This document shows, piece after piece, positions 1 to 64,000 of a stretch of DNA of 64,000 nt. Position 1 is the first letter of the stretch, and every line of letters starts with the position of its first letter. The stretch covers positions 6,304 to 70,303 of the forward strand of contig JAAYVG010000005.1 of the NCBI GenBank assembly GCA_012517285.1, in the 5' to 3' direction. Both the position numbers and the translations under genes were made by a program. The notes beneath the pieces are model-generated. The model ran no database searches, had not been told where the DNA came from, and worked only from the letters and a program-made list of their open reading frames with translations. The stretch is from Elusimicrobiota bacterium. Its GTDB lineage: Bacteria > Elusimicrobiota > Elusimicrobia > Elusimicrobiales > UBA9959.

Positions 1-1
1 T

Positions 2-100
2 CCTCAGAAGAAGTCAGCAAAGCTTTCAAGGATTCCTGAAAGAGCTGAGCTTTCAACAAAAATAAATGAACAGCTTATAGTTGAGTTCTATTCCAAATAA
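2..100 (+). CDS. rpsD: 30S ribosomal protein S4, C-terminal fragment (5' end outside the window)
   Basis: Frame from nt 2 reads PQKKSAKLSRIPERAELSTKINEQLIVEFYSK*, the typical S4 C-terminus, directly upstream of rpoA. Confidence 0.93.
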   Translation, partial: PQKKSAKLSRIPERAELSTKINEQLIVEFYSK

Positions 101-111
101 GGAGGAGAAAT

Positions 112-1080
112 ATGCCAGGTTTTTTGAAAGAAATAATTATACCGAGAGGTGTTGAGTGTGTTGAGGAAAAATCTACAGAAAATGGTAGCTATGCCAAGTT
201 TGTTGGCGAACCCTATGAAAAGGGATATGGTCATACTATAGGAAATTCTTTGAGAAGGGTTTTGCTGTCAAGCATAGATGGAGCTGCTGTTGTGGCTGTA
301 AGAATAAAGGGTGTTAATCATGAGTATACCACGATAGAGGGAATAAAAGAGGATGTCATAACCATAATTATGAACCTCAAGAAGCTAAGAGTTAAGCTTG
401 AGGGCAGTGACAGACAAACAATTCACATATCTGAGAAAGGCAAGAAGGTGGTTAAGGCCTCTGATATCAAGACAACGGCCGTTGTTGAGATTATGAATAA
501 AAACCTTGAGATAGCAACACTTGAAAGCGGTGCAACATTTGAGGCTGAGATTGAAATAGCGAGGGGAGTTGGATATCTCACGTCAGAACAGGTAAGGGAA
601 ACGATCTCACTTCCTCAGGATTATATTGTGATGGATGCAATTTTTTCACCTGTCAGAAAGGTAAACTATAAGGTAGAAAATGCCCGTGTCGGTCAGGAAA
701 CAGATTATGATAAACTTATTCTTGAGATATGGACAGATTCAACAATAACACCAAAGGAAGCTCTGGACAGAGCAGGTGCTCTTTTAAAGTATTCAATAAT
801 ACCATTTGCATCACAGGAAGCTGCTGATGTGGAAATCCCCACAGAGTCAGAGGAGACAAAGGATAGTGAGCTTGAAGAGATTCTTGATCAGAGTGTGGAT
901 ATCATAGAGCTTTCTCAGAGAGCAAGCAACTGTCTTAAAGTGGCTAATATCAAAACAATAAGAGAGCTGGTTTACAAGACTGAAGAGGATTTGTTATCCG
1001 TTAAGAATTTTGGTGAAAAATCACTTGAAGAGATAAAACAGAAGCTTGAAGAGATGGGTTTATCTCTTGGGATGAAATAG
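112..1080 (+). CDS. rpoA: DNA-directed RNA polymerase subunit alpha
   Basis: EPYEKGYGHTIGNSLRRVLLSS, FSPVRKVNYKVENARVGQ and alpha-CTD NFGEKSL motifs; GGAGGAG RBS. Confidence 0.99.
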   Translation: MPGFLKEIIIPRGVECVEEKSTENGSYAKFVGEPYEKGYGHTIGNSLRRVLLSSIDGAAVVAVRIKGVNHEYTTIEGIKEDVITIIMNLKKLRVKLEGSDRQTIHISEKGKKVVKASDIKTTAVVEIMNKNLEIATLESGATFEAEIEIARGVGYLTSEQVRETISLPQDYIVMDAIFSPVRKVNYKVENARVGQETDYDKLILEIWTDSTITPKEALDRAGALLKYSIIPFASQEAADVEIPTESEETKDSELEEILDQSVDIIELSQRASNCLKVANIKTIRELVYKTEEDLLSVKNFGEKSLEEIKQKLEEMGLSLGMK

Positions 1081-1091
1081 CTGGAGGCTTT

Positions 1092-1436
1092 ATGATTAAG
1101 AATAATGGTGATAGAAAGCTTTCTAAAACAGGTTCCCACAGGAATGCTATGTTTAGAAATATGATGACAAGCCTTATAATGAGTGAGAAGATTATAACCA
1201 CCGCTCCAAAGGCAAAAGAGTTAAGGCGTTTTTTTGATACTCTACTGAACGATGCTAAAAAAAATAATTACTCTAATGTTAGAAGCAGCATAAACAACAA
1301 GGATGCATATGCTAAGCTTATGCATGTCCTTGCTCCAAGATACAAGGACAGAGTTTCAGGTTATACAACTCTTATAAATGTTGGCATAAGAAGGGGAGAT
1401 AACTCTTTGATCACGATGGTTAAACTGGTGGACTGA
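1092..1436 (+). CDS. rplQ: 50S ribosomal protein L17
   Basis: [27 protein letters not shown] and RRGD motifs; follows rpoA. Confidence 0.97.
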
Positions 1437-1441
1437 TTGAA

Positions 1442-2473
1442 ATGTTTGATAAAATATTTAATATATTTTCAAATGATATAGGGATGGATCTGGGAACAGC
1501 CAATACCCTTGTTTATTTGAAAGGTAAGGGGATAGTTTTAAGAGAGCCTTCAGTTGTTGCTATAGATAAAAATACGAGGAAGGTTCTTGCCGTTGGTAAT
1601 GAAGCAAAACAGATGATTGGTAAGACGCCTAACAGCATAGTTGCTGTGAGGCCTTTAAGAAATGGTGTGATAGCTGACTTTGAGGTTACACACCAGATGA
1701 TAAAATATTTTATTCAGAAGGTTAATACAAAAAAAGGTTTATTGAGACCGAGAATTGTAATAGGCATACCTTCTGGCATAACTGAGGTTGAGAAAAGAGC
1801 TGTTCATGAGTCGGCTCAACAGGCGGGTGCAAGAGAAGTTTATTTAATTGAAGAACCTATGGCAGCATCCATTGGGGCAGATCTTCCGATATCCGAGCCA
1901 AGCGCAAGTATGATATGCGATATTGGTGGTGGTACCACAGAGATAGCGGTGATATCGCTCGGTGGTCTTGTAGTTACAAAATCTACAGACATAGCTGGTG
2001 ATGAGATGGATGAGGTCATACTGCAGTATTTTAGAAGAAAATATAATCTTATAATTGGTGAGTCAACAGCTGAGGATGTAAAAATGAAGATAGGTTCTGT
2101 CTTTCCATTGAAGGAAGAACTTACTATGGAAGTTAAGGGAAGGGATCAGTCAAGAGGTCTTCCAAAGACAGTCAGTGTTACATCCGATGAGATAAGACAG
2201 GCTCTTATGGAGCCAGTGAATTTGATTGTTGATTCTATAAAACAGGTTCTTGAGGAAACACCTCCGGAACTATCTGCGGATCTTGTGGATAAGGGAATGA
2301 TACTTGCTGGTGGTGGTTCTTTGCTAAAAGGTTTTTGTGAGCTCATAAGACAGGAAACAGAGCTTCCTGTTCACCGAGCTGCTGACCCGTTGAGCTGTGT
2401 GGCACTTGGTTGTGGAAAATACCTTGAGATACTGGACAAGGTTAAAACTACATCAGTGCCGTTTTACAGATAG
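1442..2473 (+). CDS. mreB: Rod shape-determining protein MreB
   Basis: [22 protein letters not shown] and GGGSLL actin-like motifs. Confidence 0.99.
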
Positions 2474-2494
2474 CATACAGCTTTATGCGGGTTT

Positions 2495-3322
2495 ATGAGA
2501 GAAAAAGATAAAACCTTTAAGTATCTGTTCTATGTCTTTTTGACGATTTCTTTTTTGTTCCTTGTATTGAAGATAGATTTCCTCGTAAATGATGTAAGGT
2601 TGTTTTTTTCCTTTCTGTTCAATCCATATTTTTCAGTAAGCACAATAAACCGATTTGAAAAAGTGAGTAAAAATGTTGATTATTTATTAGAATGTGGTGT
2701 AAAAAATAAAAATTTAGAGAAGGAGAATATTGAGCTAAGGTCAAAGCTTATTGACTATGAGGCTCTTGATAGACAGTACAAGGAAGTAAATGATCTTTTG
2801 AGACTTAAACAGGGGTTTAGATATAGTGGTAAGTTTTCAAAGGTGATTTCTGTAAATCCTAAAAATCCTTATTCATTCATATACTTAGATAAAGGATTCA
2901 ATGATGGTATAAAGGCATACAACCCTGTTGTCGTATACAATAATGATAAGTGGTTTGTCATTGGAAGGATAAATGAGGTCTATAAGAATTACTCCCGTGT
3001 GATACTCATCACCAATACAAACTTTTCATTTATATCCGATACCCCTTCAAGCAGGGGACTTGTGGTTGGAAATTTGGATGATGATCTCATTTATAAGTAT
3101 ATTGATGGAGATATAAAATTGGGTGATGATGTTTTTACTTCAGCTATATCAATAACATTTCCACCATTTCTTCACATAGGCTACATAGATAAGATAATAA
3201 GCAATGCTGATCCAAATTCAAGAATGGCATCTGTATCAACGTTCAAAATAAAAGATATCAACTATGTCTATGTTATTGACTGGCAGCCTTATATAGATGA
3301 GGACAATCTGGTGAATATATGA
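2495..3322 (+). CDS. mreC: Rod shape-determining protein MreC
   Basis: N-terminal TM helix, coiled coil (LEKENIELR), LDKG..DGI beta domain; position after mreB. Confidence 0.92.
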   Translation: MREKDKTFKYLFYVFLTISFLFLVLKIDFLVNDVRLFFSFLFNPYFSVSTINRFEKVSKNVDYLLECGVKNKNLEKENIELRSKLIDYEALDRQYKEVNDLLRLKQGFRYSGKFSKVISVNPKNPYSFIYLDKGFNDGIKAYNPVVVYNNDKWFVIGRINEVYKNYSRVILITNTNFSFISDTPSSRGLVVGNLDDDLIYKYIDGDIKLGDDVFTSAISITFPPFLHIGYIDKIISNADPNSRMASVSTFKIKDINYVYVIDWQPYIDEDNLVNI

Positions 3323-3789
3323 TGTTTATAATTTATATTGCTATGGTTTTTTTTCAGTGGCTGTTTTCCTATCAGCCAGATTTTATGAATTTAAGTCCTG
3401 ATATAATATTTATATTTGTATTCTGGGCTAACTATTACAAAAATCCCGTTCCTGCAATACTGTTTTCATTCTTTGCAGGACTTTATGCTGATTTTTATTA
3501 TATAACAGCATTTGGAAGCTATACCCTTAGCTTTATTCTTTTTTCTTTTGTTGTCAATAAGATCAAAAACAATATAGAGATAGATTCCTTTATTCCACGG
3601 TCTATTAATTTTATTGTTTCAAACTATGCATTAATAATTTTTATAACAATTTTAAACTTTATTGTTGCTGGAAGGTTTTCATTAAACTATGCAGTTTTTA
3701 TACAGCCACTTTTAAATATATTTTTCTTTGAAATTTTTAGATATATATTGAACAAGTTGTTTAAGAGAAGAGAATATGCCAGGCTATGA
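3319..3789 (+). CDS. mreD: Rod shape-determining protein MreD
   Basis: 156-aa polytopic membrane protein with PD and FFAGLYAD motifs, between mreC and PBP2. Confidence 0.85.
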   Translation: MMFIIYIAMVFFQWLFSYQPDFMNLSPDIIFIFVFWANYYKNPVPAILFSFFAGLYADFYYITAFGSYTLSFILFSFVVNKIKNNIEIDSFIPRSINFIVSNYALIIFITILNFIVAGRFSLNYAVFIQPLLNIFFFEIFRYILNKLFKRREYARL

Positions 3790-5569
3790 GAAAAGGACAG
3801 AGCTTATAGATTTGATTTACAGAGTTTTTTATATAATTTTAATTCTTTTTGTTATAAAGCTTATAAGTATCCAAATAGTAAATCATTCATATTATCTTAC
3901 CCTTTCAGAAAAGAACAGGATACGGACCATATCAAAGTTAGGACCGAGAGGGAATATAATTACATCTGATAATGTTGCTGTGGCAGTTAATAAACCATCA
4001 TACAGCATAATGTATTTTCCAAGAGAAAATATAACTGATAAGTACATTGATGATATGTCACTGCGAATATCAAAAGTCCTTTCTGTTTCATATGATGATA
4101 TAAAAAGGTCAATATCTGTTTCTCAAAAGACATCAAAGCCATCAAAGATTATAAACAATCTCAGCATAAAATCTACAATGTTTTTTTATGAGCTTAAAAA
4201 TATTTTTCCTGAGCTTGAAATAATAGAAGAGAATGCAAGATACTATCCGTATGGAAATTTTTTAAGCCATATAATAGGCTATACTGGTAAGATAGGAGAG
4301 AATGAGATTAAGTATTATATAAGTAAGAACTATTCACTTGATTCTTTGGTGGGCAAGACTGGGGTTGAAAAAAAATATGAAAGCAATTTAAAGGGTGGTG
4401 ATGGTGGGCTGTTTATGGAGGTGGATAACAGGGGGAGACTTGTGAATATAATAGGTTTTAAACAGTGGCACAAGGGTGATGATGTGATGCTAACAATAAA
4501 TTATAAGGTTCAGAAGGCTATGGAGGATTCCCTTTCTAAACTACCCTACAAAAGAGGTGCTGCTGTTTGTATGGATGCAACAAACGGAAAAATTTTAGGC
4601 TATGCTGTAAAACCTGGTTTTGATTTAAACTATTTCAGTTCATACAGGGATGATAAAAAGTATGAGGAAATAGATGAGTTCAATATACCTATATCAGGGC
4701 TTTATCCTCCAGCATCAACATTTAAAATAATAATGACTGCTGCAGGACTTGAAAGTGGGAAAATATCTGAGAGCACTCAGTTTTACTGCCCAGGATATTA
4801 TGATGCTGGCAATAGAGTCTTTAAATGCTGGGAGAAAAAGGGACATAAAATGCTTGATCTGATTGGTGGGCTTGCAAAGTCATGTGATGTATATTATTAT
4901 AATGTTGGTAATCTCATAGGTCCTTATGAGATAGAAAATATGGCAAGAAAGTTTAGATTGAATGAGAAAACTGGCATAGATCTTCCATATGAAAAGGAAG
5001 GTAAAATATTTGGGCCGAGGGCCAGAATGTCAGGAAAGGGTTACTGGTTTATTGGTGATACACTGAATATGTCAATAGGTCAGGGTGAGACACTTGTTAC
5101 TCCTATGGAGATGCTTATGGTTATGTCCTCCATAGCAAACAAAGGGAAATTTTATAAGCCATACTATGTTGATAGTATTGTATCATCAGATGACAAGGTG
5201 ATTTTACGCAATGAGCCTCAGGTTGTCTCTGAGATATCATTAAAGGATGAAACATATGCTACTCTTTATAAAGCCCTTCGCAGTGTTATAACGGATGGCA
5301 CAGGAAAACTGGCTGATGTGCCCGGAGTTGATGTCTATGGTAAAACAGGCACAGCCCAAAATCCACATGGCAAGGATCATGCTTGGTTTATAGCATTTGC
5401 ACAAAAGGATGGTAAAAATCCTATAGCAATAAGTGTTTTAATAGAGCATGGCGAACACGGTTCAACAGCAGCAGTCGTGGCCAGAGATGCAATAAAATCA
5501 TATTTTTTAAATGATGATCATAGTGATGAGATAAAATTAAATACTAAAAAGGATATTATAATAGAATGA
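3776..5569 (+). CDS. mrdA: Penicillin-binding protein 2
   Basis: N-terminal TM, RG.I dimerisation motif, RYYP, catalytic STFK, SCD and KTGT motifs; mre operon context. Confidence 0.96.
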   Translation: MPGYEKRTELIDLIYRVFYIILILFVIKLISIQIVNHSYYLTLSEKNRIRTISKLGPRGNIITSDNVAVAVNKPSYSIMYFPRENITDKYIDDMSLRISKVLSVSYDDIKRSISVSQKTSKPSKIINNLSIKSTMFFYELKNIFPELEIIEENARYYPYGNFLSHIIGYTGKIGENEIKYYISKNYSLDSLVGKTGVEKKYESNLKGGDGGLFMEVDNRGRLVNIIGFKQWHKGDDVMLTINYKVQKAMEDSLSKLPYKRGAAVCMDATNGKILGYAVKPGFDLNYFSSYRDDKKYEEIDEFNIPISGLYPPASTFKIIMTAAGLESGKISESTQFYCPGYYDAGNRVFKCWEKKGHKMLDLIGGLAKSCDVYYYNVGNLIGPYEIENMARKFRLNEKTGIDLPYEKEGKIFGPRARMSGKGYWFIGDTLNMSIGQGETLVTPMEMLMVMSSIANKGKFYKPYYVDSIVSSDDKVILRNEPQVVSEISLKDETYATLYKALRSVITDGTGKLADVPGVDVYGKTGTAQNPHGKDHAWFIAFAQKDGKNPIAISVLIEHGEHGSTAAVVARDAIKSYFLNDDHSDEIKLNTKKDIIIE

Positions 5570-6894
5570 TCTCAATAGATAAAAAAAGAAAGTTTGACTG
5601 GACTCTTTTCTTGAGTGTTATATCACTTGTCTTGCTTGGAACGCTTGCTATAATGTCTTCAACCATAATGCTTGATTTCAGGGAAAGGGTTATAAGGACA
5701 CATATAATAGCAGTATTTATTGGTATATTTGCTATGCTTTTTATGTGGGTTTTTGATTATAACATGCTTGATGAGCATTCAAACAAGATATATGTATTTT
5801 TTCTTTTTCTGCTTCTGCTTGTACTCTTTTTGGGTGTGGCAGATAAGGGCTCTAAATCATGGTTCAGACTGCCATTCTTTTCACTGCAGCCTAGTGAGTT
5901 TGCAAGGATATCACTGATAATAGTTCTCTCATCATATCTATCAAAGTATCCTCATAGCCTCAATGACCCTGCTGGAATAATAAAGTTCTTTTTGATTACA
6001 CTACCATTTTTTATCCTTATGGCAAAACAGCCTGATTTTTCAGGAATACTTATAACCTGTTTTCCTCTTCTTGTTATATGCATTGTTGGTGGTATAAATC
6101 TTAACTATATATATATCTTTATATTCTATTTAATAATAGTTCTTTTGATACCTGCAGTAGGTGTAATAGTCAATTTAAACCCTGATTCACTTAATAGTTC
6201 AATAGTTTATTTTTTATACACCATATCATATTTTAATATCAATAGTATTATATTCATATTACTTACCGGAATAATCTTATTTCTTATATGGATGCTTGTG
6301 AATAAACTCAATCCTCTGATAAATATAAGCTATTTTGTGATATTCTTTTCAATAATATTTGCAGGTTATTTGTCTGGCATATTCATAAAAAGTCAGATAA
6401 AGGATTACCAGTACAAGAGGATTGAAAGTTTCATATATCCTGACAAGGATCCTAAGGGCTCGGGGTATAATATAATACAAGCAAGAGTGGCACTTGGCTC
6501 AGGTGGAATAAGAGGCAAGGGACTTTTTTCAGGCACTCAGTCAAGACTTGGGTTTGTCCCTGAGAGGCATACAGATTTCATATTATCGGTCATTGGTGAG
6601 GAAATGGGAATAATAGGTGTGCTTATTATAATTGCAGCCTATACAACTCTTATAAACAGGATAAAAAAGATTGCTGTTATGTCAAGGGATATCTTTGGTT
6701 ATTATATGTCCTGTGGATTTGCAGGGCTTTTTATGGGATATTTTTTTATAAACATAGGTATGATACTGGGATTCTTTCCTGTTGCAGGTGTTCCATTAGC
6801 CTTTGTATCATACGGTGGCTCAAACATAGTTGCATCGTTTATAATAATTGGAATACTTGAATCCATTTATACAAGGAGATTGATGATAGCATGA
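5566..6894 (+). CDS. rodA: Rod shape-determining SEDS protein RodA
   Basis: QPSEF, QPD, GSGG..GKG, PERHTDFI and PLAFVSYGGS motifs. Confidence 0.96.
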   Translation: MISIDKKRKFDWTLFLSVISLVLLGTLAIMSSTIMLDFRERVIRTHIIAVFIGIFAMLFMWVFDYNMLDEHSNKIYVFFLFLLLLVLFLGVADKGSKSWFRLPFFSLQPSEFARISLIIVLSSYLSKYPHSLNDPAGIIKFFLITLPFFILMAKQPDFSGILITCFPLLVICIVGGINLNYIYIFIFYLIIVLLIPAVGVIVNLNPDSLNSSIVYFLYTISYFNINSIIFILLTGIILFLIWMLVNKLNPLINISYFVIFFSIIFAGYLSGIFIKSQIKDYQYKRIESFIYPDKDPKGSGYNIIQARVALGSGGIRGKGLFSGTQSRLGFVPERHTDFILSVIGEEMGIIGVLIIIAAYTTLINRIKKIAVMSRDIFGYYMSCGFAGLFMGYFFINIGMILGFFPVAGVPLAFVSYGGSNIVASFIIIGILESIYTRRLMIA

Positions 6895-7460
6895 TAAGAT
6901 ACAGATTTGTTTTTTCAAAGAAAGAATCGGCCATATATACCGGCTTTTTAAATGAAGTGGAATATTTTAGGTCTTTTTTCTTAAACTCATTTGAACTCTA
7001 TGTGAACAGCAAAAAGTATAAGTTTTCGTTTGGTCCGGCTCTGCCCTACGGATATGAGAGTGAAAGTGAGTACGTTGATGTTTTTATGGCTGATAGGATG
7101 GATGATGAGGAGATAACCATTGTTATAAATAAAAATCTTATGGATGGCTTTGAACTGTTGAGGTTTAAAACAGTGCCGATTTATTTTCCGTCTGTTGAGT
7201 CATTGGTGGACATAACGGAGTGGGATCTGTATTTTAATGATACTTCAAAGTTAACATTCCTGATAGATAATATTTATAGCAGATACTCAGACTTTATCCA
7301 TAGTAAACATAATGAAAATGAAATATTAAAGTTGTATTTAAAAAAAGGAATAAAGCTTGATATGATTTTAAAAGATTTTAATATCAATAATGATATTAAA
7401 AAAATTGTGAGAAAAAATTTATACTGGCTTGATGCAAAAGGTGGCTTGAGGCTGATATGA
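6891..7460 (+). CDS. DUF2344 / TIGR03936 radical-SAM-linked family protein
   Basis: N-terminal RYRFVFSK and KFSFGPALPYGYESESEYVD match the family signature; position between rodA and rng. Confidence 0.75.
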   Translation: MIRYRFVFSKKESAIYTGFLNEVEYFRSFFLNSFELYVNSKKYKFSFGPALPYGYESESEYVDVFMADRMDDEEITIVINKNLMDGFELLRFKTVPIYFPSVESLVDITEWDLYFNDTSKLTFLIDNIYSRYSDFIHSKHNENEILKLYLKKGIKLDMILKDFNINNDIKKIVRKNLYWLDAKGGLRLI

Positions 7461-7474
7461 ATGAATATAAAGGT

Positions 7475-7641
7475 CAGAGGACAGAGATCAGAAGTCAAAG
7501 CCTGCCTGCGCCGAAGCCGCTTCGGCAGGCAGGCTTGCCTGCCGAAGATATATCAGCAAAGTGGTGAATAACCACAGTCGTTTTGCTGATAAGTTTATCG
7601 CAGGCAGGTAGGAACTGATCACTGACCACTGACAACTAATT
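7475..7641. repeat. Intergenic repeat mosaic: CAGA-heptamers, two CYTGCCTG...CAGGCAGG palindromes, ACTGA-heptamers
   Basis: CAGAGGA CAGAGAT CAGAAGT CAAAG (7475-7500), 33-bp palindrome 7501-7533, 75-bp nested hairpin 7534-7608, ACTGATC ACTGACC ACTGACA ACTAATT (7614-7641). Confidence 0.9.
7501..7533. repeat. 33-bp bulged palindrome, copy 1
   Basis: CCTGCCT-GC-GCCGAAG-CCG-CTTCGGC-AGGCAGG. Confidence 0.95.
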
Positions 7642-7653
7642 AAAGGAGATAAT

Positions 7654-9099
7654 ATGGCAAATGAAAACAATATAAGAAGAGAGATATATTCAAACAGATC
7701 GTTTGAAGAGATAAGAATAGCTGTTATGGAAAACTCAAAGCTTTCCGAGCTTTTCTGGGAGAGGAACAGCAGTGCGAGTCTTGTTGGTAATATTTATAAG
7801 GGTGTGGTGGAAAATGTTTTACCCGGGATATCAAGTGCTTTTATAAATATTGGTTTTGAAAAAAACGCCTATATATACATATCTGATGTTATAGGTGATG
7901 CCCGTGGTGGTATAGATAAGGTCTTAAAAAAGGATCAGGAGGTTATGGTCCAGATAATAAAGGACGCAATAAGCACAAAGGGTATGAAGGTCACCATGGA
8001 TATAACACTTCCTGGCAGATATATAGTTCTAACCCCATTTCAAGAGCATGTGGGAGTGTCAAAAAATATAGATAATGAAGAGGAGAGAAACAGACTCTCT
8101 AAGATAATAAATGAGATAGTGGATACTTCTAAAAAATATGGTTGCGTTGTAAGAACTGAGGCTGAGGGGATAAGTGAGGAGGAGATTAAAAAAGAGTATA
8201 AGTATCTGATAAGATTGTGGGATAGCATATTGAAAAAGTATGATAACAATCGTGCTCCTTATTTGCTCTACAAGGATATAGACCTAACCCTTCAGGTTGC
8301 AAGGGATCTTCTCTCTGAGGATATATCCATATACATGCTTGATAACAGAGAGGATTATTATAACGTACTGGATTTTGTTTCAAAGATATCACCTGAGTTT
8401 AAGGATAAAATAAAATACTATGATGCAAAGACGCCGATATTCAAGGCCTTTAACATAGAGCAGGAGATAGATGAGCTCAGAAGAATCAAGGTTGAGCTTC
8501 CGAGTGGTGGTAGCATAATAATACAGGAGGCTGAGTCGCTGTGTGCAATAGATGTGAACACAGGTAGATACACCGGTAATAAATCTCAGGAGGAAACTGT
8601 CACACAGATAAACATTGAGGCGGCCTATGAGATAGCAAGACAGCTAAAGCTGAGAAACATCGGTGGTATCATTGTCATTGATTTCATAGATATGAGAAAG
8701 GCATTCAACAGGCACAAGGTTATGAAAGCCCTTGAGGATGCTGTTAGAAATGATAGAGCAAAGATAAAAATACTTCCTATAACAAGGTTGGGATTGATAG
8801 AGATGACAAGGGAGAGAAGAAGGGAAAGCACATTTAATATGATAACTGAGGAGTGCCCTCAGTGTCAGGGCTCTGGCAAGGTGTTATCAATAGATAGCAT
8901 AAGGATAAAGATTCAGAATGATATCTTAAATCTTACGATGGGAAGGCCCGGTGGAAATTTAAGGGTTGTAGTTCATCCACTTGTTATGGAGAGCTTGAAG
9001 GAAAAACAGAATATGGTTGAGAAAAATGTTCATAGAAGCATTAAAATTGTTTCTGATCCACAGCTTGTATGGGAGGATTACAGGATCATAATAGAATAG
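7654..9099 (+). CDS. rng: Ribonuclease E/G family (RNase G-sized)
   Basis: GNIYKGVV S1 domain, AIDVNTG, LRNIGGIIVIDFIDM and CPQCQGSG zinc-link motifs; 481 aa with no RNase E scaffold tail. Confidence 0.95.
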   Translation: MANENNIRREIYSNRSFEEIRIAVMENSKLSELFWERNSSASLVGNIYKGVVENVLPGISSAFINIGFEKNAYIYISDVIGDARGGIDKVLKKDQEVMVQIIKDAISTKGMKVTMDITLPGRYIVLTPFQEHVGVSKNIDNEEERNRLSKIINEIVDTSKKYGCVVRTEAEGISEEEIKKEYKYLIRLWDSILKKYDNNRAPYLLYKDIDLTLQVARDLLSEDISIYMLDNREDYYNVLDFVSKISPEFKDKIKYYDAKTPIFKAFNIEQEIDELRRIKVELPSGGSIIIQEAESLCAIDVNTGRYTGNKSQEETVTQINIEAAYEIARQLKLRNIGGIIVIDFIDMRKAFNRHKVMKALEDAVRNDRAKIKILPITRLGLIEMTRERRRESTFNMITEECPQCQGSGKVLSIDSIRIKIQNDILNLTMGRPGGNLRVVVHPLVMESLKEKQNMVEKNVHRSIKIVSDPQLVWEDYRIIIE

Positions 9100-9100
9100 T

Positions 9101-9375
9101 TAGGGTTCACTGAAAAAGTCTAACGAAAGATAATTTTTCCGATGAATAATTGTCTTGATGGGAGTAGATTATTGTTTTAAAACTGCACGATTTTTAAGGT
9201 AATGTTGCAAAAACCTTGCACTTTTTTATCTTTCTTTTGGCAATAAAGACAACGCTTTTCTACTACGGCTTCGTCAGAACTCGCTTACCCCGATATATCG
9301 GGGCTCGCTCGTTTTTTCGCCTCATAACGAAAATCATTGCTTTATTGCTCAAATAGACTTTTTCAGTGAACCCTA
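9101..9375. mobile_element. MITE-like non-autonomous element, 275 bp
   Basis: Perfect 22-bp terminal inverted repeats TAGGGTTCACTGAAAAAGTCTA (9101-9122 and 9354-9375) with TA at both outer ends; no ORF; internal inverted repeats. Confidence 0.85.
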
Positions 9376-9423
9376 CTCAATTTTTTTGAGAATGCTAATT
9401 TGATAAAATGATAGTATATAAGA

Positions 9424-9517
9424 CAGTGATCAGCGAAACAGTGAACAGTGGTCAGTGATCAGTGAATAAGGTGTTTTCCTTTACTGCCCACTATCCACTA
9501 CGCACTGATCACTGATT
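9424..9517. repeat. Inverted heptamer-array element (CAGTGAT arm, spacer, ACTGATC arm)
   Basis: Six CAGTGAn-type units, spacer GAATAAGGTGTTTTCCTTT, then five ACTnnnn units; near-identical core at 60627-60689. Confidence 0.88.
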
Positions 9518-9531
9518 AGCTGGAGATTAAT

Positions 9532-11052
9532 ATGAAGATTAAAAAGATTTTGATTCTATTATTAACTGCGGTATTCTGTACAACGAGCATTAATGCTGCA
9601 GTAAACAAATACAAGGTTTTTAAAAAAGCTAAGTATGTAGGAACGATGACATCCTATGAGGTGGATGATAATATATATTTTGATCTCAATGATATAACAA
9701 AACATCTCAATGCTAAAAAAAACATATACTCTGTTTCAAAAAAGATAGTCCTTTCCATTGGAAACAAAAAATTAAACATCTCAAGAGATATGGTTGATTT
9801 TGATGGTATTTCAACAGCAAATATTCCATCAGCGTTCATTTTGAGAGCTTCTAAATATTTCTTAAACAGTAATATCTTTTTATCTCCAACCTTCGCAAAG
9901 ATATTTGAGCTTAAGCTTGATCTCGATGATAAAAGCAGAACAATAAAAATATATGACGATATCAATATAACATCTGTAAAAAATTTTTCATACACGGAAA
10001 AAACAAGAATAGTTGTCTATATGACAAAAAAGCTTGATTATAAATTAGATACGGTTGGCAAAACACTTGTTTTGACAGTTTTCGATGGTTCTTATATTGT
10101 GCAGAATGATATCATTGATATAAATGATGGGAATGTAGAAAACATTAAAATGACTCAGGATCCAAATCTCTTCAAGCTTGTCATAGAGATGGGAGATAAT
10201 TTTGATGGATATGAGTCCTCTACACTTAAAGACCCTGATAGAATTGTCATAGATATAAAATCAAAACCTGCTACTGTGGAAAACAGAATAAGCGGTGTTA
10301 TATCACCATCAATCCCTGATGTGAGCGGATCTTCGTCATCATTTGTGCTTCCCGATAAACTTAAACCAAATGGTGATGAAAAAACTGTTGTGGTTATAGA
10401 CGCAGGTCATGGTGGAAAGGATCCGGGTGGTCGTGCTGTGTCAGGCAAAAAGGAAAAGCAGATAAATCTTGAGATAGCTAAAAAGCTTTATGATATATTA
10501 AAAAAGGATGATAAGTTTGAAGTCATCTTAACAAGAAGTAGCGATTACTTTATACCCCTTTATGAAAGAAGCAAGATAGCAAATGATGCCAAATGCGACC
10601 TTTTTATCTCCATTCATGCAAACGCTCACAAGGATAAAAATGTTAATGGCTATGAAATATACTTTCTTTCTGAGAAGGCAAGCGACCCTTGGGCAAACGA
10701 GGTTGCTGATTATGAGAACGCATCAATAAACTATGAAGAGGGCACTTTTGATTATGGTGGTGCTGCTATGGTGCTTCACTCTATGGCAAGAAATGAGTAT
10801 ATAAACGAGGGTTCAAAGTTAGCAGCCTATGTCTCAAGATATATGTCAAAGGACACGCCGTTCAACAATAATGGAATAAAGCAGGCAGCATTCTATGTTC
10901 TTAGAGGCACATATGCCCCAGGGATACTTGTTGAGGTTGGCTTTATGACCAATAAGAAGGATAAGAAGAATCTTGATAATCCTTCTGTTCAAGAAAAGGT
11001 TGCACGTTCAATTTATAAGGGAATTTTAGATTATGAAGACCAGAACAAATAA
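9532..11052 (+). CDS. N-acetylmuramoyl-L-alanine amidase (Amidase_3, AMIN-like N-terminal domains, signal peptide)
   Basis: VVIDAGHGGKDPG, EK.INL, FISIHANA and ILVEVGF zinc-amidase motifs; DPDRIVID AMIN motif. Confidence 0.95.
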   Translation: MKIKKILILLLTAVFCTTSINAAVNKYKVFKKAKYVGTMTSYEVDDNIYFDLNDITKHLNAKKNIYSVSKKIVLSIGNKKLNISRDMVDFDGISTANIPSAFILRASKYFLNSNIFLSPTFAKIFELKLDLDDKSRTIKIYDDINITSVKNFSYTEKTRIVVYMTKKLDYKLDTVGKTLVLTVFDGSYIVQNDIIDINDGNVENIKMTQDPNLFKLVIEMGDNFDGYESSTLKDPDRIVIDIKSKPATVENRISGVISPSIPDVSGSSSSFVLPDKLKPNGDEKTVVVIDAGHGGKDPGGRAVSGKKEKQINLEIAKKLYDILKKDDKFEVILTRSSDYFIPLYERSKIANDAKCDLFISIHANAHKDKNVNGYEIYFLSEKASDPWANEVADYENASINYEEGTFDYGGAAMVLHSMARNEYINEGSKLAAYVSRYMSKDTPFNNNGIKQAAFYVLRGTYAPGILVEVGFMTNKKDKKNLDNPSVQEKVARSIYKGILDYEDQNK

Positions 11053-11839
11053 CCCTCCAATAGGAATCTTTGACTCTGGGCTTGGAGGGCTTACAGTTTA
11101 CAGAGAGTTGAGGAAAATCCTACCATCAGAAAATATTATATATTTTGGTGATACTATGAGGGTTCCATATGGCAATAAATCGACAGAAAGCATAAAAATA
11201 TTTTCATCAGAGATTTCACAGTTTTTGCTATCGCTCGGTGTTAAGATGATAGTGGTGGCATGTAATACCGTATCATCAACATCACTTGACATAATAGAGA
11301 GCATAACAAAGCTTCCTGTTGTCGGAGTTATTGAGCCGGGTGTTAAGCTTGCTATTAAAAAGAGCAAAAATAAAAAAATAATAGTTATCGGCACAAGAGC
11401 AACTGTAAACAGCCACTCATATAAAAACAAGATAGAAGAAAATGATCCAACCATTGATGTCATAGAAAAGGCCTGTCCGCTTTTTGTTCCGATTGTTGAA
11501 GAAAACTTTGTAAATCACAAAGCATCGCTTTTGATTGCAGACGAGTATCTCGGTGAGTTTAAAAGCAAGGATTATGATACCATAATCCTTGGCTGTACCC
11601 ATTATCCACTTATTAAAAACTTGATAAAAAAGGTCTTGAGTGATATAAATATTATTGATTCGTCAAAGGCCTGTGCTGGTTATGTCAAAGACATACTCAC
11701 AAACAATAATATGCTTTCTAAAAATGATGGAGATGGCTGGACTGATTTCTATGTCAGTGATAAGCCACAGAACTTCATGGAGTTAGCATATAGATTGGCT
11801 GGTGTTAAAATATGTAAAATAAATATTAAAAGGTTTTAA
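11033..11839 (+). CDS. murI: Glutamate racemase
   Basis: IGIFDSGLGGLTV, VACNT and LGCTHYP motifs. Confidence 0.98.
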   Translation: MKTRTNNPPIGIFDSGLGGLTVYRELRKILPSENIIYFGDTMRVPYGNKSTESIKIFSSEISQFLLSLGVKMIVVACNTVSSTSLDIIESITKLPVVGVIEPGVKLAIKKSKNKKIIVIGTRATVNSHSYKNKIEENDPTIDVIEKACPLFVPIVEENFVNHKASLLIADEYLGEFKSKDYDTIILGCTHYPLIKNLIKKVLSDINIIDSSKACAGYVKDILTNNNMLSKNDGDGWTDFYVSDKPQNFMELAYRLAGVKICKINIKRF

Positions 11840-11850
11840 ACGGAGGTTAT

Positions 11851-12288
11851 ATGAAATCAAATCTTAAACTGTTGATTATGTTTTCAATGAGCTTTTTGCT
11901 TATCTCAGCATCGCCAAAGAAATCAAAAAGCGTAAAATCTGAAACTAAAAAGGCAGATACAACGGTTGTTTCTGTTTCATCAACTACTACAAACTCTGCT
12001 AATACATCTGATACCAGCTCTGGCTCATCATCCGATGATTTAAGTGGTGTTATGGTGGACAACCTTTCAGACGAAGATGTTTATGATACTACATCAGACA
12101 AACAATATGAGGCTGAAAATACTGAGGGAATACCATATTCTTATGGCGTCATAAAGGGAACAATAAACGTTGATGGCAAGAGCGTAGTCGTTATGGAGCA
12201 GGAGGATGGTGGCATAAATCTCATACAGATATACATTGATAAAGCTTCTGTTAAGTGGAAGCTGATAGGCCAGATCAAGCGAAGTTAA
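11851..12288 (+). CDS. Hypothetical secreted protein with Ser/Thr-rich linker
   Basis: Signal-peptide-like N-terminus, GGAGG RBS, co-directional within the operon. Confidence 0.7.
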   Translation: MKSNLKLLIMFSMSFLLISASPKKSKSVKSETKKADTTVVSVSSTTTNSANTSDTSSGSSSDDLSGVMVDNLSDEDVYDTTSDKQYEAENTEGIPYSYGVIKGTINVDGKSVVVMEQEDGGINLIQIYIDKASVKWKLIGQIKRS

Positions 12289-12307
12289 AAGGTGATGAGG
12301 AGGATAT

Positions 12308-12496
12308 ATGAAGAGAAAGGATTTGATAAGATATCTAAACAAGGAGGGATGCATCCTTGTCAGGGAGGGCGGAAAATACTCAGTTTTTCTCAATCCAAAG
12401 ACAAACAAGGAAGTCCCTGTCACAAGACACAATGAAATAGCAGACTTTGCTGCAAAAAAAATATTCAAGGAGCTTGGAATAAATCCACCTGAATGA
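12308..12496 (+). CDS. hicA: HicA-family (type II toxin-like) protein, orphan, catalytic His replaced by Tyr
   Basis: MKRKDLIRYL..EGC.LVREGGK-Y-S...NP..NKEVPVTRH.EI matches the HicA pattern; strong GAGGAGG RBS. Confidence 0.85.
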   Translation: MKRKDLIRYLNKEGCILVREGGKYSVFLNPKTNKEVPVTRHNEIADFAAKKIFKELGINPPE

Positions 12497-12900
12497 GAAA
12501 GTCATTTCTGATTTTTTTATTATCACTATCATCGTGTCATACGATGAACATAGATGTTATAAAGACAGGTCGTTATTTTTCACCCAAAAAATACACCGAT
12601 ATAGACCTTTATCCGAATAGCAAAAGTGTTAAGCGACAGTTTGGTGGTATTGCAATATTTAAAAGCGATAGATTTGATTGCAGCGTTGAAAAACAAGAAT
12701 CCCTTCTTTTAAAGGCTAAGAAGATGGCAGCTGATATCGGTGCCAATGGAATGATATACTACTTTGACTATGGTGAAAAAGACCCATATGCCAAACCTGA
12801 GGAAAAGTGTTTTTTATCTGCTGTTGCTATTAAATACCTTGATGATGAGGTTGAAGAGTTTTTAAAGAACAACCAGCCATCTGATACAGTCTCTCAGTGA
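12493..12900 (+). CDS. Hypothetical lipoprotein
   Basis: Lipobox LSSC; KAKKMAADIGANGMI resembles YbjQ-like folds. Confidence 0.7.
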   Translation: MRKSFLIFLLSLSSCHTMNIDVIKTGRYFSPKKYTDIDLYPNSKSVKRQFGGIAIFKSDRFDCSVEKQESLLLKAKKMAADIGANGMIYYFDYGEKDPYAKPEEKCFLSAVAIKYLDDEVEEFLKNNQPSDTVSQ

Positions 12901-12939
12901 TCAGAATTTTTGTCTTCTCCCGCCAACAATTTTTTATTC

Positions 12940-12969
12940 TTGACAGAATTAATAAAAATTTAATAGAAT
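12940..12969 (+). promoter_or_regulatory. Sigma70-type promoter of the outer-membrane protein gene
   Basis: TTGACA (12940-12945), 18-bp spacer, TAGAAT (12964-12969). Confidence 0.65.
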
Positions 12970-13020
12970 TTTAATATAGCCTCTAACGGGGCTAATATAA
13001 CCTTAATAAGGAGGGTTCAG

Positions 13021-14259
13021 ATGAAAAGACTTATAGCAGTATTAGCGGCAGTGACAGTTATGTCATCAATTGCCAGTGCCGAGTTGCTTAAAAACTTCAA
13101 GTATGACGGTTCTTTAGAAGTAAACGCCTATAATGTTGACAATGCCATAGACTTTGACAGCGACACAGATGATAAAAATGGCAAGGTTGACACAAGGCTT
13201 ATATTGAACATGGGTTTTGACCTAAACGATGATGCAAACGCTGTTGTTACCCTTACAAAGAATGACAGACAGTGGGGAACTGGTTCCCAGAATGGAGACA
13301 ACATTCAGACCAATGTTTGGGTCGATCAGGCTTATTTAAACCTCAAGGGAGTTATGGGTCTTGATCACAGGGTTGGAAGGCAGTTCTATGGAAATCCTGG
13401 GGATCTTGTCATTTATTACGGACCAAAAATGTGGCCTTATCAGACAAACATTGGTGCGATAAGTGCCATAGATGCATGGGTTGGAAGCTACAAATATAAT
13501 GACTGGGAGTTTACAGGATTGATGGGAAAACAGTCTGATATTGGTGCTACTATGGGTATAAACTTGAGTGGTATTGATGTTAAAACAAAGCTTGCTGGCT
13601 TTGACCTTAATGCATATTATTACTATCAATCTAACAATATAGTTGATTCTCATTTAGGTTTGATCGGTTTAAGAGCAGGCTATGACATGAGCAAGTTTGT
13701 TAATGGCTTAAGCCTCTCTGGCGAGTATGATGCAAACAATGGCAGCAATAATACAACCAATAAGGATTATAAGGGTTCTGCATACAAGTTAAATGCTTAT
13801 TACTCTATGAGCTTAGCCGGAAAGTTAGGCCTTAAAGCAGAGTATGCTTATCTCTCAGGTCAGGATACTTCATCTGATAATAAGGTGTTTACGCCAATCA
13901 ATGGGGATTATAGACCTGGTATAATAGCAAATGGCTATGGTACAAGCGGTGTTTACCTTGGGGCAGTCGGAACAGGCAATAAAGTTTTATCATTAGGTGC
14001 AAACTGGACACCATCAGCAATTGAGAAGTTAAACATTGCAGTTGACTATGTTAACCTTAAGGTTGCAGAAGAAAATGCAGGTATGAATGATACCATTGGA
14101 AATGAGTTTGACTTAACATTGACATGGACGCATTCAGACAAGCTCTCATTAAAGGGCTACTATGCATTCTTATCACCTGATGAGGACAATGCAAAAGCAA
14201 TACTTGGAAAGGATGATGCTGAAACAATGTTAGGCGCAGCGTTTGTTGTAAAGTTCTAA
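13021..14259 (+). CDS. Outer-membrane beta-barrel protein (porin / alginate-export-like)
   Basis: Signal peptide ending ASA, amphipathic beta strands, RVGRQ and GNEFDL motifs, C-terminal Phe; own promoter and terminator. Confidence 0.85.
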   Translation: MKRLIAVLAAVTVMSSIASAELLKNFKYDGSLEVNAYNVDNAIDFDSDTDDKNGKVDTRLILNMGFDLNDDANAVVTLTKNDRQWGTGSQNGDNIQTNVWVDQAYLNLKGVMGLDHRVGRQFYGNPGDLVIYYGPKMWPYQTNIGAISAIDAWVGSYKYNDWEFTGLMGKQSDIGATMGINLSGIDVKTKLAGFDLNAYYYYQSNNIVDSHLGLIGLRAGYDMSKFVNGLSLSGEYDANNGSNNTTNKDYKGSAYKLNAYYSMSLAGKLGLKAEYAYLSGQDTSSDNKVFTPINGDYRPGIIANGYGTSGVYLGAVGTGNKVLSLGANWTPSAIEKLNIAVDYVNLKVAEENAGMNDTIGNEFDLTLTWTHSDKLSLKGYYAFLSPDEDNAKAILGKDDAETMLGAAFVVKF

Positions 14260-14287
14260 TTAAAAAATTAGATAATAAAAACACTAC

Positions 14288-14319
14288 GAACCCCGCACCC
14301 TGTGCGGGGTTCTTTTTTT
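14288..14319 (+). terminator. Rho-independent terminator
   Basis: GAACCCCGCAC-cct-GTGCGGGGTTC perfect 11-bp stem followed by T7. Confidence 0.93.
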
Positions 14320-14334
14320 CATCGAATTACTCAT

Positions 14335-14431
14335 CAACCGCGTAGGTTGGGTAAACTGAAAAAAACTAAATTAGTGCTTGAAATTCAATCTTTTATCTGC
14401 TAAAATATAAAAAACCCAACCTACGCGGTTG
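14335..14431. repeat. Inverted pair of REP-like hairpins upstream of RAYT
   Basis: CAACCGCGTAGGTTGGGT (14335-14352) and its exact reverse complement ACCCAACCTACGCGGTTG (14414-14431); each contains the hairpin CAACC-N5-GGTTG. Confidence 0.85.
14378..14406 (+). promoter_or_regulatory. Putative sigma70 promoter of the RAYT gene
   Basis: TTGAAA (14378-14383), 17-bp spacer, TAAAAT (14401-14406) preceded by TGn extended -10. Confidence 0.6.
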
Positions 14432-14439
14432 GAAGGATT

Positions 14440-15075
14440 ATGATTTATCATATAATGAATAAAAGTATTGAGGGTTACAAAATATTTATAGATGATGCTG
14501 ATTCTAAAAGATTTATTAAAGCAATGATTTATTATTCTTATCAAAGATCCATAAAAATACCATTTAAAGAGTATTTAAAAATTATAAGCGAAAAAGAAGG
14601 GAAAAGTGGTATTAATAAGATAATTAGTTTTGCTCCTTTAATTAATATAATCTGTTATGTTGTTATGCCAAACCATTTTCATATATTATTGGATGATTTT
14701 AAAAATAATTATCTATCAAAATATTGCAACAACCTCTTAGATAGCTATACTAGATATTTTAATGTTAAATATCAGAGAAAAGGACCGCTATGGCAGTCGA
14801 GGTTTAAGAGGATCCCTGTAGAAAAAGATCAGTATTTTATACACCTAACAAGATATATACATCTTAATCCTGTGACAGCATTTCTTGTTGATTCCCCAAA
14901 TATTTGGGAGTTTTCCTCATACAACGAATATCTGAGTGGGAAGGAAAACATATGTAATTATTTGAATTATTTTCCTGATAAATATAACTTTAAAAAGAGT
15001 TATGCAGAGTTTGTTAATGATAGAATTGATTATCAGAGAAAGTTGGCTGAAATTAAGCATATGATCTTTGATTGA
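14440..15075 (+). CDS. REP-associated tyrosine transposase (RAYT; Y1/HUH, IS200-like superfamily)
   Basis: YHI at the N-terminus, HUH motif MPNHFHIL, LWQSRF, catalytic-Tyr motif YIHLNPV, W.FSSY. Confidence 0.92.
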   Translation: MIYHIMNKSIEGYKIFIDDADSKRFIKAMIYYSYQRSIKIPFKEYLKIISEKEGKSGINKIISFAPLINIICYVVMPNHFHILLDDFKNNYLSKYCNNLLDSYTRYFNVKYQRKGPLWQSRFKRIPVEKDQYFIHLTRYIHLNPVTAFLVDSPNIWEFSSYNEYLSGKENICNYLNYFPDKYNFKKSYAEFVNDRIDYQRKLAEIKHMIFD

Positions 15076-15164
15076 TACCTTTTTTCTATTTTTTAATCTA
15101 TAAATTTTAAATTTAAAGCATTTTCTAATATAAGAATGATACTGAAATAAAGTAATTAAATTGC

Positions 15165-15331
15165 TCAATTAGCATTAAGTGAATAATACTTTAACCGTTT
15201 AAGCGTTTCTTCTATCCAGTTATACTTGCTTAGACGATTGGCTCCTTTAAACCTAATAGGAGCGGTTGATTCTAAAAACAAACAAATCTCTTCTACGCTT
15301 TTAAGATTCCAATCACCATTATTATTGTCAT
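15165..15331 (-). pseudogene. Truncated, frameshifted 5' fragment of an rve-type integrase/transposase
   Basis: ATG at 15331 gives MTIIM; restoring one base joins it to DWNLKSVEEICLFLES...F...KYNWIEETLKRLKYYSL, which resembles the N-terminus of a widespread IS integrase family (recognised from memory). It ends after about 55 codons. Confidence 0.6.
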
Positions 15332-15396
15332 GACTCAAATTATAACGCTTTTGCCAAAACCTTTTAAAGAGCATTATTACCTAAACCTTACTACTA

Positions 15397-15494
15397 TTTT
15401 CAGGCTCATTTATGTTAGAAACAACATAAATTTCAGGCTCATCTCCTGCCTACGCCGAAGCGGCTTCGGCAGGCAGGCCTGTGACGAAACAGCT
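15397..15494. repeat. Direct subterminal repeats (TTTCAGGCTCAT...GAAACA) of the IS remnant end
   Basis: TTTCAGGCTCAT at 15398-15409 and 15431-15442, each followed by GAAACA; the second is interrupted by the 33-bp palindrome. Confidence 0.65.
15445..15477. repeat. 33-bp bulged palindrome, copy 2
   Basis: CCTGCCT-AC-GCCGAAG-CGG-CTTCGGC-AGGCAGG. Confidence 0.95.
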
Positions 15495-15611
15495 TCGCCA
15501 TGCTGGTTCTATTGGATAATTCTAACTATTGATTTATGATTTGATAAAATTGTATAATATTAATGATTGGGGATTATGTAAATAAAGCCCCATAGTAAAA
15601 AGAGAGGGAAA

Positions 15612-16478
15612 ATGAGTGAAAGTTCAGGGAAAATAGGGCCAAATCAAGAGCCAGATTACAGTTCTAAGTCGCTGCCAGATGGGTATGGAAATACTGAGGC
15701 AGCTCTTCTTCCGAGAGATCCTTACTGGATGTTTGTTTACTGGGAGGTTTGTGAAAAGACCAAAAATAATTTGATATCTCAGATTGGTAAGGATACTTTT
15801 GATAAGTCAAGAAGTGTGATAAGAGTTTATGAGGTTGTGGAAGGAGATAACACGGGTAAGTATTTTGATGTACCTGTTATAATGGATGCAAAAAACTGGT
15901 ATATCAATGTAAGTGAATGTGGAAAAACATATCTGTGTGAGCTTGGACTTGTAACTCCGGATGGGAAATTTATAGGCATAGTTAAAACAAACAAGGTTTC
16001 ATTGCCACGTTCAGGTGTTTCTGATGTTATTGATGAAAAATGGATGAGCGTCAATCAAGAGTTTGAAAAACTTTTGCAGATATCAGGTGTTGAATACATC
16101 GGTAAGGGTTCGCTTGATATAGCAAAATCACTTGCACAGAGATGGGAGATGCTCAGATCTGTGTTTTCAAGGGTAACATCTTTTGGTGTATCATCTTTTT
16201 CATCACAGTCGCTTTTTAGAGAACAGCCAAGGGAATCCAAGGATTTCTGGCTTGTTGCTGATTGTGAGCTTGTGGTTTACGGAGCAACTCAGAGCGATGC
16301 AAAGCTTTATATAGGGGAGAGAGAGATAAAACTAAATCCTGATGGAACATTTGCAACAAGATTTGCTCTTTCTGAGGGACAGACAAATATACCAATAAAT
16401 GCAGTTTCAAAAGACGGGGATATGAAGAGGGGAATAACTATAAGGGTAAAGAGAGAAACAGAAAAAAATGACAAATAA
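15612..16478 (+). CDS. DUF4912 domain-containing protein
   Basis: LPDGYG...LLPRDPYWMFVYWE and FWLVADCELVVYGAT...DGTF signatures; coupled to the GH57 gene. Confidence 0.88.
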   Translation: MSESSGKIGPNQEPDYSSKSLPDGYGNTEAALLPRDPYWMFVYWEVCEKTKNNLISQIGKDTFDKSRSVIRVYEVVEGDNTGKYFDVPVIMDAKNWYINVSECGKTYLCELGLVTPDGKFIGIVKTNKVSLPRSGVSDVIDEKWMSVNQEFEKLLQISGVEYIGKGSLDIAKSLAQRWEMLRSVFSRVTSFGVSSFSSQSLFREQPRESKDFWLVADCELVVYGATQSDAKLYIGEREIKLNPDGTFATRFALSEGQTNIPINAVSKDGDMKRGITIRVKRETEKNDK

Positions 16479-18078
16479 TGAATTAGGCTATTTCTGCCTT
16501 GTTCTTCATGACCATCTTCCATTTGTAAGGCATCCTGAGTATCCTGATTTTTTGGAAGAAGACTGGTTTTTTGAAGCAATGAGTGAGACTTATATACCCC
16601 TTCTTGATGTATATGAAAGGCTTTCATCAGAAGGTGTTGATTTTCGTGTTACGATGTCGTTGACACCACCGCTCTGTAATATGATGAGCGATCCTCTTTT
16701 GAATGATAGATTTAAAAATTATATATATAAGAGAATTGAGCTCATTGGAAAAGAGGTTATAAGGACTCAGAACACTCCTTTCTATAAAGTTGCACTTATG
16801 TATCAGGAGAAGTTGAACAGGATAAGACAGCTTTATGAGGATTATTACCATGGCAATGTGTTGAATGGATTTAAAAAGTTTCAGCAGATGGGAAAGATTG
16901 AGATAATAACCTGCTGTGCAACGCATGGATTTTTACCACTTCAGCTTAGAAAGGAAGCAGTCAATGCTCAGATAAAAATAGCAACTGATGATTATACAGA
17001 AAAGTTTGGAGTTATGCCGCGTGGTATATGGCTTGCAGAATGTGCCTATAACCCAGGCGATGATAACTTCCTTAAAGATTATGGAATAAGATTTTTCTTT
17101 CTCGAAACGCATGGCATACTTTACGGAACACCGAGACCAAGATTTGGGGTTTATGCCCCAGTGTATTGTCCAAGTGGTGTAGCAGCTTTTTCAAGAGATA
17201 TGGAGAGTGCTCATCAGGTTTGGAGTGCGGAGATGGGTTATCCGGGTGATCACAGATATAGGGAGTTTTATAGGGATCTTGGATATGATCTTGATTATGA
17301 ATATATAAAACCATATTTACACTCTGATGGGGTGAGAAGAAACATTGGAATAAAGTACCATAAGATAACAGGCAAGGTATCACTCAGTGATAAGCAGCCG
17401 TACAATCCTGATGATGCAAGAGAGATAGCAGCTGCTCATGCTGGTAATTTTATGTTTAATAGAGAAAGGCAGATTGAATACCTTAACAGCTTTTTAGGAA
17501 GAAAGCCTATAATAGTTTCAATGTATGATGCGGAGCTTTTTGGCCACTGGTGGTATGAGGGTCCGATGTTCTTAGAATATTTCTTCAGAAAGGTTTACTA
17601 CGATCAGAAGACAATAAAGCTTATAACACCAATGGAGTATCTTGCGATGTATCCTGATAATCAGGTGGTTCAACCCTCTATGTCAAGCTGGGGAGATAAG
17701 GGATACAACGAGGTATGGCTTAACGGTTCTAATGACTGGATTTATAGACATCTTCACAAAGCAACTGATAGGATGATAGATATAGCTAATAAATATTATT
17801 CAACAACTGATAGCAGAACTGATAGGGTTTTAAAGCAGTGTGCGAGGGAGATAGTATTAGCTACAAGCTCTGACTGGCCTTTTCTTATGACTGTTGGGAC
17901 AGCAAAAACCTATTCCACGAGAAGGTTTGTTATGCATATACAGAGGTTTACAAAGCTCTGGGAAATGCTTGACAACAATAATATTGATGAGGGTTTTCTT
18001 AGCGATGTTGAGTGGAGGGATAATATATTCCCGCACATTGACTGGAGATCCTTTTCATCCAACGCATTGAAGCATTGA
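16468..18078 (+). CDS. GH57 1,4-alpha-glucan branching enzyme (DUF1957 domain)
   Basis: LVLHDHLPFVRHP, ETYIPL, THGFLP, GIWLAEC (nucleophile), YDAELFGHWWYEG and SSDWPF motifs. Confidence 0.93.
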   Translation: MTNNELGYFCLVLHDHLPFVRHPEYPDFLEEDWFFEAMSETYIPLLDVYERLSSEGVDFRVTMSLTPPLCNMMSDPLLNDRFKNYIYKRIELIGKEVIRTQNTPFYKVALMYQEKLNRIRQLYEDYYHGNVLNGFKKFQQMGKIEIITCCATHGFLPLQLRKEAVNAQIKIATDDYTEKFGVMPRGIWLAECAYNPGDDNFLKDYGIRFFFLETHGILYGTPRPRFGVYAPVYCPSGVAAFSRDMESAHQVWSAEMGYPGDHRYREFYRDLGYDLDYEYIKPYLHSDGVRRNIGIKYHKITGKVSLSDKQPYNPDDAREIAAAHAGNFMFNRERQIEYLNSFLGRKPIIVSMYDAELFGHWWYEGPMFLEYFFRKVYYDQKTIKLITPMEYLAMYPDNQVVQPSMSSWGDKGYNEVWLNGSNDWIYRHLHKATDRMIDIANKYYSTTDSRTDRVLKQCAREIVLATSSDWPFLMTVGTAKTYSTRRFVMHIQRFTKLWEMLDNNNIDEGFLSDVEWRDNIFPHIDWRSFSSNALKH

Positions 18079-18102
18079 CAATTTCTAATCACAGTTTTTT
18101 CA

Positions 18103-20052
18103 ATGAAATGGTTGATTGTAATATACGGTATTAATTCGATATTTGCTCAGACTCTGATAATAAGAGAGATATCGTCAAGCTTCTATTCAAATGAGATATT
18201 TATTTCCCTTTCAATAGCTGGGTGGCTCTTTGCATCTATAATCGGCGTCTATATCTCCAAATTTTTTAATAGAGATGCTTTTATTAAGGCATATCACATA
18301 CTCTCACCCTATCTTATTCTTATACTCTTGCTAATTATAAAAATTATAAAGATTAAGACTTCACCACTCTCAGAAGATCAGGATTTTTTCTTTTCAGCGT
18401 TTATATCTTTTTTATCCTCACTTGTATTCAGCAGCCTTAACGGTATATATTATATACTTGTATCCGATAAATCACGAGACAAATATATCAAAACATATTT
18501 TTTTGATTCAGCGGGCTGTCTGCTTGGAGGGATACTTATATATCTTTTTATATCAGCTGTAAAAACAGAATATATAATAATATTCCTTACCTGTTTAAAT
18601 ATATTTTTTCTATCAAAATCACTAAAAAATTTTAGGTATATTCTATTGCTTTTTTTGATTCTTCCAACTATATTATTAACACAAAAAATATTAAAAGCAT
18701 CTTACGCTAACAAAGTGCTTATAGATTCATCTAACTCAGAGTTTTCACGTATAGATGTTTATAAAAATGCTGATAATATTTTTATTTATTCAAATTCTGA
18801 GCTTGCATATAGTGATGTTAAGGATATGTCTCTTGAAGCGGAAACGCATATCCCTGCTCTTTTTGTTTCTAAGATAGAAAAGGTAGGAGTCATTGGCTCA
18901 AATCTAAATATTGCCGATGAGCTTATGAAATATACAACATCTGTTTATATAATAGCTGATGATATAAAGCTGTATGATTATCAAAAAAAATATTTGAAGT
19001 TGAGCAGATATCCTTTTTTTTTAAAACCAGAAAAACTTTATGATGAAAATGGATTTGATCTTATCCTGATATCAAACAAATTTCCTGAAAGCATATATTC
19101 AAACAAGTTTTATTCATTTGAATTTTTTAGGACATTAAAAGAAACATTGAAACCTGATGGGGTTTTATCCATTACGCTTCCATATACGAATGCAATACCG
19201 AAGAAAGAGTTAAAAAAATCCATAAATATTCTTTTAAATACTCTTTCATCAGTGTTTAAAAATGTAAGGGCATTTTATGATGAGGATATAATTATACTAT
19301 CATCCAATTCTGATATCAAGGCAAGCGATAACTCTAAAATCATAAAAAATACAAAATTTTTAACAACTGGATATATTAATTATCTTTTATCAAGAGAGTT
19401 TCATTTTGAGTCTAATGCTGAAATAAATTTATCAGAAAAGCCATCGTTTTTTCTTAATACAACTCTATATGAACTCTCAAAGTTTTATCCTAATCTCACA
19501 TCTTTTCTTGTCGATAATATGAGATATGCAGGATATCTGTTTTATGGGCTAATAATTTTCTTATCAATCATTTTACGCAGTAAAAATAAGATATTCAGCA
19601 GTATGTTTATAGCTTCATTTATATCTATGTCTGTAGAAATCATATCGATATTTCTTTTTCAGATTAATTATGGATATATATACAGGGATGTGGTTGTGAT
19701 TGTGAGCTTGTTTATGATAGGGAGTGCTTGTGGAATCAAAGTCTTTCAAGAAGGAATCATAAAAAAAAGAATGGATAAATTCCTTTTTTTGATTCCAATA
19801 ACGCTAATATTTTTTAAAATAAGTTTTTATCTATATTTTGTAAATTTTATTGCTGCTCTGATAAATTCTCACACATATGCATTGTTTATAAAACATTCTG
19901 ATGTTGAACCACAAAAAATTTATATAACAGATATCATAGGTGGTTTGCTGGCCACATTAATTCTACCTGTATTTTTTATATCGGTTTACGGTGTAAAAAA
20001 TTCAATTTTAATGATATCAATTTTAAATCTGATTTCAATTATTAATTCGTAG
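18103..20052 (+). CDS. Membrane-bound spermidine-synthase-like protein (TM / methyltransferase-like / TM)
   Basis: Q.LIIRE...F.SNE N-terminal TM block, FDLIL..FYSFEFF..LKPDGVL domain, C-terminal TM block with GYIY and Y..D..GG. Confidence 0.7.
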   Translation: MKWLIVIYGINSIFAQTLIIREISSSFYSNEIFISLSIAGWLFASIIGVYISKFFNRDAFIKAYHILSPYLILILLLIIKIIKIKTSPLSEDQDFFFSAFISFLSSLVFSSLNGIYYILVSDKSRDKYIKTYFFDSAGCLLGGILIYLFISAVKTEYIIIFLTCLNIFFLSKSLKNFRYILLLFLILPTILLTQKILKASYANKVLIDSSNSEFSRIDVYKNADNIFIYSNSELAYSDVKDMSLEAETHIPALFVSKIEKVGVIGSNLNIADELMKYTTSVYIIADDIKLYDYQKKYLKLSRYPFFLKPEKLYDENGFDLILISNKFPESIYSNKFYSFEFFRTLKETLKPDGVLSITLPYTNAIPKKELKKSINILLNTLSSVFKNVRAFYDEDIIILSSNSDIKASDNSKIIKNTKFLTTGYINYLLSREFHFESNAEINLSEKPSFFLNTTLYELSKFYPNLTSFLVDNMRYAGYLFYGLIIFLSIILRSKNKIFSSMFIASFISMSVEIISIFLFQINYGYIYRDVVVIVSLFMIGSACGIKVFQEGIIKKRMDKFLFLIPITLIFFKISFYLYFVNFIAALINSHTYALFIKHSDVEPQKIYITDIIGGLLATLILPVFFISVYGVKNSILMISILNLISIINS

Positions 20053-21112
20053 ATTTTATATTTATTAATACAATTTCTGGCTTAGCTAAGAATCTTAATT
20101 GCGGTCCCCAAGTTCCTTCTCCAGAGCTCACATAAAGAAGAGAGTTTTTGTTTGCATATTCACCGCAGAAGTATTTATAACCCAAACGTGTTAATAGGTG
20201 AAATGGAAATATCTGACCACAGTGTGTATGGCCGCTCAACATCAGAAGTTCATATTTATCTGATATCTCTTTAAAATATAGTGGTTGGTGTGAAACAAAA
20301 ATATTAAAATAATCCTTTTTATAATTTTTGCCTATAAACTCAATAACCTTACTTTTATCCAGTTCTTCTGTTCTTATATCAGAAATCCCTATTATGTTTA
20401 TCCTGCCAAGCAGATCAGATCTGTCCTTCAATAGATCAAAGTTCAAATCTTTTACAATTGACTCTGTCCTTACTGCTCCGTAATAATACTCATGATTTCC
20501 AAGAACAAAAAAAACTGGAAACCTCAAATCTTTTAGCTTTTTGATATTTTTATCAAGAACAAATCCAGGATCAACAAAATCACCGCCTATGATGAGTGCA
20601 TCTGGATTTTCATTAGCTATTTTATCAATAACTCTTGAAAAAAGTTTGTTTTTATATGTTGAATCAAGGTGTATATCAGATATAAAGATTAATTTATAAT
20701 TTTTATCTACATATTTTGACTCAAAACTAAGTTTTGTAAAATCAGGAATAGTTACAGCATTATAAAATGATTTTATAAGTATTACAATAGAGGTAATAAA
20801 GGTTATCCAGAATACATTTTTGAACGGGAAGGGATGAATCTTCAATGTTATATTTGCTATTAAAATGAAAAATGAAAGTATAACAACATATCCCATCCAT
20901 ATATATCCTGTAGTTGAAAGAATTTCAAAAAAATTATTATTAAGTCTATGTCGTATAAAAAGCGTTAATAGACTTATTGTGCAGATTAGATAAACAGAAA
21001 TTATAGCAAAGGTTTTTTTAATGCCTGCTTTTGAAAAAAATGAGGCAATGTAGTAGTGTAGATAGAGATAAAAAAATATTAAAAGTATAAAAAGAAATAT
21101 AAATTTTTTCAT
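20042..21112 (-). CDS. Membrane-anchored metallophosphoesterase (YkuE/YaeI-like)
   Basis: SDIH, GGDFVD, GNHEYY, SHQP and SGHTHCGQ motifs; N-terminal TM helices. Confidence 0.92.
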   Translation of the reverse strand: MKKFIFLFILLIFFYLYLHYYIASFFSKAGIKKTFAIISVYLICTISLLTLFIRHRLNNNFFEILSTTGYIWMGYVVILSFFILIANITLKIHPFPFKNVFWITFITSIVILIKSFYNAVTIPDFTKLSFESKYVDKNYKLIFISDIHLDSTYKNKLFSRVIDKIANENPDALIIGGDFVDPGFVLDKNIKKLKDLRFPVFFVLGNHEYYYGAVRTESIVKDLNFDLLKDRSDLLGRINIIGISDIRTEELDKSKVIEFIGKNYKKDYFNIFVSHQPLYFKEISDKYELLMLSGHTHCGQIFPFHLLTRLGYKYFCGEYANKNSLLYVSSGEGTWGPQLRFLAKPEIVLINIKSTN

Positions 21113-21216
21113 AAATCACCGTTTAAAAAATTATCAAGACTTATCAGAATAAATAAATTTTACAATTTTTTGTTTATCTAACACCTGTTCAAGAATTAAA
21201 TTTTTTACCTGTTAAA

Positions 21217-22167
21217 TTACTTCATTTTTTTATATAGTTCTTTTTCCTGAGATGTTATGGCATCAGGGATATCTATTAAAATTTTTACATAAAGATCACC
21301 ACGTGTGCCATCATTTTTGTAGAGTCCTCTGTTTCTTATTCTTAGCTTTGTGTTGGTGTGAGTCATGGGAGGAATCTTTATTTTTATAAAACCACCATCA
21401 GGTGATGATATCTCAACATCATCACCGAGAGCTGCCTGACGTGGTGATATGAGTGTCTCAGTAATGATATCATAGTCTGAAACAGTAAATTTCTCATCCT
21501 GTATTATTTTTATTTTCAAATACAGATCACCTGTCCTGTTACCTGATTTAAGTCCTTGTCCTTTAAGCTTTATAACAGAACCATCTTTTATCCCTTTTGG
21601 GATATTAACCTTTATCTCTTTGACTTGATTGTTGTATCTGAGTGATAGCTTCTTTACAGAAGGATTTAATATCTCATAGAGCGTAAGCTGGAGCTCTGAT
21701 TCGATGTTTAGATCGTTCAAATTACCAAAGCTTTCAAACTCTTCATTTTCATCCAGCGAGGATCTAAATGTTTTCCTTCTGTCATCATTGTCAGTAGACG
21801 AAAAAAAATCAAAGCCTCCACCAAATATCGTTTTAAAAAAATCACTGAAATCATTAAAGTTTCCAGTTTTATATCTGTACTGTCCTGAGCCTGCATTGTT
21901 AAAATTAAACCCGTTCGGTGGTGGTGTAAATTCATCACCCTGCTGCCAGCCTGAACCCAAGTTATCATACATCTTTCTTTTATTGGAGTCGGATAAAACC
22001 TCATAGGCTTCATTTATCTCTTTAAACTTTGACTCTGCTTCCTTATTGCCATGGTTCCTATCAGGATGATATTTCATCGCTAACTTTCTGTATGCAGATT
22101 TTATCTCATTCTGAGAAGCATTTTTAGATACACCTAATATTTTATAATAATCTTTATATTCTGGCAT
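21217..22167 (-). CDS. Class B J-domain chaperone (CbpA/DnaJ-like, no zinc finger)
   Basis: [14 protein letters not shown]-rich linker, two DnaJ_C repeats (GDLY); no CxxCxGxG. Confidence 0.93.
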
Positions 22168-22246
22168 ATTTCCTCCATCAAAGTGTCTGCATCAAAAAAA
22201 TATAATTAAAGTTATTTATTTGTTACATTCAGTTGAATTGCTGATA

Positions 22247-22435
22247 TTAGTTACTCTTTTCTGTATTCTTCTTATAAAAAAATAAAAATAATACAAGCGA
22301 TAACAGCAGATATCCGAGCAGTGCTCTCTCTATCCTATATTCCTTTGTTTTTATAAAAAAAGGAAGCAGTTTGCTAAGCAATGCAACAGCAACTATATTT
22401 GATATGAATATTATTAATTTTTTTCTATCGTTCAT
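22247..22435 (-). CDS. Small two-TM hypothetical protein
   Basis: 62-aa ORF with two hydrophobic segments, overlapping the upstream PAS gene stop. Confidence 0.55.
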   Translation of the reverse strand: MNDRKKLIIFISNIVAVALLSKLLPFFIKTKEYRIERALLGYLLLSLVLFLFFYKKNTEKSN

Positions 22436-22784
22436 GTTTAGATATTATACTTAAATCCTGAAATATAAGAGTATATCCTACAATGCTCTGATTGGTATCC
22501 TTTATCTGCATACTACTGTATCCTATTCTCAGTATAAACTCAGCATGGGTTATGTTCATCTCTCCCCTTCTTACTGTTTTATTTTCACTGATCATATCAT
22601 ATACAAGATCCTCAAACTCAGTATATTGATTTAATACATCTTTGTAATTTTTGTTAATAAGTTCTTCTCTATTTAAATGAAGAATTTTTTCTGCCATAGG
22701 ATTTAAATAGAGTATATTACCATCTACGTCAAAGCTTATTATCCCACTCTTCAAGTTTTCGAGAATCAGTTTATGTATATCCAT
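22425..22784 (-). CDS. Stand-alone PAS domain protein
   Basis: ILENLKSGIISFDVDGNILYLNPMAEKIL and GYTLIFQDLS PAS signatures; no output domain. Confidence 0.88.
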   Translation of the reverse strand: MDIHKLILENLKSGIISFDVDGNILYLNPMAEKILHLNREELINKNYKDVLNQYTEFEDLVYDMISENKTVRRGEMNITHAEFILRIGYSSMQIKDTNQSIVGYTLIFQDLSIISKHER

Positions 22785-22801
22785 AATTATATTCTATAAA
22801 A

Positions 22802-23434
22802 TTAAAACACAAGTTTAAGACCATCAAGTGTTATTTCTATCGCTATAGCAAAAAGTATAAATGCAGAAAGTTTTGAGATTATCTGTTGCTTTGAATAATC
22901 AAGCTTTTTAATTATTGCTGATGAGTATCTGTAAAATATATATATGCTTGCTGAAGCAAGAAATATACCAGCTATTATAGAGGCTATCTCATTTAGTGTT
23001 CTTATATCAAACGCAGGCTTTATCGGGCTAAGGCTTATTGTTATGGATATGCTCCCTGGTCCTGCTGTCAGCGGAAGTGTCATAGGATAGAATGCAGTCT
23101 TTTCATCTATTCTCATACACTCCCTTCGTTCTTCTTCAGAAATTTTTGGTTGATCATTGAGCATCTTCCATGCGGTGTTAAAAAGGAGTATCCCTCCTGC
23201 AATTTTGATCACTGGAACTGATATCCCAAATATTCCTAATATCCAGCTACCAATTATGAGTGATGATGTGAGAAGATAAAACGAATACTTGGCCACCATA
23301 TATGCTACCCTGTTCTGTCTCTTCTGTCCGAGCTCATAGGTGAGCTCATTAAATATTGGTGACATAGCCGGTGGATTGAGTATTGGAAATAGTGTTAAAA
23401 AGGTTAAAAAGGCTTTGCTTATGAATTCAAGCAT
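22802..23434 (-). CDS. MarC family membrane protein
   Basis: LNPP...PIF, IAGGILLF and P.TLPLTAGPGSI motifs. Confidence 0.93.
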   Translation of the reverse strand: MLEFISKAFLTFLTLFPILNPPAMSPIFNELTYELGQKRQNRVAYMVAKYSFYLLTSSLIIGSWILGIFGISVPVIKIAGGILLFNTAWKMLNDQPKISEEERRECMRIDEKTAFYPMTLPLTAGPGSISITISLSPIKPAFDIRTLNEIASIIAGIFLASASIYIFYRYSSAIIKKLDYSKQQIISKLSAFILFAIAIEITLDGLKLVF

Positions 23435-23981
23435 CTTTTGTTCCTTGCTTCAACACCTTTATCGGTGTAAATTTAATTCTTATGTTTTGAGCATTTACTA
23501 AAGCATTAAATGATGGGTTAGATGATTCCACCACAATGACTGTTTCTTTCTTTGAATGTGATTTCAACATCTCATCAAAATAAAAATTATCAAAGTATAA
23601 TATGCCACCTGAGTCTGCATCTATCAATTCTATCCTTCCAAATATAAATGATATGGAGTAAGATGTCCTGTTCTCCACTGATATATCAAATTTTATCCCT
23701 TCCTTGGTTGCTCCCTTTAAAATCTGAGAACTTATCAGAGATAGCCTTATTTCCTCTAAAGATGTTTTTTCAGATGCACTGCCAGTTTTTTCAAGAGCCT
23801 TTATTCTTTTTTCAAGAGAAATGATTTTTTTTTCAAGGTATGATAGTCTTTTTTCAATGGTGTTCTGGGTGTTTGTTCCTTTTTTCGTGGTTTTGAGATC
23901 AGCCGATGTAACAAAAAAAACAATAAAAAACAAAAAACTCAGATTCTTTAGTTTTTTTATCTTTCTAAACACTTCTTTCAT
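23427..23981 (-). CDS. Hypothetical exported protein with coiled coil
   Basis: Hydrophobic N-terminus, heptad repeat IEKRLSYLEKKIISLEKRIKALEK; overlaps the MarC start. Confidence 0.65.
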   Translation of the reverse strand: MKEVFRKIKKLKNLSFLFFIVFFVTSADLKTTKKGTNTQNTIEKRLSYLEKKIISLEKRIKALEKTGSASEKTSLEEIRLSLISSQILKGATKEGIKFDISVENRTSYSISFIFGRIELIDADSGGILYFDNFYFDEMLKSHSKKETVIVVESSNPSFNALVNAQNIRIKFTPIKVLKQGTKDA

Positions 23982-24153
23982 TTTTAATTTACATACATCT
24001 CAAAAAAAACTTTTTTATAACCTTTGCTCAGTCCAAGTATGTTTTTTAAAAATTTCTTATTAAATTTTTTTATTTCTCTTAAATATATTATTTTCATAAA
24101 TATATTTTAGCATTTTTATTTTTACATGTAATATTTTTGATAGAATTGTTTAT

Positions 24154-24858
24154 ATGAATAAAAAGAAATTTATATTGTTATTTCTTTTAGGAACTCTCTT
24201 ATCCTGTTCCAGTGTTAATGATAAACAGGTTATAGTCAGCGGAGATGAGCAAAGACTTGTTTATTATGTGGATATTAAAAATCCAATGTTCCTTAATTTT
24301 CCACCGCCTCCAGCAGCCGGTTCGGATGAAGAGAAAAGAGATTTTTTGATACTGCACGAATGGCAGGATAAAAGGACTGATAAAGACTGTGAGTTAGCAA
24401 ATGCTGAGTCGCATGCAGATTATGAAGAGCTTTTTGGTGATATATCGCCTTTTATCAATCCTGAGCCTGAGGATCTTAAAAAAACATTAAAAGATATAAA
24501 AAAAGAAACAGATTATATCGTTGGTATCGTAAAGGAAAGATATAACAGACCAAGGCCTTTTCATAAAGATGAGACTCTATCTCCATGCCTTGGAAAGATT
24601 GGAGGCCTTGCCTACCCAAGCGGCCATGCAACAATATCAAGGGTTTATGCAAACCTTTTATCAGATCTTGTCCCTGCGCGTTCAGATGAGTTCTTTAAGA
24701 GAGCTGATCTGGTAGCATTAAACAGGGTGATTGGTGGTGTCCATCACCCAACTGATATTGAGGCCGGTAAAAAACTTGGTGATATAATATATAATGAGTT
24801 TAAAAAGGATAAAAATTTTCAGCATAATTTAGTAAAACTTAGATCCTACCTGAAATAA
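24154..24858 (+). CDS. PAP2-family (class A) acid phosphatase, lipoprotein
   Basis: K....RPRP, YPSGH and R..GGVHHPTD motifs; lipobox LLSC. Confidence 0.92.
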   Translation: MNKKKFILLFLLGTLLSCSSVNDKQVIVSGDEQRLVYYVDIKNPMFLNFPPPPAAGSDEEKRDFLILHEWQDKRTDKDCELANAESHADYEELFGDISPFINPEPEDLKKTLKDIKKETDYIVGIVKERYNRPRPFHKDETLSPCLGKIGGLAYPSGHATISRVYANLLSDLVPARSDEFFKRADLVALNRVIGGVHHPTDIEAGKKLGDIIYNEFKKDKNFQHNLVKLRSYLK

Positions 24859-25131
24859 GGGTCGCTGAAAAACTGCAGGTTAAGGTTAAGATTAAGGTTA
24901 AGAGAAAACCACAAATCTCCACCGAACCCGAACCTGAAGTAACCTACGCGGTTACTTTTGGTTCTTCCCAAATAACTAGACAACCAAACAACTAAATAAC
25001 CAATTTGTTCTTCCTAAACAACTAAATAACCAGATAACCAATTTATCTGTCTTCATCTGATGTCTTATCCGTTTACATCCTGATGAATCTGTTTACATCC
25101 TGATGATTAAATAACTAATTTGTCAGCCAGT
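24858..25131. repeat. Intergenic repeat mosaic (TIR-like end, hexamers, REP-like hairpin, octamers, ~20-mers)
   Basis: AGGGTCGCTGAAAAACT (24858-24874), GGTTAA/GATTAA x4 (24878-24902), AAGTAACC-TACGC-GGTTACTT (24937-24957), AAATAACT-type octamers, ATCYGTYTWCATCnnGATG units. Confidence 0.9.
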
Positions 25132-25154
25132 CAAAAATTGATAGAATTATATAT

Positions 25155-26351
25155 ATGAGTATATATAGAAAGTTTAAGGAAGGACTTTCAAAGAATGTTC
25201 TTTTCCTCGGTATAGTCAGCGGATTAACTGATATATCAAGTGAGATGCTCTATCCTGTTATACCTGTTTTTTTGACAGCCATACTTAAAGCTAATATGGA
25301 GGTGGTTGGGCTCATAGAGGGTATTGCTGAGGCCACTGCGAGTATATTTAAGATATGGGGTGGATATCTGAGTGATAAATACAGGAAAAGAAAGCCATTT
25401 GTTGTATGTGGATATTCGCTTTCTGCAATATCAAAGCCTCTTATGGCTCTTGCTTCAAGCTGGTATTTTGTGCTTTTTGTAAGATTTATGGACAGGCTCG
25501 GCAAGGGTATAAGGACATCGCCGAGGGATGCACTCATAGCTGCATCATCCGACAACAAACACTGGGGAAAGGCATTTGGTTTTCACAGAGCCTTTGATAC
25601 ACTTGGTGCTGCCATAGGTCCTCTTGCAGCACTCCTGCTATTTCATTTTTTAGGGGAATCTGAAAGTTCTTACAGATATATCTTTTTAATAGCTTTTATC
25701 CCTGCGGTCCTAAGCATATTTATACTCCGCTATGTGAAGGATATAACATTAGCTGAGAATGTTAAAACGCAAAATAATGTATCAAAAAAAGTTCCACTAT
25801 CAAAGGAGTTTAAAATTTTTACTGTACTTTATTTTATATTTTCTATAGGAAATTCATCCGATGCTTTTTTAATACTTAAAACAAAGTCGCTTGGTTTTTC
25901 TATGACAGAGGTGATGCTTGTTTACTTCACTTATAATATAATTTATGCAATTATTTCAACACCTGCTGGAATGATAGCTGACCGAATAGGCAAGATAAAG
26001 ACATTTATTATTGGGCTTTTTATATTTTCTGCTGTTTATTTTGGATTTGGTATAAATCACAGCAGGTCTGTTGTATGGCTGCTGTTTGCACTTTATGCAT
26101 TTTATGCTGCATTGAATGAGGGAATATACAAGGCTGTTATCTCTCATCTTACAACCGATGAAAACAGGGGAGCTGCTATGGGTGTATTTCAAGGGATATC
26201 TGGGATAGCTGTTTTTGTTGCAAGCTTTTTAGCAGGTATACTCTGGAACAGAGTTTCAGATACTGCTCCATTTATCTTTGGTTCAGCAACTGCTTTTATA
26301 TCAGCAGTTTTAATATTTGTCTGGTCAAAGTGGAAGAGGATAGAGGTATGA
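25155..26351 (+). CDS. MFS transporter
   Basis: DISSEM, GYLSDKYRKRK motif A, DRLGKGIRTSPRDA and G.IADRIGK; about 12 TMs. Confidence 0.95.
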   Translation: MSIYRKFKEGLSKNVLFLGIVSGLTDISSEMLYPVIPVFLTAILKANMEVVGLIEGIAEATASIFKIWGGYLSDKYRKRKPFVVCGYSLSAISKPLMALASSWYFVLFVRFMDRLGKGIRTSPRDALIAASSDNKHWGKAFGFHRAFDTLGAAIGPLAALLLFHFLGESESSYRYIFLIAFIPAVLSIFILRYVKDITLAENVKTQNNVSKKVPLSKEFKIFTVLYFIFSIGNSSDAFLILKTKSLGFSMTEVMLVYFTYNIIYAIISTPAGMIADRIGKIKTFIIGLFIFSAVYFGFGINHSRSVVWLLFALYAFYAALNEGIYKAVISHLTTDENRGAAMGVFQGISGIAVFVASFLAGILWNRVSDTAPFIFGSATAFISAVLIFVWSKWKRIEV

Positions 26352-26352
26352 T

Positions 26353-27639
26353 ATGAATCTCCTTGATGAAATATTAAAAAATGAGGTTTATCCAGCGCTT
26401 GGATGCACAGAACCAATCTCAGTAGCTTATGCCTGTGCAGAGGCTTCCAGAATTATAAAGAAAATTGATTTTAAGACATTAAAGGTTGTTGTTAATATGG
26501 ATCCGGGTACATATAAAAATGGTTATGGTGTTAATCTTCCAAACCTGAACGGTGAAAAGGGTAATATGATAGCAGCAGCTCTTGGAGTTGTTATAAAAAA
26601 ACCAGAGCTTAAATATAAAATTTTTTCAGAGGCTGATAAAGAAAGCTTAAAACTTGCTAAAAGGCTTCTAACAGAGAAAAGAATATTACTTAATGTTGAC
26701 TACACCAAGAAAGAGATATATGTTGAGGCCATAATAAGCGATAAAAATAATACTGCAAGCTGTATTCTTAACAGAGCTCACTTTGACGTTTCTTTTATGT
26801 CATTGAACGGAAAAATTATTAAATCAAAGAATGTCATAAAAGAAAAGCAGAGTGATTACAAGGAAATAATAAAGAATTTGAGCCTTAAAGAGTTAGTTTC
26901 ACTTGCAAACTCTGCTAACAGAAGGCAGCTTGGATATATAGAAACTGGAATAGAGATGAATCTTAAGGCATCAGATGAAGGACTTAAGCTTAAAAAGATA
27001 GGATATAATCTTAAAAATATGATTGCAAGAGGACTCTGTAACGATATAAATAATGAGGCAAAATATATCACATCAGCAGCCACTGATGCAAGAATGGGTG
27101 GTATGGCATGTCCTATTATGTCAAGTGGTCAGAGTGGTAACCAAGGAGTTGTTGCAATACTTGTTCCATACATTTATGGTAAGAGAAATAGGATTGATGA
27201 TACGAGAGTTCTTAAAAGCATAGCCCTTGCTCATATAATAAACTCTTATATAAAATCATATACAGGAGAGCTTGCACCAGTGTGTGGATGTGCGATATCA
27301 AGCGGTGCAGGAGCAAGTGCTGCAGTAGTCTATCAAACATATCCTGATGATATAGAAAAAATAGGTGGAGCGGTTAATAATGTTCTTGCTGATATAGGTG
27401 GTATGATCTGCGACGGAGCCAAAGAAAGCTGTTCATTGAAGGTCATATCCTCAGTTGATTGTGCTCTTAGATCAGCTTTTCTTTCAATAAATGGTCTAAG
27501 GGTTGAGTCATCAAATGGATTTATAGGTAAAACAGCAGAGGAGACTATAAAAAATGTTGCCAGACTTTCTATAATAGGAATGTCATCGGTGGATTCTATA
27601 ATAATAGAGACGATGAAAAATAAAGATATTTATTTTTAA
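26353..27639 (+). CDS. UPF0597 / YhaM-CyuA family Fe-S protein (L-cysteine desulfidase / serine dehydratase alpha-like)
   Basis: PALGCTEP, DARMGG, SGNQG, CGC and GMICDGAKESC motifs. Confidence 0.9.
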   Translation: MNLLDEILKNEVYPALGCTEPISVAYACAEASRIIKKIDFKTLKVVVNMDPGTYKNGYGVNLPNLNGEKGNMIAAALGVVIKKPELKYKIFSEADKESLKLAKRLLTEKRILLNVDYTKKEIYVEAIISDKNNTASCILNRAHFDVSFMSLNGKIIKSKNVIKEKQSDYKEIIKNLSLKELVSLANSANRRQLGYIETGIEMNLKASDEGLKLKKIGYNLKNMIARGLCNDINNEAKYITSAATDARMGGMACPIMSSGQSGNQGVVAILVPYIYGKRNRIDDTRVLKSIALAHIINSYIKSYTGELAPVCGCAISSGAGASAAVVYQTYPDDIEKIGGAVNNVLADIGGMICDGAKESCSLKVISSVDCALRSAFLSINGLRVESSNGFIGKTAEETIKNVARLSIIGMSSVDSIIIETMKNKDIYF

Positions 27640-27677
27640 GAACAGTAAAAAAATTTCAATTTATAAAAGGAAGTTAT

Positions 27678-29936
27678 ATGAATGATAAAAACGAAAAAGT
27701 TAATTATTTAGCACTTCATGCACACTTCTATCAGCCTCCGAGAGAAAACCCGTTTACAGGAGAGATAGATTATGAATCATCTGCTAAACCTTATGATAAC
27801 TGGAATCACAGAATAGCTATGGAGTGTTATTTCCCGAACTTGTATGCAAGGATATTTGATGAGAAGGGTGATATAATTGAGATGATAAACAATTATGATT
27901 ATATCAATTTTGATTTTGGGCCAACACTTCTGAACTGGATTGAAACATATTATCCTGAGTATTATTTAAAGATAATCAACTCTGTAAAAAAGATTAAAGA
28001 TGAAACTGGATTTTCTCCTGCAATAGCTCAGGTTTATAACCATACCATTCTTCCGCTTGATAGTTTTGAAAACAGGATAACACAGGTTCACTGGGGTATT
28101 ATGGATTTTAATCACAGGTTTGGATTTTATCCTGATGGTATATGGTTGAGCGAGGCTGCCGTAAATGAGGATGTGCTAAGAATATTAATAGATTATAGAA
28201 TAAAATATGTCATACTTGCACCATATCAGGTTGCTAGTGTCAGAAGTATTAAAACTGGAAAGAATGATACTGTGAAGGCAAACAGGTGTTATATTTGGTA
28301 TGACAGGGATGGAAAGAAAAATAAAATTTCTAACAGAAGTATAAATATATTTTTATATGATGGAGAACTTTCAAAAAAAATATCTTTTGAAAACATAACA
28401 TTCAAGTCGGAGCTGTTTTCAAAAGAAATAAGTATGAGATATGGAACTGATAATGAAAACTTTATACTTGCTGCTACTGACGGAGAAACATTTGGGCATC
28501 ATCATAAATTTGCTGATCTGACGCTTTCACATTCTTTTAAATATGAACTCAAAAAATTTAATATAAAGCCAATAAATCTTTCATCATATCTTTCAATGTT
28601 TAGGCCAGAGTTTGAGGCAGAACTTTCAGCTGGGCCTGATGGCGATGGTACGAGCTGGAGCTGTGCTCACGGTATAAGAAGGTGGAAGGGTGGGTGTAAT
28701 TGTGGTGATGAGGGAATTTATGATACATCGTGGAGGTTTGGTTTGAGGGCAGCAACAAGGTGGCTTGGTGAAGTTTTGGGTGATATATACGGCGAGGAGG
28801 GAAAAAAGATTTTTAAGGATCCGCTTATAGCAAAAAAGAATTATATAGATGTTATGAGGCGAAAGATATCGTTTAATGATTTTCTCGCTGAAAATCTTAT
28901 TGATAAGACTGATGCTAATTATGATAAAGCAAAGAAGCTTCTGCTGATGATAAAGTATCAAAATTTCTCAAATACAAGCTGTGGCTGGTTTTTCAATGAC
29001 ATATCAAGGATTGAAACACAGCAGAATATGAGATATGCTTCAAAGGCAATATCAATAGCTGAGAGCTTTGGTTATAGAGGAATAGAAAAGGGCTTTGTTT
29101 CACTTTTAGAGATGGCTAAATCAAACTTCAGTTTTAAAGGGATGGGAAATGGAAGGGAGATATATGAGAATTATGTCAAAAATGAAGAGGCAGATAAAAA
29201 TGTAATAGATGCTTACCTGTGTATAAAAACTTTGCTTATGGAACTGCCCGATTATCAAAACCTTCTTTATAAGATAAAAATTGATAATAAAACTGAGATA
29301 TCTGATGATGAAATATACTTTTATTCTGTGATAGACGAAATAGAGATGTGTGATGAAAGGAAAATAAATATTTATTTCAATTTTAAGAATCTTGATGATA
29401 TCAAAATAATTTTAAAATACGGAGATATGGAACAGGATTTTTATAATAAGAATGATGCTGTTAAGGTAGAATTTAACAGCCTTACAAGAAAGATGAGGTT
29501 TGAGATATTTAAATTGTTGCTGTTGATTAGGAGACAAAAAAATATTGATACTTTAAAAGAAGGTTTTGATAACTTTTATTCAATTATAAGACTTGATAGA
29601 AATCTGTACGGTGAAGAGATAGATGATGATTTAAAGTATTACTATAATCAGCTTATGAATGTTTATATAATAAAGTTTTTGAAAACTGGTGATATGAGCT
29701 TCATAAATGATATGGATGAGATGATATCGCTTTTAAAGGATATTGATTTTAAAGCTGATTACAACTTTTCGAGTGATATTTTGATAATGATGCCCTATTT
29801 ATTAAAAAGACTTTTTAATGACTATTCATATGATGATATCATTAAAATAAAAAAGACCTTTAACAAACTCAATCTATCTCCTCTTATATTTCATGTCGAT
29901 AACGCAGCTTTTGAAAAAAATTTATTGAAGGCATAG
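27678..29936 (+). CDS. GH57-family glycoside hydrolase with DUF3536
   Basis: HAHFYQPPRENP, FDFGPTLL, GIWLSE, ATDGETFGHH, SWSCAHG..RW and TSCGWFF motifs. Confidence 0.92.
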   Translation: MNDKNEKVNYLALHAHFYQPPRENPFTGEIDYESSAKPYDNWNHRIAMECYFPNLYARIFDEKGDIIEMINNYDYINFDFGPTLLNWIETYYPEYYLKIINSVKKIKDETGFSPAIAQVYNHTILPLDSFENRITQVHWGIMDFNHRFGFYPDGIWLSEAAVNEDVLRILIDYRIKYVILAPYQVASVRSIKTGKNDTVKANRCYIWYDRDGKKNKISNRSINIFLYDGELSKKISFENITFKSELFSKEISMRYGTDNENFILAATDGETFGHHHKFADLTLSHSFKYELKKFNIKPINLSSYLSMFRPEFEAELSAGPDGDGTSWSCAHGIRRWKGGCNCGDEGIYDTSWRFGLRAATRWLGEVLGDIYGEEGKKIFKDPLIAKKNYIDVMRRKISFNDFLAENLIDKTDANYDKAKKLLLMIKYQNFSNTSCGWFFNDISRIETQQNMRYASKAISIAESFGYRGIEKGFVSLLEMAKSNFSFKGMGNGREIYENYVKNEEADKNVIDAYLCIKTLLMELPDYQNLLYKIKIDNKTEISDDEIYFYSVIDEIEMCDERKINIYFNFKNLDDIKIILKYGDMEQDFYNKNDAVKVEFNSLTRKMRFEIFKLLLLIRRQKNIDTLKEGFDNFYSIIRLDRNLYGEEIDDDLKYYYNQLMNVYIIKFLKTGDMSFINDMDEMISLLKDIDFKADYNFSSDILIMMPYLLKRLFNDYSYDDIIKIKKTFNKLNLSPLIFHVDNAAFEKNLLKA

Positions 29937-29945
29937 GATTATAAT

Positions 29946-31067
29946 ATGGAATTTTTACTTGTTGATGATAATGATAAATTGAACGAAATTATAAAATATC
30001 TTTCAGAATCAAGGTATATTGCTATAGATACTGAGTCCGATGGACTTTACTCATATGAGGAAAAACTCTGTCTCCTTCAGATAGAAACTGGTGGGAGGAT
30101 ATTTCTTATAGATCCATTCTTTGTTGACATATCACCATTGAAACAAATTTTTGAATCTGAGAGCATTGAAAAAATACTACATTCAGCGTACTCTGATATA
30201 TCTATGATAAAAAAGAATCTTGACTGTTCATTTAAAAATATATTTGATGTTATGATAGCCTCAAAATATGTTTTTAAAAAAGCAGTATCGCTTTCAAACC
30301 TTGTTTCAAAATATTTTAATGAAAAACTTGAAAAAAAATATCAAAAGGTTAACTGGGGGAAGAGACCCTTTGACGAGAACTATTTAAAGTATGCAGGTAT
30401 GGATGTGTTTTACCTGAAAAAGTTGAGGGATATGTTTTATGACGAGCTCGTAAGACTTAATTTCTATGATGAGTTTAAGTATAGCTGTGAGAGCATATCA
30501 AAGGTGGAAAAAAGGGAGAATTTGTTTAGTATTGATAAGTATGTTAGCATGGCATACACATATTCGCTTGATGAGCTTGAAATGAATATCTTCTTGAAAA
30601 TGATAATTGAAAGGGAGGGCATAGCAAAAAGAATAGATGTGCCTCCATTCAAGATTGTTACCAATGAGCTTTTGATTTACATCGCAAGGCATCACAGAGA
30701 AATATTATCTGCTAATGACATGAAGCTCTACAACAGATCAATATCAAGGAATATAGACTGGATAAAAGATTCAATACAATCAATTTTAAACGGTGAAAAA
30801 CTAGTTCATAAAAACTTATGCTCTGCTTCAAGGCCTGATGATAAATATGAAATAAGGCTTAAACTCCTTAAAAAATGGAGAAGGGATATGGCTCTCGAAA
30901 AAAATATTTTATGTGAACTTGTGGTGGATATAGGATTGCTCAAGCAGCTGGCAAAGTTCGATGAAATAGACTTAGAAAAGCTCAAAACTCTTGGTCTTGA
31001 TGAAAAAAGGCTCTCAACCTATGGTGAAAGTCTTATTAATTTTTTTAATTCCAATCTGAAAAATTAA
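29946..31067 (+). CDS. rnd: Ribonuclease D-like 3'-5' exonuclease with HRDC domains
   Basis: AIDTE, LCLLQI, HS..SD, W.KRP and YAGMDV DEDD motifs; HRDC-like C-terminus. Confidence 0.85.
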   Translation: MEFLLVDDNDKLNEIIKYLSESRYIAIDTESDGLYSYEEKLCLLQIETGGRIFLIDPFFVDISPLKQIFESESIEKILHSAYSDISMIKKNLDCSFKNIFDVMIASKYVFKKAVSLSNLVSKYFNEKLEKKYQKVNWGKRPFDENYLKYAGMDVFYLKKLRDMFYDELVRLNFYDEFKYSCESISKVEKRENLFSIDKYVSMAYTYSLDELEMNIFLKMIIEREGIAKRIDVPPFKIVTNELLIYIARHHREILSANDMKLYNRSISRNIDWIKDSIQSILNGEKLVHKNLCSASRPDDKYEIRLKLLKKWRRDMALEKNILCELVVDIGLLKQLAKFDEIDLEKLKTLGLDEKRLSTYGESLINFFNSNLKN

Positions 31068-32842
31068 CGTCGGCTTAAAAAAAACTTTATCAACTCTGTT
31101 CTTTTTGCTATTTTCAATGCCTTTATTATGAGTGGAATATTTTCTTTTTTAAAATATTGCATCAATGCCCTGTGCATCTTTCTTTCTGATTCGAGAACTG
31201 GAACATATATCTTTTCTTTTGTAAATGGATCCATACCAGTATAATAAATAGCTGTTGCATATTCTGATGGGGCAGGTAAGAAATCATTTATCTGAAGTGG
31301 TCTGAGATTGTGCTTCTTCATAAACACTGCCATATCTATAGCATCATCAAGTGTTGTTCCAGGAAACGCTGATATAAAATATGTTATAAGATACTGTTCC
31401 TTTCCTGCTGACTTTGAATAGTTATCAAATATCCTTTCAAACTCAATGAATGTCTCTATGGGAGGTTTTTTCATTATATCAAGAACTTTTTTCTGTGTGT
31501 GCTCTGGTGCAACTTTAAGATATCCGCTTGTGTGATTTATTGCTATCTCTTTTATATATTTTTCCTCAGCTGTTGCTATATCCATCCTTATACCGCTTGC
31601 AACAAATACTTTCTTTATATTTTTATAATTTGAAACCTCTTTCATAAGCTCTATGAGTTTTTCTGAACTAATGTTAAGATTTGAACATATAGATGGGTGA
31701 AGGCAGGATATCCTCTCACATCTTTTGCAGATCTCAAAGTTTTTTCCACCTGTAAAATACATATTTGCTGATGGGCCACCTATGTCAGAGATGATAATAT
31801 TTTTTTTATTGTCTGATAATTTTTTAATCTCTCTCATAACAGAGCCTATGCTTCTTGACTGTATAAATTTTCCTTGATGATGCGATAGTGAGCAGAATGA
31901 GCATCCACCGTAACATCCACGGTGGATTGTTATAGAATTTTTAACCGTTTCATACGCTGGTATCCTTTTCTTATAAATCGGATGGGGGAGATAGTTGAAT
32001 GGCAGATCATATATATCATCAAGTTCTTGCTGTGATAATGGAAATGATGGTGGGTTCTGTATTACAGCCCTTGTATCAGAGGATTGAAGCATGGCCTTTG
32101 CTGAATACGGATTTATATTTTTAAATATCATCTCAGTCATGATTGCAAATTTGAGTTTATCACTCTTGACTTCTTCATATGAGGGTATGATTAAAATATC
32201 ATCTTGAGATTTGTATTTCTCTATTTCTTTTTCACCCATCTTAAAAACAGTTCCTCTTATATCCTTTATATCTTTTATGTTTTCGCCTTTATCAAGCCTT
32301 TTCATTATTTCTATGATTTGTTTCTCGCCCATTCCATAAACAAGCATATCAGCCCTTGAATCAAGCAGTATGGGTCGTTTGACAGTGTTTGACCAGTAAT
32401 CATAGTGGGCAAATCTCCTCATCGTTGATTCAAGACCGCCAGCTATTATGGGGATATCAGGATAAGCCATTCTTGCTATATTTGAAAAAACTATTGTTGT
32501 CCTATCAGGCCTGTTATATCTTTTTCCATCCTCTGAGTAGTCATCCTCTGATCGTGGTTTCTTGTTGTGGGTATATTTGTTTATCATTGAATCCATATTA
32601 CCAGATGATATAGCAAAGCAAAGTCTTGGCCTGCCAAATCTCTTGAAGTCATTTGTATTGTGCCAATCAGGCTGTGAAAGTATTGCCACCCTAAAACCGG
32701 CATTTTCTATCACCCTTCCTATGATAGCCATAGCAAAGCTCGGAATATCCACGTATGCATCTGGTGTTACGAGCACCACATCCACATAATCCCAGCCTCT
32801 TTTTATCATTTCTTTTTCTGTTATTGGTAGAAAATCTGACAT
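31064..32842 (-). CDS. YgiQ / UPF0313 family radical SAM protein
   Basis: DAYVD.PSF, GNMDSM, RRFAHYDYW and CYGGCSFC (CxxxCxxC) motifs. Confidence 0.95.
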   Translation of the reverse strand: MSDFLPITEKEMIKRGWDYVDVVLVTPDAYVDIPSFAMAIIGRVIENAGFRVAILSQPDWHNTNDFKRFGRPRLCFAISSGNMDSMINKYTHNKKPRSEDDYSEDGKRYNRPDRTTIVFSNIARMAYPDIPIIAGGLESTMRRFAHYDYWSNTVKRPILLDSRADMLVYGMGEKQIIEIMKRLDKGENIKDIKDIRGTVFKMGEKEIEKYKSQDDILIIPSYEEVKSDKLKFAIMTEMIFKNINPYSAKAMLQSSDTRAVIQNPPSFPLSQQELDDIYDLPFNYLPHPIYKKRIPAYETVKNSITIHRGCYGGCSFCSLSHHQGKFIQSRSIGSVMREIKKLSDNKKNIIISDIGGPSANMYFTGGKNFEICKRCERISCLHPSICSNLNISSEKLIELMKEVSNYKNIKKVFVASGIRMDIATAEEKYIKEIAINHTSGYLKVAPEHTQKKVLDIMKKPPIETFIEFERIFDNYSKSAGKEQYLITYFISAFPGTTLDDAIDMAVFMKKHNLRPLQINDFLPAPSEYATAIYYTGMDPFTKEKIYVPVLESERKMHRALMQYFKKENIPLIIKALKIAKRTELIKFFLSRR

Positions 32843-32944
32843 AATTATATATTACAAAAAATCTTAAACTTTAAATTTTTACAATTGATTTATATAATTA
32901 TTATATGTTGTAATTTAGAATTTTTTTAACAGGAGTCTTAAACT

Positions 32945-34381
32945 ATGGATTATTGCTCAATCTTAAAAAATCTAACTAGAAAGATATCTGTCCTAATAAT
33001 ATTTATATCTCTCCCTGCCATTTCTTACGCTGATGAAATAGTAAATACGCTTGAAAAAAAGTTTGATACTGCTTTGTTTTCACTTAGTATATCAAAGGTA
33101 TCTGGAGAAAATCTTGTATCGTATAATGCTCAAAAACTATTGATACCAGCAAGCTCTTTAAAAGTTGTTACAACAGTATATGCTATTGAAAAACTTGGCT
33201 TGGATTTCAGATTTAAGACAGAGATAAAATACTCTGGAAAAATAACCGATGGTGTTCTTGATGGAGATCTATATATTGTTGGTGGTGGAGATATGACCCT
33301 CGGCAGCGAAAACTTTGGCTCAAGTATTGATAAAGTATTTAACAATATATATACGGTGCTTAAAAAAAACAATATAAACAAAATAAATGGAAATCTCTAT
33401 GTTGATACATCGCTTGCTAATGATTTTCAGGAAGCCTCTTGGGAGTGGCAGGATATAGGCAACTATTATGCAGCAAGGGTGACAGGGCTATCAATAAATG
33501 ATAACAGCTATAAGATTTATTTTAAAACTGGAAACCGTGCAGGTGAAAAAACTGAGGTTGTTAAAACAGAACCGGATGTGGGTTATAAAATAACAAATCA
33601 TGTCATAACAGGTAATGATGGAAGCGGTGATAACTCTTATATATACTCAAATCCATATATGGACGAGATAATAATAAGGGGAAGTATTGGGAAAACTGAT
33701 AATTTTTTTATAACAAAGGGTTCTATCAATGACCCTCCAAGTTTTTTTGCAAAGAGTTTTTTTGATTATCTTAAAAAAGCAGGCACAGGTATAAAGGGTT
33801 GGTATGTTATTGATAAAAACGATAGAAGTAAAAATCTTAATTTTATGGATGAGATAAAATCTCCGCCACTTTATGAAATCATTCGTATAACAAACAGGAA
33901 AAGTTTTAATTTTTATGCAGAGTCGCTTCTAAGGTATGCTCGAATTAAAGAAAATATTACAGGACTTGATGCAAATATATTTGAATTGAGTGACTTTTTA
34001 AAGAAGGTTGGGGTCAATGACAAAAGAATTGTTGATGGAAGCGGGCTTTCAAGGGGGAATCTTTTTTCAGCTGATGGATTTGTCAAGGTATTAAATTATG
34101 CTTATAAACAACCTTATTTTAGTTATTTTTATGATTCTCTTGGTTCATGGAAAAACAGTGATGTAAAGGGACACATAAAAAAATTTGGTAGCAAAAATGC
34201 TCTTGATATAAAAATCAAATCTGGTTCCTTGAACAGGGTAAGAAGCTATGTTGGTTATATAAATTCTAAGAACAGCGGGTTGCTAAGCTTCTGTTTCATA
34301 ATAAATAATTATACTGTTTTACCTCAAGATATAGATGAGATATTTGAAGAAATTCTTGCCACTGTTTCTGAAAAATATTGA
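32945..34381 (+). CDS. dacB: D-alanyl-D-alanine carboxypeptidase/endopeptidase (PBP4, S13)
   Basis: PASSLK (SxxK), GGGD.TL, SFNFYAE (SxN), DGSGLSR and KSGSL motifs. Confidence 0.95.
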   Translation: MDYCSILKNLTRKISVLIIFISLPAISYADEIVNTLEKKFDTALFSLSISKVSGENLVSYNAQKLLIPASSLKVVTTVYAIEKLGLDFRFKTEIKYSGKITDGVLDGDLYIVGGGDMTLGSENFGSSIDKVFNNIYTVLKKNNINKINGNLYVDTSLANDFQEASWEWQDIGNYYAARVTGLSINDNSYKIYFKTGNRAGEKTEVVKTEPDVGYKITNHVITGNDGSGDNSYIYSNPYMDEIIIRGSIGKTDNFFITKGSINDPPSFFAKSFFDYLKKAGTGIKGWYVIDKNDRSKNLNFMDEIKSPPLYEIIRITNRKSFNFYAESLLRYARIKENITGLDANIFELSDFLKKVGVNDKRIVDGSGLSRGNLFSADGFVKVLNYAYKQPYFSYFYDSLGSWKNSDVKGHIKKFGSKNALDIKIKSGSLNRVRSYVGYINSKNSGLLSFCFIINNYTVLPQDIDEIFEEILATVSEKY

Positions 34382-34418
34382 TTACAATCAATTTAAAAAT
34401 TTAGTAAAATTTTAAGAT

Positions 34419-35273
34419 ATGAATTTTTTAATCTTTTTTATTTTTAATTCTTTTAGTCTTTATTCTCAAAATATTTTTATGGTAACGCCATCTACCTACA
34501 GCCTTATTTTCAGAAATTCTGTGGCAGATGTCAATGTGAAGGATAAATTTACTGCTATCTCAAAGCCACCTTTGCATGAGAATGGCTTTACGTTTGATGA
34601 TTTAGTGACTATAAAGAAAGGTAGCAATGTCAATGAGAATCAGATAAAGGATATAGAGGATGAGGATGAGAATATTGATGTTGATATTATGGAGGCCGTT
34701 GAGCCTGCTCCATTAAATCTTGGTGGAAATGGTAATCTTACAATAATAAGAAGAGACACTGGTGAGAAGGTTGATATAAACTATAGGGACAGAGACGGAA
34801 GTTATGATGAGGATGAGATAGCAAAGGCTTCGTATATAATGAGGTGTTCCTTTGATGATGCTCAGAAGAAAGTCCCAGTCAGGTTGTTGGAACTTTTGGA
34901 TGCCATTGAGGATAAATTTGGTAAAAAACCATTGATACTTTTGAGTGGATATAGAACAATCCCTTTTAATAGTATCACACCTGGCGCGGCAAAGAAAAGT
35001 ATGCATCTTTTGGGATGGGCTGCTGATATAAGGATAAATGGTGTCTCATCAAAGAGGATCAGAGACTATGTAAGGAAGTTAAAGATTGGTGGAGTTGGAT
35101 ATTATCCATCAATGGGTTTTGTCCATGTTGATATTGGTAGGGTAAGATACTGGTATAAGTATCAGTATTCTAAAAAAAAGAGTTATGCTAAAAAAAAGGT
35201 CAGAAATAAAAAAACAGCGGTTTCAAAGAGCAAGTCTTTGCCCAAAAAAATAAAGATATCGGAGCTTAAATAG
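34419..35273 (+). CDS. YcbK/MepK (DUF882, peptidase M15) family protein
   Basis: LSGYR, S.H..G.AAD and GGVGYYP..GFVHVDIG motifs; Lys-rich C-terminal tail. Confidence 0.9.
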   Translation: MNFLIFFIFNSFSLYSQNIFMVTPSTYSLIFRNSVADVNVKDKFTAISKPPLHENGFTFDDLVTIKKGSNVNENQIKDIEDEDENIDVDIMEAVEPAPLNLGGNGNLTIIRRDTGEKVDINYRDRDGSYDEDEIAKASYIMRCSFDDAQKKVPVRLLELLDAIEDKFGKKPLILLSGYRTIPFNSITPGAAKKSMHLLGWAADIRINGVSSKRIRDYVRKLKIGGVGYYPSMGFVHVDIGRVRYWYKYQYSKKKSYAKKKVRNKKTAVSKSKSLPKKIKISELK

Positions 35274-35565
35274 TTATTTGGTTATTTAATCATCAAGATG
35301 AAGACAGATTCATCGAGATGTAAACGGATAAGACATCTGATGAAGACAGATAAATTAGTTATTTAATCATCAGGATGTAAACGGATAAGACATCAGATGA
35401 AGACAGATAAATTGGTTATCTGGTTATTTAGTTGTTTAGTTGTCTGGTTATTTAATGGAAACAGAGGTCAGAAGTCAGATGACAGAAAACAGAAGGCAGA
35501 AGACAGAGCAGGCATGGCGAAGCGGCTTCGGCGTAGGCAGGGACAGAAATCAAAAATCAGAAATA
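35272..35565. repeat. Intergenic repeat mosaic (octamers, five CATCnnGATG ~20-mers, CAGA-heptamers, 33-bp palindrome copy 3)
   Basis: 57-bp-period internal duplication; 35367-35439 is the exact reverse complement of 25014-25086; degenerate palindrome at 35509-35541. Confidence 0.92.
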
Positions 35566-35641
35566 TTAGGAGTTTACTTTTAAAGATTATAATTCTATAA
35601 TATAGTTATAAACAGTAAATATGAGGTTTTGAGGAGGAGGA

Positions 35642-38600
35642 ATGAAAAAAATTTTTTCGTTAATTTCTTTGTTGTTTGTTTCTGTATCTGCTTTTTCATA
35701 CGATAAGATAGATGCTAAGTCTTATCTCGTTGATGCTGCTTTTACTAATGCCAGATCTTTAAGCGTTGATAGCGATATGGTTTATGTATTACTTAACAGC
35801 AAGGTATCTGTTTATTCTTCGACGCTGTCTTATATAAATTCCTTCCCTGTAAACCTTGAGTCACCAGCTTCCATTACAATCGGTGATGGTAAAATATATA
35901 TACTTGATTCTGGAAAATCATCTGTTTCAGTTTATGATAAAAGTGGAAAATTTTTGTTCAACTTTGGTTCTGAGGGCTCTGACAATGGTCAGCTTTTATC
36001 ACCATCCGATATCCTCTATTTCAATGGGAGAATCTTTGTTGCCAACACAAAAAATAAAAAAATAAATGTTTATGATAAGAACGGAATATTTCTTTATGAT
36101 TTTTCTGTTATGTTAAATGATGGCATAACTTACCTGCTCCCTACAAGGATTTCTATCGATCCTTATGGAAATCTTTATGTTGGTGAGTCCAAAAGGAAGG
36201 TTATATTAAAATATGATTTAAATGGGAATTGTATATCAAGCTATGATAGATCAGATTTTCCATTTGCCATAACACAGAATGGTTTGATATATACAGGTAG
36301 CGATGAAGGCAAGGTTAAGGAGTATGACCTTGCTTTTTCACACAGCATGCCATTTGGAACAAAGGGGAAGAATAAATATGAGTTTATGGAGTTCACCGAT
36401 ATAAAGCCTCATGATGGGGGAATATTTGTACTTGATGCTAAAAACAGCAAGATAATATATTTAAAGGTACAGAACAGCTCAGCTCCAAATATTTCAGCTA
36501 ATCGTAGTTTGTGGAAAGAACAGATATCGCTTAACCCAACTGATTCATTTAATATAAAGTCTAATGTCTTTAATATATTAAATGATGGTATAATCTATTA
36601 TCTTAATGACAAACAGAAGGGAGTTTTTGTTCACAGGAAGGATAAGGATGAACTACTTCTTGGCTACGGTGAGGGAAGTAATAAGATCAAAAAGATAAAT
36701 GATATCTTTATTTACGGTGATAAATCATACTTTGCTGATCTTGATGATACTAAAATAAAAGTCTTTGAGAACTTTAAGTATCTTATCAGCTTTGGTGATA
36801 AGGTAGGATTTTTTGGTGGTGGAAAGGATGGAAAGTTCTCAAATCCATCAAAGATTTCTATTGATCTAAATGAGAAAGTTTATGTGCTTGATACGAGCCT
36901 TAATATGATTCAGGTTTTTAACAACGATGGCATATTTTTGTATTCAATAGATCTTGCGTCACTTGATATGAACGGTAAATTCTCAGACATATTTAATGAT
37001 GAGGCTGGAAACCTCTATGCATTATCCTACAGCAGCAAAAAGGTATATGTTATGGATTCCAATGGCAAACTGAGTTCAAGTTTTGATATAAAGGATTCTT
37101 ATAGGCCTCAGTCATTTGCATATGATGGTATTAAATTTATCTTTATACTTGATACAGAGAGATCAAGGGTTTATGTGTATGATAAAACAGGAAACTTCTA
37201 TGCATCATTTTTTGCTAAGGGTGTTACATCAAGAGAGTTTATGAGGCCAGGCAATATAAGGTATAGCAATGGCAGATTGTATATATCTGATGAATCTCTC
37301 GGAAGGATTTCAAGCTTTAAAATTTCATATATACCTGAGATAACCAATTTCAAGATTCTTGGCGAAGATAGTAGGATTAAAATAAGCTGGGATGTCAATA
37401 TTGTGATCAAAAGCAAAGAGATCTTTAGAAGCACTGATAACATAAACTTTACAAGCATTGCAAAACCTGAAAAGAATGAGTATTCTGAGGAAAATCTTCT
37501 CGGTGGTACAACATATTTTTACAAATTAACCGCTACTTCTCTAAGTGGAGATGTCGTATCGGGAGATGTTGTATCATTCTATGTTCAGCCGAAGGAGGAG
37601 GAAAAAACAGAGGTTCTTGAGTCTGCTGATCAGAGTATTAACAACGCAAACAAACCACCACTTGAGATAATAACTGCTGATCTGAAGTATATATTTTCAG
37701 CAAACTATAAATATTATCTTGATAATCCCATAGGAAGCATAACAGTAAAGAACAATACTCAGGATAAGTTTGAGAATATCAAGGTATCGTTCTATCTAAA
37801 GGAGTATATGGATTTTCCTTCCGATATCATAGTAGAGGATCTCCTTCCTAATTCAACGAAAGAGGTAACCATAAAGGCAACCCTTAACAACAAGATCATA
37901 AATATAACAGAGAACACTCCTATTCAGTCTCAGATATCTGTTAAGTATTATTCAGCAGGTGTGGAAAAGGATGTGACACTAAATGTGCCTGTAAAGATTT
38001 TGTCAAAGGATTCCATAGTCTGGGATGATACGAGAAGAATAGCAAATTTTATTACTGTTAAAGATCCTGTTGTCGTTGAAATAGCAAAAAACTTGAATTC
38101 AAAGGTGGATGATATTGATGTAGATGTTGATCCGAGTATAATCACTTTTTCATTTTTTTCAAATTATTTGGCGTCACTTGGAATAAAGTATGTTGAGGAT
38201 CCTGTAACACCGTATAAACTTTCAAAGTCAAGCTCTGATGTTATTATAGATACTGTTCTGTATCCGAGGAATCTTATCAAGATTAAATCAGGTGATTGTG
38301 ATGACCTCACTGTTATGTTTGCCTCTCTCTTTGAGGCTGTTGGAATAAAGACTGTTATAATGGATTATCCTGATCATATCACTCTTATGTTTGAAATAAA
38401 AAACAAAGATCTTTCAAAGATAGGTGTTCCTGAGGATATGATAATAAATTATGATAATTCTTATTATCTGCCGGCTGAGGTTACAATGATTTCAAAGCCT
38501 GTATATGAAAACATATCCTATGCCTCAGCTTTTTATAAAAATAATAAAAATCGTGTCAATTTCTATGATACGAGAGCTGCTCTCACTGTTTATGAGCCTC

Positions 38601-39085
38601 CAACACTTGAATCACAAAGCTCTGAAAATATAAAAATAACTGATGAGCTTGTAAAAAAGGTTAAGGATGATGTAGAATCACTCAGTAAGAAAAACTTTGA
38701 CTATTATCGCAGATACTATCAAAATATAATTGATAATAATCCTGCCGATATATCAGCAAGATTGAGTCTCGGTATATTATACGCTTCAAATATGATGAGC
38801 GATGAAGCCCTTAAAATTTTTAATCAAGTGTTGGAGAGCGATCCGAAAAATCCATCATCGCTTAATAATATTGGAAATATTTATTATATTAAGGGCGATT
38901 ATCAAAAGGCAATAGATTATTATAACAGATCATATGAGATGGATCCATATGATGCAAATATACTGGTAAACATTTCAAGGTGTTATGTAAAGCTCGGTAA
39001 AAGCGATGAGGCAAGATTGTTTTTTAATAAAGCAGTTTCAATCAATCCAGAGCTTAAAAAATACTCTGGTGATATAATAAAGTAA
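35642..39085 (+). CDS. Large secreted protein: NHL beta-propellers, FN3-like domain, transglutaminase-like Cys domain, TPR
   Basis: Signal peptide; NHL repeats (FGSEGSDNGQLLSPSDI, GKFSNPSKI); ISW...YFYKL; SGDCDD...H...E; C-terminal TPR (NNIGNIYY.KGDYQKAI). Confidence 0.8.
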   Translation: MKKIFSLISLLFVSVSAFSYDKIDAKSYLVDAAFTNARSLSVDSDMVYVLLNSKVSVYSSTLSYINSFPVNLESPASITIGDGKIYILDSGKSSVSVYDKSGKFLFNFGSEGSDNGQLLSPSDILYFNGRIFVANTKNKKINVYDKNGIFLYDFSVMLNDGITYLLPTRISIDPYGNLYVGESKRKVILKYDLNGNCISSYDRSDFPFAITQNGLIYTGSDEGKVKEYDLAFSHSMPFGTKGKNKYEFMEFTDIKPHDGGIFVLDAKNSKIIYLKVQNSSAPNISANRSLWKEQISLNPTDSFNIKSNVFNILNDGIIYYLNDKQKGVFVHRKDKDELLLGYGEGSNKIKKINDIFIYGDKSYFADLDDTKIKVFENFKYLISFGDKVGFFGGGKDGKFSNPSKISIDLNEKVYVLDTSLNMIQVFNNDGIFLYSIDLASLDMNGKFSDIFNDEAGNLYALSYSSKKVYVMDSNGKLSSSFDIKDSYRPQSFAYDGIKFIFILDTERSRVYVYDKTGNFYASFFAKGVTSREFMRPGNIRYSNGRLYISDESLGRISSFKISYIPEITNFKILGEDSRIKISWDVNIVIKSKEIFRSTDNINFTSIAKPEKNEYSEENLLGGTTYFYKLTATSLSGDVVSGDVVSFYVQPKEEEKTEVLESADQSINNANKPPLEIITADLKYIFSANYKYYLDNPIGSITVKNNTQDKFENIKVSFYLKEYMDFPSDIIVEDLLPNSTKEVTIKATLNNKIINITENTPIQSQISVKYYSAGVEKDVTLNVPVKILSKDSIVWDDTRRIANFITVKDPVVVEIAKNLNSKVDDIDVDVDPSIITFSFFSNYLASLGIKYVEDPVTPYKLSKSSSDVIIDTVLYPRNLIKIKSGDCDDLTVMFASLFEAVGIKTVIMDYPDHITLMFEIKNKDLSKIGVPEDMIINYDNSYYLPAEVTMISKPVYENISYASAFYKNNKNRVNFYDTRAALTVYEPPTLESQSSENIKITDELVKKVKDDVESLSKKNFDYYRRYYQNIIDNNPADISARLSLGILYASNMMSDEALKIFNQVLESDPKNPSSLNNIGNIYYIKGDYQKAIDYYNRSYEMDPYDANILVNISRCYVKLGKSDEARLFFNKAVSINPELKKYSGDIIK

Positions 39086-39119
39086 AAAAATATTTTATGA
39101 ATCTTTATATGGAGGGTGT

Positions 39120-39581
39120 ATGAAAAAGATTATCTTGGCTGGTTTCTTGGGGATTATAAGCCTGAATGCTTTCTGTGATGATATCAAGCCTTCTGAAACC
39201 AATAAAAAATGGTATGTGGAGGCTGTTAAAAAGGTAAAACTTAAGCTTAATAGTTTATTGAATCCAACAAAAACTGCATCTGTAACATCAGTTTTTGGGA
39301 TAAGGGGTAATAACTATGATTCTAAGAACAGTCTCTACTGGAAGAATATGAACACAGATAAGCTTAACGATAAGATATCAGCTGATAAGAAGGCTCTTGA
39401 ATCAATAATAAAGCAGATTGAAGATGGAAAGATTGATGAAGCAAAAACGGGATTAAAGAATTTTATTAAGAACAACCCAAACAGTTATATCATAAATGAC
39501 GCAAAGGAACTTTTAAATAACTTAAACAGTGAAAGTTCTAATAGTGATTCCAATACTGATGATGCTGGTGATGAAAAATAA
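39120..39581 (+). CDS. Hypothetical secreted protein with TPR-like C-terminal hairpin
   Basis: Signal peptide, GGAGG RBS, G.IDEAK..LKNFIKNNPNS. Confidence 0.7.
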   Translation: MKKIILAGFLGIISLNAFCDDIKPSETNKKWYVEAVKKVKLKLNSLLNPTKTASVTSVFGIRGNNYDSKNSLYWKNMNTDKLNDKISADKKALESIIKQIEDGKIDEAKTGLKNFIKNNPNSYIINDAKELLNNLNSESSNSDSNTDDAGDEK

Positions 39582-39582
39582 T

Positions 39583-40197
39583 CTATCTCTTTGATAGATC
39601 AATGAGTGTTTCATAGAGCATATTGTCTATAACATATTTTTCTTTTCCTGAAAATATTGAAATTGGATAGAACGGGAAAAGCAGAAGATGAAATGTGGTT
39701 TTAACCTCTCCAGTTTTTTCAAATTTGTATTCTTTATCGTTCTGCTCTGCTGTTACAAACATACGGTATGTAACCTTTAAAGATGCCGGAAGGATAAGAA
39801 TATATCCAGTGTCAACAAGAAATGTTGAAAATAATTCTGAATAATTCCATCTACCGTATGTTAAAAGAATAATCTTTACAGTTCCTGTCCCGTTTGTTTC
39901 ATCATACATATTACTTTCTTTAAATTTTTCTATTACTCTCTTCTTAAACTTTATATAATCATCATCATCTACTTCCTGAGGTGTGAGTGTATTGAGATCC
40001 TTTTCAAGACGATTGACCTTGTTGTAATCAGTGTAGCTGTAGTTTTTCCACTGAACAAGTATTTGTTTGTATGGATTTTTGGCTGTTTTCTCTAAGTCTA
40101 ATATCTCATTTCTCGGTATCAGTTTGGTCTTGCTTGTTGATACGCAGGATGAGAGGAAAAGAATGACAGCAAAGAATAGAATATTTATTTTTTTCAT
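39583..40197 (-). CDS. Hypothetical lipoprotein (start reassigned to MKKINIL)
   Basis: Lipobox LSSC after the ATG at 40197; the ORF-track start at 40239 adds a non-signal leader. Confidence 0.65.
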   Translation of the reverse strand: MKKINILFFAVILFLSSCVSTSKTKLIPRNEILDLEKTAKNPYKQILVQWKNYSYTDYNKVNRLEKDLNTLTPQEVDDDDYIKFKKRVIEKFKESNMYDETNGTGTVKIILLTYGRWNYSELFSTFLVDTGYILILPASLKVTYRMFVTAEQNDKEYKFEKTGEVKTTFHLLLFPFYPISIFSGKEKYVIDNMLYETLIDLSKR

Positions 40198-40303
40198 CAA
40201 ATTTATTATACAAATTTTTATATTATTTTTTCTAATCACATTATAAATTTTTTAGATTTGAAAAAAAAATTTATAATTTGTATATTAATCTTAGGAGAGG
40301 TTT

Positions 40304-42157
40304 ATGAATAAAAAAACAAATAAAAGTGTTAATATAACCAATAAAAAAATGAGTGTTATAAGATTTGCTGGCGATAGCGGTGATGGAATACAACTTGTTG
40401 GAACACAGTTCGCAAATGCAACCGCTATAGCTGGGAATGAGCTTTCAACACTTCCTGATTATCCAGCAGAGATAAGGGCTCCTCAGGGGAGCCTCGGTGG
40501 GGTGAGTGGCTTTCAGGTAGCATTTGGAAACGAATCTGTTATGAGTCCTGGTAGCAGGGCTGATTTTCTGGTTGTTATGAATCCAGCAGCCTTAAAGGTT
40601 AACATAAAGTATCTTGACAGGGGAAGTGTTGTTGTTGCAAACTCCAGCAACTTTACACCTGATAATCTTAAAAAGGCCGGTTATGATTCTAATCCTCTCG
40701 AGGATGGATCGCTTTCAAACTATAGAGTTTTATCTGTGGATGCAAACTATCTTGTTGAAGAAACGCTTAAGGATACTGGACTTACTAAATCTGAGATATT
40801 AAAAACAAAGAATTTCTTTATGCTTGGGGTTCTTTACTGGATATTTGATCTTCCAATTGAGGTAACAGCAAAATGGATTGATGAAAAGTTTAAAAAGAAT
40901 CCTAAGATTGCTGATGCAAATAAAAAAGTTTTATATGCCGGTTATAATTATGCAGAAAATACTGAGATGTTTGATGCAAGATTTAATATAGAAAAGGGTA
41001 ATCTTTCAAAGGGTAAATATCATAACGTTACTGGCAATGAAGCAAGTTGCTATGCCCTCATTGCTGCATCAAAAAAATTAGGAAGAAAAGTTTTTTATGG
41101 TTCATATCCTATAACGCCTGCTACTGAGATACTCCATACTTTTTCAAAGCTCAAAAGCAAAGATATCGTTGTTTTTCAGGCTGAGGATGAGATCGCTGCT
41201 ATATGTGCTTCAATAGGTGCAGCCTATTCTGGGTGTCTTTCCTCAACAGGAACAAGCGGGCCTGGACTTTCTCTTAAAACAGAAGCTCTTGGTCTTGCCG
41301 TCATAAGCGAGCTTCCTCTCGTGGTGGTGGATGTTCAGAGAAGTGGACCATCAACCGGGATACCAACAAAGACAGAGCAGTCGGATCTTTTTATATCAGC
41401 GTTTGGGAGACATGGTGATTCTCCGCTTGTTGTTCTTGCTGCAAGAAGTCCTGCTGATTGCTTTTATACCGTTTATGAGGCCTCAAGGCTTGCGGTTAAG
41501 TATATGACTCCAGTGATAGTTCTTACATCGGCCTATATCGCTCAGGGATCAGAACCATTCAAAATTCCATCAAATTCGGAGTTAAAAAATTTTGAGATAG
41601 AAAAGTTGCCTTCAGCTGATTTGTTCAAGCCGTATATGAGAAATCCCGAAACATTTGTTAGACCATGGGCATATCCTCCTATGAAGGGATATGAGCACAG
41701 AATAGGTGGACTTGAAAAAACCAATATTGCCGGTAATGTCAGTCATGAACCAGAGAATCATCAGATCATGACCGATTACAGAATCGGCAAGATAAAGAAG
41801 GTTCAGTCTGATATTCCGCCAACTGAGATCTATGGCAACAAGGATGCTGATATGGTTGTGGTTGGATGGGGTTCAACCTATGGTGCTATGATGAGTGCTG
41901 TTCAACTGGCTAATTCTAAGGGGATAGATACTGCTTTCATAAATATGAAGTATTTAAATCCTTTACCAGCGGATCTCGGTGATAAGCTTAATAAATATAA
42001 AAAGATAGTTGTGATCGAAGAAAATAAAGGGCAGATGGCATTTGTTTTAAAAGGAAATTATCTTGTTGATATCGTAAGCAGAACAAAGGTTACAGGTCAA
42101 CCATTTACAACTGAGGAGATACTCAATATAATTGAGGAAGAGTTTAGAAATAGATGA
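40304..42157 (+). CDS. korA: 2-oxoacid:ferredoxin oxidoreductase subunit alpha
   Basis: IRFAGDSGDGIQL, YPAEIRAP, YPITPA, QAEDEIAA, SGPG and HRIGGLEK motifs. Confidence 0.95.
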   Translation: MNKKTNKSVNITNKKMSVIRFAGDSGDGIQLVGTQFANATAIAGNELSTLPDYPAEIRAPQGSLGGVSGFQVAFGNESVMSPGSRADFLVVMNPAALKVNIKYLDRGSVVVANSSNFTPDNLKKAGYDSNPLEDGSLSNYRVLSVDANYLVEETLKDTGLTKSEILKTKNFFMLGVLYWIFDLPIEVTAKWIDEKFKKNPKIADANKKVLYAGYNYAENTEMFDARFNIEKGNLSKGKYHNVTGNEASCYALIAASKKLGRKVFYGSYPITPATEILHTFSKLKSKDIVVFQAEDEIAAICASIGAAYSGCLSSTGTSGPGLSLKTEALGLAVISELPLVVVDVQRSGPSTGIPTKTEQSDLFISAFGRHGDSPLVVLAARSPADCFYTVYEASRLAVKYMTPVIVLTSAYIAQGSEPFKIPSNSELKNFEIEKLPSADLFKPYMRNPETFVRPWAYPPMKGYEHRIGGLEKTNIAGNVSHEPENHQIMTDYRIGKIKKVQSDIPPTEIYGNKDADMVVVGWGSTYGAMMSAVQLANSKGIDTAFINMKYLNPLPADLGDKLNKYKKIVVIEENKGQMAFVLKGNYLVDIVSRTKVTGQPFTTEEILNIIEEEFRNR

Positions 42158-42202
42158 TGTAGTTTTTTGTAATTGTGATTAGAAAAAATACAGGAGGAGA
42201 AT

Positions 42203-43189
42203 ATGACAAAGTTAACGCCGAATGATTTCTCATCAAATTTACCGATAAAGTGGTGCCCAGGATGTGGAGATTATGCTATACTGAATTCTGTAAAAAAATC
42301 AATGGCGGAGCTGGGTATAGATCATGAAAAGTATGTCGTGGTTTCAGGTATAGGTTGCTCAAGCAGGTTTCCCTATTATGTTAATACATATGGATATCAT
42401 ACCATTCACGGAAGGGCTATACCAGTGGCTACTGGTATAAAGCTTTCTAATCCTGATCTTATGGTTTTCGTTGTAACTGGTGATGGGGATTGCCTTTCTA
42501 TAGGTGGGAACCATTTCATCCATGGAATAAGAAGAAATATTGGGCTTAAAGTTCTGATGTTTAATAACAGAATTTATGCACTTACAAAGGGTCAGGCCTC
42601 TCCTACAACACTTCCAGGCGCAAAAACAAAAACAACACCTTATGGAAGCACAGACTATCCATTCAATCCTATGCTTTTTGCAGTTGGGATGAGAGCTCCG
42701 TTTGTAGCAAGGAGTATTGACACTGATATAAATGGAACATCTTCAATAATAACAGAGGCAGCTAAGAATGAGGGCTTTGCATTCGTTGAGATACTTCAAA
42801 AATGTGTTGTCTTCACTGATAAAGAATTTGATGTCTTTAAAAATCCTGAGACCAAGGATGATATGATTGTAAGAATAGAGGATAAAAAACCTATGATCTT
42901 TGGCAAGAATAGAAATAAGGCTATTGTTGTTGAGAATAATACACCAAAGATTGTTGAGTTTGATCCGTCTATCGTCCCATCAAATCTTACTATATATGAT
43001 TCTTCAGATGTAAATTTAGCATATATCATATCCTCGCTTATGCCACCTGAGTTTCCATTACCGCTTGGGATTTTTTTAAGATTTGCTAAAACATCTTATG
43101 AGAATTTATTTTATAACAGCGTGAAAGATGTAGCCACCCCTTCTTCTGTTGAAGAAATATTAAAAGAAAGCACATATGAGATAAAATAA
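42203..43189 (+). CDS. korB: 2-oxoacid:ferredoxin oxidoreductase subunit beta
   Basis: WCPGCGD, SGIGCSSR, HGRA, TPP motif GDGD...NN and LTKGQASPT. Confidence 0.95.
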   Translation: MTKLTPNDFSSNLPIKWCPGCGDYAILNSVKKSMAELGIDHEKYVVVSGIGCSSRFPYYVNTYGYHTIHGRAIPVATGIKLSNPDLMVFVVTGDGDCLSIGGNHFIHGIRRNIGLKVLMFNNRIYALTKGQASPTTLPGAKTKTTPYGSTDYPFNPMLFAVGMRAPFVARSIDTDINGTSSIITEAAKNEGFAFVEILQKCVVFTDKEFDVFKNPETKDDMIVRIEDKKPMIFGKNRNKAIVVENNTPKIVEFDPSIVPSNLTIYDSSDVNLAYIISSLMPPEFPLPLGIFLRFAKTSYENLFYNSVKDVATPSSVEEILKESTYEIK

Positions 43190-43195
43190 TTTATT

Positions 43196-43221
43196 TAGGG
43201 TTCACTGAGAAGTGAACCCTA
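43196..43221. mobile_element. Collapsed MITE (terminal inverted repeats only), forming a hairpin after korB
   Basis: TAGGGTTCACT-GAGA-AGTGAACCCTA; the arms are identical to the outer 11 bp of the TIRs at 9101 and 9375. Confidence 0.8.
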
Positions 43222-43320
43222 TTTAGTAAAAATTAAATAAATATTTAATATAATAAATTTATAACATAGTTATGAGACGATTGGAAGAATTAATAAGTAT
43301 CTAATCGTTATATATTTTTT

Positions 43321-44472
43321 ATGAAAAAATATTTGAGAACATTTTTCCCCGAGGATAGCATACTTGGCATAGATATTGGCAACTATGCCATAAAGTTTGT
43401 CCTTTTTGATAAAACTGGTGAAAACATTTCTTTAAAAAACTTTGGTTATCTGCCGCTCAATATTCCTCAGGATATAGAGCCTGCTGAACGAAAAACAATT
43501 ATCTCAGGAGAGATATCTAAATACGTCAAGAAAGAAGGGATTAAAACAAAGTATGCTGCTACGTCTGTTTCAGGAAATTCAGTTATAACAAGATATATAA
43601 AGCTTCCAAAGATTGATAAGAAGGAGCTCGATCTGAGGATATCATCAGAGGCTGAGGCATTCATTCCTTTTGATATAAATGATGTTGCTCTTTCATACTT
43701 TATTATAAATGATGATGTCTTTGAGGATGGTCAGAGCAGAATGGAGCTGGTGCTTGTTGCTGTAAAGAAAGAATTAATAGATGAAAGAACTGAAATAATA
43801 ACAACTGCTGGTCTTATCCCAGTTTTAATTGATGTTGATAGCTTTGCAATTGAGAATGTAGTCAATTTTATAGAGGGAAGACCATCAGAAAATAACAGAT
43901 CAATAATGGTTATAAACATCGGTCAAAGGCTTACAAACATATCAATACTTGTAAACAACATATCAATATCAAATGATAAAAAGGAGCAAAGCTTTCCATT
44001 TTATTCAAAGCTTGTAAGGGACGTTTTTGTTGGAGGATATTCAATTGATAGAATGATATCAAAGAAGATGAATTTAGATATACACAATGTGGATGAGATT
44101 AAAAAGAGTGCTAAGATACTTGTTGATGATGATGATAAATTGGATGCGATAAAAAACTATGATAAGTTTACCATTTCAACATCAAGAATAATTTCTGGTG
44201 TTGTAAAGGAATTGATAAATGATATAAACAGATCCATTGATTTTTTTATATCATCAGGAATGGATGTCTCTATATCAAAGATATACCTCTGTGGTGGATG
44301 CTCGTCCATTAAGAACTTGGATAAGTTTATGTTCAATGAGCTTAAAATTCCTGTTGAATATATAAATCCTTTTAAGTTTGTGAAAAACAGGCCTGATAAT
44401 ATCCCAGAGTATATGTTGAATTCACTTGCTGTGGCTGCAGGTCTTTCTTTGAGGAGCATTAAGGATTTATGA
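43321..44472 (+). CDS. pilM: Type IV pilus assembly protein PilM
   Basis: LGIDIG...IK, EAEAFIPF, IDVDSFA and IYLCGG actin-like motifs; C-terminal AVAAGLSLR. Confidence 0.93.
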   Translation: MKKYLRTFFPEDSILGIDIGNYAIKFVLFDKTGENISLKNFGYLPLNIPQDIEPAERKTIISGEISKYVKKEGIKTKYAATSVSGNSVITRYIKLPKIDKKELDLRISSEAEAFIPFDINDVALSYFIINDDVFEDGQSRMELVLVAVKKELIDERTEIITTAGLIPVLIDVDSFAIENVVNFIEGRPSENNRSIMVINIGQRLTNISILVNNISISNDKKEQSFPFYSKLVRDVFVGGYSIDRMISKKMNLDIHNVDEIKKSAKILVDDDDKLDAIKNYDKFTISTSRIISGVVKELINDINRSIDFFISSGMDVSISKIYLCGGCSSIKNLDKFMFNELKIPVEYINPFKFVKNRPDNIPEYMLNSLAVAAGLSLRSIKDL

Positions 44473-45014
44473 TCAAAATAAACCTTTCTCCTAAAAATTA
44501 TGTTGATAAAATTTATTCAAGTGTTTTTGCTGCAAAGGTTGCTCTGGGCGGAATATCTTTGTTCATAATTTTATTTGTTCTTTTTGTCTTTCACTATACT
44601 TCTTTTAGAAATCTTCAGGTTGATTATTATGTGAAACAGAAGGAGTATGAGCTGTTGAAGAAGGATGTGGATCGTTCCAATGATATACAAAAGCAGATAA
44701 ATGAAATAAACAATTATATATCAGCCGTTGATAAAATAAACAAAAATAGATTCTTATATATAGCTTTTATGCAGGATATCGTTAACAACCTTCCTGAGAC
44801 AATGTGGTTTGGAGGTATAACAACAGTTTCAAAGACTGATCATATAGAAGTGAGTATAAATCTTAACTCCAATTCACTTGAGGATATGGTGTGGTGGTAT
44901 TCCCTTTTGGATAAAAGTTCTAAAAGATATTCCAATGTAAAAATCTCTCAGATAATGTCAAATGGAGATTTTTATAATACACAGCTAACATTTAGTTATG
45001 ACTACGAAGTATGA
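44469..45014 (+). CDS. pilN: Type IV pilus assembly protein PilN
   Basis: MIKINL.P motif, TM helix, coiled coil, LPETMW. Confidence 0.85.
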   Translation: MIKINLSPKNYVDKIYSSVFAAKVALGGISLFIILFVLFVFHYTSFRNLQVDYYVKQKEYELLKKDVDRSNDIQKQINEINNYISAVDKINKNRFLYIAFMQDIVNNLPETMWFGGITTVSKTDHIEVSINLNSNSLEDMVWWYSLLDKSSKRYSNVKISQIMSNGDFYNTQLTFSYDYEV

Positions 45015-45565
45015 ATAAAATTAATATTGATAATAAACTGCTGATAAAGATTGCATCCGTTGCTGTTATGTTTGGTGCTGTTCTTTTTATTTATTTGTTC
45101 TACTTCTGGTTTCCAGTATCTAAGAAGATAGCTGATATGAATGAGAATCTTAAAAAAATTGATGCTGAGATAAATCAGGCTAAAGAGATAAAGTCAAAGT
45201 ATAATGACCTTTCAAAAACACTTCTTGATCTGACTGAACAAAAGATTGAAATGGAAAGAAAGCTTCCGAATGATAAAAATATGCCTGATCTTGTGAGAAC
45301 CATAAAAAAAATAGCTGATAAATACTATATAAAGATAAACTCGATATCTCCTGCTACTGAGGTAAAGGATCAGTATTTTTTCAAGGTGTCATATAATATT
45401 GCTGCAACAGGAAGCTATCATAATATTGGTAAATTCTTTGCAGAGATTGCCTTACAGGAGAGGATATTGAATATCGAAAACCTTTCCCTTTCGCAGGGGG
45501 AAGAGTCATCTGTTAATTTTGTTCTTGTTTCATACAGATACGATGATGGTAAAAATAACCTATGA
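45011..45565 (+). CDS. pilO: Type IV pilus assembly protein PilO
   Basis: TM helix, coiled coil, LP...MPDL and GSYHNIGKFF...ERI motifs. Confidence 0.9.
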   Translation: MNKINIDNKLLIKIASVAVMFGAVLFIYLFYFWFPVSKKIADMNENLKKIDAEINQAKEIKSKYNDLSKTLLDLTEQKIEMERKLPNDKNMPDLVRTIKKIADKYYIKINSISPATEVKDQYFFKVSYNIAATGSYHNIGKFFAEIALQERILNIENLSLSQGEESSVNFVLVSYRYDDGKNNL

Positions 45566-46008
45566 AAATATTTTTATTTTTATTTTTCTGTAATTTTCTT
45601 GATGCTCAGTATATAAAATCTGATGTGGTCATATCCACTACTAATGTATCGGTAAAGGAAATTTATGCACCATATGTTAAAAGAAATCCTATGGTGCAGT
45701 CAAAGGTTTATGGTTCTAAAACTTTAAAATATTCCATTGTCAATTCCACTTCTCCCATCAAACAGGAGATGAGCATAAAAAAATTTAAACTCTCTGGAAT
45801 AATAAAATATAATGATTACAGAGAGGCTCTTTTAAAGGATACTATGAACGATACTGCCTATATACTCAGAAACGGTATGCTTTATGATAATAAAAAGAAG
45901 GTATTGAAAAACATACGAGGTGATATAAGGGAAAAATCAGTCTTGCTTTATGACATAATATCTAAGGATGAGATCAATCTTTTAATAGATGAGGATAAAA
46001 AGGAGTAG
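45562..46008 (+). CDS. PilP-like protein
   Basis: KRNPM and FKLSGII...ALL motifs; between pilO and pilQ; no clear lipobox. Confidence 0.6.
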   Translation: MKIFLFLFFCNFLDAQYIKSDVVISTTNVSVKEIYAPYVKRNPMVQSKVYGSKTLKYSIVNSTSPIKQEMSIKKFKLSGIIKYNDYREALLKDTMNDTAYILRNGMLYDNKKKVLKNIRGDIREKSVLLYDIISKDEINLLIDEDKKE

Positions 46009-46011
46009 TCT

Positions 46012-47754
46012 ATGAATACAATATTTTTTATGATTTCTCTATTTCTATCAGATGTTTATAGCAGCGAAATAATAAATGATGTTCAGTGGAAGGATAACAG
46101 CATTGTTATAACCCATTCTGCTGAAAGAATGAAATATTCTATAAAGAACTTACAGGGTTTATCAGGTATTGAAATAAGTATAAGTGATATGAATTTTAAA
46201 GTTTTAAAGGAACAGCCAGTTGTATCTGATATTGTCAAAAGGATAAAAACTTTTCAATATGCTGATGTATCCAAAATAGAGGTGGAAACTTTAAAGGCTG
46301 TGTCGTATGATGTAGTCGAAAATAAAGGAAAGCTTATAATAAAGCTTTATCCGAGTAAGACGAATGAAACCCATAATGATATGAAAATAATTTCTCCCAA
46401 AAAAGAAGTTATTAAAAACAAAGGCAATACTGCTTATGTTGAGAAAAAGAACATAATGGAAAGACTGCCAAAGTATAGGATTGATATAGACTACTCTGAG
46501 GCCGATGTGAGAGAGGTATTGACACAGCTTGCTGCAAGGGCTTCTATAAATGTTGTTTTTTCAAACAATGTCACAGGAAATATATCGTTATCGTTAAAAA
46601 GCACTCCTTTTGATGAGGTGTTTAAAACAGTGCTTGATATAAAAGGTCTTGTTGCCCAACAAATAGCTGATAATGTGCTGAAAATATCCACGACTCAAAA
46701 TTTGTTTGATGAACAGAAAAATTCATATCTTCAAACCAAGGTTATCTTTTTAAACTATGTAAAAGCCTCAGATTTAAAGGCTCAGATAGAGTCTGTTGCT
46801 CAGGCTGAGGGAAGAGTATCGTCAAAGTGCAATGTTGATGATACAAACAACGCACTCATAGTTACAGATACACCTATGGGACTTGAGACAACAGAGATGC
46901 TTGTTAAGAAGCTGGACAGAATCCCCAAACAAGTCTTGATTGAGGCAAAGCTTGTTGAGGTAAATCTTAACAGCGGGCTTGATACAGGGATTCAGTGGTC
47001 TGTTTCAGGCAATAAAAATGGTAATTATGTTGGTGCAAACAGCGCTCAGAGCGATGGAGCAATAGGGCCTAATGCTCAGTGGGGAAATCAAAAAAGCATA
47101 ACTCCAGGATACAGTGGATCGTATACGGGAGTTGGGGCAAACCTTACAGCTCAGACTGGAGGAACAGGTGTTGAGCTGCCTGCAAGCACAATATACGGGG
47201 CATTTAGATTTGGAAGGATAACATCCAATTTTATGTTTGATGCAATAATATCTGCCGCTGAACAAAAGGGAAATGCAAAGGTTTTATCAAATCCTAAGAT
47301 AGCTACGCTTAACAATAAGACAGCAACAATACTTATAACAGATCAGACCCCTTATGATCAACAGACTGCTACTATTTCTAACGGTCAGACAACTATATCT
47401 CATAATTATTCAAATGTTGATACAGGGATAACGCTTGAGGTCACTCCGACAATAACATCGGATGGACAGATAACAATGCATGTTGTTCCTGAGGTTAGAC
47501 AGCTTTCTGGTCAGCCAAACGGGATTGCTCCTCCACCAACAGCCACAAGAAAGAGTGATACAAACGTAATTGTTCAGGATGGTGAAACGATAGTAATAGG
47601 TGGGCTTATACATGATTATGAACAAGAATATGAGTATAAGGTTCCTCTGCTTGGAGATATTCCACTTTTAGGATACTTGTTTAAAAAGACTTCCAAGGAA
47701 AGGCAAAGAATGGAGCTTTTAATATTTGTAACACCTAAAATTATTGAAAGTTAA
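46012..47754 (+). CDS. pilQ: Type IV pilus secretin PilQ
   Basis: QVLIEAKLVEV, VLSNPKIATLNN, GITLEVTP, GETIVIGGL and VPLLGDIPLLGYLFK secretin motifs. Confidence 0.95.
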   Translation: MNTIFFMISLFLSDVYSSEIINDVQWKDNSIVITHSAERMKYSIKNLQGLSGIEISISDMNFKVLKEQPVVSDIVKRIKTFQYADVSKIEVETLKAVSYDVVENKGKLIIKLYPSKTNETHNDMKIISPKKEVIKNKGNTAYVEKKNIMERLPKYRIDIDYSEADVREVLTQLAARASINVVFSNNVTGNISLSLKSTPFDEVFKTVLDIKGLVAQQIADNVLKISTTQNLFDEQKNSYLQTKVIFLNYVKASDLKAQIESVAQAEGRVSSKCNVDDTNNALIVTDTPMGLETTEMLVKKLDRIPKQVLIEAKLVEVNLNSGLDTGIQWSVSGNKNGNYVGANSAQSDGAIGPNAQWGNQKSITPGYSGSYTGVGANLTAQTGGTGVELPASTIYGAFRFGRITSNFMFDAIISAAEQKGNAKVLSNPKIATLNNKTATILITDQTPYDQQTATISNGQTTISHNYSNVDTGITLEVTPTITSDGQITMHVVPEVRQLSGQPNGIAPPPTATRKSDTNVIVQDGETIVIGGLIHDYEQEYEYKVPLLGDIPLLGYLFKKTSKERQRMELLIFVTPKIIES

Positions 47755-47789
47755 TTTGTTGATATAGTTTTTATATCAGCCAGTAAAAC

Positions 47790-49268
47790 ATGAAAAATAC
47801 TGTTGAAAAAAAATATGATCTTTTAAAACTGTTTGGTTTTTTTCCTTTCATAGCAATGATCTTTTATGGATTCTGGAATATAAAGATATATCTGGTCTTA
47901 AATTCTATTGTTTTTATAGCATTTATTTTGCTGTTGTTTCATATTTATAAAAAAAAATATTTTTTTTTTACTGATGGATATCAATATTTCTTTGCAGCAA
48001 TTGTCTTGTCCTTGATTTCATTTTCACTTTCTCCATTAAGGAATCTGATATCACTTGAGTATATAAATTTTTTATCAGGGTTTATAATATTTTTTATAAC
48101 ACTTAATATTCAGGATAATGACGGAGATATTAAGTATTTTTATCCATTTCTGTTCATAATAGTTCTCATATCAGCTTATAACCTCATAAGTGGTGATGAT
48201 GTCATAGCAACGCTTAAAAACTCCAACACACTCGCATTTTTTTCAATCCTTATAATTGGTATGCTATTAGAAAAAAGAAGATATTATGCTGCTCTTATAT
48301 TCTTCTGTGTTTTGATATCAACGAGATCTATTGCCGGTATGTTGTCTGTGGTTCTTGTTAGCTCTTATTACTGTTTCAATAACAGGAAAAACATAGATTT
48401 TAAAAACAATAAAATTGTATTATCAATAGTTTTGTTGCTGATTGTTTTTCTTGTCTTCAATATAGATGAAAGATCTGTTTCTGATAGGATTAATTGGTGG
48501 AGATCATCATTTGATATGTTTAAAGAAAGGCCTCTTGTTGGCTGGGGATATTCAGGATTTACTCATCTTATATCGGCATTCTCATCTGATGGCCCAAAGT
48601 CTCTTTATGCTCATAATTATTTCATCGAGACATTGGCTGAAGAAGGGATAATCTTTTCTGCTGTATGGTTCTATTTCTTATTTTTGATCATTAAGAGATC
48701 AAAAAACTTTTATCACTATGCATTATTATCTGCACTTTTACAGAGTCTTTTTGATTTCGGGATAGACACAACCTGTGGCTGGTGGTTTTTCATGTATATA
48801 CTTGCGGAGTCTGATAAAAAGGATCTTTTGATGTTCAGATTTTCAAACAATGGCAAGAAAATAACCAGTTTTATTATTGCTTTATCCTCTCTTGTTTTTT
48901 TTGTATGGCTTTATTCTTCTTTTAAATATATTGATATAGAAAAAAGGCTCGGGGTTATATCTGAGCTTGCTAATAATAACAGATATGATCTGGCTGTTGC
49001 ATACTCCGATGATTCCATAGCAAAAAATCCTGATAATTTTGATATCGCTCTAAAAAGAGCTCTCGTGCTTGAAGATATAGCTGAAATCACAAGGGATAAA
49101 AGAGCGTATATGGATCTGGCAAAATCTCTTGAATATATTCTTATTATCAATCCATATTATAAAAGGGCTTATGATAAGTTAGAGAAAATATATGATATGA
49201 TAGGTGATGAGAGACTTATTACTGATCTAAGATTTCGCAAGAAAAATTATATCCAGGCAGATAAATAG
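47790..49268 (+). CDS. O-antigen ligase (Wzy_C) family membrane protein
   Basis: N.N, TRS, R..WW...F.ERPLVGWG and AHNYFIETLAEEG motifs; TPR-like tail. Confidence 0.85.
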   Translation: MKNTVEKKYDLLKLFGFFPFIAMIFYGFWNIKIYLVLNSIVFIAFILLLFHIYKKKYFFFTDGYQYFFAAIVLSLISFSLSPLRNLISLEYINFLSGFIIFFITLNIQDNDGDIKYFYPFLFIIVLISAYNLISGDDVIATLKNSNTLAFFSILIIGMLLEKRRYYAALIFFCVLISTRSIAGMLSVVLVSSYYCFNNRKNIDFKNNKIVLSIVLLLIVFLVFNIDERSVSDRINWWRSSFDMFKERPLVGWGYSGFTHLISAFSSDGPKSLYAHNYFIETLAEEGIIFSAVWFYFLFLIIKRSKNFYHYALLSALLQSLFDFGIDTTCGWWFFMYILAESDKKDLLMFRFSNNGKKITSFIIALSSLVFFVWLYSSFKYIDIEKRLGVISELANNNRYDLAVAYSDDSIAKNPDNFDIALKRALVLEDIAEITRDKRAYMDLAKSLEYILIINPYYKRAYDKLEKIYDMIGDERLITDLRFRKKNYIQADK

Positions 49269-50836
49269 TGGAAAGATTTAAATCGTTATCGTATAATAAA
49301 CTCTTCATTATAATATTTTTATTATCAGGAATATTCTTGAACGGATTTGTTGACAAAAGTATATTTTTAGTTATATCAATACTATCATTTGCATATCTGT
49401 GGCTTTACAATAAAAAACTATCAGTTGATTTTAACTATCTTTGTATGTTTTTTTTATCAGCTGTTGTTAGCACATTCCTATCAGTTGATTTTGAAAATTC
49501 ATTTCACTGGTTGTATATAAATTTTTTTTGTGTTATATTCTTTTTTTATTTTTATGGTCTTTCAAATGATGAAAAAAATGATATTCTATTGTTTATAAGG
49601 CAGCTCTCATATCTGTTTTCAGTATTTTTCTTTTTTATTGTACTGTATAAATTTTTCTTAGGAAAACCACTTTATTTTATAGGTAAAAATCCTAACTATT
49701 TATCTCTTTTCTTTGGAATTTCTCTTATTTTTTCTATCAGCGATTATCTTAAAAAAAAGGATATAGTTTCAGTAATAGTCTTTATCTTATCTATTTCAGG
49801 ACTCCTGATTATTAACTCAAGGGCATCATTCTTTTCTCTCTTTGTTTCAGTATTTATTTTACTTAAAAATAAGATAGGAATAAAAAAAACTTCTATAATT
49901 TATATCATTCTTGCCTCAGCCTATCTTATGTTTTTCTTTCCGCTATTAAGATACAATCTCAAGCTCTATGATTTGAGGGCTTTTGAAAGGATTGATATCT
50001 GGAGTACAGCATTTAAGGCTTTTATGTCAAGACCAATCTTTGGCTGGGGTGGCGGGGATTTTTCTATTGCGTTTGAGTATTTTAAGTTCCCTTACTTTGA
50101 CGGGCTTTCATATTACAATCACTCAACCTTTCATGCTCACAGCGAGATTTTAAATGTCCTGTGTGAAAATGGTATTGCTGGATTTATTTTTTATCTGCTT
50201 TTTATAAAAGAAGTTATATCGCATGTAAAAAATGTCGATATGAAGATTGTTTTTATATTTTTTACACTCTTCAGCTTTGTTGATATAGTCCTCTACCTTC
50301 CATTTTTTAGATTTGGATATTTTATTATTGCTGCACTTATGATAGAAAAGCAATATGATTTCATCGTCAGCATTAGAAGATTAGTCTTTGCTATAATTTG
50401 TTTCATTGCCATGGAGATTGATATTATTTTTGTGGTCCATAATAATCACAAAACACCTGTTGCGGCCTATTCGGCTTTACTGTCATCAAAAAACTATGTT
50501 AAAAATGCAGCGATAGTGGAGTATTCCTTATACTCTAACCCTCATAACGCAGTCCTCTATTTTGAGCTTGGAAGATTCTATTTTAATACAGGTGATATGA
50601 GATCTGCTATCTTATATCTTAAAAGGGCATATGATCTAGAACCACTCTTTAGAAATGCTCTTTTGATGCTTGCTCAGTCTGAGCTTTATGAGAAAAATAA
50701 TGATATGGCTGAATATTATTTTAAAAGAATAAATCCAAATCTATCCTTAGTTCCTGATAATTTTTATTCATCATACATAGCTGGATTTAATTCTGTTGCT
50801 TATGATAGTGTCTCTAAAATTTTAAGAGGAAAGTAA
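49268..50836 (+). CDS. O-antigen ligase (Wzy_C) family membrane protein with C-terminal TPR
   Basis: NPNY, NSRAS, R.DIW...PIFGWG and HAHSEILNVLCENG motifs; GTG start overlapping the previous stop. Confidence 0.85.
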   Translation: MERFKSLSYNKLFIIIFLLSGIFLNGFVDKSIFLVISILSFAYLWLYNKKLSVDFNYLCMFFLSAVVSTFLSVDFENSFHWLYINFFCVIFFFYFYGLSNDEKNDILLFIRQLSYLFSVFFFFIVLYKFFLGKPLYFIGKNPNYLSLFFGISLIFSISDYLKKKDIVSVIVFILSISGLLIINSRASFFSLFVSVFILLKNKIGIKKTSIIYIILASAYLMFFFPLLRYNLKLYDLRAFERIDIWSTAFKAFMSRPIFGWGGGDFSIAFEYFKFPYFDGLSYYNHSTFHAHSEILNVLCENGIAGFIFYLLFIKEVISHVKNVDMKIVFIFFTLFSFVDIVLYLPFFRFGYFIIAALMIEKQYDFIVSIRRLVFAIICFIAMEIDIIFVVHNNHKTPVAAYSALLSSKNYVKNAAIVEYSLYSNPHNAVLYFELGRFYFNTGDMRSAILYLKRAYDLEPLFRNALLMLAQSELYEKNNDMAEYYFKRINPNLSLVPDNFYSSYIAGFNSVAYDSVSKILRGK

Positions 50837-50854
50837 ATTTAATAGAATATTATT

Positions 50855-51988
50855 ATGGATGCTTATAGAATAAAGAAATACTGTCTTAACCCTGATTCCA
50901 TACTTATGGCTGGTGATATAAAATTATTAAGCACAGGTGATTTGTTTCTTAGTGAAATGCAGGCTATGATAGAACACACTGAAAAGAGTCTGCTCATAGA
51001 GTTTTATGAGATAGCTGATGATGACTTCGGTATAAAATTAAAAGAGTTGCTCATAAATAAGGCAAGGCAGGGTGTAGATATAAAGATAATATATGATAGC
51101 ATTGGTTCAAGAAATACATCTCAGGGTTATTTTAATGATATGAGAAAGAATGGGATTGAGGTTATAGAGTATAATCCTATAAGGATGTTTACATCAGTAA
51201 GAAGGTGGTTCAGACGTGATCACAGAAAAATAATGGTTTCAGATTTTACATATTCTATACTCGGTGGTTTTAATCTAAGCCTTGATTATCTACCATATTT
51301 TATAGGTGGGAGGAACTGGAAGGATTTTGGAGTTAGATTTTCAGGTGATGTGGTTTCAATGATAACCAGAATATTTAGAGATAACTGGATTTCTATTGGT
51401 GGCAGTGATTTTGAACTCTTGCCTGCGAGTGTCAGTGGTGATATCCCTGTTTCAATTGTATGGGAACATGGAATAAAAAATATACACTCTATAAGAAGAA
51501 GTTATAAGTATGCTATGGATAATGCAAAGGATTCTATATATATAACAAATGCATACTTTTTGCCCGATGGGCTTATATACAGATGTCTAAAAAGAGCTGT
51601 GATAAGGGGAGTGGATGTTAAAATAATACTTCCATTTAAAACTGATCATCCCTATGTGCGAATCGCATCAATGTCAATACTGAAACTTCTCATAAAGCAT
51701 GGGGTAAAGATCTATGAATGGCAGGGAGAGGTTCTTCATGCAAAGACTGCTGTTGTTGATGGGGTCTGGGTATCCATAGGTTCACACAACTTTGATCATA
51801 TAAGTATGCATCACAATCTTGAGATGAATATAAATATATTTGATGAAAACATAGGTGCTGATATGAAAAGGCTTTTTGAGAATGATCTGAATAATTCAAA
51901 AGAATTGACGTTATCATATATAAACAAGCTTCCACTTTCTACAAAGATATTCAGTCAGTTCATCTATCTTTTTAGAAACTTTATATGA
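50855..51988 (+). CDS. Cardiolipin synthase (ClsB-like phospholipase D)
   Basis: Two HKD motifs (RDHRKIMVSD, LHAKTAVVD), NAYFLP; no N-terminal TM. Confidence 0.92.
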   Translation: MDAYRIKKYCLNPDSILMAGDIKLLSTGDLFLSEMQAMIEHTEKSLLIEFYEIADDDFGIKLKELLINKARQGVDIKIIYDSIGSRNTSQGYFNDMRKNGIEVIEYNPIRMFTSVRRWFRRDHRKIMVSDFTYSILGGFNLSLDYLPYFIGGRNWKDFGVRFSGDVVSMITRIFRDNWISIGGSDFELLPASVSGDIPVSIVWEHGIKNIHSIRRSYKYAMDNAKDSIYITNAYFLPDGLIYRCLKRAVIRGVDVKIILPFKTDHPYVRIASMSILKLLIKHGVKIYEWQGEVLHAKTAVVDGVWVSIGSHNFDHISMHHNLEMNINIFDENIGADMKRLFENDLNNSKELTLSYINKLPLSTKIFSQFIYLFRNFI

Positions 51989-53298
51989 GGCTTTTATTTA
52001 TTTTTCTTTCTCTTTTTTTAAGCTGTGAAACCACCGATGAAATATACAATAAGATACTTACTGATAAATTCTTTAGGGGGATAGTTGCTGATAATCTTAT
52101 AGAGAATAAAAAATATGCTGATATTGGCGAGATAAAAGAGTTTGAAACATATTCGGAGTTAAGAGGTTATGTCATTTCGCTTGTAGAAAAAAATCCCAAG
52201 AAGGCAGCTGAGCTTTTCAGCGGTGTTGTAAAAGAAACGGGTGGTTATAAAATTGTCAGTGAAAACTATGAATATGAAATCAATCCTGTTTTCAAATCAC
52301 TCATAGACCAGATGAAAAGAGCATCATCTGATAACAGTATCGGGGATGAAAGCAGAAGGGTTTTGTCATCAACTCTTTTTGAAGGTGTATGGAAAAAGCC
52401 CGATGGCGATCTCTCTATAACCTCAAACAATACTGAAATAAATGATTATAGAGTTACACCTGAGTATAATTCTCTGGACTTAAACGTTAATAAATTATTA
52501 TCAGAAAAAAGAAACATAGACAGTATATGGAATTACCTGAACGAATACTCTGTTAGAGATATAAATGATATATTAAAAAATACTCAGTCTGCATATTTAA
52601 AATTTTCTAAATATGTTTCAAGTATAAGTGGTATGAAAAAAATCAATCCTGAGCAATCGAAGTCTCTTATTTCTATTATTAATGAGGTATCAAAGTATCT
52701 TAAATTGAAGGTTCTTGTCATAAGATACAGGGAGCTTGAGGAAAGGATAATGGCTTTAAAAAGTATTAGATTAAAAAATAGTTTATCAGATCTGTATAAC
52801 AGAATGATAGATCTCAGTTCTAAAAACAACAGTACAGAGTTTGATAGAGAGTTTATGTCTCTTTTTTCTGATATGGACACAATTGCATCAGAAACAACTG
52901 TTTTAAATAATGTGTATGATTTAAAAAATAATCTTGAAAGATATTATCCATCGTGTTTTTATGACTGGCTTGTTTATAAAATAAATTATTATATATATCC
53001 GTCAAAAAAGTTTTTAGTTATGATGAGTCAAAAAAAAGATATTCTTCTGTTGCTCAACAAAATTATTTCTGGATACGAGAAAAATGGATTTGATCATATC
53101 AATAGCAATCTATTGATTACAGAAAAAAAATCACTTGATGATGCATTTAAACTGATTGAGGATATGAATGAGATAAAGAATAAAAACAGAAAAATTCAAT
53201 ATTATTTCTTTGATAATTTAATACCTTACGATATCTACACTAAAAATGGTAAAAGATATTTTGGTTTGAAATATGCTGAAGAGATAAAAAAGCATTAA
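51985..53298 (+). CDS. Hypothetical helical lipoprotein
   Basis: Lipobox FLSC; translationally coupled (ATGA overlap). Confidence 0.65.
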   Translation: MRLLFIFLSLFLSCETTDEIYNKILTDKFFRGIVADNLIENKKYADIGEIKEFETYSELRGYVISLVEKNPKKAAELFSGVVKETGGYKIVSENYEYEINPVFKSLIDQMKRASSDNSIGDESRRVLSSTLFEGVWKKPDGDLSITSNNTEINDYRVTPEYNSLDLNVNKLLSEKRNIDSIWNYLNEYSVRDINDILKNTQSAYLKFSKYVSSISGMKKINPEQSKSLISIINEVSKYLKLKVLVIRYRELEERIMALKSIRLKNSLSDLYNRMIDLSSKNNSTEFDREFMSLFSDMDTIASETTVLNNVYDLKNNLERYYPSCFYDWLVYKINYYIYPSKKFLVMMSQKKDILLLLNKIISGYEKNGFDHINSNLLITEKKSLDDAFKLIEDMNEIKNKNRKIQYYFFDNLIPYDIYTKNGKRYFGLKYAEEIKKH

Positions 53299-53305
53299 GC
53301 ATATT

Positions 53306-54871
53306 CTATTTTTTTTCCTGATATTCCTGTTCAGTGTTTATATCCCATATCTCAGTCTTATCAGTATTGTTTAATATACACTCTGCTGCCTTTATCCCTG
53401 TTAGCATTGAGTGATCCATGTTGTTATATCTATGCATCCCGTTTCTTCCTATAGGGTATAAGTTTTTAATGCCATTTAAAAAGTCTTTTATCCTATCAAT
53501 TTCCTCATATGCTCCAAAATATGCTGGATATGCCTTTTCTGTTCTTATGGCTGTTCCATCAAGGAAGTCATTGCTATCTATGATGCCAACATTTGAAAGA
53601 TCTTTTATTGCGATATCTATTAAGTCCTTATCATCTTTACTCCACAGATGATCATTTTCATTACAGAAGTATTCAACCCCAAGCCATATTTTGTTAACAT
53701 CGTTTAAAAGATATGGGCTCCAGTTGTTAAATATTTGCAACCTTCCTGCTACTATACCGCTATCCTGTAAGTATATCCAGTTATCAGGAATAATATTATT
53801 AACGGTTCTTTCACCGCTTTTATTCTTTACCTTCATCCTTTTCATTAAAAGCCCGACAGCTATAAAATCTCTATACAAAAGTTCGTTTGATAATCTTGCA
53901 ATATTCTCATCCTTTTTATTAAAAGCATTTATTAAATCTTTTATCGGCATTGATGATATGAGATAATCTGCGTTATAGTTTGCAATTTCTCCTGTTAGTT
54001 TATTTTTAGTGGTTATGGAAAGAACTCTATCATTCTCTATATTAATACCAATAACCTCAGAGTTTTTAATTATAACTCCACCAGCAGCCTCTATCCTTTT
54101 TGCCATCTCATCCCACATCTGACCGGGTCCTAACTTTGGATAATAAAACTGCCTTATCAAGGTTGTTTCAACAGCTTTTGTGGTTTTATATCTGCTTGAA
54201 AAAGTATTAAGAAATATATCCTTTAAAATGGATGATATAGAAAGCCCCTGAACTCTCTGTGCACCCCAATCCGGTTTTATCTCATTACAATTTATACCCC
54301 ATACCTTTTCCGTATAATCCTTAAAAAATGTCAGATAAAGCTCTTTACCAAATCTATTAATAAAAAAATCCTCTAAATTTTTCTCATTTTTTATTGGCGA
54401 TACCATGCTTTTCATATAGCTGAGTCCGATTTTTGTCATCTTACTGAGTCCAAGATTTCTTATGGTGTTATAGTTAAGTGCAACAGGATAATCAAAGAAT
54501 TTATGCATATAGTATATTCTTGATGTCCTTTTCCTTATGAGCATGACATTATCTTCTTTTTCTGGGTCTGGCCCATTGGTGTTATAATCAATATTTCTGT
54601 ATCTTTCTGTAATTATATCATCGCTTGATGGAAATCCTTGTATAGGCATTATTTCTGTCCAGAGTTTTAATATATCATCAGATTTGCTATAAAACCTGTG
54701 GCCACCGATATCTATTCTGTTTCCTTTGTAAGACTCTGTTCTTGCTATACCACCGAGAATTGCTCTTTTTTCTATTATTACTACATTATAATCCTTATTT
54801 TTTACAAGCTCATATCCAGCTGTAAGCCCCGCTGGTCCACCACCTATTATTATCACATTTTTTTTGTTCAT
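53306..54871 (-). CDS. FAD-dependent oxidoreductase (PRK07208-like)
   Basis: IIGGGPAGL, DIGGHRF, YTEKVWG and GRNGMHRYNNMDHSM motifs. Confidence 0.9.
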   Translation of the reverse strand: MNKKNVIIIGGGPAGLTAGYELVKNKDYNVVIIEKRAILGGIARTESYKGNRIDIGGHRFYSKSDDILKLWTEIMPIQGFPSSDDIITERYRNIDYNTNGPDPEKEDNVMLIRKRTSRIYYMHKFFDYPVALNYNTIRNLGLSKMTKIGLSYMKSMVSPIKNEKNLEDFFINRFGKELYLTFFKDYTEKVWGINCNEIKPDWGAQRVQGLSISSILKDIFLNTFSSRYKTTKAVETTLIRQFYYPKLGPGQMWDEMAKRIEAAGGVIIKNSEVIGINIENDRVLSITTKNKLTGEIANYNADYLISSMPIKDLINAFNKKDENIARLSNELLYRDFIAVGLLMKRMKVKNKSGERTVNNIIPDNWIYLQDSGIVAGRLQIFNNWSPYLLNDVNKIWLGVEYFCNENDHLWSKDDKDLIDIAIKDLSNVGIIDSNDFLDGTAIRTEKAYPAYFGAYEEIDRIKDFLNGIKNLYPIGRNGMHRYNNMDHSMLTGIKAAECILNNTDKTEIWDINTEQEYQEKK

Positions 54872-55272
54872 ATCTTTACACTAAATACCAGATATTTCCT
54901 GCCAAAAAAATTCCATACAAGAACTATTGCAGTTGATATCAGTTTTGAATACATATAATACACACCATACTTAGCAGTTAAAATCCACATAATAAGCTGA
55001 TTAAGCAAAAGTCCAATAACTCCTATTATGCTGAAGAACAAAAACTCAATATTTTTATTCTTTATGTTTCTCTCATCAAACACCCATATGGTGCTTAGCA
55101 CATAGTTAACCAAAAGCCCTGCTGTAAATGATATTGCTGATGAAACAAGGTAGTACAGAGCAAACTCTTCTGTTAAAAGCCAGAGCACAAAATAATCTAC
55201 AGCAAAGGATATACCACCAACAACACAGTATCTTGAAAACTGATGAATAGACTTTTTAAAACAGAAATTCAA
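54868..55272 (-). CDS. GtrA family membrane protein
   Basis: QF.RY.VVGG...VD, NY.LS..WVF and WNF..RK..VF signatures. Confidence 0.93.
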   Translation of the reverse strand: MNFCFKKSIHQFSRYCVVGGISFAVDYFVLWLLTEEFALYYLVSSAISFTAGLLVNYVLSTIWVFDERNIKNKNIEFLFFSIIGVIGLLLNQLIMWILTAKYGVYYMYSKLISTAIVLVWNFFGRKYLVFSVKI

Positions 55273-55276
55273 CTTA

Positions 55277-56671
55277 TTAATCCTCTTGCAGGGTTATAAC
55301 CTTTCCAAAGTTTTCAAGTGGTTTTGCAAATTTTTTAGAATCACCTATAACAAATATCTGTGAGTTTTTAGTATCATAGAACTCTTTTGCAGAGTTAACC
55401 ATGTCTTTAATTTTTACTGCATCTATTCTTGATGTATAATTTGAAAGATAATCAGGTTTGTATCCGTAGAGATCATAGCTTGCTATCTCATCAAGGAGTG
55501 CTGATTGTGTCTGAAATCTAAATACAAACGAGTTGATTATCTCTGATTTAGCCATATCAAACTCTTTTTCGTCTATCTTATCTGTTTTAACCTTTTCCAT
55601 CTCTAAAAAAACCTGTTCTATTGCTTCGTTAACGCTTTCAGGTTTTGTTCCAAGATATGTCATTATAAAGCCAGCCTTATTTCGCTTTGAAAAATATGAA
55701 TAAACGCTGTAAGCAAGCCCTCTCTTTGATCTTATCTCATTACCTAATCTGGACTGTATCCCTCCACCCATATACTCGCTTAAAACTGTGAGTGGATACT
55801 CCCTGTCATCGTGCCTTGCTATACCCTTGTTAAGTATGACAACAAATGCCTGTTTCAACGGTTTGTCTATAAGATATACAGTTCTTGTATCAGGTGTTTG
55901 AGGCAGTGCTATGTCTGGAAGCTTTACATCTCCCATCTGAATATCTCCAAACTCTTTTTTTATTTTATTGTTCATCTCATTCTCATCAAAATCACCTGCG
56001 ATAGAAACTATCATATTGTTCGGTATTATAAAATTATCCCTGTATGCCTTTAAATCATCCACTGTGATTTTGCTTATTGTTTCAATCTCAGATCTCATAC
56101 CGTATGGATGGTTTTTACCAAAAAAAATCCTTAACGCCTCTCTTGTTGCCTGTCTGTCAGGGTTATCATTTCTTCTTTTGACCATTTCTATGGCTTCCTG
56201 TTTTTTTAGCTCAAATTTCTTCTCTTCAAAAGCAGGGTTTTTTATAAGATCTGAAAGAATGTTAAAAACTTCATCAAAGTCTTTCTTATGAGAAAACATT
56301 GATATGCTTGCTTCTTCAGGGCTTATTGATGTTGTTATCTCAGCACCTAAATACTCTAATTTTTTATCAATCTCATCAGATGAAAAATTTTTACTGCCAC
56401 CATTTCTTAATACCTCAAAGAAAAGGCTTCCAAGCCCTGCTTTTTCCTGAGGGTCATAAACGGTCCCAGTTTTAATTAAAACTTCCATCCTGACTGTTGG
56501 CAATGTTGCATCCTTTTTTATGTATATCTTTAATCCGTTATCAAGGATTAATGGTTTTACAACAGGTGGTTTGAATTCCACATTACCATAGTGCGGTATA
56601 TTAAGATTGTTTGAATAAAGATTTATGTTCATAATCATTGCTCCAGTAATAAAATAAATAATTTTTTTCAT
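55277..56671 (-). CDS. M16 peptidase, non-catalytic subunit
   Basis: L.NGLKIY fold start; HxxEH absent (GLGSLFFE); SRL..EIRSKRGLAY motif. Confidence 0.9.
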   Translation of the reverse strand: MKKIIYFITGAMIMNINLYSNNLNIPHYGNVEFKPPVVKPLILDNGLKIYIKKDATLPTVRMEVLIKTGTVYDPQEKAGLGSLFFEVLRNGGSKNFSSDEIDKKLEYLGAEITTSISPEEASISMFSHKKDFDEVFNILSDLIKNPAFEEKKFELKKQEAIEMVKRRNDNPDRQATREALRIFFGKNHPYGMRSEIETISKITVDDLKAYRDNFIIPNNMIVSIAGDFDENEMNNKIKKEFGDIQMGDVKLPDIALPQTPDTRTVYLIDKPLKQAFVVILNKGIARHDDREYPLTVLSEYMGGGIQSRLGNEIRSKRGLAYSVYSYFSKRNKAGFIMTYLGTKPESVNEAIEQVFLEMEKVKTDKIDEKEFDMAKSEIINSFVFRFQTQSALLDEIASYDLYGYKPDYLSNYTSRIDAVKIKDMVNSAKEFYDTKNSQIFVIGDSKKFAKPLENFGKVITLQED

Positions 56672-56687
56672 AGGATCTCCTTAATAT

Positions 56688-58220
56688 TCACTTGCTTTCT
56701 ACTATATATACAGTAGTTCTGTTGCTTCTTGTGAGGTATTTGGTTACAACATTAACAACATCCTCACTCCTGACCATTTTTATCTTTTCAAGCATATTCC
56801 ATGAAAACTTCCAGTTCCCCATTATCTGCTCATTGTATGCAAGTGTCTGAGCAAACTCAAGATTCGATTCAAGCCCTTTTATTAAATTTATCTGATAATT
56901 ATTTATAACCTTATCTATTTCCCATTGCGTTGGTGGGTTGTTCTTGAATTCTGATATTTCTTTCATTATTTCATCATCAAGGGACTGGACATCTGTATCG
57001 CCTTTAGGAGCTGAAGCAATAACAAAAAGTGATGGATATCTGTCACCTGGAGTTGAGGCATAGGCTCCGGTGTATAGAGCCATATTCTTTTCCTCCACAA
57101 GTGATTTATAAAGCCTTGATGTACTGCCATTTGCTAGTATATCAGCAGCAACTATTAACGCTGGCATATCAGCTGAGTTAATTCCAGGGTTTTTAAATCC
57201 CATTATTATGGATGATTTTGATGGAAATGATACCTTTATTATTTTTTCCTCTATTTGCTTTGGTTCCTTTGTATAATTTGTATCAGTTATGTTTGAGGCT
57301 TTCCAGTCAGCAAAATATTTTTCAGCTAACTTGATTGTCTTTACAGGATCTATATCACCAACTATAGCAAGCGTTGCATTGTTCGGTACATAAAATTTCT
57401 GATAGAAAGCGAATGCGTTGGGCCTTAACAGATGTGATACATCATCCTCAAATCCTATAACAGGGTTATGATATGGATGTGCTATAAATGCGTTTGAAAA
57501 AAGCTTATCCCAGCTTATTCTATTAGGGTTTGTTTCATACATCCTCAGCTCCTCATGGACCACATCCCTTTCCTTATAAAAATCCCTCATAGCAGGATTT
57601 TTGAATCTATCAGACTCTATTTTAAAATATGCTTCCATTCTATCGGCTGGAAGCTCTATGACATAACCTGTATAGTCATTTGATGTGAATGCGTTTAGAT
57701 TGTGCTGACCTAACTCATTGTATATTTTCCATAGTTCTTCTCTTATCTGATACTTCTCTGCCTCATCTGTAAGCTTTTTGTATTCTTCATTCAATTTCTT
57801 TAATTTTTCCTCATCCCTTAACTCTTTTTTATCCTCACTTGAGATCTCTGACTGAATTTCATCTATCCTATCAAGGATCAGCTTCTCCTTTTCATAGTCC
57901 TTTGTCCCTATGTTTGCAGTTCCTTTAAAAGCCATATGTTCAAACATATGAGCAAGCCCAGTCTGGCCTTGGATATTGTCAACATTACCAACCTTAAACA
58001 TCATAGTATATGATACAGTCGGTACAAAATTTTTTTCAAGCATCAGTATCTTTAAACCATTTTTGAGTTTATATGAAATCACCTGAGGATACTGTGGATT
58101 TTCCTCAACAGTAGCTCCCATTTTTTTTAGTTCATTAGCTGTTTCTTTTTCCATAGAATAGACTCCCTGTGAAAGCATTAAAGTTAAAAAAAACATAACA
58201 AGTTTCATTTTTTCCTCCAA
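56688..58220 (-). CDS. M16 zinc peptidase, catalytic subunit
   Basis: GLAHMFEHMAFKG (HxxEH), NAFTS, ERDVVHEE and HPY motifs; signal-peptide-like N-terminus. Confidence 0.94.
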   Translation of the reverse strand: MEEKMKLVMFFLTLMLSQGVYSMEKETANELKKMGATVEENPQYPQVISYKLKNGLKILMLEKNFVPTVSYTMMFKVGNVDNIQGQTGLAHMFEHMAFKGTANIGTKDYEKEKLILDRIDEIQSEISSEDKKELRDEEKLKKLNEEYKKLTDEAEKYQIREELWKIYNELGQHNLNAFTSNDYTGYVIELPADRMEAYFKIESDRFKNPAMRDFYKERDVVHEELRMYETNPNRISWDKLFSNAFIAHPYHNPVIGFEDDVSHLLRPNAFAFYQKFYVPNNATLAIVGDIDPVKTIKLAEKYFADWKASNITDTNYTKEPKQIEEKIIKVSFPSKSSIIMGFKNPGINSADMPALIVAADILANGSTSRLYKSLVEEKNMALYTGAYASTPGDRYPSLFVIASAPKGDTDVQSLDDEIMKEISEFKNNPPTQWEIDKVINNYQINLIKGLESNLEFAQTLAYNEQIMGNWKFSWNMLEKIKMVRSEDVVNVVTKYLTRSNRTTVYIVESK

Positions 58221-58308
58221 CTTAGCTTTACTTTTGCTTTAAATATTATATAATTTTTTTAAGAGTAAATTATAAATTTATAGGCCTTATGGCAAAGGGG
58301 AGTTTCTT

Positions 58309-60402
58309 ATGAACAGAATCCAATCTCATCCGGTCTTGGATGTTCCTCAAAAAAAGGAAATAAAATTTTATTTTGATGATAAAGAGCTTGTAGGTTATGA
58401 GGATGAAATGATATCATCAGCACTTTTTGCAAATGGTATAAAAATATTTAGCTATCATAGAAAGGACAACTCACCTCAGGGAATCTTCTGTGCTAATGGA
58501 CAGTGCTCTCAGTGCAGCGTTGTGGCGGATAACATGGTGGTTAAGGCATGTATAACAAAGATAAAAGAGGGTATGAGGATTCAAACTTTGAAGGGTCTTA
58601 GAAAGCTCAATATTGAAAAAGATATTCATTTTAATTATTCAAAAATAGAAGAGATTGAAACCGATGTCCTAATCATTGGTGGTGGGCCGAGCGGTCTTAG
58701 AGCAGCCTCAGAGCTTGGAAGGTTTGCACTTAATGTGATACTTATTGACGATAAGGATAAATTAGGTGGCAAGCTTGTGCTTCAAACTCATAAATTTTTT
58801 GGTTCTGTTGAAGACTGTTTTGCTGGGACTCGTGGTATAGATATAGCTGATAAGCTTTCATCAGATTTGGCTGAATATCCATTCGTTAAATACTGGACAG
58901 GTTCAACAGCTTTTGGAGTGTTTGCTGATAAAAAAATAGGTATTGTCAGGGATGACACCTGCTGTCTTATAAAGCCAAAGGCTGTGATATTTGCAACAGG
59001 GGCAAGGGAAAAAACTCTTATTTTTGAAGGCAATACGCTGCCGGGTATATATGGTGCTGGTGCATTTCAAACACTGCTTAACAGAGATCTTGTAAAGCCA
59101 TCATCCAATCTATTTGTCGTTGGTGGTGGAAATGTTGGTCTGATAGCATCATATCATGCTATACAGGCTGGTGTTAATGTCGTTGGATTGTGTGAGATAG
59201 CCAATAAATGTGGTGGATATAAGGTTCATGAGGATAAAATAAGAAGACTCGGTGTCCCAATATTTAATAATCATACTGTATTAAAAGCTGAGGGCTCAGA
59301 TATGATTGAAAGGGTTATTATATCGGAGGTTGATAAAAATTTCAAACCTATAAAGGGTAGTGAAAAGGTTTTTGAGGTTGACACACTGCTCGTTGCAGCA
59401 GGACTAAATCCTGTGAATGAGCTTTATGAACAGGCTTTAAATTGTCAGATTCCATCATTTATATGCGGTGATGCCGAGGAAATTGCAGAAGCTTCAGCTG
59501 CAATGTTCAGTGGACGAATTGCTGCTCATAAGGTTTTAAAACATCTTGGATTTGTAACGAGCGATGTTCCGAAGTTCTGGTTCGATAAATTAGAGGTTTT
59601 AAAATCAAGGCCAGGCAAAACATATGAAAATATTAAAAATTCTGTTACAAATATTGTTTATCCATCCATTCATTGTAATCAGGAGATTCCGTGCAATCCA
59701 TGTGTGACGGTATGCCCTAAAAAATCAATAAAACTCAGTGGTGATAGCATAGTAAATATTCCAAAGTTCAGCGGTGATTGTATAGGCTGTTTTAAATGTC
59801 TTTTGATATGCCCGGGGTTAGCAATAACAATTGTTGATAAAAGGAAAGACATTAATAATCCAACAGTATGGATCCCTTTTGAGGTGGATGCTGGAATAAA
59901 AAAAGGTGATAAGGTCAAGGCTGTGGATATAAATGGGAATTTTTTAACCGAGGCTGAGGTGGTTGATGTTAGATTTTTTAATGCTGAAAAGACGGCAGCT
60001 ATAGCTATCAAAATTGATGCTGCTATGGCTGATGATGTTGCCTCAATAAAAATAATAAATCCAGAAACATTTAAAAAAACTGATGCCGATATATCACTTA
60101 TGAGTGATGATGTTATAATATGTCGGTGTGAGAGGGTTAAGCTTGGGGATATAAGGAAATGGATAAGAAGGGGAGTAAGAGATCTCAATCAACTCAAGGC
60201 CCTTACAAGGCTAGGTATGGGAGCATGTGGATCCAAAACTTGTTCAAGCCTTATTATGAGCATAATGAGGTCTGAGGGTATAAATCCACAGGATGTGACA
60301 GAGCTAACAAAAAGGCCATTTTTTGTTGAGATAAATTTTGGTTCTTTTGCTGGCTTAAACAAAAAAGAAGAGGAAACTAAGAATAAATTCAGTGACTTCT
60401 GA
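58309..60402 (+). CDS. Fused 2Fe-2S / FAD-NAD oxidoreductase / 2x4Fe-4S / BFD-like 2Fe-2S protein (sarcosine oxidase alpha or proline dehydrogenase-like)
   Basis: GIFCANGQCSQC...C, GGGPSG, ATGARE, GGGNVG, CNPCVTVCP, CIGCFKCLLICP and CRCE...GMGACGSKTC motifs. Confidence 0.88.
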   Translation: MNRIQSHPVLDVPQKKEIKFYFDDKELVGYEDEMISSALFANGIKIFSYHRKDNSPQGIFCANGQCSQCSVVADNMVVKACITKIKEGMRIQTLKGLRKLNIEKDIHFNYSKIEEIETDVLIIGGGPSGLRAASELGRFALNVILIDDKDKLGGKLVLQTHKFFGSVEDCFAGTRGIDIADKLSSDLAEYPFVKYWTGSTAFGVFADKKIGIVRDDTCCLIKPKAVIFATGAREKTLIFEGNTLPGIYGAGAFQTLLNRDLVKPSSNLFVVGGGNVGLIASYHAIQAGVNVVGLCEIANKCGGYKVHEDKIRRLGVPIFNNHTVLKAEGSDMIERVIISEVDKNFKPIKGSEKVFEVDTLLVAAGLNPVNELYEQALNCQIPSFICGDAEEIAEASAAMFSGRIAAHKVLKHLGFVTSDVPKFWFDKLEVLKSRPGKTYENIKNSVTNIVYPSIHCNQEIPCNPCVTVCPKKSIKLSGDSIVNIPKFSGDCIGCFKCLLICPGLAITIVDKRKDINNPTVWIPFEVDAGIKKGDKVKAVDINGNFLTEAEVVDVRFFNAEKTAAIAIKIDAAMADDVASIKIINPETFKKTDADISLMSDDVIICRCERVKLGDIRKWIRRGVRDLNQLKALTRLGMGACGSKTCSSLIMSIMRSEGINPQDVTELTKRPFFVEINFGSFAGLNKKEEETKNKFSDF

Positions 60403-60404
60403 AA

Positions 60405-60689
60405 TAGTGGTCAGTGCCTGCCTGCCGAAGCCGCTTCGGCGCAGGCAGGGACAGTGGTCAGTGGACAGCAAAACAAAAGCAGTGATCAGAAAAAACAAAC
60501 AGCAATAGTGGACAGAAGACAGAACTCAGAAAACAGAAGTCAGATGTCAGAAAACAGAACTTGCCTGCCGAAGCCGCTTCGGCGCAGGCAGGGACGGAGG
60601 ACAGAAAAGGCAAAAGCGATAATGGTCAGCGAATAAGGTGATTCCTTTTACTGACAACTATCCACAAATCACTGATCACTAATCACTGA
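60405..60689. repeat. Intergenic heptamer mosaic with 33-bp palindrome copies 4 and 5
   Basis: CAGTGG and CAGA heptamers; palindromes at 60417-60449 and 60560-60592; spacer GAATAAGGTGATTCCTTTT and inverted ACTGATC arm as at 9460-9517. Confidence 0.92.
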
Positions 60690-60725
60690 AATTTTGTTTA
60701 TAAAATTTGTTCTGGAGGAGATATT

Positions 60726-61871
60726 ATGGAAAAGTTTGATATCATAATAGCTGGTGCTGGTAGTATAGGTGTTCCGCTCTCACTTTTTCTGTCAAAGGAA
60801 AAATACAGAGTTTGTGTTATAGAAAAAAACCATTCACCCGGTCAAGGTCAGAATAAAGCAGCAATAGGAGGGGTACGAGCAACACACTCCGATTCATCAA
60901 AGATAAAAACCTGTCTTAAGAGCATAGAGATATTCTCATCATGGAAAGAAACCTATGGTGATGATATAGGCTGGCAGAAAGGGGGATATCTTTTTCCTGT
61001 TTACAGTGAGAGTGATAAGAAGGTTTTACTTGAATTGTTAAAGGTTCAGAAGAACTACGGTTTAAACATCGAATGGATAGAAAAGGATGATATCCTTGAG
61101 CTTGTTGATGGGATAGATGACAGAGGACTTTTAGGTGGTACATATTCACCTGATGATGGGTCTGCTTCATCGATCCTTTCGTCAAACGCATTTTATTTTA
61201 AATCACTTGAATATGGAACAACATTTAAGTTTAATGAAAATATAAATGAGATATCAAAAAAAGAAAACTTTGTGATAAGGACTAACAAGGGTGAGTATGA
61301 GTCAGAGTATTTTATAAATGCTGCTGGATCTCATGCAAAAGCAGTATCGCTTATGTTGGGTGTTGATGTTCCTGTTAAACCTGACTGTCATATGGCAGCA
61401 ATAACAGAGCCACTTGAGAGATTTATGAAGCCTATGGTTGTTGATATCAGAAAGGGGGAAGCTTCATCTAACTGTTATTTCTATCAGAACTTTGAGGGTC
61501 AGATAATATTTTGTCTAACCCCTTCACCACAGATTTGGGGGTATGACAGGAGGGCATCATCAGAATTTTTAAATGAGTCTGCCAAAAGAGTTTTAAGTGT
61601 TGTCCCATCAATGAAAAATGTAAGGGTTAGAAGGATGTGGAGAGGACTCTATCCTATGACTCCTGATGGTTTCCCTGTGGTGGATTTTGATGCCGGTGGA
61701 ATTAAAAATTATATACTTGCAGTTGGTATGTGCGGGCAGGGATTTATGATGGGACCTGGAACAGGATGGGTTATAACGGAGATACTTTCAGGAAGAAAAA
61801 AGAAGGACGATGATATGGTGATTAACTTTAAGCTTGAAAGGAGCTACTCTGGTCAGGAGAAGCTTAAATAA
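60726..61871 (+). CDS. DAO-family FAD-dependent oxidoreductase (sarcosine oxidase beta or proline dehydrogenase beta-like)
   Basis: IAGAGSIG, INAAG, W.GLYPMTPDGFP and GMCGQGFMMGP motifs. Confidence 0.9.
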   Translation: MEKFDIIIAGAGSIGVPLSLFLSKEKYRVCVIEKNHSPGQGQNKAAIGGVRATHSDSSKIKTCLKSIEIFSSWKETYGDDIGWQKGGYLFPVYSESDKKVLLELLKVQKNYGLNIEWIEKDDILELVDGIDDRGLLGGTYSPDDGSASSILSSNAFYFKSLEYGTTFKFNENINEISKKENFVIRTNKGEYESEYFINAAGSHAKAVSLMLGVDVPVKPDCHMAAITEPLERFMKPMVVDIRKGEASSNCYFYQNFEGQIIFCLTPSPQIWGYDRRASSEFLNESAKRVLSVVPSMKNVRVRRMWRGLYPMTPDGFPVVDFDAGGIKNYILAVGMCGQGFMMGPGTGWVITEILSGRKKKDDDMVINFKLERSYSGQEKLK

Positions 61872-61920
61872 ATTTATCTTTACAATATTAGTTATAATAT
61901 TTTTTTATGGAGGAACCTAT

Positions 61921-62679
61921 ATGAGAACACCGATGATAGCTGGGAACTGGAAGATGCACTTAACAACGTTTGAGGCTATGGAGTTAGCTGCTGCTATAAA
62001 AAATGGTATTAGCACTGACTTGAATCGAGAAGTTTTGATTGCCCCTAGTTTTACCAATCTTCAGGTTGTAAAAAAAGCGATATCAGGCAGCAAAATACTT
62101 CTTTCAGCGCAGAATATGTGCTGGGAGGAGAAAGGGGCATTTACTGGTGAGGTATCACCACTACAACTTAAGGACATTGGTTGTGATTATGTAATAATAG
62201 GACATTCTGAAAGAAGAAAGATATTTTATGAAACGGATGATATGCTCAATAAGAAGGTAAAATCAGCTTTAAAAAATGGTTTAAAAATAATCTTTTGTAT
62301 AGGTGAAACAATTGAAGAAAGAGAAAATCAGCAGACATACAATGTATTGAAAACACAGGTTAATAATGGGCTAAAAGATATAACTGATTTTGAGATGTCA
62401 AATCTTGTTATAGCATATGAGCCAGTCTGGGCCATAGGAACAGGAAGAACCGCAACCCCAGAACAGGCAGAGGATGCACATATATTTATAAGAAGAGAGA
62501 TTGAAAGAATATTTAATAAACATATATCAGAAAGTATAAGGATACTTTATGGTGGTTCTGTTAAGGCAGAAAATATTGATGATTTAATGGCCTGTAAAAA
62601 CATAGATGGAGCTCTTGTTGGTGGTGAAAGCCTTAAAGCTGAGAAGTTTTTAAGAGTGATAAATTATATGACTAAATAG
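61921..62679 (+). CDS. tpiA: Triosephosphate isomerase
   Basis: IAGNWKM, GHSERR, AYEPVWAIGTG and YGGSV motifs; true start is the ATG at 61921 behind GGAGG. Confidence 0.98.
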   Translation: MRTPMIAGNWKMHLTTFEAMELAAAIKNGISTDLNREVLIAPSFTNLQVVKKAISGSKILLSAQNMCWEEKGAFTGEVSPLQLKDIGCDYVIIGHSERRKIFYETDDMLNKKVKSALKNGLKIIFCIGETIEERENQQTYNVLKTQVNNGLKDITDFEMSNLVIAYEPVWAIGTGRTATPEQAEDAHIFIRREIERIFNKHISESIRILYGGSVKAENIDDLMACKNIDGALVGGESLKAEKFLRVINYMTK

Positions 62680-62961
62680 GGGTCAGTGAAAAATCCTAAC
62701 GGTGGAGATTTAGGACAATAAAAAAAGGTTAAGATTAAGATTGAGGTTAAGGAGAAAAGACGAAACAGAGGTCAGAAGACAGATGTCAGAAAGCAGAACC
62801 TTTATACAACTTCGTAAGTTGGATAGGTTATAAACGCTTTTATTCAATTGTTCATCTTGATTTTTATCGTTTACACATCCTGACTTAATCTGTCTTCATC
62901 TTGATTGAATCTGTTTACATCTCGATGATTAAACAACCAGATAACTTTTTTAGTGCCTCTA
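62677..62961. repeat. Intergenic repeat mosaic bounded by degenerate MITE-type ends
   Basis: Left end TAGGGGTCAGTGAAAAAT, hexamers 62727-62752, CAGA heptamers 62766-62800, CAACTTCGTAAGTTGG (62807-62822), ~20-mers, right end ACTTTTTTAGTGCCTCTA. Confidence 0.85.
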
Positions 62962-63044
62962 TGACAGTGAATTTTAAAGTTTAGCTATCAGATAGTTTGC
63001 TTTTAATGAAAAAATTTTGTAAATTAATATTATTGAATTAATAT

Positions 63045-63116
63045 TCCCCGGTAGCTCAATGGTGGAGCGTTCGGCTGTTAACCGACAGGTTGCAGGTTCG
63101 AGTCCTGCCCGGGGAG
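63045..63116 (+). tRNA. tRNA-Asn (GTT), CCA not encoded
   Basis: Acceptor stem TCCCCGG/CCGGGGA, D-arm GCTC-AATGGTG-GAGC, anticodon loop CTGTTAA, T-arm GCAGG-TTCGAGT-CCTGC. Confidence 0.97.
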
Positions 63117-63139
63117 CATCCTGCTAATCTTATCTGGGA

Positions 63140-63283
63140 GAAAGCCAACGGTTTGGCTTTCGTCAGGACTCGAAAGTCCGCAGTCCCGATTGTGCTGTAA
63201 TATCGGGATGAGGAGCGGCCTGCGAAACCCAGTGGAATAATTTGCTTTGCAAATTAAAATCCAAATGATTTTATTCCACAGGG
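63140..63283. repeat. Cluster of GC-rich hairpins downstream of the tRNA
   Basis: AAAGCCAA/TTGGCTTT, GGACT-CGAA-AGTCC, TCCCGAT/ATCGGGA (63184-63208), CCCAGTGGAATAA/TTATTCCACAGGG (63228-63283). Confidence 0.7.
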
Positions 63284-63363
63284 TCATTTGTAGGCAAATT
63301 CCATCACGTCCATCCTGGTACTAATAGACAGCGGTAAGATGTCGAGTGTTAGGGAGTTTAGAT

Positions 63364-64000
63364 ATGGAGAATGAAAAAACTTTAATTACTGATTTTGATT
63401 TGGACTTGATTTGTGATTATTTTGGAAGGTTGGATCGGCAGGGACCTGGTAATCCTGAATCTACTATTAGAGCATTGAGTTTTATTGACAATTTTTCAGA
63501 TGAATTAAAAATTGCGGATTTTGCTTGTGGAACAGGTGGTCAAACAATGATTTTAGCACAAAATACAAAAGGAACTATTACTGGACTTGATATTTCTCCC
63601 TATTTTATTGAAAAATTTAATACAAACGCTGAAAAGCTTGGTTTGCAGAATAGGGTGAAAGGCATTGTCTGTTCAATGGATAATTTACCGTTTCAAAATG
63701 AAGAATTTAATGTTATATGGTCTGAAGGGGCTATTGCCAATATAGGTTTTGAAAAAGGCTTGAATTATTGGAAAGGTTTCTTAAAAAAAGACGGCTATAT
63801 TGCTGTAACATATGAGTCATGGTTTACTGATGAGCGACCTACTGAAATTGAAAAGTTTTGGGTTGATGCTGTTCCTGAAATAGGTACAATAGGACATAAT
63901 ATTTCAATAATGCAAAAAGCCGGTTATAGTCTTGTCGCCGCATTTGTATTGCCTGAAAGATGTTGGATAGATACTTATTTTACTCCGCAGAAAACAATAC
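63364..64000 (+). CDS. Class I SAM-dependent methyltransferase (partial, runs off the window)
   Basis: Not in the ORF track. Translation gives [29 protein letters not shown]...[12 protein letters not shown]...SMDNLPF...IWSEGAI, with no stop before the window end. Confidence 0.92.

Follow-up and report, generated by a model that had tools for sequence, protein, structure and literature searches.

Bacterial MITEs and modular repeats such as Nezha, Chunjie, pneumococcal BOX and Correia possess TIRs and a target duplication, are shorter than 300 bp and contain no ORF; MITEs insert between the genes of operons without disturbing signals, and BOX elements are built in the modular form A-B(n)-C. The BIMEs of enterobacteria are alternating REP types with defined linkers, and the STRRs of cyanobacteria are intergenic direct repeats of heptamers. 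The small dispersed repeats (SDRs) of Nostoc reportedly measure 21-27 nt and are said to be precisely present or absent between close genomes.

According to papers that cite Elhai et al. (2008, Genome Res 18:1484), very small repeats, the SDRs, are nested within heptamer arrays and MITEs in Nostoc punctiforme and its relatives, and one citing paper states that SDRs were not found outside Nostocaceae among HIP1-rich cyanobacteria. REP and REPIN sequences with their RAYT genes (the REPtron) are treated by Bertels and Rainey (2011, PMC3116915), Di Nocera et al. (2013, PMC3733652) and Quentin et al. (2018, 10.1101/279083), and another account places TAACTGA heptamer repeats in Beggiatoaceae, Cyanobacteria and Bacteroidetes (MacGregor 2015, PMC4679880).

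The window analysed here is the whole stretch of 64,000 nucleotides, and its six repeat-bearing loci (R1 to R6, Table 1) are intergenic, as had been claimed from the sequence alone, each lying between ORFs or between an ORF and a tRNA-Asn gene. With a probability of roughly 0.7, their mosaics arose as non-autonomous repeats of five or more kinds, each obeying rules of its own, inserted in layers, followed by strand slippage in the tandem parts. Five kinds of element are resolved, namely REP/REPIN sequences with cognate RAYT genes, MITE-A, the composite MITE-B, a heptamer-armed palindromic unit, and P, a 33-nt bulged hairpin. The term "undescribed system", used in the sequence-only reading, was too strong, since very small repeats nested in MITEs and in heptamer arrays have been reported from Nostoc and heptamer arrays are described outside cyanobacteria. 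Landscapes of this kind are already known from the small dispersed repeats of Nostoc, from REPINs and from heptamer repeats; the host is new.

Abundance and order of the modules

All the modules listed in the sequence-only reading (hexamers, heptamers, octamers, 20-mers, MITE-type ends, hairpin and palindrome) were found at their positions in the six loci. The genome-wide counts proposed there placed every module far above Markov controls. In the 1.96-Mb genome of this uncultured bacterium, the spacer modules recur tens to hundreds of times, nearly all in non-coding DNA. On both strands, there are 172 matches to CAGANNN x3 (161 non-coding), 50 to CAGTGNN x3 (46), 141 to the octamer x2 (137), 113 to the CATCnnGATG 20-mer (112), 108 to GTAACC-N5-GGTTAC (54 loci; all 108 non-coding), 114 to the P palindrome core (114) and 13 to the hexamer x3 (12), where the split between coding and non-coding rests on a crude ORF mask. 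Three order-3 Markov genomes yielded 0-1 matches for each module, and five Markov replicates of the non-coding sequence yielded none. Sequence with at least five genome hits makes up 72,264 of the 208,032 non-coding bases (~35%), and such bases occur in 387 of the 864 non-coding segments.

The modules had been described as shuffled into different orders, and this part of the claim did not hold: the modules follow one fixed order, and where orientations differ, whole elements have been inverted. Every one of the other tokens (78/78, in 21 regions) is placed to the inside of the hexamer arrays, the 20-mer/octamer pairs display a single relative orientation (55/55), and an alignment anchored on 33 hexamer arrays revealed a common linker and a common order. 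MITE-B is a composite with ends related to those of MITE-A, carrying tandem arrays in a fixed internal order of hexamers, conserved linker, heptamer unit, octamers, 20-mers and octamers. R3 and R6 are whole copies of MITE-B and R4 is part of one; no target duplication was established for MITE-B. As in the known MITEs and BOX elements, TIRs, a target duplication, a length below 300 bp, the lack of an ORF, insertion between operon genes that leaves their signals intact and a modular A-B(n)-C build are found among the elements here. The differences are that MITE-B holds four tandem-repeat families in fixed order and receives REP, P and the heptamer unit as insertions, and that no autonomous partner was found here.

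Table 1. Repeat elements and associated features of the window (positions counted from its first nucleotide).
Feature	Position	Strand	Description
R1, heptamers	7475-7495	+	CAGAnnn array
R1, P	7501-7533	-	33-nt bulged palindrome
R1, long form of P	7534-7608	+	75 nt; termini CTTGCCTGCCGAAG...CGCAGGCAGG as in P, around an internal hairpin
R1, reverse heptamers	7614-7637	-	..CACTG type, adjoining RBS of RNase G gene
MITE-A	9103-9373		Complete, 271 bp, overlooked in the sequence-only reading; TIRs GGGTTCACTGAAAAA / TTTTTCAGTGAACCC; target duplication decayed
R2	9423-9514		Convergent CAGTGnn arrays flanking core AATAAGGTGTTTTCCTTTACTG
REP doublet	14336-14430		Two REP cores in inverted orientation (AACCGCGTAGGTT ... 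AACCTACGCGGTT), immediately upstream of RAYT gene
RAYT-like gene	14440-15075	+	Y1 transposase, 211 aa, PF01797
P doublet	15445-15506		P (15445-15477) and abutting degenerate inverted P, head-to-head, ~370 nt downstream of RAYT gene
R3, MITE-B	24859-25131	+	Whole composite; MITE-type (TIR-like) end at 24859, 4 hexamers GGTTAA/GATTAA 24878-24901, REP 24934-24960 (AACC-N5-GGTT hairpin 24941-24953), octamers 24970-25039, reverse 20-mers 25045-25105, degenerate right end
R4	35272-35562	-	20-mer/octamer arm in opposite orientation 35272-35453, CAGA heptamers 35462-35508, P variant 35509-35541, heptamer remnants
R5	60405-60689	+	P (60417-60449) within CAGTG heptamers, CAGA array 60513-60559, second P 60560-60592, CAGTG-type core, reverse heptamers 60663-60689
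R6, MITE-B	62680-62961	+	Whole composite; MITE-type (TIR-like) end at 62680, CCTAACGGTGGAGATTTAGG hairpin, 4 hexamers GGTTAA/GATTAA 62727-62750, CAGA heptamers 62766-62800, REP-like hairpin 62807-62821, reverse 20-mers, octamers 62931-62946, degenerate right TIR

Presence and absence of elements in relatives and strains

In all five relatives examined, the genes stand in the same order as here (upstream ORF, RNase G, amidase), and the orthologous spacers, where empty sites had been predicted, are short and empty there. They measure ~4-51 bp, against 193 and 432 bp here, except for the RNase G-amidase spacer of relative G017 (116 bp; this spacer only), which holds an inverted heptamer array of its own. 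The mosaics are not fixed, and the presence/absence variation presupposed by the sequence-only reading was observed: a conspecific strain (97.9% identity) differs cleanly in a MITE, a heptamer unit and the 33 nt of P. In that strain, R1 contains a second 75-nt P variant in place of P, and R2 is a different and larger mosaic composed of P, a CAGA unit and 20-mers. The nesting of several non-autonomous elements in one another is thus supported by both the empty sites in relatives and the whole-element indels in the conspecific strain.

Insertion of MITE-A was observed in filled/empty pairs between the strains (C44:32467, with TAAATA, and C43:23434, with TATCTA). The 12 complete copies have the structure of a MITE (271-277 bp, ends GGGTTCACTGAAAAA, no ORF), and the target duplication measures 6 bp in seven of them, 7 bp in three and 2 bp in one, and is lacking in one. 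MITE-A inserts with a 6-bp A/T-rich duplication, such as a DDE transposase would make. An autonomous partner with MITE ends was not found, either in searches with PF13358, PF01609, PF01548 and PF07282 or by end pairing up to 3.5 kb; the transposase survey of the genome detected no IS630-type DDE_3 and no TnpB, one IS110 gene, and one DDE_Tnp_1 ORF without MITE ends. As the genome is 97% complete, the partner may be unassembled.

The heptamer arrays form a palindromic unit, (CAGAnnn)n - ATAAGGAATTTCCTTA - (nnnTCTG)m, gained and lost as one block. A heptamer block of 154 nt, located exactly between a stop codon and an RBS, is present here and absent in the other strain, a type of difference in which, as for P, a precise deletion is indistinguishable from an insertion. 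Between the strains, octamer indels of 8 and 16 nt and heptamer indels of 7, 14, 21 and 35 nt were found; strand slippage would change the copy number of the tandem parts after insertion of an element. Tandem intergenic heptamers with a CAG/CTG core occur here at many loci, as in STRRs and the TAACTGA repeats, and they are likewise often beside start codons, patchy among relatives and variable in 7-nt steps between close strains, with shorter spacers in close relatives that have no arrays. In contrast, the arrays here flank a conserved core and together with it make up a discrete palindromic unit, which is gained or missing as a whole. Of the array pairs, 66 are convergent and one is divergent, with a modal gap equal to the 16-nt core. 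No such unit is described in the portion of the TAACTGA account considered here (PMC4679880).

The modules might instead be selected cis-acting signals that act as terminators, stabilise mRNA or offer arrays of sites to a nucleoid or post-transcriptional protein, with slippage alone behind their variation. In favour of this, heptamers often abut an RBS (7614-7637, 9501-9514 and 60663-60689), as proposed for the TAACTGA repeats (PMC4679880), P is a stable hairpin (-14 kcal/mol), solo MITE ends provide GGAG and ATG before tgt and before a MlaD-like gene, and G017 has its own array in the RNase G-amidase spacer. However, neither congener yielded the modules, nor did most of the relatives searched, 5/5 relatives have short orthologous spacers, whole elements with target duplications are present or absent at 97.9% identity, and the R2 mosaics differ between two strains. 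Moreover, the heptamer arms do not covary, being complementary at 34.7% of variable positions as compared with 42.1% in shuffled controls. We therefore consider selected signals unlikely and prefer layered insertion.

REP hairpins, RAYT genes and P

The genome contains three RAYT genes (mutual identity 40-56%), and only two TIGR02436 genes. The product of the window copy matches PF01797 with 30.5 bits (cut-off 23), which places it in the Y1/HUH, IS200-like superfamily; its score against NCBIfam REP_Tyr_transpos (NF047646), 58.5 bits, is below the cut-off of 80, and it is therefore a diverged RAYT-like protein and not a curated-threshold member. RAYT genes and REP hairpins are linked. The C40 paralogue has inverted REP doublets on both sides, whereas the single doublet at the window copy is degenerate and lies upstream; the same REP core lies upstream of RAYT in congener G001, and a related core beside RAYT in G008. 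Among the strict REP cores, 32/50 sit in pairs, and 16/16 adjacent pairs are inverted. RAYT-type Y1 transposases would mobilise the REP hairpins (GTAACC-TACGC-GGTTAC), most of which form inverted doublets (REPINs); that these enzymes catalyse the step is presumed by analogy with the family. The RAYT at 14440 had been suggested as one candidate motor; this stands as regards its link to the AACC-N5-GGTT hairpin, but is not supported for the other modules. In the congeners, RAYT genes occur without P, 20-mers or CAG arrays.

As in REPtrons, short extragenic multi-copy palindromes, mostly in inverted doublets, flank diverged single-copy Y1 transposase genes, the REP core has a G-T-A-G motif, and intragenic copies in replication genes are reported for REPs (PMC3733652). 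The differences are that REP is one minor module of the mosaics, that GTAG is found within the loop and the 3' stem rather than at a free end, and that the window RAYT scores below the family cut-off. BIMEs are likewise intergenic mosaics including REP hairpins; here, however, the strict REP core occurs in only one of the six loci, the bulk consists of tandem arrays and MITE parts, and the order is that of MITE-B.

A classical REP/BIME origin, in which every module is a REP derivative spread by RAYT genes, would fit the hairpin family near each of the three genes (R, with 50 cores; a third hairpin, at 7 loci; and the P doublet downstream of the window copy). It is also consistent with the distribution of CAG arrays, which occur in 10 of the 16 relatives that have a RAYT match and in 0/14 without one, although kin are not independent, and with a P copy inside dnaE, since REPs are known inside replication genes (PMC3733652). 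On the other hand, R6 adds only a REP-like hairpin to the single locus with REP, MITE-A carries TIRs as well as a 6-bp duplication of a sort not produced by Y1 enzymes, the tandem 6-, 7-, 8- and 20-mers are not hairpins, and RAYT matches without CAG arrays occur in G001, G002, G005, G016 and G013. We regard such an origin as quite improbable, and layered insertion of several kinds of element as the better reading.

Within heptamers, P would be inserted in phase at CAGNN^GA and leave no target duplication, the pattern expected of single-strand Y1/HUH transposition. Its presence or absence between strains comprises exactly 33 nt at CAGAG^GA (C19:35406), and in-phase heptamers flank it on both sides in 24 of 53 orientable loci and on one side in 12 more. 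Of the 43 P loci in the other strain, 23 are shared, 7 lack collinear flanks, and for 13 the corresponding place here is without P, about five of these places being unreliable as they lie at contig ends of this genome. The 75-nt form has five copies of this size in the genome and folds with -19.7 kcal/mol (z -7.4). The RAYT at 14440, with the P doublet downstream, is a tentative candidate driver of P, at somewhat less than even odds, and the link between them is weak. The congeners have RAYT genes and no P. Five genomes from other phyla that contain P gave 17 Y1 matches; at the 10 of these loci examined, no P lies within ~1.5 kb, and the Y1 proteins of these genomes are only 23-39% identical to those of this genome. 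The chance of P lying within ~540 bp of a gene is estimated at ~15% (57 loci in 211 kb).

P resembles the SDRs in being nested in tandem heptamers, MITEs and other elements, and in its precise presence or absence between close genomes. It differs in its length, 33 nt against 21-27 nt for SDRs, and in that its central 27 nt recur exactly in nine other MAGs, which are assigned to several other phyla; the flanks displayed for these matches include the outer ends of the P stem, and in one of the MAGs the match lies in frame inside dnaE. A Nostocaceae host is not indicated, as no match to Photo_RC (reaction-centre gene) was found in the genome; none of 300 genomes of the host phylum exceeds 4.6 Mb.

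Assembly of the repeats

Chimeric joins or collapsed reads of the MAG, which the sequence-only reading had named as a danger, are scarcely credible and already largely refuted: the genome is in 52 contigs, some ending within repeats, and MITE-A, P and R3 are contig breakpoints in all runs, but a contig of run X4 covers 7000-9129 including R1 with 0 gaps, pieces of run X2 match parts of R3 at 100%, loci on contigs as long as 363 kb from another metagenome show, at 97.9% identity, the same elements in the same contexts, and virtually all module counts come from non-coding DNA. The stretch is present in independent assemblies of three studies. As the X4 contig spans R1 gap-free, the R1 array is stable at 0.8% divergence. 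In the strain of this run, positions 14320-15039 are missing, so that it is without one RAYT copy.

Repeat modules and their order

The six repeat-bearing intergenic stretches of the window, R1 to R6, are each bounded by two ORFs or by an ORF and tRNA-Asn, and each module listed by the sequence-only reading was found at them. The modules were counted on both strands of the source genome G000 (1,962,120 bp, 52 contigs, 34% G+C, completeness 97.3%), in which the window spans C25:6304-70303; matches in non-coding DNA, as defined by a crude ORF mask, are given in brackets. The counts were 172 (161) for CAGANNN x3, 50 (46) for CAGTGNN x3, 13 (12) for hexamer x3, 141 (137) for octamer x2, 113 (112) for the 20-mer CATCNNGATG[AT]A[AG]AC[AG]GAT, 108 (108), or 54 loci, for the REP hairpin GTAACC-N5-GGTTAC, and 114 (114), or 57 loci, for the palindrome core GAAGC[CG]GCTTC of the 33-nt bulged hairpin P. 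Order-3 Markov genomes (n = 3) gave 0-1 matches per pattern, and Markov copies of the non-coding DNA (n = 5) gave none. By this count the modules are dispersed across the genome far beyond chance and are not confined to the window; the observation of repeat mosaics is real. Bases with at least five genome matches made up 72,264 of the 208,032 non-coding bases under the crude ORF mask, and 387 of 864 non-coding segments held such repeats, which amounts to about a third of the non-coding DNA in a genome of only 2 Mb. In practice these repeats break assemblies, and contig ends fall inside them. Repeat arrays also precede the only two TIGR02436 (four-helix-bundle) genes of G000, four hexamer arrays at one and CAGTG heptamers at the other.

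Tokenised into modules, the genome yielded 423 repeat regions, 114 of them with at least three tokens. In the 21 regions that combine hexamer arrays with other modules, all 78 of these non-hexamer tokens are on a single side of the hexamers; neighbouring 20-mers and octamers show a single relative orientation in 55 of 55 pairs; and heptamer arrays are arranged head-on in 66 cases vs. one back-to-back, the modal gap between head-on arrays being a 16-nt core, ATAAGGAATTTCCTTA, in either orientation. This fixed order contradicts the earlier description of the modules as shuffled. When the 33 hexamer arrays were used as anchors, a composite MITE carrying tandem arrays, MITE-B, emerged. It consists of an end such as GGGGTCACTGAAAAA, to which CCTAACGGTGGAGATTTAGGACAAT may or may not be added; four hexamers; the linker GAAGAAAACGACAAATCCCCATCAAAA; CAGTG and/or CAGA heptamers followed by the core and reversed heptamers; TTTCCATT; octamers, reversed 20-mers and again octamers; and TTTTTAGTGCCTCC, a degenerate inverted end. 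R3 and R6 are whole copies in identical orientation, R4 consists of the oppositely oriented 20-mer/octamer arm joined to a heptamer/P block, and R1, R2 and R5 are heptamer units carrying P elements. P is nested within heptamers within MITE-B, and MITE-A, a separate MITE, within an octamer array.

The heptamer arrays are the arms of a discrete unit that is present or absent as one block, a finding that seems new. The arms are unequal, and their complementarity at variable positions was 128/369 (34.7%), compared with 42.1% (sd 2.7) after shuffling of partners; as this does not exceed the control, the idea that the unit is a selected long hairpin was dropped. The core motif CAGAN{2,3}ATARGGA, searched in 30 relatives, was too loose (controls 0-15 per genome), and its enrichment over the control in the relatives G017 (27 vs. 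10), G007 (21 vs. 3) and G022 (14 vs. 5) is only a hint that the heptamer core is common to relatives.

Empty sites in relatives and turnover between strains

Among 301 genomes of the phylum, G000 alone has the palindrome core of P, and the 20-mer was present in 1 of 31 genomes. CAG arrays are absent from both congeners and patchy elsewhere, with 335 matches in G017, 51 in G015, 42 in G012, 37 in G022, and others. All 5 relatives examined share the arrangement upstream ORF - RNase G - amidase, and their short, empty orthologous spacers measure about 4-51 bp vs. 193 and 432 bp in G000. The exception is G017, from another genus of the family, whose RNase G-amidase spacer of 116 bp contains an inverted heptamer array of its own, similar in its core, AAATAGGGAGAATACCTTATAA (its upstream spacer is not part of the comparison); the spacer of three other relatives has none. 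Two further loci proved unsuitable as empty-site tests: the gene order around the TIM orthologues of 19 relatives is not kept, and module absence there says little, and the PAP2-MFS pair at R3 is not syntenic.

A metagenome scan for P yielded 51 stretches, and the 35 that are low in G+C (254,601 bp) represent a conspecific strain with 97.9% identity to G000 over 226,530 aligned bases. The 44 collinear chains (226,960 columns) contain 138 indels of at least 5 nt, 109 of them non-coding. At one site MITE-A is present in the other strain, inside an octamer array and with the duplication TAAATA, and the G000 site is empty; a second MITE-A presence/absence difference carries the duplication TATCTA. 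A 154-nt heptamer unit with P is present in G000 and absent from the other strain; it fits precisely between a TAA stop and the ribosome-binding site that follows, flanked by TTTAA at either end. An exact 33-nt P at CAGAG^GA is present in the other strain and absent from G000. Indels within the arrays follow 7-, 8- and about 21-nt steps. In the other strain R2 is a different, larger mosaic (P, CAGA unit, 20-mers), and R1 has a second 75-nt variant at the position of the 33-nt P of G000. Among the 43 P loci of that strain, 23 are shared, 7 are unplaceable and 13 lack P at the corresponding position in G000, about five of these 13 lying at G000 contig ends and being unreliable. One of its stretches, L102, contains six P copies with spacings alternating between 363 and 75 nt, that is, a ~438-bp tandem repeat; since its position corresponds to where contigs C51 and C19 end, it probably corresponds to an assembly gap in G000. 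Slippage in unit steps, strain turnover and distinct elements with distinct junction rules were observed, and together with the nesting they bear out the earlier proposal of nested non-autonomous elements.

Runs from three further studies contain contigs of the stretch, and one contig of run X4 crosses R1 gap-free, so the R1 array is stable at the distance of that strain; all runs consist of contigs, and their depth and uncovered parts carry no evidential weight. Joints in the runs at MITE-A, R3 and P were discounted as empty sites, as their sides are short (18-47 nt) and probably stem from other copies. Near-identical strains in at least three independent studies are available in addition to the conspecific strain, which offers clean insertion/empty pairs for three element kinds. 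Repeat-bearing contigs are also present in the RNA run X8 (contigs only, no measure of transcription).

REP hairpins, MITEs and their putative movers

G000 contains three RAYT-like genes (PF01797), a Y1 transposase type linked to REP, with a mutual identity of 40-56%; the NCBIfam RAYT model gave 58.5 bits vs. a cut-off of 80. The RAYT gene on contig C40 has inverted doublets of CCAAAAGTAACC-GCGTA-GGTTACTTTTGG on both flanks, the window copy has a degenerate inverted REP pair upstream, and the third gene has a different hairpin beside it, with 7 loci in G000. Adjacent REP pairs are inverted in 16 of 16 cases, and 32 of the 50 strict cores are in pairs. An identical REP core is located before the RAYT gene of G001, a congener, and a related core on both sides of that of G008. 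The REPs would be moved by RAYT, and this part of the system matches a textbook REPtron (PMC3116915, PMC3733652 and 10.1101/279083). The X4 strain, where 21 other letters bridge the joint, lacks the RAYT gene and the REP pair upstream of it and retains the last 36 nt of the ORF; this 3' remnant suggests a deletion. Three diverged RAYT genes and one natural strain without one of them provide material for tests. A porin-like gene in the window has a weak DESULF_POR1 match, and a contig of run X8 over this region has a depth of 189, far above its neighbours (contigs only, no expression measure).

The sequence-only reading had overlooked a complete 271-bp MITE-A in the window. The genome holds 12 complete copies of 271-277 bp, flanked by a duplication, typically TAAATA, which measures 6 bp in 7 of the 12 and 7 bp in 3; one copy has only 2 bp and one has none. 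MITE-A and MITE-B would move by a putative DDE transposase, and searches of G000 found no autonomous partner for the MITE ends. Two ORFs that follow solo MITE ends were considered as transposases and rejected, since by reading of their sequences they resemble tgt and an MlaD-like protein. These solo ends, CACTGAAAAAGTCTAAC(G/A)GTGGAG..ATAAATG, stand directly before the starts of both genes and may supply a ribosome-binding site. The single IS110-family transposase gene has octamer-like repeats ~100 nt upstream and MITE-A downstream at the contig end.

Coordinates of the features discussed (G000, source genome with contigs C; L, single stretches from other genomes or metagenomes)
Feature	Location	Strand or remark
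R1	window 7475	start
Complete MITE-A	window 9103-9373	
Porin-like gene	window 13021-14259	
Depth-189 contig of run X8	window 12987-14294	
Degenerate REP pair	window 14336-14430	
RAYT gene	window 14440-15075	
Segment missing in X4	window 14320-15039	14319 joined to 15040
R3	window 24859-25131	
R6	window 62680-62961	
TIGR02436 genes	G000:C43:40154-40668; G000:C12:2-461	
IS110-family gene	G000:C2:23719-24793	
MITE-A, empty in G000	G000:C44:32467	
Second MITE-A difference	G000:C43:23434	
Solo MITE ends	L130:283-325; G000:C47 near 91329	C47: minus
G017 heptamer array	L065:2937-3053	
Tandem P repeat, conspecific strain	L102:1784-3049	
P in dnaE	L032:211-237	ORF L032:3-4187, minus
P in IS66-family ORF	L109:4221-4247	ORF 2930-5176, minus

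The hairpin P within and beyond the lineage

P, CCTGCCTGCCGAAGCCGCTTCGGCGCAGGCAGG, is a hairpin with a 2-nt bulge that folds as DNA at -14 kcal/mol (z -3.5). Elements delimited by its termini are 33 nt long in 47 copies and 75 nt in 5, and a few measure 89-136 nt. Of 53 orientable loci, 24 are flanked on either side by co-oriented heptamers in phase after removal of the 33 nt (CAGNN^GA) and 12 further loci have them on one side; 4 loci carry P reversed at the same site. P would move as a single-stranded hairpin via a Y1/HUH-type reaction, which would explain why the target is fixed, why orientation is biased and why no duplication arises. The window RAYT is a candidate mover, as it is followed ~370 nt downstream by a P doublet in head-to-head arrangement; we give this reading a probability of only about 40%, as such proximity would arise by chance ~15% of the time and congeners own RAYT genes but no P. 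RAYT as the motor of the whole system was not upheld.

Outside the lineage, the exact 27-nt P core was found in 21 stretches of 9 MAG records with other labels: Lentisphaerae (12 stretches), Kiritimatiellae (3 stretches, 2 records), and Victivallales, Verrucomicrobiota, Omnitrophota, PVC-group bacterium, Cytophagales and Saccharibacteria (one each). These stretches have a G+C content of 47-64%, and P often caps a larger palindrome that differs from it; five such genomes hold 24, 4, 1, 2 and 5 loci of a 13-nt core, and 16 more GC-rich metagenome contigs have one P apiece. A 33-nt element can be traced across phyla. In GC-rich contigs, extended reading frames that overlap P were dismissed as mostly chance, and in a Pfam search of four P-spanning ORFs P was inside the matched domain only in dnaE and an IS66-family transposase ORF; the ORF of L078 matched only far downstream of P and that of L028 had no match. 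In dnaE of an Omnitrophota-labelled, GC-rich MAG, P is in frame and, relative to E. coli Pol III alpha, adds ~10-11 residues in the helix-hairpin-helix domain; in the alignment to that protein a 10-residue insertion is seen at this position. The same gene also contains an intein with a LAGLIDADG domain. In the IS66 ORF, P lies in the DUF6444 region, and the same context was seen in another record (L073).

P was found within ~1.5 kb of Y1 loci in 0 of the 10 loci examined (of 17 matches) in five P-holding genomes, whose Y1 proteins are 23-39% identical to those of G000; the search for P in plasmids or phages gave no match, and viral contigs 0 stretches. A further reading, which we consider unlikely, is that P is a self-sufficient substrate that crosses phyla with no co-transferred cognate transposase, moved by a widespread host single-strand function or an unrecognised enzyme, and landing at hairpin tips, in heptamer arrays and, given its length of 11 codons, within the reading frame of essential genes, dnaE for example. 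If so, the heptamer arrays would be the arms of a second such minimal unit, and the patchy heptamer repeats of Cyanobacteria, Beggiatoaceae, Bacteroidetes and the present lineage would reflect horizontal movement of minimal units.

According to the abstract of PMC4679880, no mechanism is evident for the spread of heptamer repeats, and the present genome is a compact system for their multiplication and spread, and that of other very small repeats, between distant bacteria. That paper already reports heptamer arrays outside cyanobacteria, along with strains that differ by 7-nt indels and close relatives whose empty spacers are shorter; citing papers credit Nostoc with nested very small repeats (Elhai 2008), and REPs within replication genes are reported in PMC3733652. 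With the REPtron, the kind of system is therefore known, and the label "undescribed" falls with the shuffling and the RAYT drive, whereas the nested elements stand. What seems new is the host, a 2-Mb non-phototroph (no photosynthetic reaction-centre gene in the G000 genome) of digester, sludge and groundwater metagenomes by run labels, as well as the fixed composite architecture, the identity of a 33-nt element across phyla and the copy of it in frame in dnaE. In the main texts searched, P and heptamer strings gave two irrelevant hits and no relevant paper, and similar units may already be in MacGregor's supplementary tables or Elhai's data.

In a Lentisphaerae-labelled MAG (L023, L027), P is nested in a ~130-nt repeat of several hairpins, some copies of which carry a further hairpin whose ends resemble those of P (CCTGTCTGC...GCAGGCAGG), so a P-like family may exist in that genome too.

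Follow-up and report, generated by a model that had tools for sequence, protein, structure and literature searches.

A 33-nt hairpin repeat set in one register of heptamer arrays in an Elusimicrobiota genome: a candidate very small mobile DNA

Introduction

The small dispersed repeats (SDRs) of Nostoc, as Elhai and colleagues are said to have described them in 2008, are 21–27 nt long, often lie within tandem heptamers or mini-transposons and can be nested; their mobility was reportedly judged from comparisons between strains. We know of no enzyme for SDRs and, to our knowledge, how very small repeats such as REP and SDR move has been an open question since they were described. Heterocystous cyanobacteria also carry STRR arrays, which are 7-nt intergenic tandem repeats that vary by whole units. 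The Rickettsia palindromic elements are larger (approximately 100–150 bp), are confined to one genus and are tolerated in frame in protein genes.

The small dispersed repeats of Nostoc and its relatives are described as very small hairpin-forming repeats (PMC3116915, PMC5861425). SDR5 has a fixed target, the HIP1 octamer, and among HIP1-rich cyanobacteria no SDR-like repeats were found outside the Nostocaceae (PMC5861425). In REP sequences a conserved tetranucleotide, GTAG, precedes the palindrome on its 5' side (PMC8266576).

Here we describe a 33-nt hairpin, E, from a member of the Elusimicrobiota. Positions are those of the window, by which we mean the whole stretch of 64,000 nucleotides that was analysed.

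Results

E is GC-rich and consists of CCT or CTT followed by GCCTGCCGAAGCCGCTTCGGCGCAGGCAGG, these two 5' ends marking its two main subtypes. The predicted DNA fold, at −14 kcal/mol (z = −3.5), is a hairpin of 14 bp that includes a bulge of 2 nt, closes in a loop of 3 nt and spans E entirely from its first base to its last. The 30-nt core had 4 matches in the window at ≤ 3 mismatches, compared with 0 in 100 shuffles. The copy at 60417..60449 (+ strand) has the master sequence, is of the CCT type and interrupts a CAGTGNN array after CAGTG and before GA (TAGTGGT CAGTG-E-GA CAGTGGT); the CTT-subtype copy at 60560..60592 (+) lies between CAGAA and GA (CAGAAAA CAGAA-E-GA CGGAGGA); and the copy at 35509..35541 (+), between CAGAG and GA (CAGAAGA CAGAG-E-GA CAGAAAT), belongs to a subfamily whose 5' arm diverges (GCATGGC) and whose hairpin is weaker (−6.8 kcal/mol). 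These three junctions read exactly as a previous sequence-only reading of this DNA had given them. That reading had also placed a copy at 7501 after position 5 of a heptamer, and the copy at 7501..7533 (−) does follow CAAAG, with E in the flipped orientation with respect to the CAG strand; directly after it, at 7534–7547, come 14 nt of the 5' part of another E, of the CTT type.

To the left of the copy at 35509 is a heptamer array of ACAGAAG repeated 6.7 times (35461..35507, +). The copies at 60417 and 60560 are separated by heptamer arrays (60449..60559, +; TRF rows 60449–60468 and 60511–60559) and share with them an intergenic block of 322 bp (60394..60715); in both congeners the gene pair around this block is spaced by 8–9 bp. 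A fifth copy (15445..15477, −) lies outside any array, 370 bp downstream of a RAYT-like gene. It sits within a repeated non-coding element of approximately 200 bp, and a shortened copy with the divergent arm adjoins it at 15478–15506.

The host genome, a MAG/metagenome assembly of 1.96 Mb with 34% GC, contains 111 copies of E at the threshold we used (≤ 5 mismatches) and 82 at ≤ 3 mismatches. CAGNNNN heptamer arrays hold 66 of the 111, and the remaining 45 are outside arrays, others of these being inside repeats of approximately 200–320 bp. Perfect cores number 27 and occur in both array and non-array contexts; E has probably been active recently. Dereplication of the 66 array copies gave 54 flank clusters, 50 of which had CAG at position −5 or +3 relative to the junction, or at both (binomial vs 1/7: 1e−37), with 4 exceptions, and removal of E restored the 7-nt period at 50 of the 54 array sites. 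The dominant bond is CAGNN^NN, between heptamer positions 5 and 6 and mostly in the form CAG-W-R^G-W; the letter at +1 was G in 52 of 58 copies vs 55% in background heptamers. Within strict arrays, 6 of 7 interruptions that contain E shifted the phase by 5 (33 mod 7), and the phase was kept by 25 of 34 interruptions free of E. No flanking direct repeat or target-site duplication was seen around E at the 54 dereplicated array sites. Compiling the flanks of every genomic copy, as the sequence-only reading had proposed, shows a register preference and no consistent duplications. The single orientation which that reading had described holds at its three cited sites but not genome-wide, as 57 array copies are forward and 9 flipped, all at one identical bond.

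In another organism, E forms an in-frame insert of 11 amino acids in an IS66 transposase (L056), between DSHNSH and KPPSSDG. These 11 codons were absent from all 15 aligned IS66 homologues, and the motif was uninterrupted in 116 of 120 matches. On one contig of the host (C35) two paralogous elements align without gaps over 120 nt at 98.3% identity if one E is taken out, and E-less paralogues spanning the junction exist for 17 array copies. We also considered a 34-nt or 35-nt element and a 2-nt duplication, which were rejected because only 33 nt agrees with the reading frame of the IS66 gene and with the E-less paralogues. Sites that lack E do occur, in the form of E-less paralogues, of the 11-codon insertion in IS66 and of presence or absence between strains. 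As far as sequence comparison goes, the idea of a minimal, discrete mobile hairpin which occupies one array register without target duplication is supported; its copy number, register, lack of duplication and exact 33-nt insertion are direct observations. In four public runs (three studies) the region was kept as contigs that end at or inside E copies, so that these contigs showed no filled or empty joint and yielded no empty allele. A search of contig C31 for an autonomous parent bounded by E turned up nothing but repeated intergenic modules set among ordinary genes.

At ≤ 3 mismatches, none of 40 related species, two congeners among them, yielded a copy of E (vs 82 copies here), and these E-free relatives share the gene order. 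Heptamer arrays without E do occur in relatives, with 318 array windows in one of them (G017), and are patchy within one family of the host phylum. When interrupted arrays were sought in G017, G021, G015, G028 and G006, there were only continuous or degenerate arrays among the matches listed. The identical E sequence was present at 22 loci in 10 MAGs and 12 further metagenome loci, representing 18 distinct contexts; the E-bearing MAGs belong to Lentisphaerae, Kiritimatiellae, Victivallales, Verrucomicrobiota, the PVC group, Omnitrophota, Cytophagales and Saccharibacteria. Outside the host species the letter at −1 was G in 13 of the 18 contexts (p = 6e−4), and we found no common target outside arrays beyond this preference. 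As the flanks are R^G in arrays vs G^Y in other phyla, a single sequence-specific target rule is not established. Searches of IMG/VR viral contigs and PLSDB plasmids found no E, and a text search of the literature for its letters gave 0 matches. The absence of E from relatives and its identical copies in other phyla suggest that it was acquired horizontally.

A strain 98.0–99.8% identical to the host had 10 of 17 E sites in common with it. None of the 7 polymorphic sites was a clean 33-nt indel: one was 47 nt (33 + 14), two were rebuilt arrays and four were blocks of approximately 120 nt to 1 kb, meaning that the differences always took in extra heptamers or whole blocks, although it should be noted that both strains are MAG/metagenome assemblies in which repeats may be mis-assembled. 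Other indels between the strains were mostly multiples of 7 or 8. The CTT subtype followed CAGAA in 11 of 11 clusters and the CCT subtype in 1 of 23 (Fisher 4e−8), and the heptamer upstream of CTT-subtype copies was also biased. Beyond the first few bases, similarity among the flanks of E did not exceed that among random array windows, which speaks against long co-converted tracts, with little weight since the background is small and biased (134 bonds from long perfect arrays). The link between subtype and flank, the turnover between strains, the absence from relatives and the identity across phyla were all observed directly. Because the subtypes track heptamer letters and strain differences involve heptamers or blocks, array recombination explains part of the pattern, and it may account in part for the constancy of the register. 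The proposal that heptamer arrays are landing sites for E therefore keeps its fixed bond but is weakened in its strict form by these same two observations.

The genome has three RAYT-like genes, which matched NF047646 at 58–73 bits, under the 80-bit cut-off; a search for an IS200-type TnpA found only these. The one in the window (14440..15075, +) is a Y1 gene of 211 aa with HFH and YIHLNP motifs, a candidate mobiliser that is unsupported as the mobiliser of E. Just upstream of it is an inverted pair of another REP family (14336..14433) with the core AACCGCGTAGGTT, which is likely the cognate repeat of this gene. That family bears GTAG and has 50 copies, paired 74 bp apart. The RAYT-like genes on contigs C40 and C25 are flanked by a GTAACCGCGTAGGTTAC-type repeat and the one on C31 by a different hairpin, then GTAGG; the GTAACC-type repeat of this other REP family also flanks RAYT homologues in two relatives (G001 and G017). 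E is near only 1 of the 3 genes, and there it lies 370 bp off, inside another repeat. The resident RAYT apparently serves another repeat.

Discussion

We consider it probable, with some reserve, that E is a non-autonomous, acquired mobile hairpin of 33 nt, the register of which reflects preferred insertion together with array recombination. That E moves by transposition we infer from its distribution alone, and the split between insertion and recombination, like any enzyme acting in trans, is likewise a matter of inference. A putative trans-supplied enzyme would paste E as an exact 33-nt unit without target-site duplication. True insertions would be few and would favour the bond between heptamer positions 5 and 6; this preference could reflect the resemblance of the heptamer CAGNG to the 3' end of E (...GGCAGG) and the tendency of E to follow G outside the species. 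Rapid unit-wise recombination of arrays and composite blocks would copy E together with neighbouring heptamers and so preserve the register, and E could flip in place via its 9-bp arms.

The sequence-only reading had attributed E to a RAYT or IS200-type HUH (Y1) enzyme, which would bind the bulged hairpin on single-stranded DNA, cleave after CAGNN and insert E each time in a target-specific way. The bulged hairpin, the absence of duplication and the fixed bond would all fit, as would the three RAYT-like genes, of which one has an E copy 370 bp away, and Y1_Tnp, which was matched in all 5 E-carrying genomes tested, 4 of them exceeding the cut-off. The flank dinucleotide is also complementary to bases 2–3 of E in the two main subtypes (AG/CT and AA/TT), which recalls the pairing of guide and cleavage site in RAYT and IS608 (PMC8266576), and the heptamer CAGNG resembles the CAGG at the 3' end of E. 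However, this complementarity does not extend to copies flanked by CAGTG or CAGAT, nor to two CTT copies (one non-array and one flipped in an array), and Y1_Tnp also matched 6 of 14 control genomes. The RAYT genes here and in G001 and G017 are flanked by the other, GTAG-type REP, and 20 of the 40 relatives have RAYT homologues while 0 of the 40 have E. The master copy of E has GCGCAGG inside its 3' arm, with GCAG in the stem, and lacks GTAG 5' of the palindrome, where the neighbours vary with context; GTAGG appears only in C-to-T variants. There was no replication-strand bias either, with 48 of 111 copies on the G-rich strand (p = 0.18), as judged by the rough proxy of local GC skew in draft contigs. 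Given the separate REP at the RAYT genes, the E-free relatives with RAYT and the lack of skew bias, the attribution is not supported, and we regard it as unlikely. Less likely still is the idea of E as a self-contained transposable unit of 33 nt, moved by a putative trans enzyme common to distant phyla, with the arrays as true landing pads and a guide at the foot of the hairpin. Four adjacent heptamer bases would then act as the guide, like GTAG in REPs, and base 2 of E would change in step with the target (C where it has G, T where it has A); if true, target choice would be programmable by one base, and E would be the smallest mobile DNA described so far.

There are two further readings. One founder could have entered an array at an arbitrary bond, the other array copies arising by gene conversion, unequal exchange or block duplication; this would keep the register and lack duplications, because copying of array blocks does so by nature. 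The linkage of subtype to flank and to the biased heptamer upstream of CTT copies, the strain polymorphisms (0 of 7 clean, one being 47 nt of E plus two heptamers) and the variation of arrays by whole units between strains all agree with it, and flipping in place accounts for 9 reversed copies at one bond. We nevertheless find it doubtful, as E occurs in two array types (CAGTGNN and CAGARNN) with flanks matching on both sides, at least 4 flank haplotypes all have perfect cores, flanks beyond approximately 7 nt are not unusually similar, and the 45 non-array copies and 18 foreign contexts show E inserting on its own. It is far less probable, indeed scarcely credible, that E is immobile, a functional hairpin (protein-binding site, RNA stabiliser or terminator) under selection that spread with its carriers only. 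E is strongly intergenic, with 13 of 111 copies in open frames of at least 120 codons though these cover 90% of the genome, it is predicted to be very stable as RNA too (−22 kcal/mol), and it keeps 27 perfect cores despite AT pressure. Set against this, no T-run follows E, both orientations are present, relatives with the same gene order lack it and one copy is in frame within an IS66 transposase gene; compensatory covariation in the stem was not above shuffles (3 cells vs a mean of 2.9) and no Rfam family matches.

If E is the non-autonomous, acquired hairpin which we favour, it is among the smallest mobile DNAs known. It places unusually sharp constraints on how tiny repeats may move: the unit is exactly 33 nt, it comes with no duplication, it occupies a single bond of a 7-nt repeat, the second base of each subtype tracks the target, several phyla carry identical copies, and a resident RAYT apparently serves another repeat. 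Such constraints can be carried straight over into cleavage and strand-transfer assays on oligonucleotides. Outside the cyanobacteria, too, tiny hairpins are seen to travel with heptamer arrays, and what looks like target specificity in elements of this sort may in part be a side effect of recombination of the arrays.

Unlike MITEs, which combine terminal inverted repeats with a target-site duplication, E shows no duplication. With IS200/IS605 elements and the miniature elements derived from them it has in common the absence of a duplication, and may have in common hairpin-dependent insertion beside a short fixed sequence; those elements insert 3' of a tetra- or pentanucleotide, and E follows CAGNN in arrays but outside them only a G at −1 (13/18). 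They also need distinct left and right subterminal hairpins and guides, whereas E is one hairpin with no room for these and has no replication-strand bias. Like the Rickettsia palindromic elements, E is tolerated in frame, adding 11 codons to the IS66 transposase, but it is 33 nt long and occurs in several phyla. The host arrays of E, as 7-nt intergenic tandem repeats variable by whole units, resemble STRR arrays; here, however, they are the substrate rather than the element, and are patchy in one family of another phylum. E resembles the REP/REPIN-RAYT system in being a bulged imperfect palindrome in the 20–40-nt range with many intergenic copies, no duplication and RAYT-like genes in the genome (PMC3116915, PMC8266576). 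It differs in lacking the 5' GTAG, in not being the repeat that sits beside the RAYT genes, in occurring mostly as single copies and not doublets, and in its presence in several phyla, REP families being specific to a lineage. With SDRs, compared here by description only, E shares the form of a very small dispersed hairpin in heptamer arrays (66/111), with others in repeats of approximately 200–320 bp, and differs in its length of 33 nt, its non-cyanobacterial host and its identity across phyla. Overall, E appears to be of the same kind as REP and the cyanobacterial SDRs found in heptamer arrays, with new features.

Sequence and distribution of the element

The 33-nt hairpin element (E; master sequence CCTGCCTGCCGAAGCCGCTTCGGCGCAGGCAGG) is predicted to fold as DNA into 14 bp with a 3-nt loop and a 2-nt bulge on the 3′ side (−14 kcal/mol, equalled by 1 of 200 shuffles), and its computed fold as RNA has −22 kcal/mol. 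Four copies interrupt runs of the heptamer CAGNNNN in the window: 60417-60449 (CAGTG/GA, the slash marking the junction), 60560-60592 (CAGAA/GA), 35509-35541 (CAGAG/GA) and 7501-7533 (after CAAAG/). The sequence-only reading had described these four sites exactly, and at each the heptamer returns once E is removed. A fifth copy (15445-15477) lies outside any array. At ≤ 3 mismatches the 30-nt core of E has 4 matches in the window, vs 0 in 100 shuffles. The copy at 7501-7533 directly abuts 14 nt (7534-7547) from the 5′ part of another E, of the CTT type described below. At 35310-35451, adjoining the heptamers, are a 57-bp repeat (× 1.9) and an octamer array (TGGTTATC × 4.9), modules which recur beside E elsewhere; octamer arrays differ by 8 or 16 nt between strains.

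The genome of the window (G000, Elusimicrobiota bacterium GCA_012517285.1; 1.96 Mb, 52 contigs, 34% GC, rated 97% complete; the window is C25:6304-70303) contains 111 copies of the core at ≤ 5 mismatches and 82 at ≤ 3, including 27 perfect cores despite being AT-rich. Heptamer arrays hold 66 copies; relative to the CAG strand, E is forward in 57 and flipped in 9. The other 45 lie in an element of ~ 315 bp, another of ~ 200 bp, E-E pairs in tandem and a small number of unique sites. Only 13 of the 111 fall inside open frames of at least 120 codons, which make up 90% of the genome.

E occupies one register of the heptamer

Array sites were dereplicated by single-linkage clustering of 21 + 21-nt flanks, giving 54 clusters. 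CAG was found at −5 and/or +3 from the junction in 50 clusters and not in 4 (binomial vs 1/7: 1e−37), so the claim of one fixed register is borne out genome-wide, with 4/54 deviating. Flipped copies use the same bond as forward copies. G directly follows the junction in 52 of 58 copies, vs 55% of background heptamers. In strict arrays the phase was shifted by 5 in 6/7 interruptions containing E and kept in 25/34 E-free interruptions; no GC-rich hairpin was found among these 34. The fixed bond is real.

E comes in three subtypes: CCT, the master; CTT; and a third whose 5′ arm diverges (CCAGCATGGC). Among dereplicated forward array sites, CAGAA precedes CTT in 11/11 clusters and CCT in 1/23 (Fisher 4e−8), CAGAA-type units being about half of background. 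A or T is kept at this position in E-less paralogues, so the base is part of the target and not of the element. This link is consistent with copying of E plus its neighbouring heptamer. A guide-like rule (AG pairs with CT, AA with TT) would also fit, but is broken by CAGTG and CAGAT flanks and by two CTT copies, one non-array and one flipped in an array. The outer flanks of E showed no unusual similarity when set against a weak control.

In the ~ 315-bp non-coding repeat, E occurs at the same place in both orientations (C3:28561, C18:56 and C45:56 vs C6:10239, C35:30402, C44:21046 and C44:91528), with identical outer arms and only the interior inverted. This supports flipping of E in place through its 9-bp arms.

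E is inserted as exactly 33 nt without target duplication

Empty sites exist within the genome: the joined flanks of 27 of the 111 copies, 17 of them array sites, have an ungapped paralogous match elsewhere in G000. One array example (...gtcagag/gacagaaaac...) matches at 95.7% over 69 nt. On C35, taking out one E leaves two copies of a larger repeat that are 98.3% identical along their full 120 nt.

In two metagenome loci of another organism (L056:2001-2033 and L034:342-374) E lies in frame within the DUF6444 region of an IS66-family transposase (Pfam DDE_Tnp_IS66, DUF6444, zf-IS66), adding 11 residues (...DSHNSH-LPAPKRLRQAG-KPPSSDG...). Exactly these residues are missing from 15/15 aligned homologues (79-89% identical); the motif is uninterrupted in 116 of 120 homologue matches and the insert is present in none. 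Since the reading frame is kept, a 33-nt insertion without a duplicated base has no alternative here. The 5′ edge is also constant: in the genome contig scan, whose search pattern left out the first three bases of E, 21 of 22 loci start with CCT. The absence of target duplication is thus upheld by E-less paralogues, the 11-residue insert and constant edges, and on these alignments E is a discrete pasted unit. An insertion sequence such as this could be a vehicle moving E between hosts.

E is foreign to the lineage and occurs in other phyla

A search of 40 related genomes (2 of the same genus, 22 of the same family and 16 of the same order) gave no copy of E at ≤ 3 mismatches; counting G000, 34 of the 41 genomes searched were ≥ 90% complete. 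The genes flanking 60394-60715 are 322 bp apart in G000 vs 8-9 bp in both congeners. Heptamer arrays are patchy within the family and also present without E: one relative (G017), with 318 array windows, lacks E, and the two congeners have no array windows.

Among 185,579 species genomes, 10 contain exact E, at 22 loci in all: a Lentisphaerae MAG with 12 copies, three Kiritimatiellae and MAGs from Victivallales, Verrucomicrobiota, the PVC group, Omnitrophota, Cytophagales and Saccharibacteria. It also occurred at 12 metagenome loci of other organisms (45-70% GC), and was not found in viral contigs or plasmids. Judged by this distribution and by the 27 perfect cores in an AT-rich genome, E is foreign to the lineage and recent.

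Several of the 18 distinct contexts outside the species (L004-L058) are loops of other hairpins or composite repeats. G stands on the left in 13/18 and a pyrimidine on the right in 15/18, lengthening the stem by one pair; in four, TG, TGG or TTGG lies on both sides of E. At L055:2001-2033 (also L048 and L058), E is in the open frame of a UvrD-like gene, upstream of its helicase domains in a stretch that may be translated, and adjoins 12-nt periodic repeats (TGCGGTGACTTC-like).

Fast turnover of E sites in a close strain

Seventeen metagenome loci belong to a close strain whose sequence is 98.0-99.8% identical to that of G000. The strain has 17 E sites, of which 10 were common to both and 6 absent from G000; one G000 copy (C43:21148) was missing in the strain. 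The remaining strain site has three E in 438-bp tandem repeats (L051:2001-2909) matching G000 contig ends (C51:1-5310 and the end of C19); the E copy at C51:2246 is inside a 1770-codon open frame with heptamer arrays.

Looking for empty alleles in sister strains had been suggested as a check. Presence and absence were seen at 7 sites, but none was a clean 33-nt difference: one was a 47-nt indel of E plus two heptamers (L050), in two the arrays to either side of E were rebuilt (L046, L060) and four involved whole blocks ~ 120 nt to 1 kb long (L035 twice, L052, L040). Further indels between the strains comprised five of 7 nt, three of 14 nt and one of 21 nt, and others of 8 and 16 nt. Both assemblies are metagenome-derived, so misassembly could account for some of the differences between arrays. 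All strain-specific copies obey the register.

In one block absent from the strain (C43:21065-21213, ~ 150 nt; L035:~507), E and then a central loop lie between a CAG-heptamer arm and an inverted arm of CTG heptamers. The block has TTAAA at both borders, so inverted-array blocks of this kind may themselves be small transposons that duplicate 5 bp.

Resident RAYT-like genes have another hairpin

Mobilisation by a REP-associated tyrosine transposase (RAYT) or similar HUH enzyme had been proposed. G000 has three proteins with Y1_Tnp matches (209-212 aa, with HUH and Tyr motifs), one encoded at 14440-15075 in the window; the three score 58-73 bits on the NCBIfam RAYT model, below its 80-bit cut-off. 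The genes on C40 and C25 are flanked by inverted pairs of a hairpin other than E (GTAACC-GCGTA-GGTTAC, GTAG inside); this GTAG-bearing hairpin (GTAACCGCGTAGGTTAC) has 50 copies in G000, its pairs often 74 bp apart. The C31 gene has a different hairpin then GTAGG just upstream. The GTAACC-type motif also adjoins RAYT homologues in G017 and the congener G001. Positions 14336-15075 of the window and C40:60770-62000 resemble a classical REPIN system. In the other congener (G002), all three RAYT homologues have one in-frame stop each (TGA, TAG and TAA at C7:37042-37683, C36:32360-32902 and C7:33513-34100).

RAYT substrates are described as having GTAG 5′ of a palindrome, a bulge and CT cleavage sites (PMC8266576). 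E shares the bulge but lacks GTAG. RAYT homologues occur in 20 of the 40 relatives, none of which has E. The orientation of E does not follow GC skew (48/111). In E-carrying genomes of other phyla, Y1_Tnp matches were present in 5/5, 4 above the cut-off, vs 6/14 controls. The lack of GTAG, the separate REP flanking the RAYTs and the relatives with RAYT but no E speak against these enzymes as mobilisers, and no evidence linking E to the resident RAYT-like enzymes was found. E works somewhat like a REP, yet failed the tests of membership in that system.

Origin of the fixed bond and comparison with known repeats

The mini-element is genuine and discrete and has spread horizontally. A serious rival account of its register is a single founder insertion followed by recombination alone, and recombination has left traces: amplification within arrays is shown by the link of subtype to flank, by the indel of 33 + 14 nt and by block turnover. 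Perfect copies occur in two array types and several flank haplotypes, G is favoured at −1 in foreign contexts (13/18) and the heptamer CAGNG is like E's own CAGG end. We therefore think that the fixed bond is partly an insertion preference of E: some insertions would favour one heptamer bond, and array recombination would then amplify this preference.

The letters of E had no match in the literature searched, and E had no match in Rfam. Elhai et al. in 2008 reportedly described very small mobile repeats inside heptamer arrays of Nostoc. PMC5861425 names the HIP1 octamer as the insertion site of one such class, SDR5, and reports no SDR-like repeats in HIP1-rich cyanobacteria other than Nostocaceae. 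What is new here is a quantified single-bond register, an exact 33-nt insertion without duplication, proven at the level of aligned sequence, a link between subtype and target, and evidence against the resident RAYTs.
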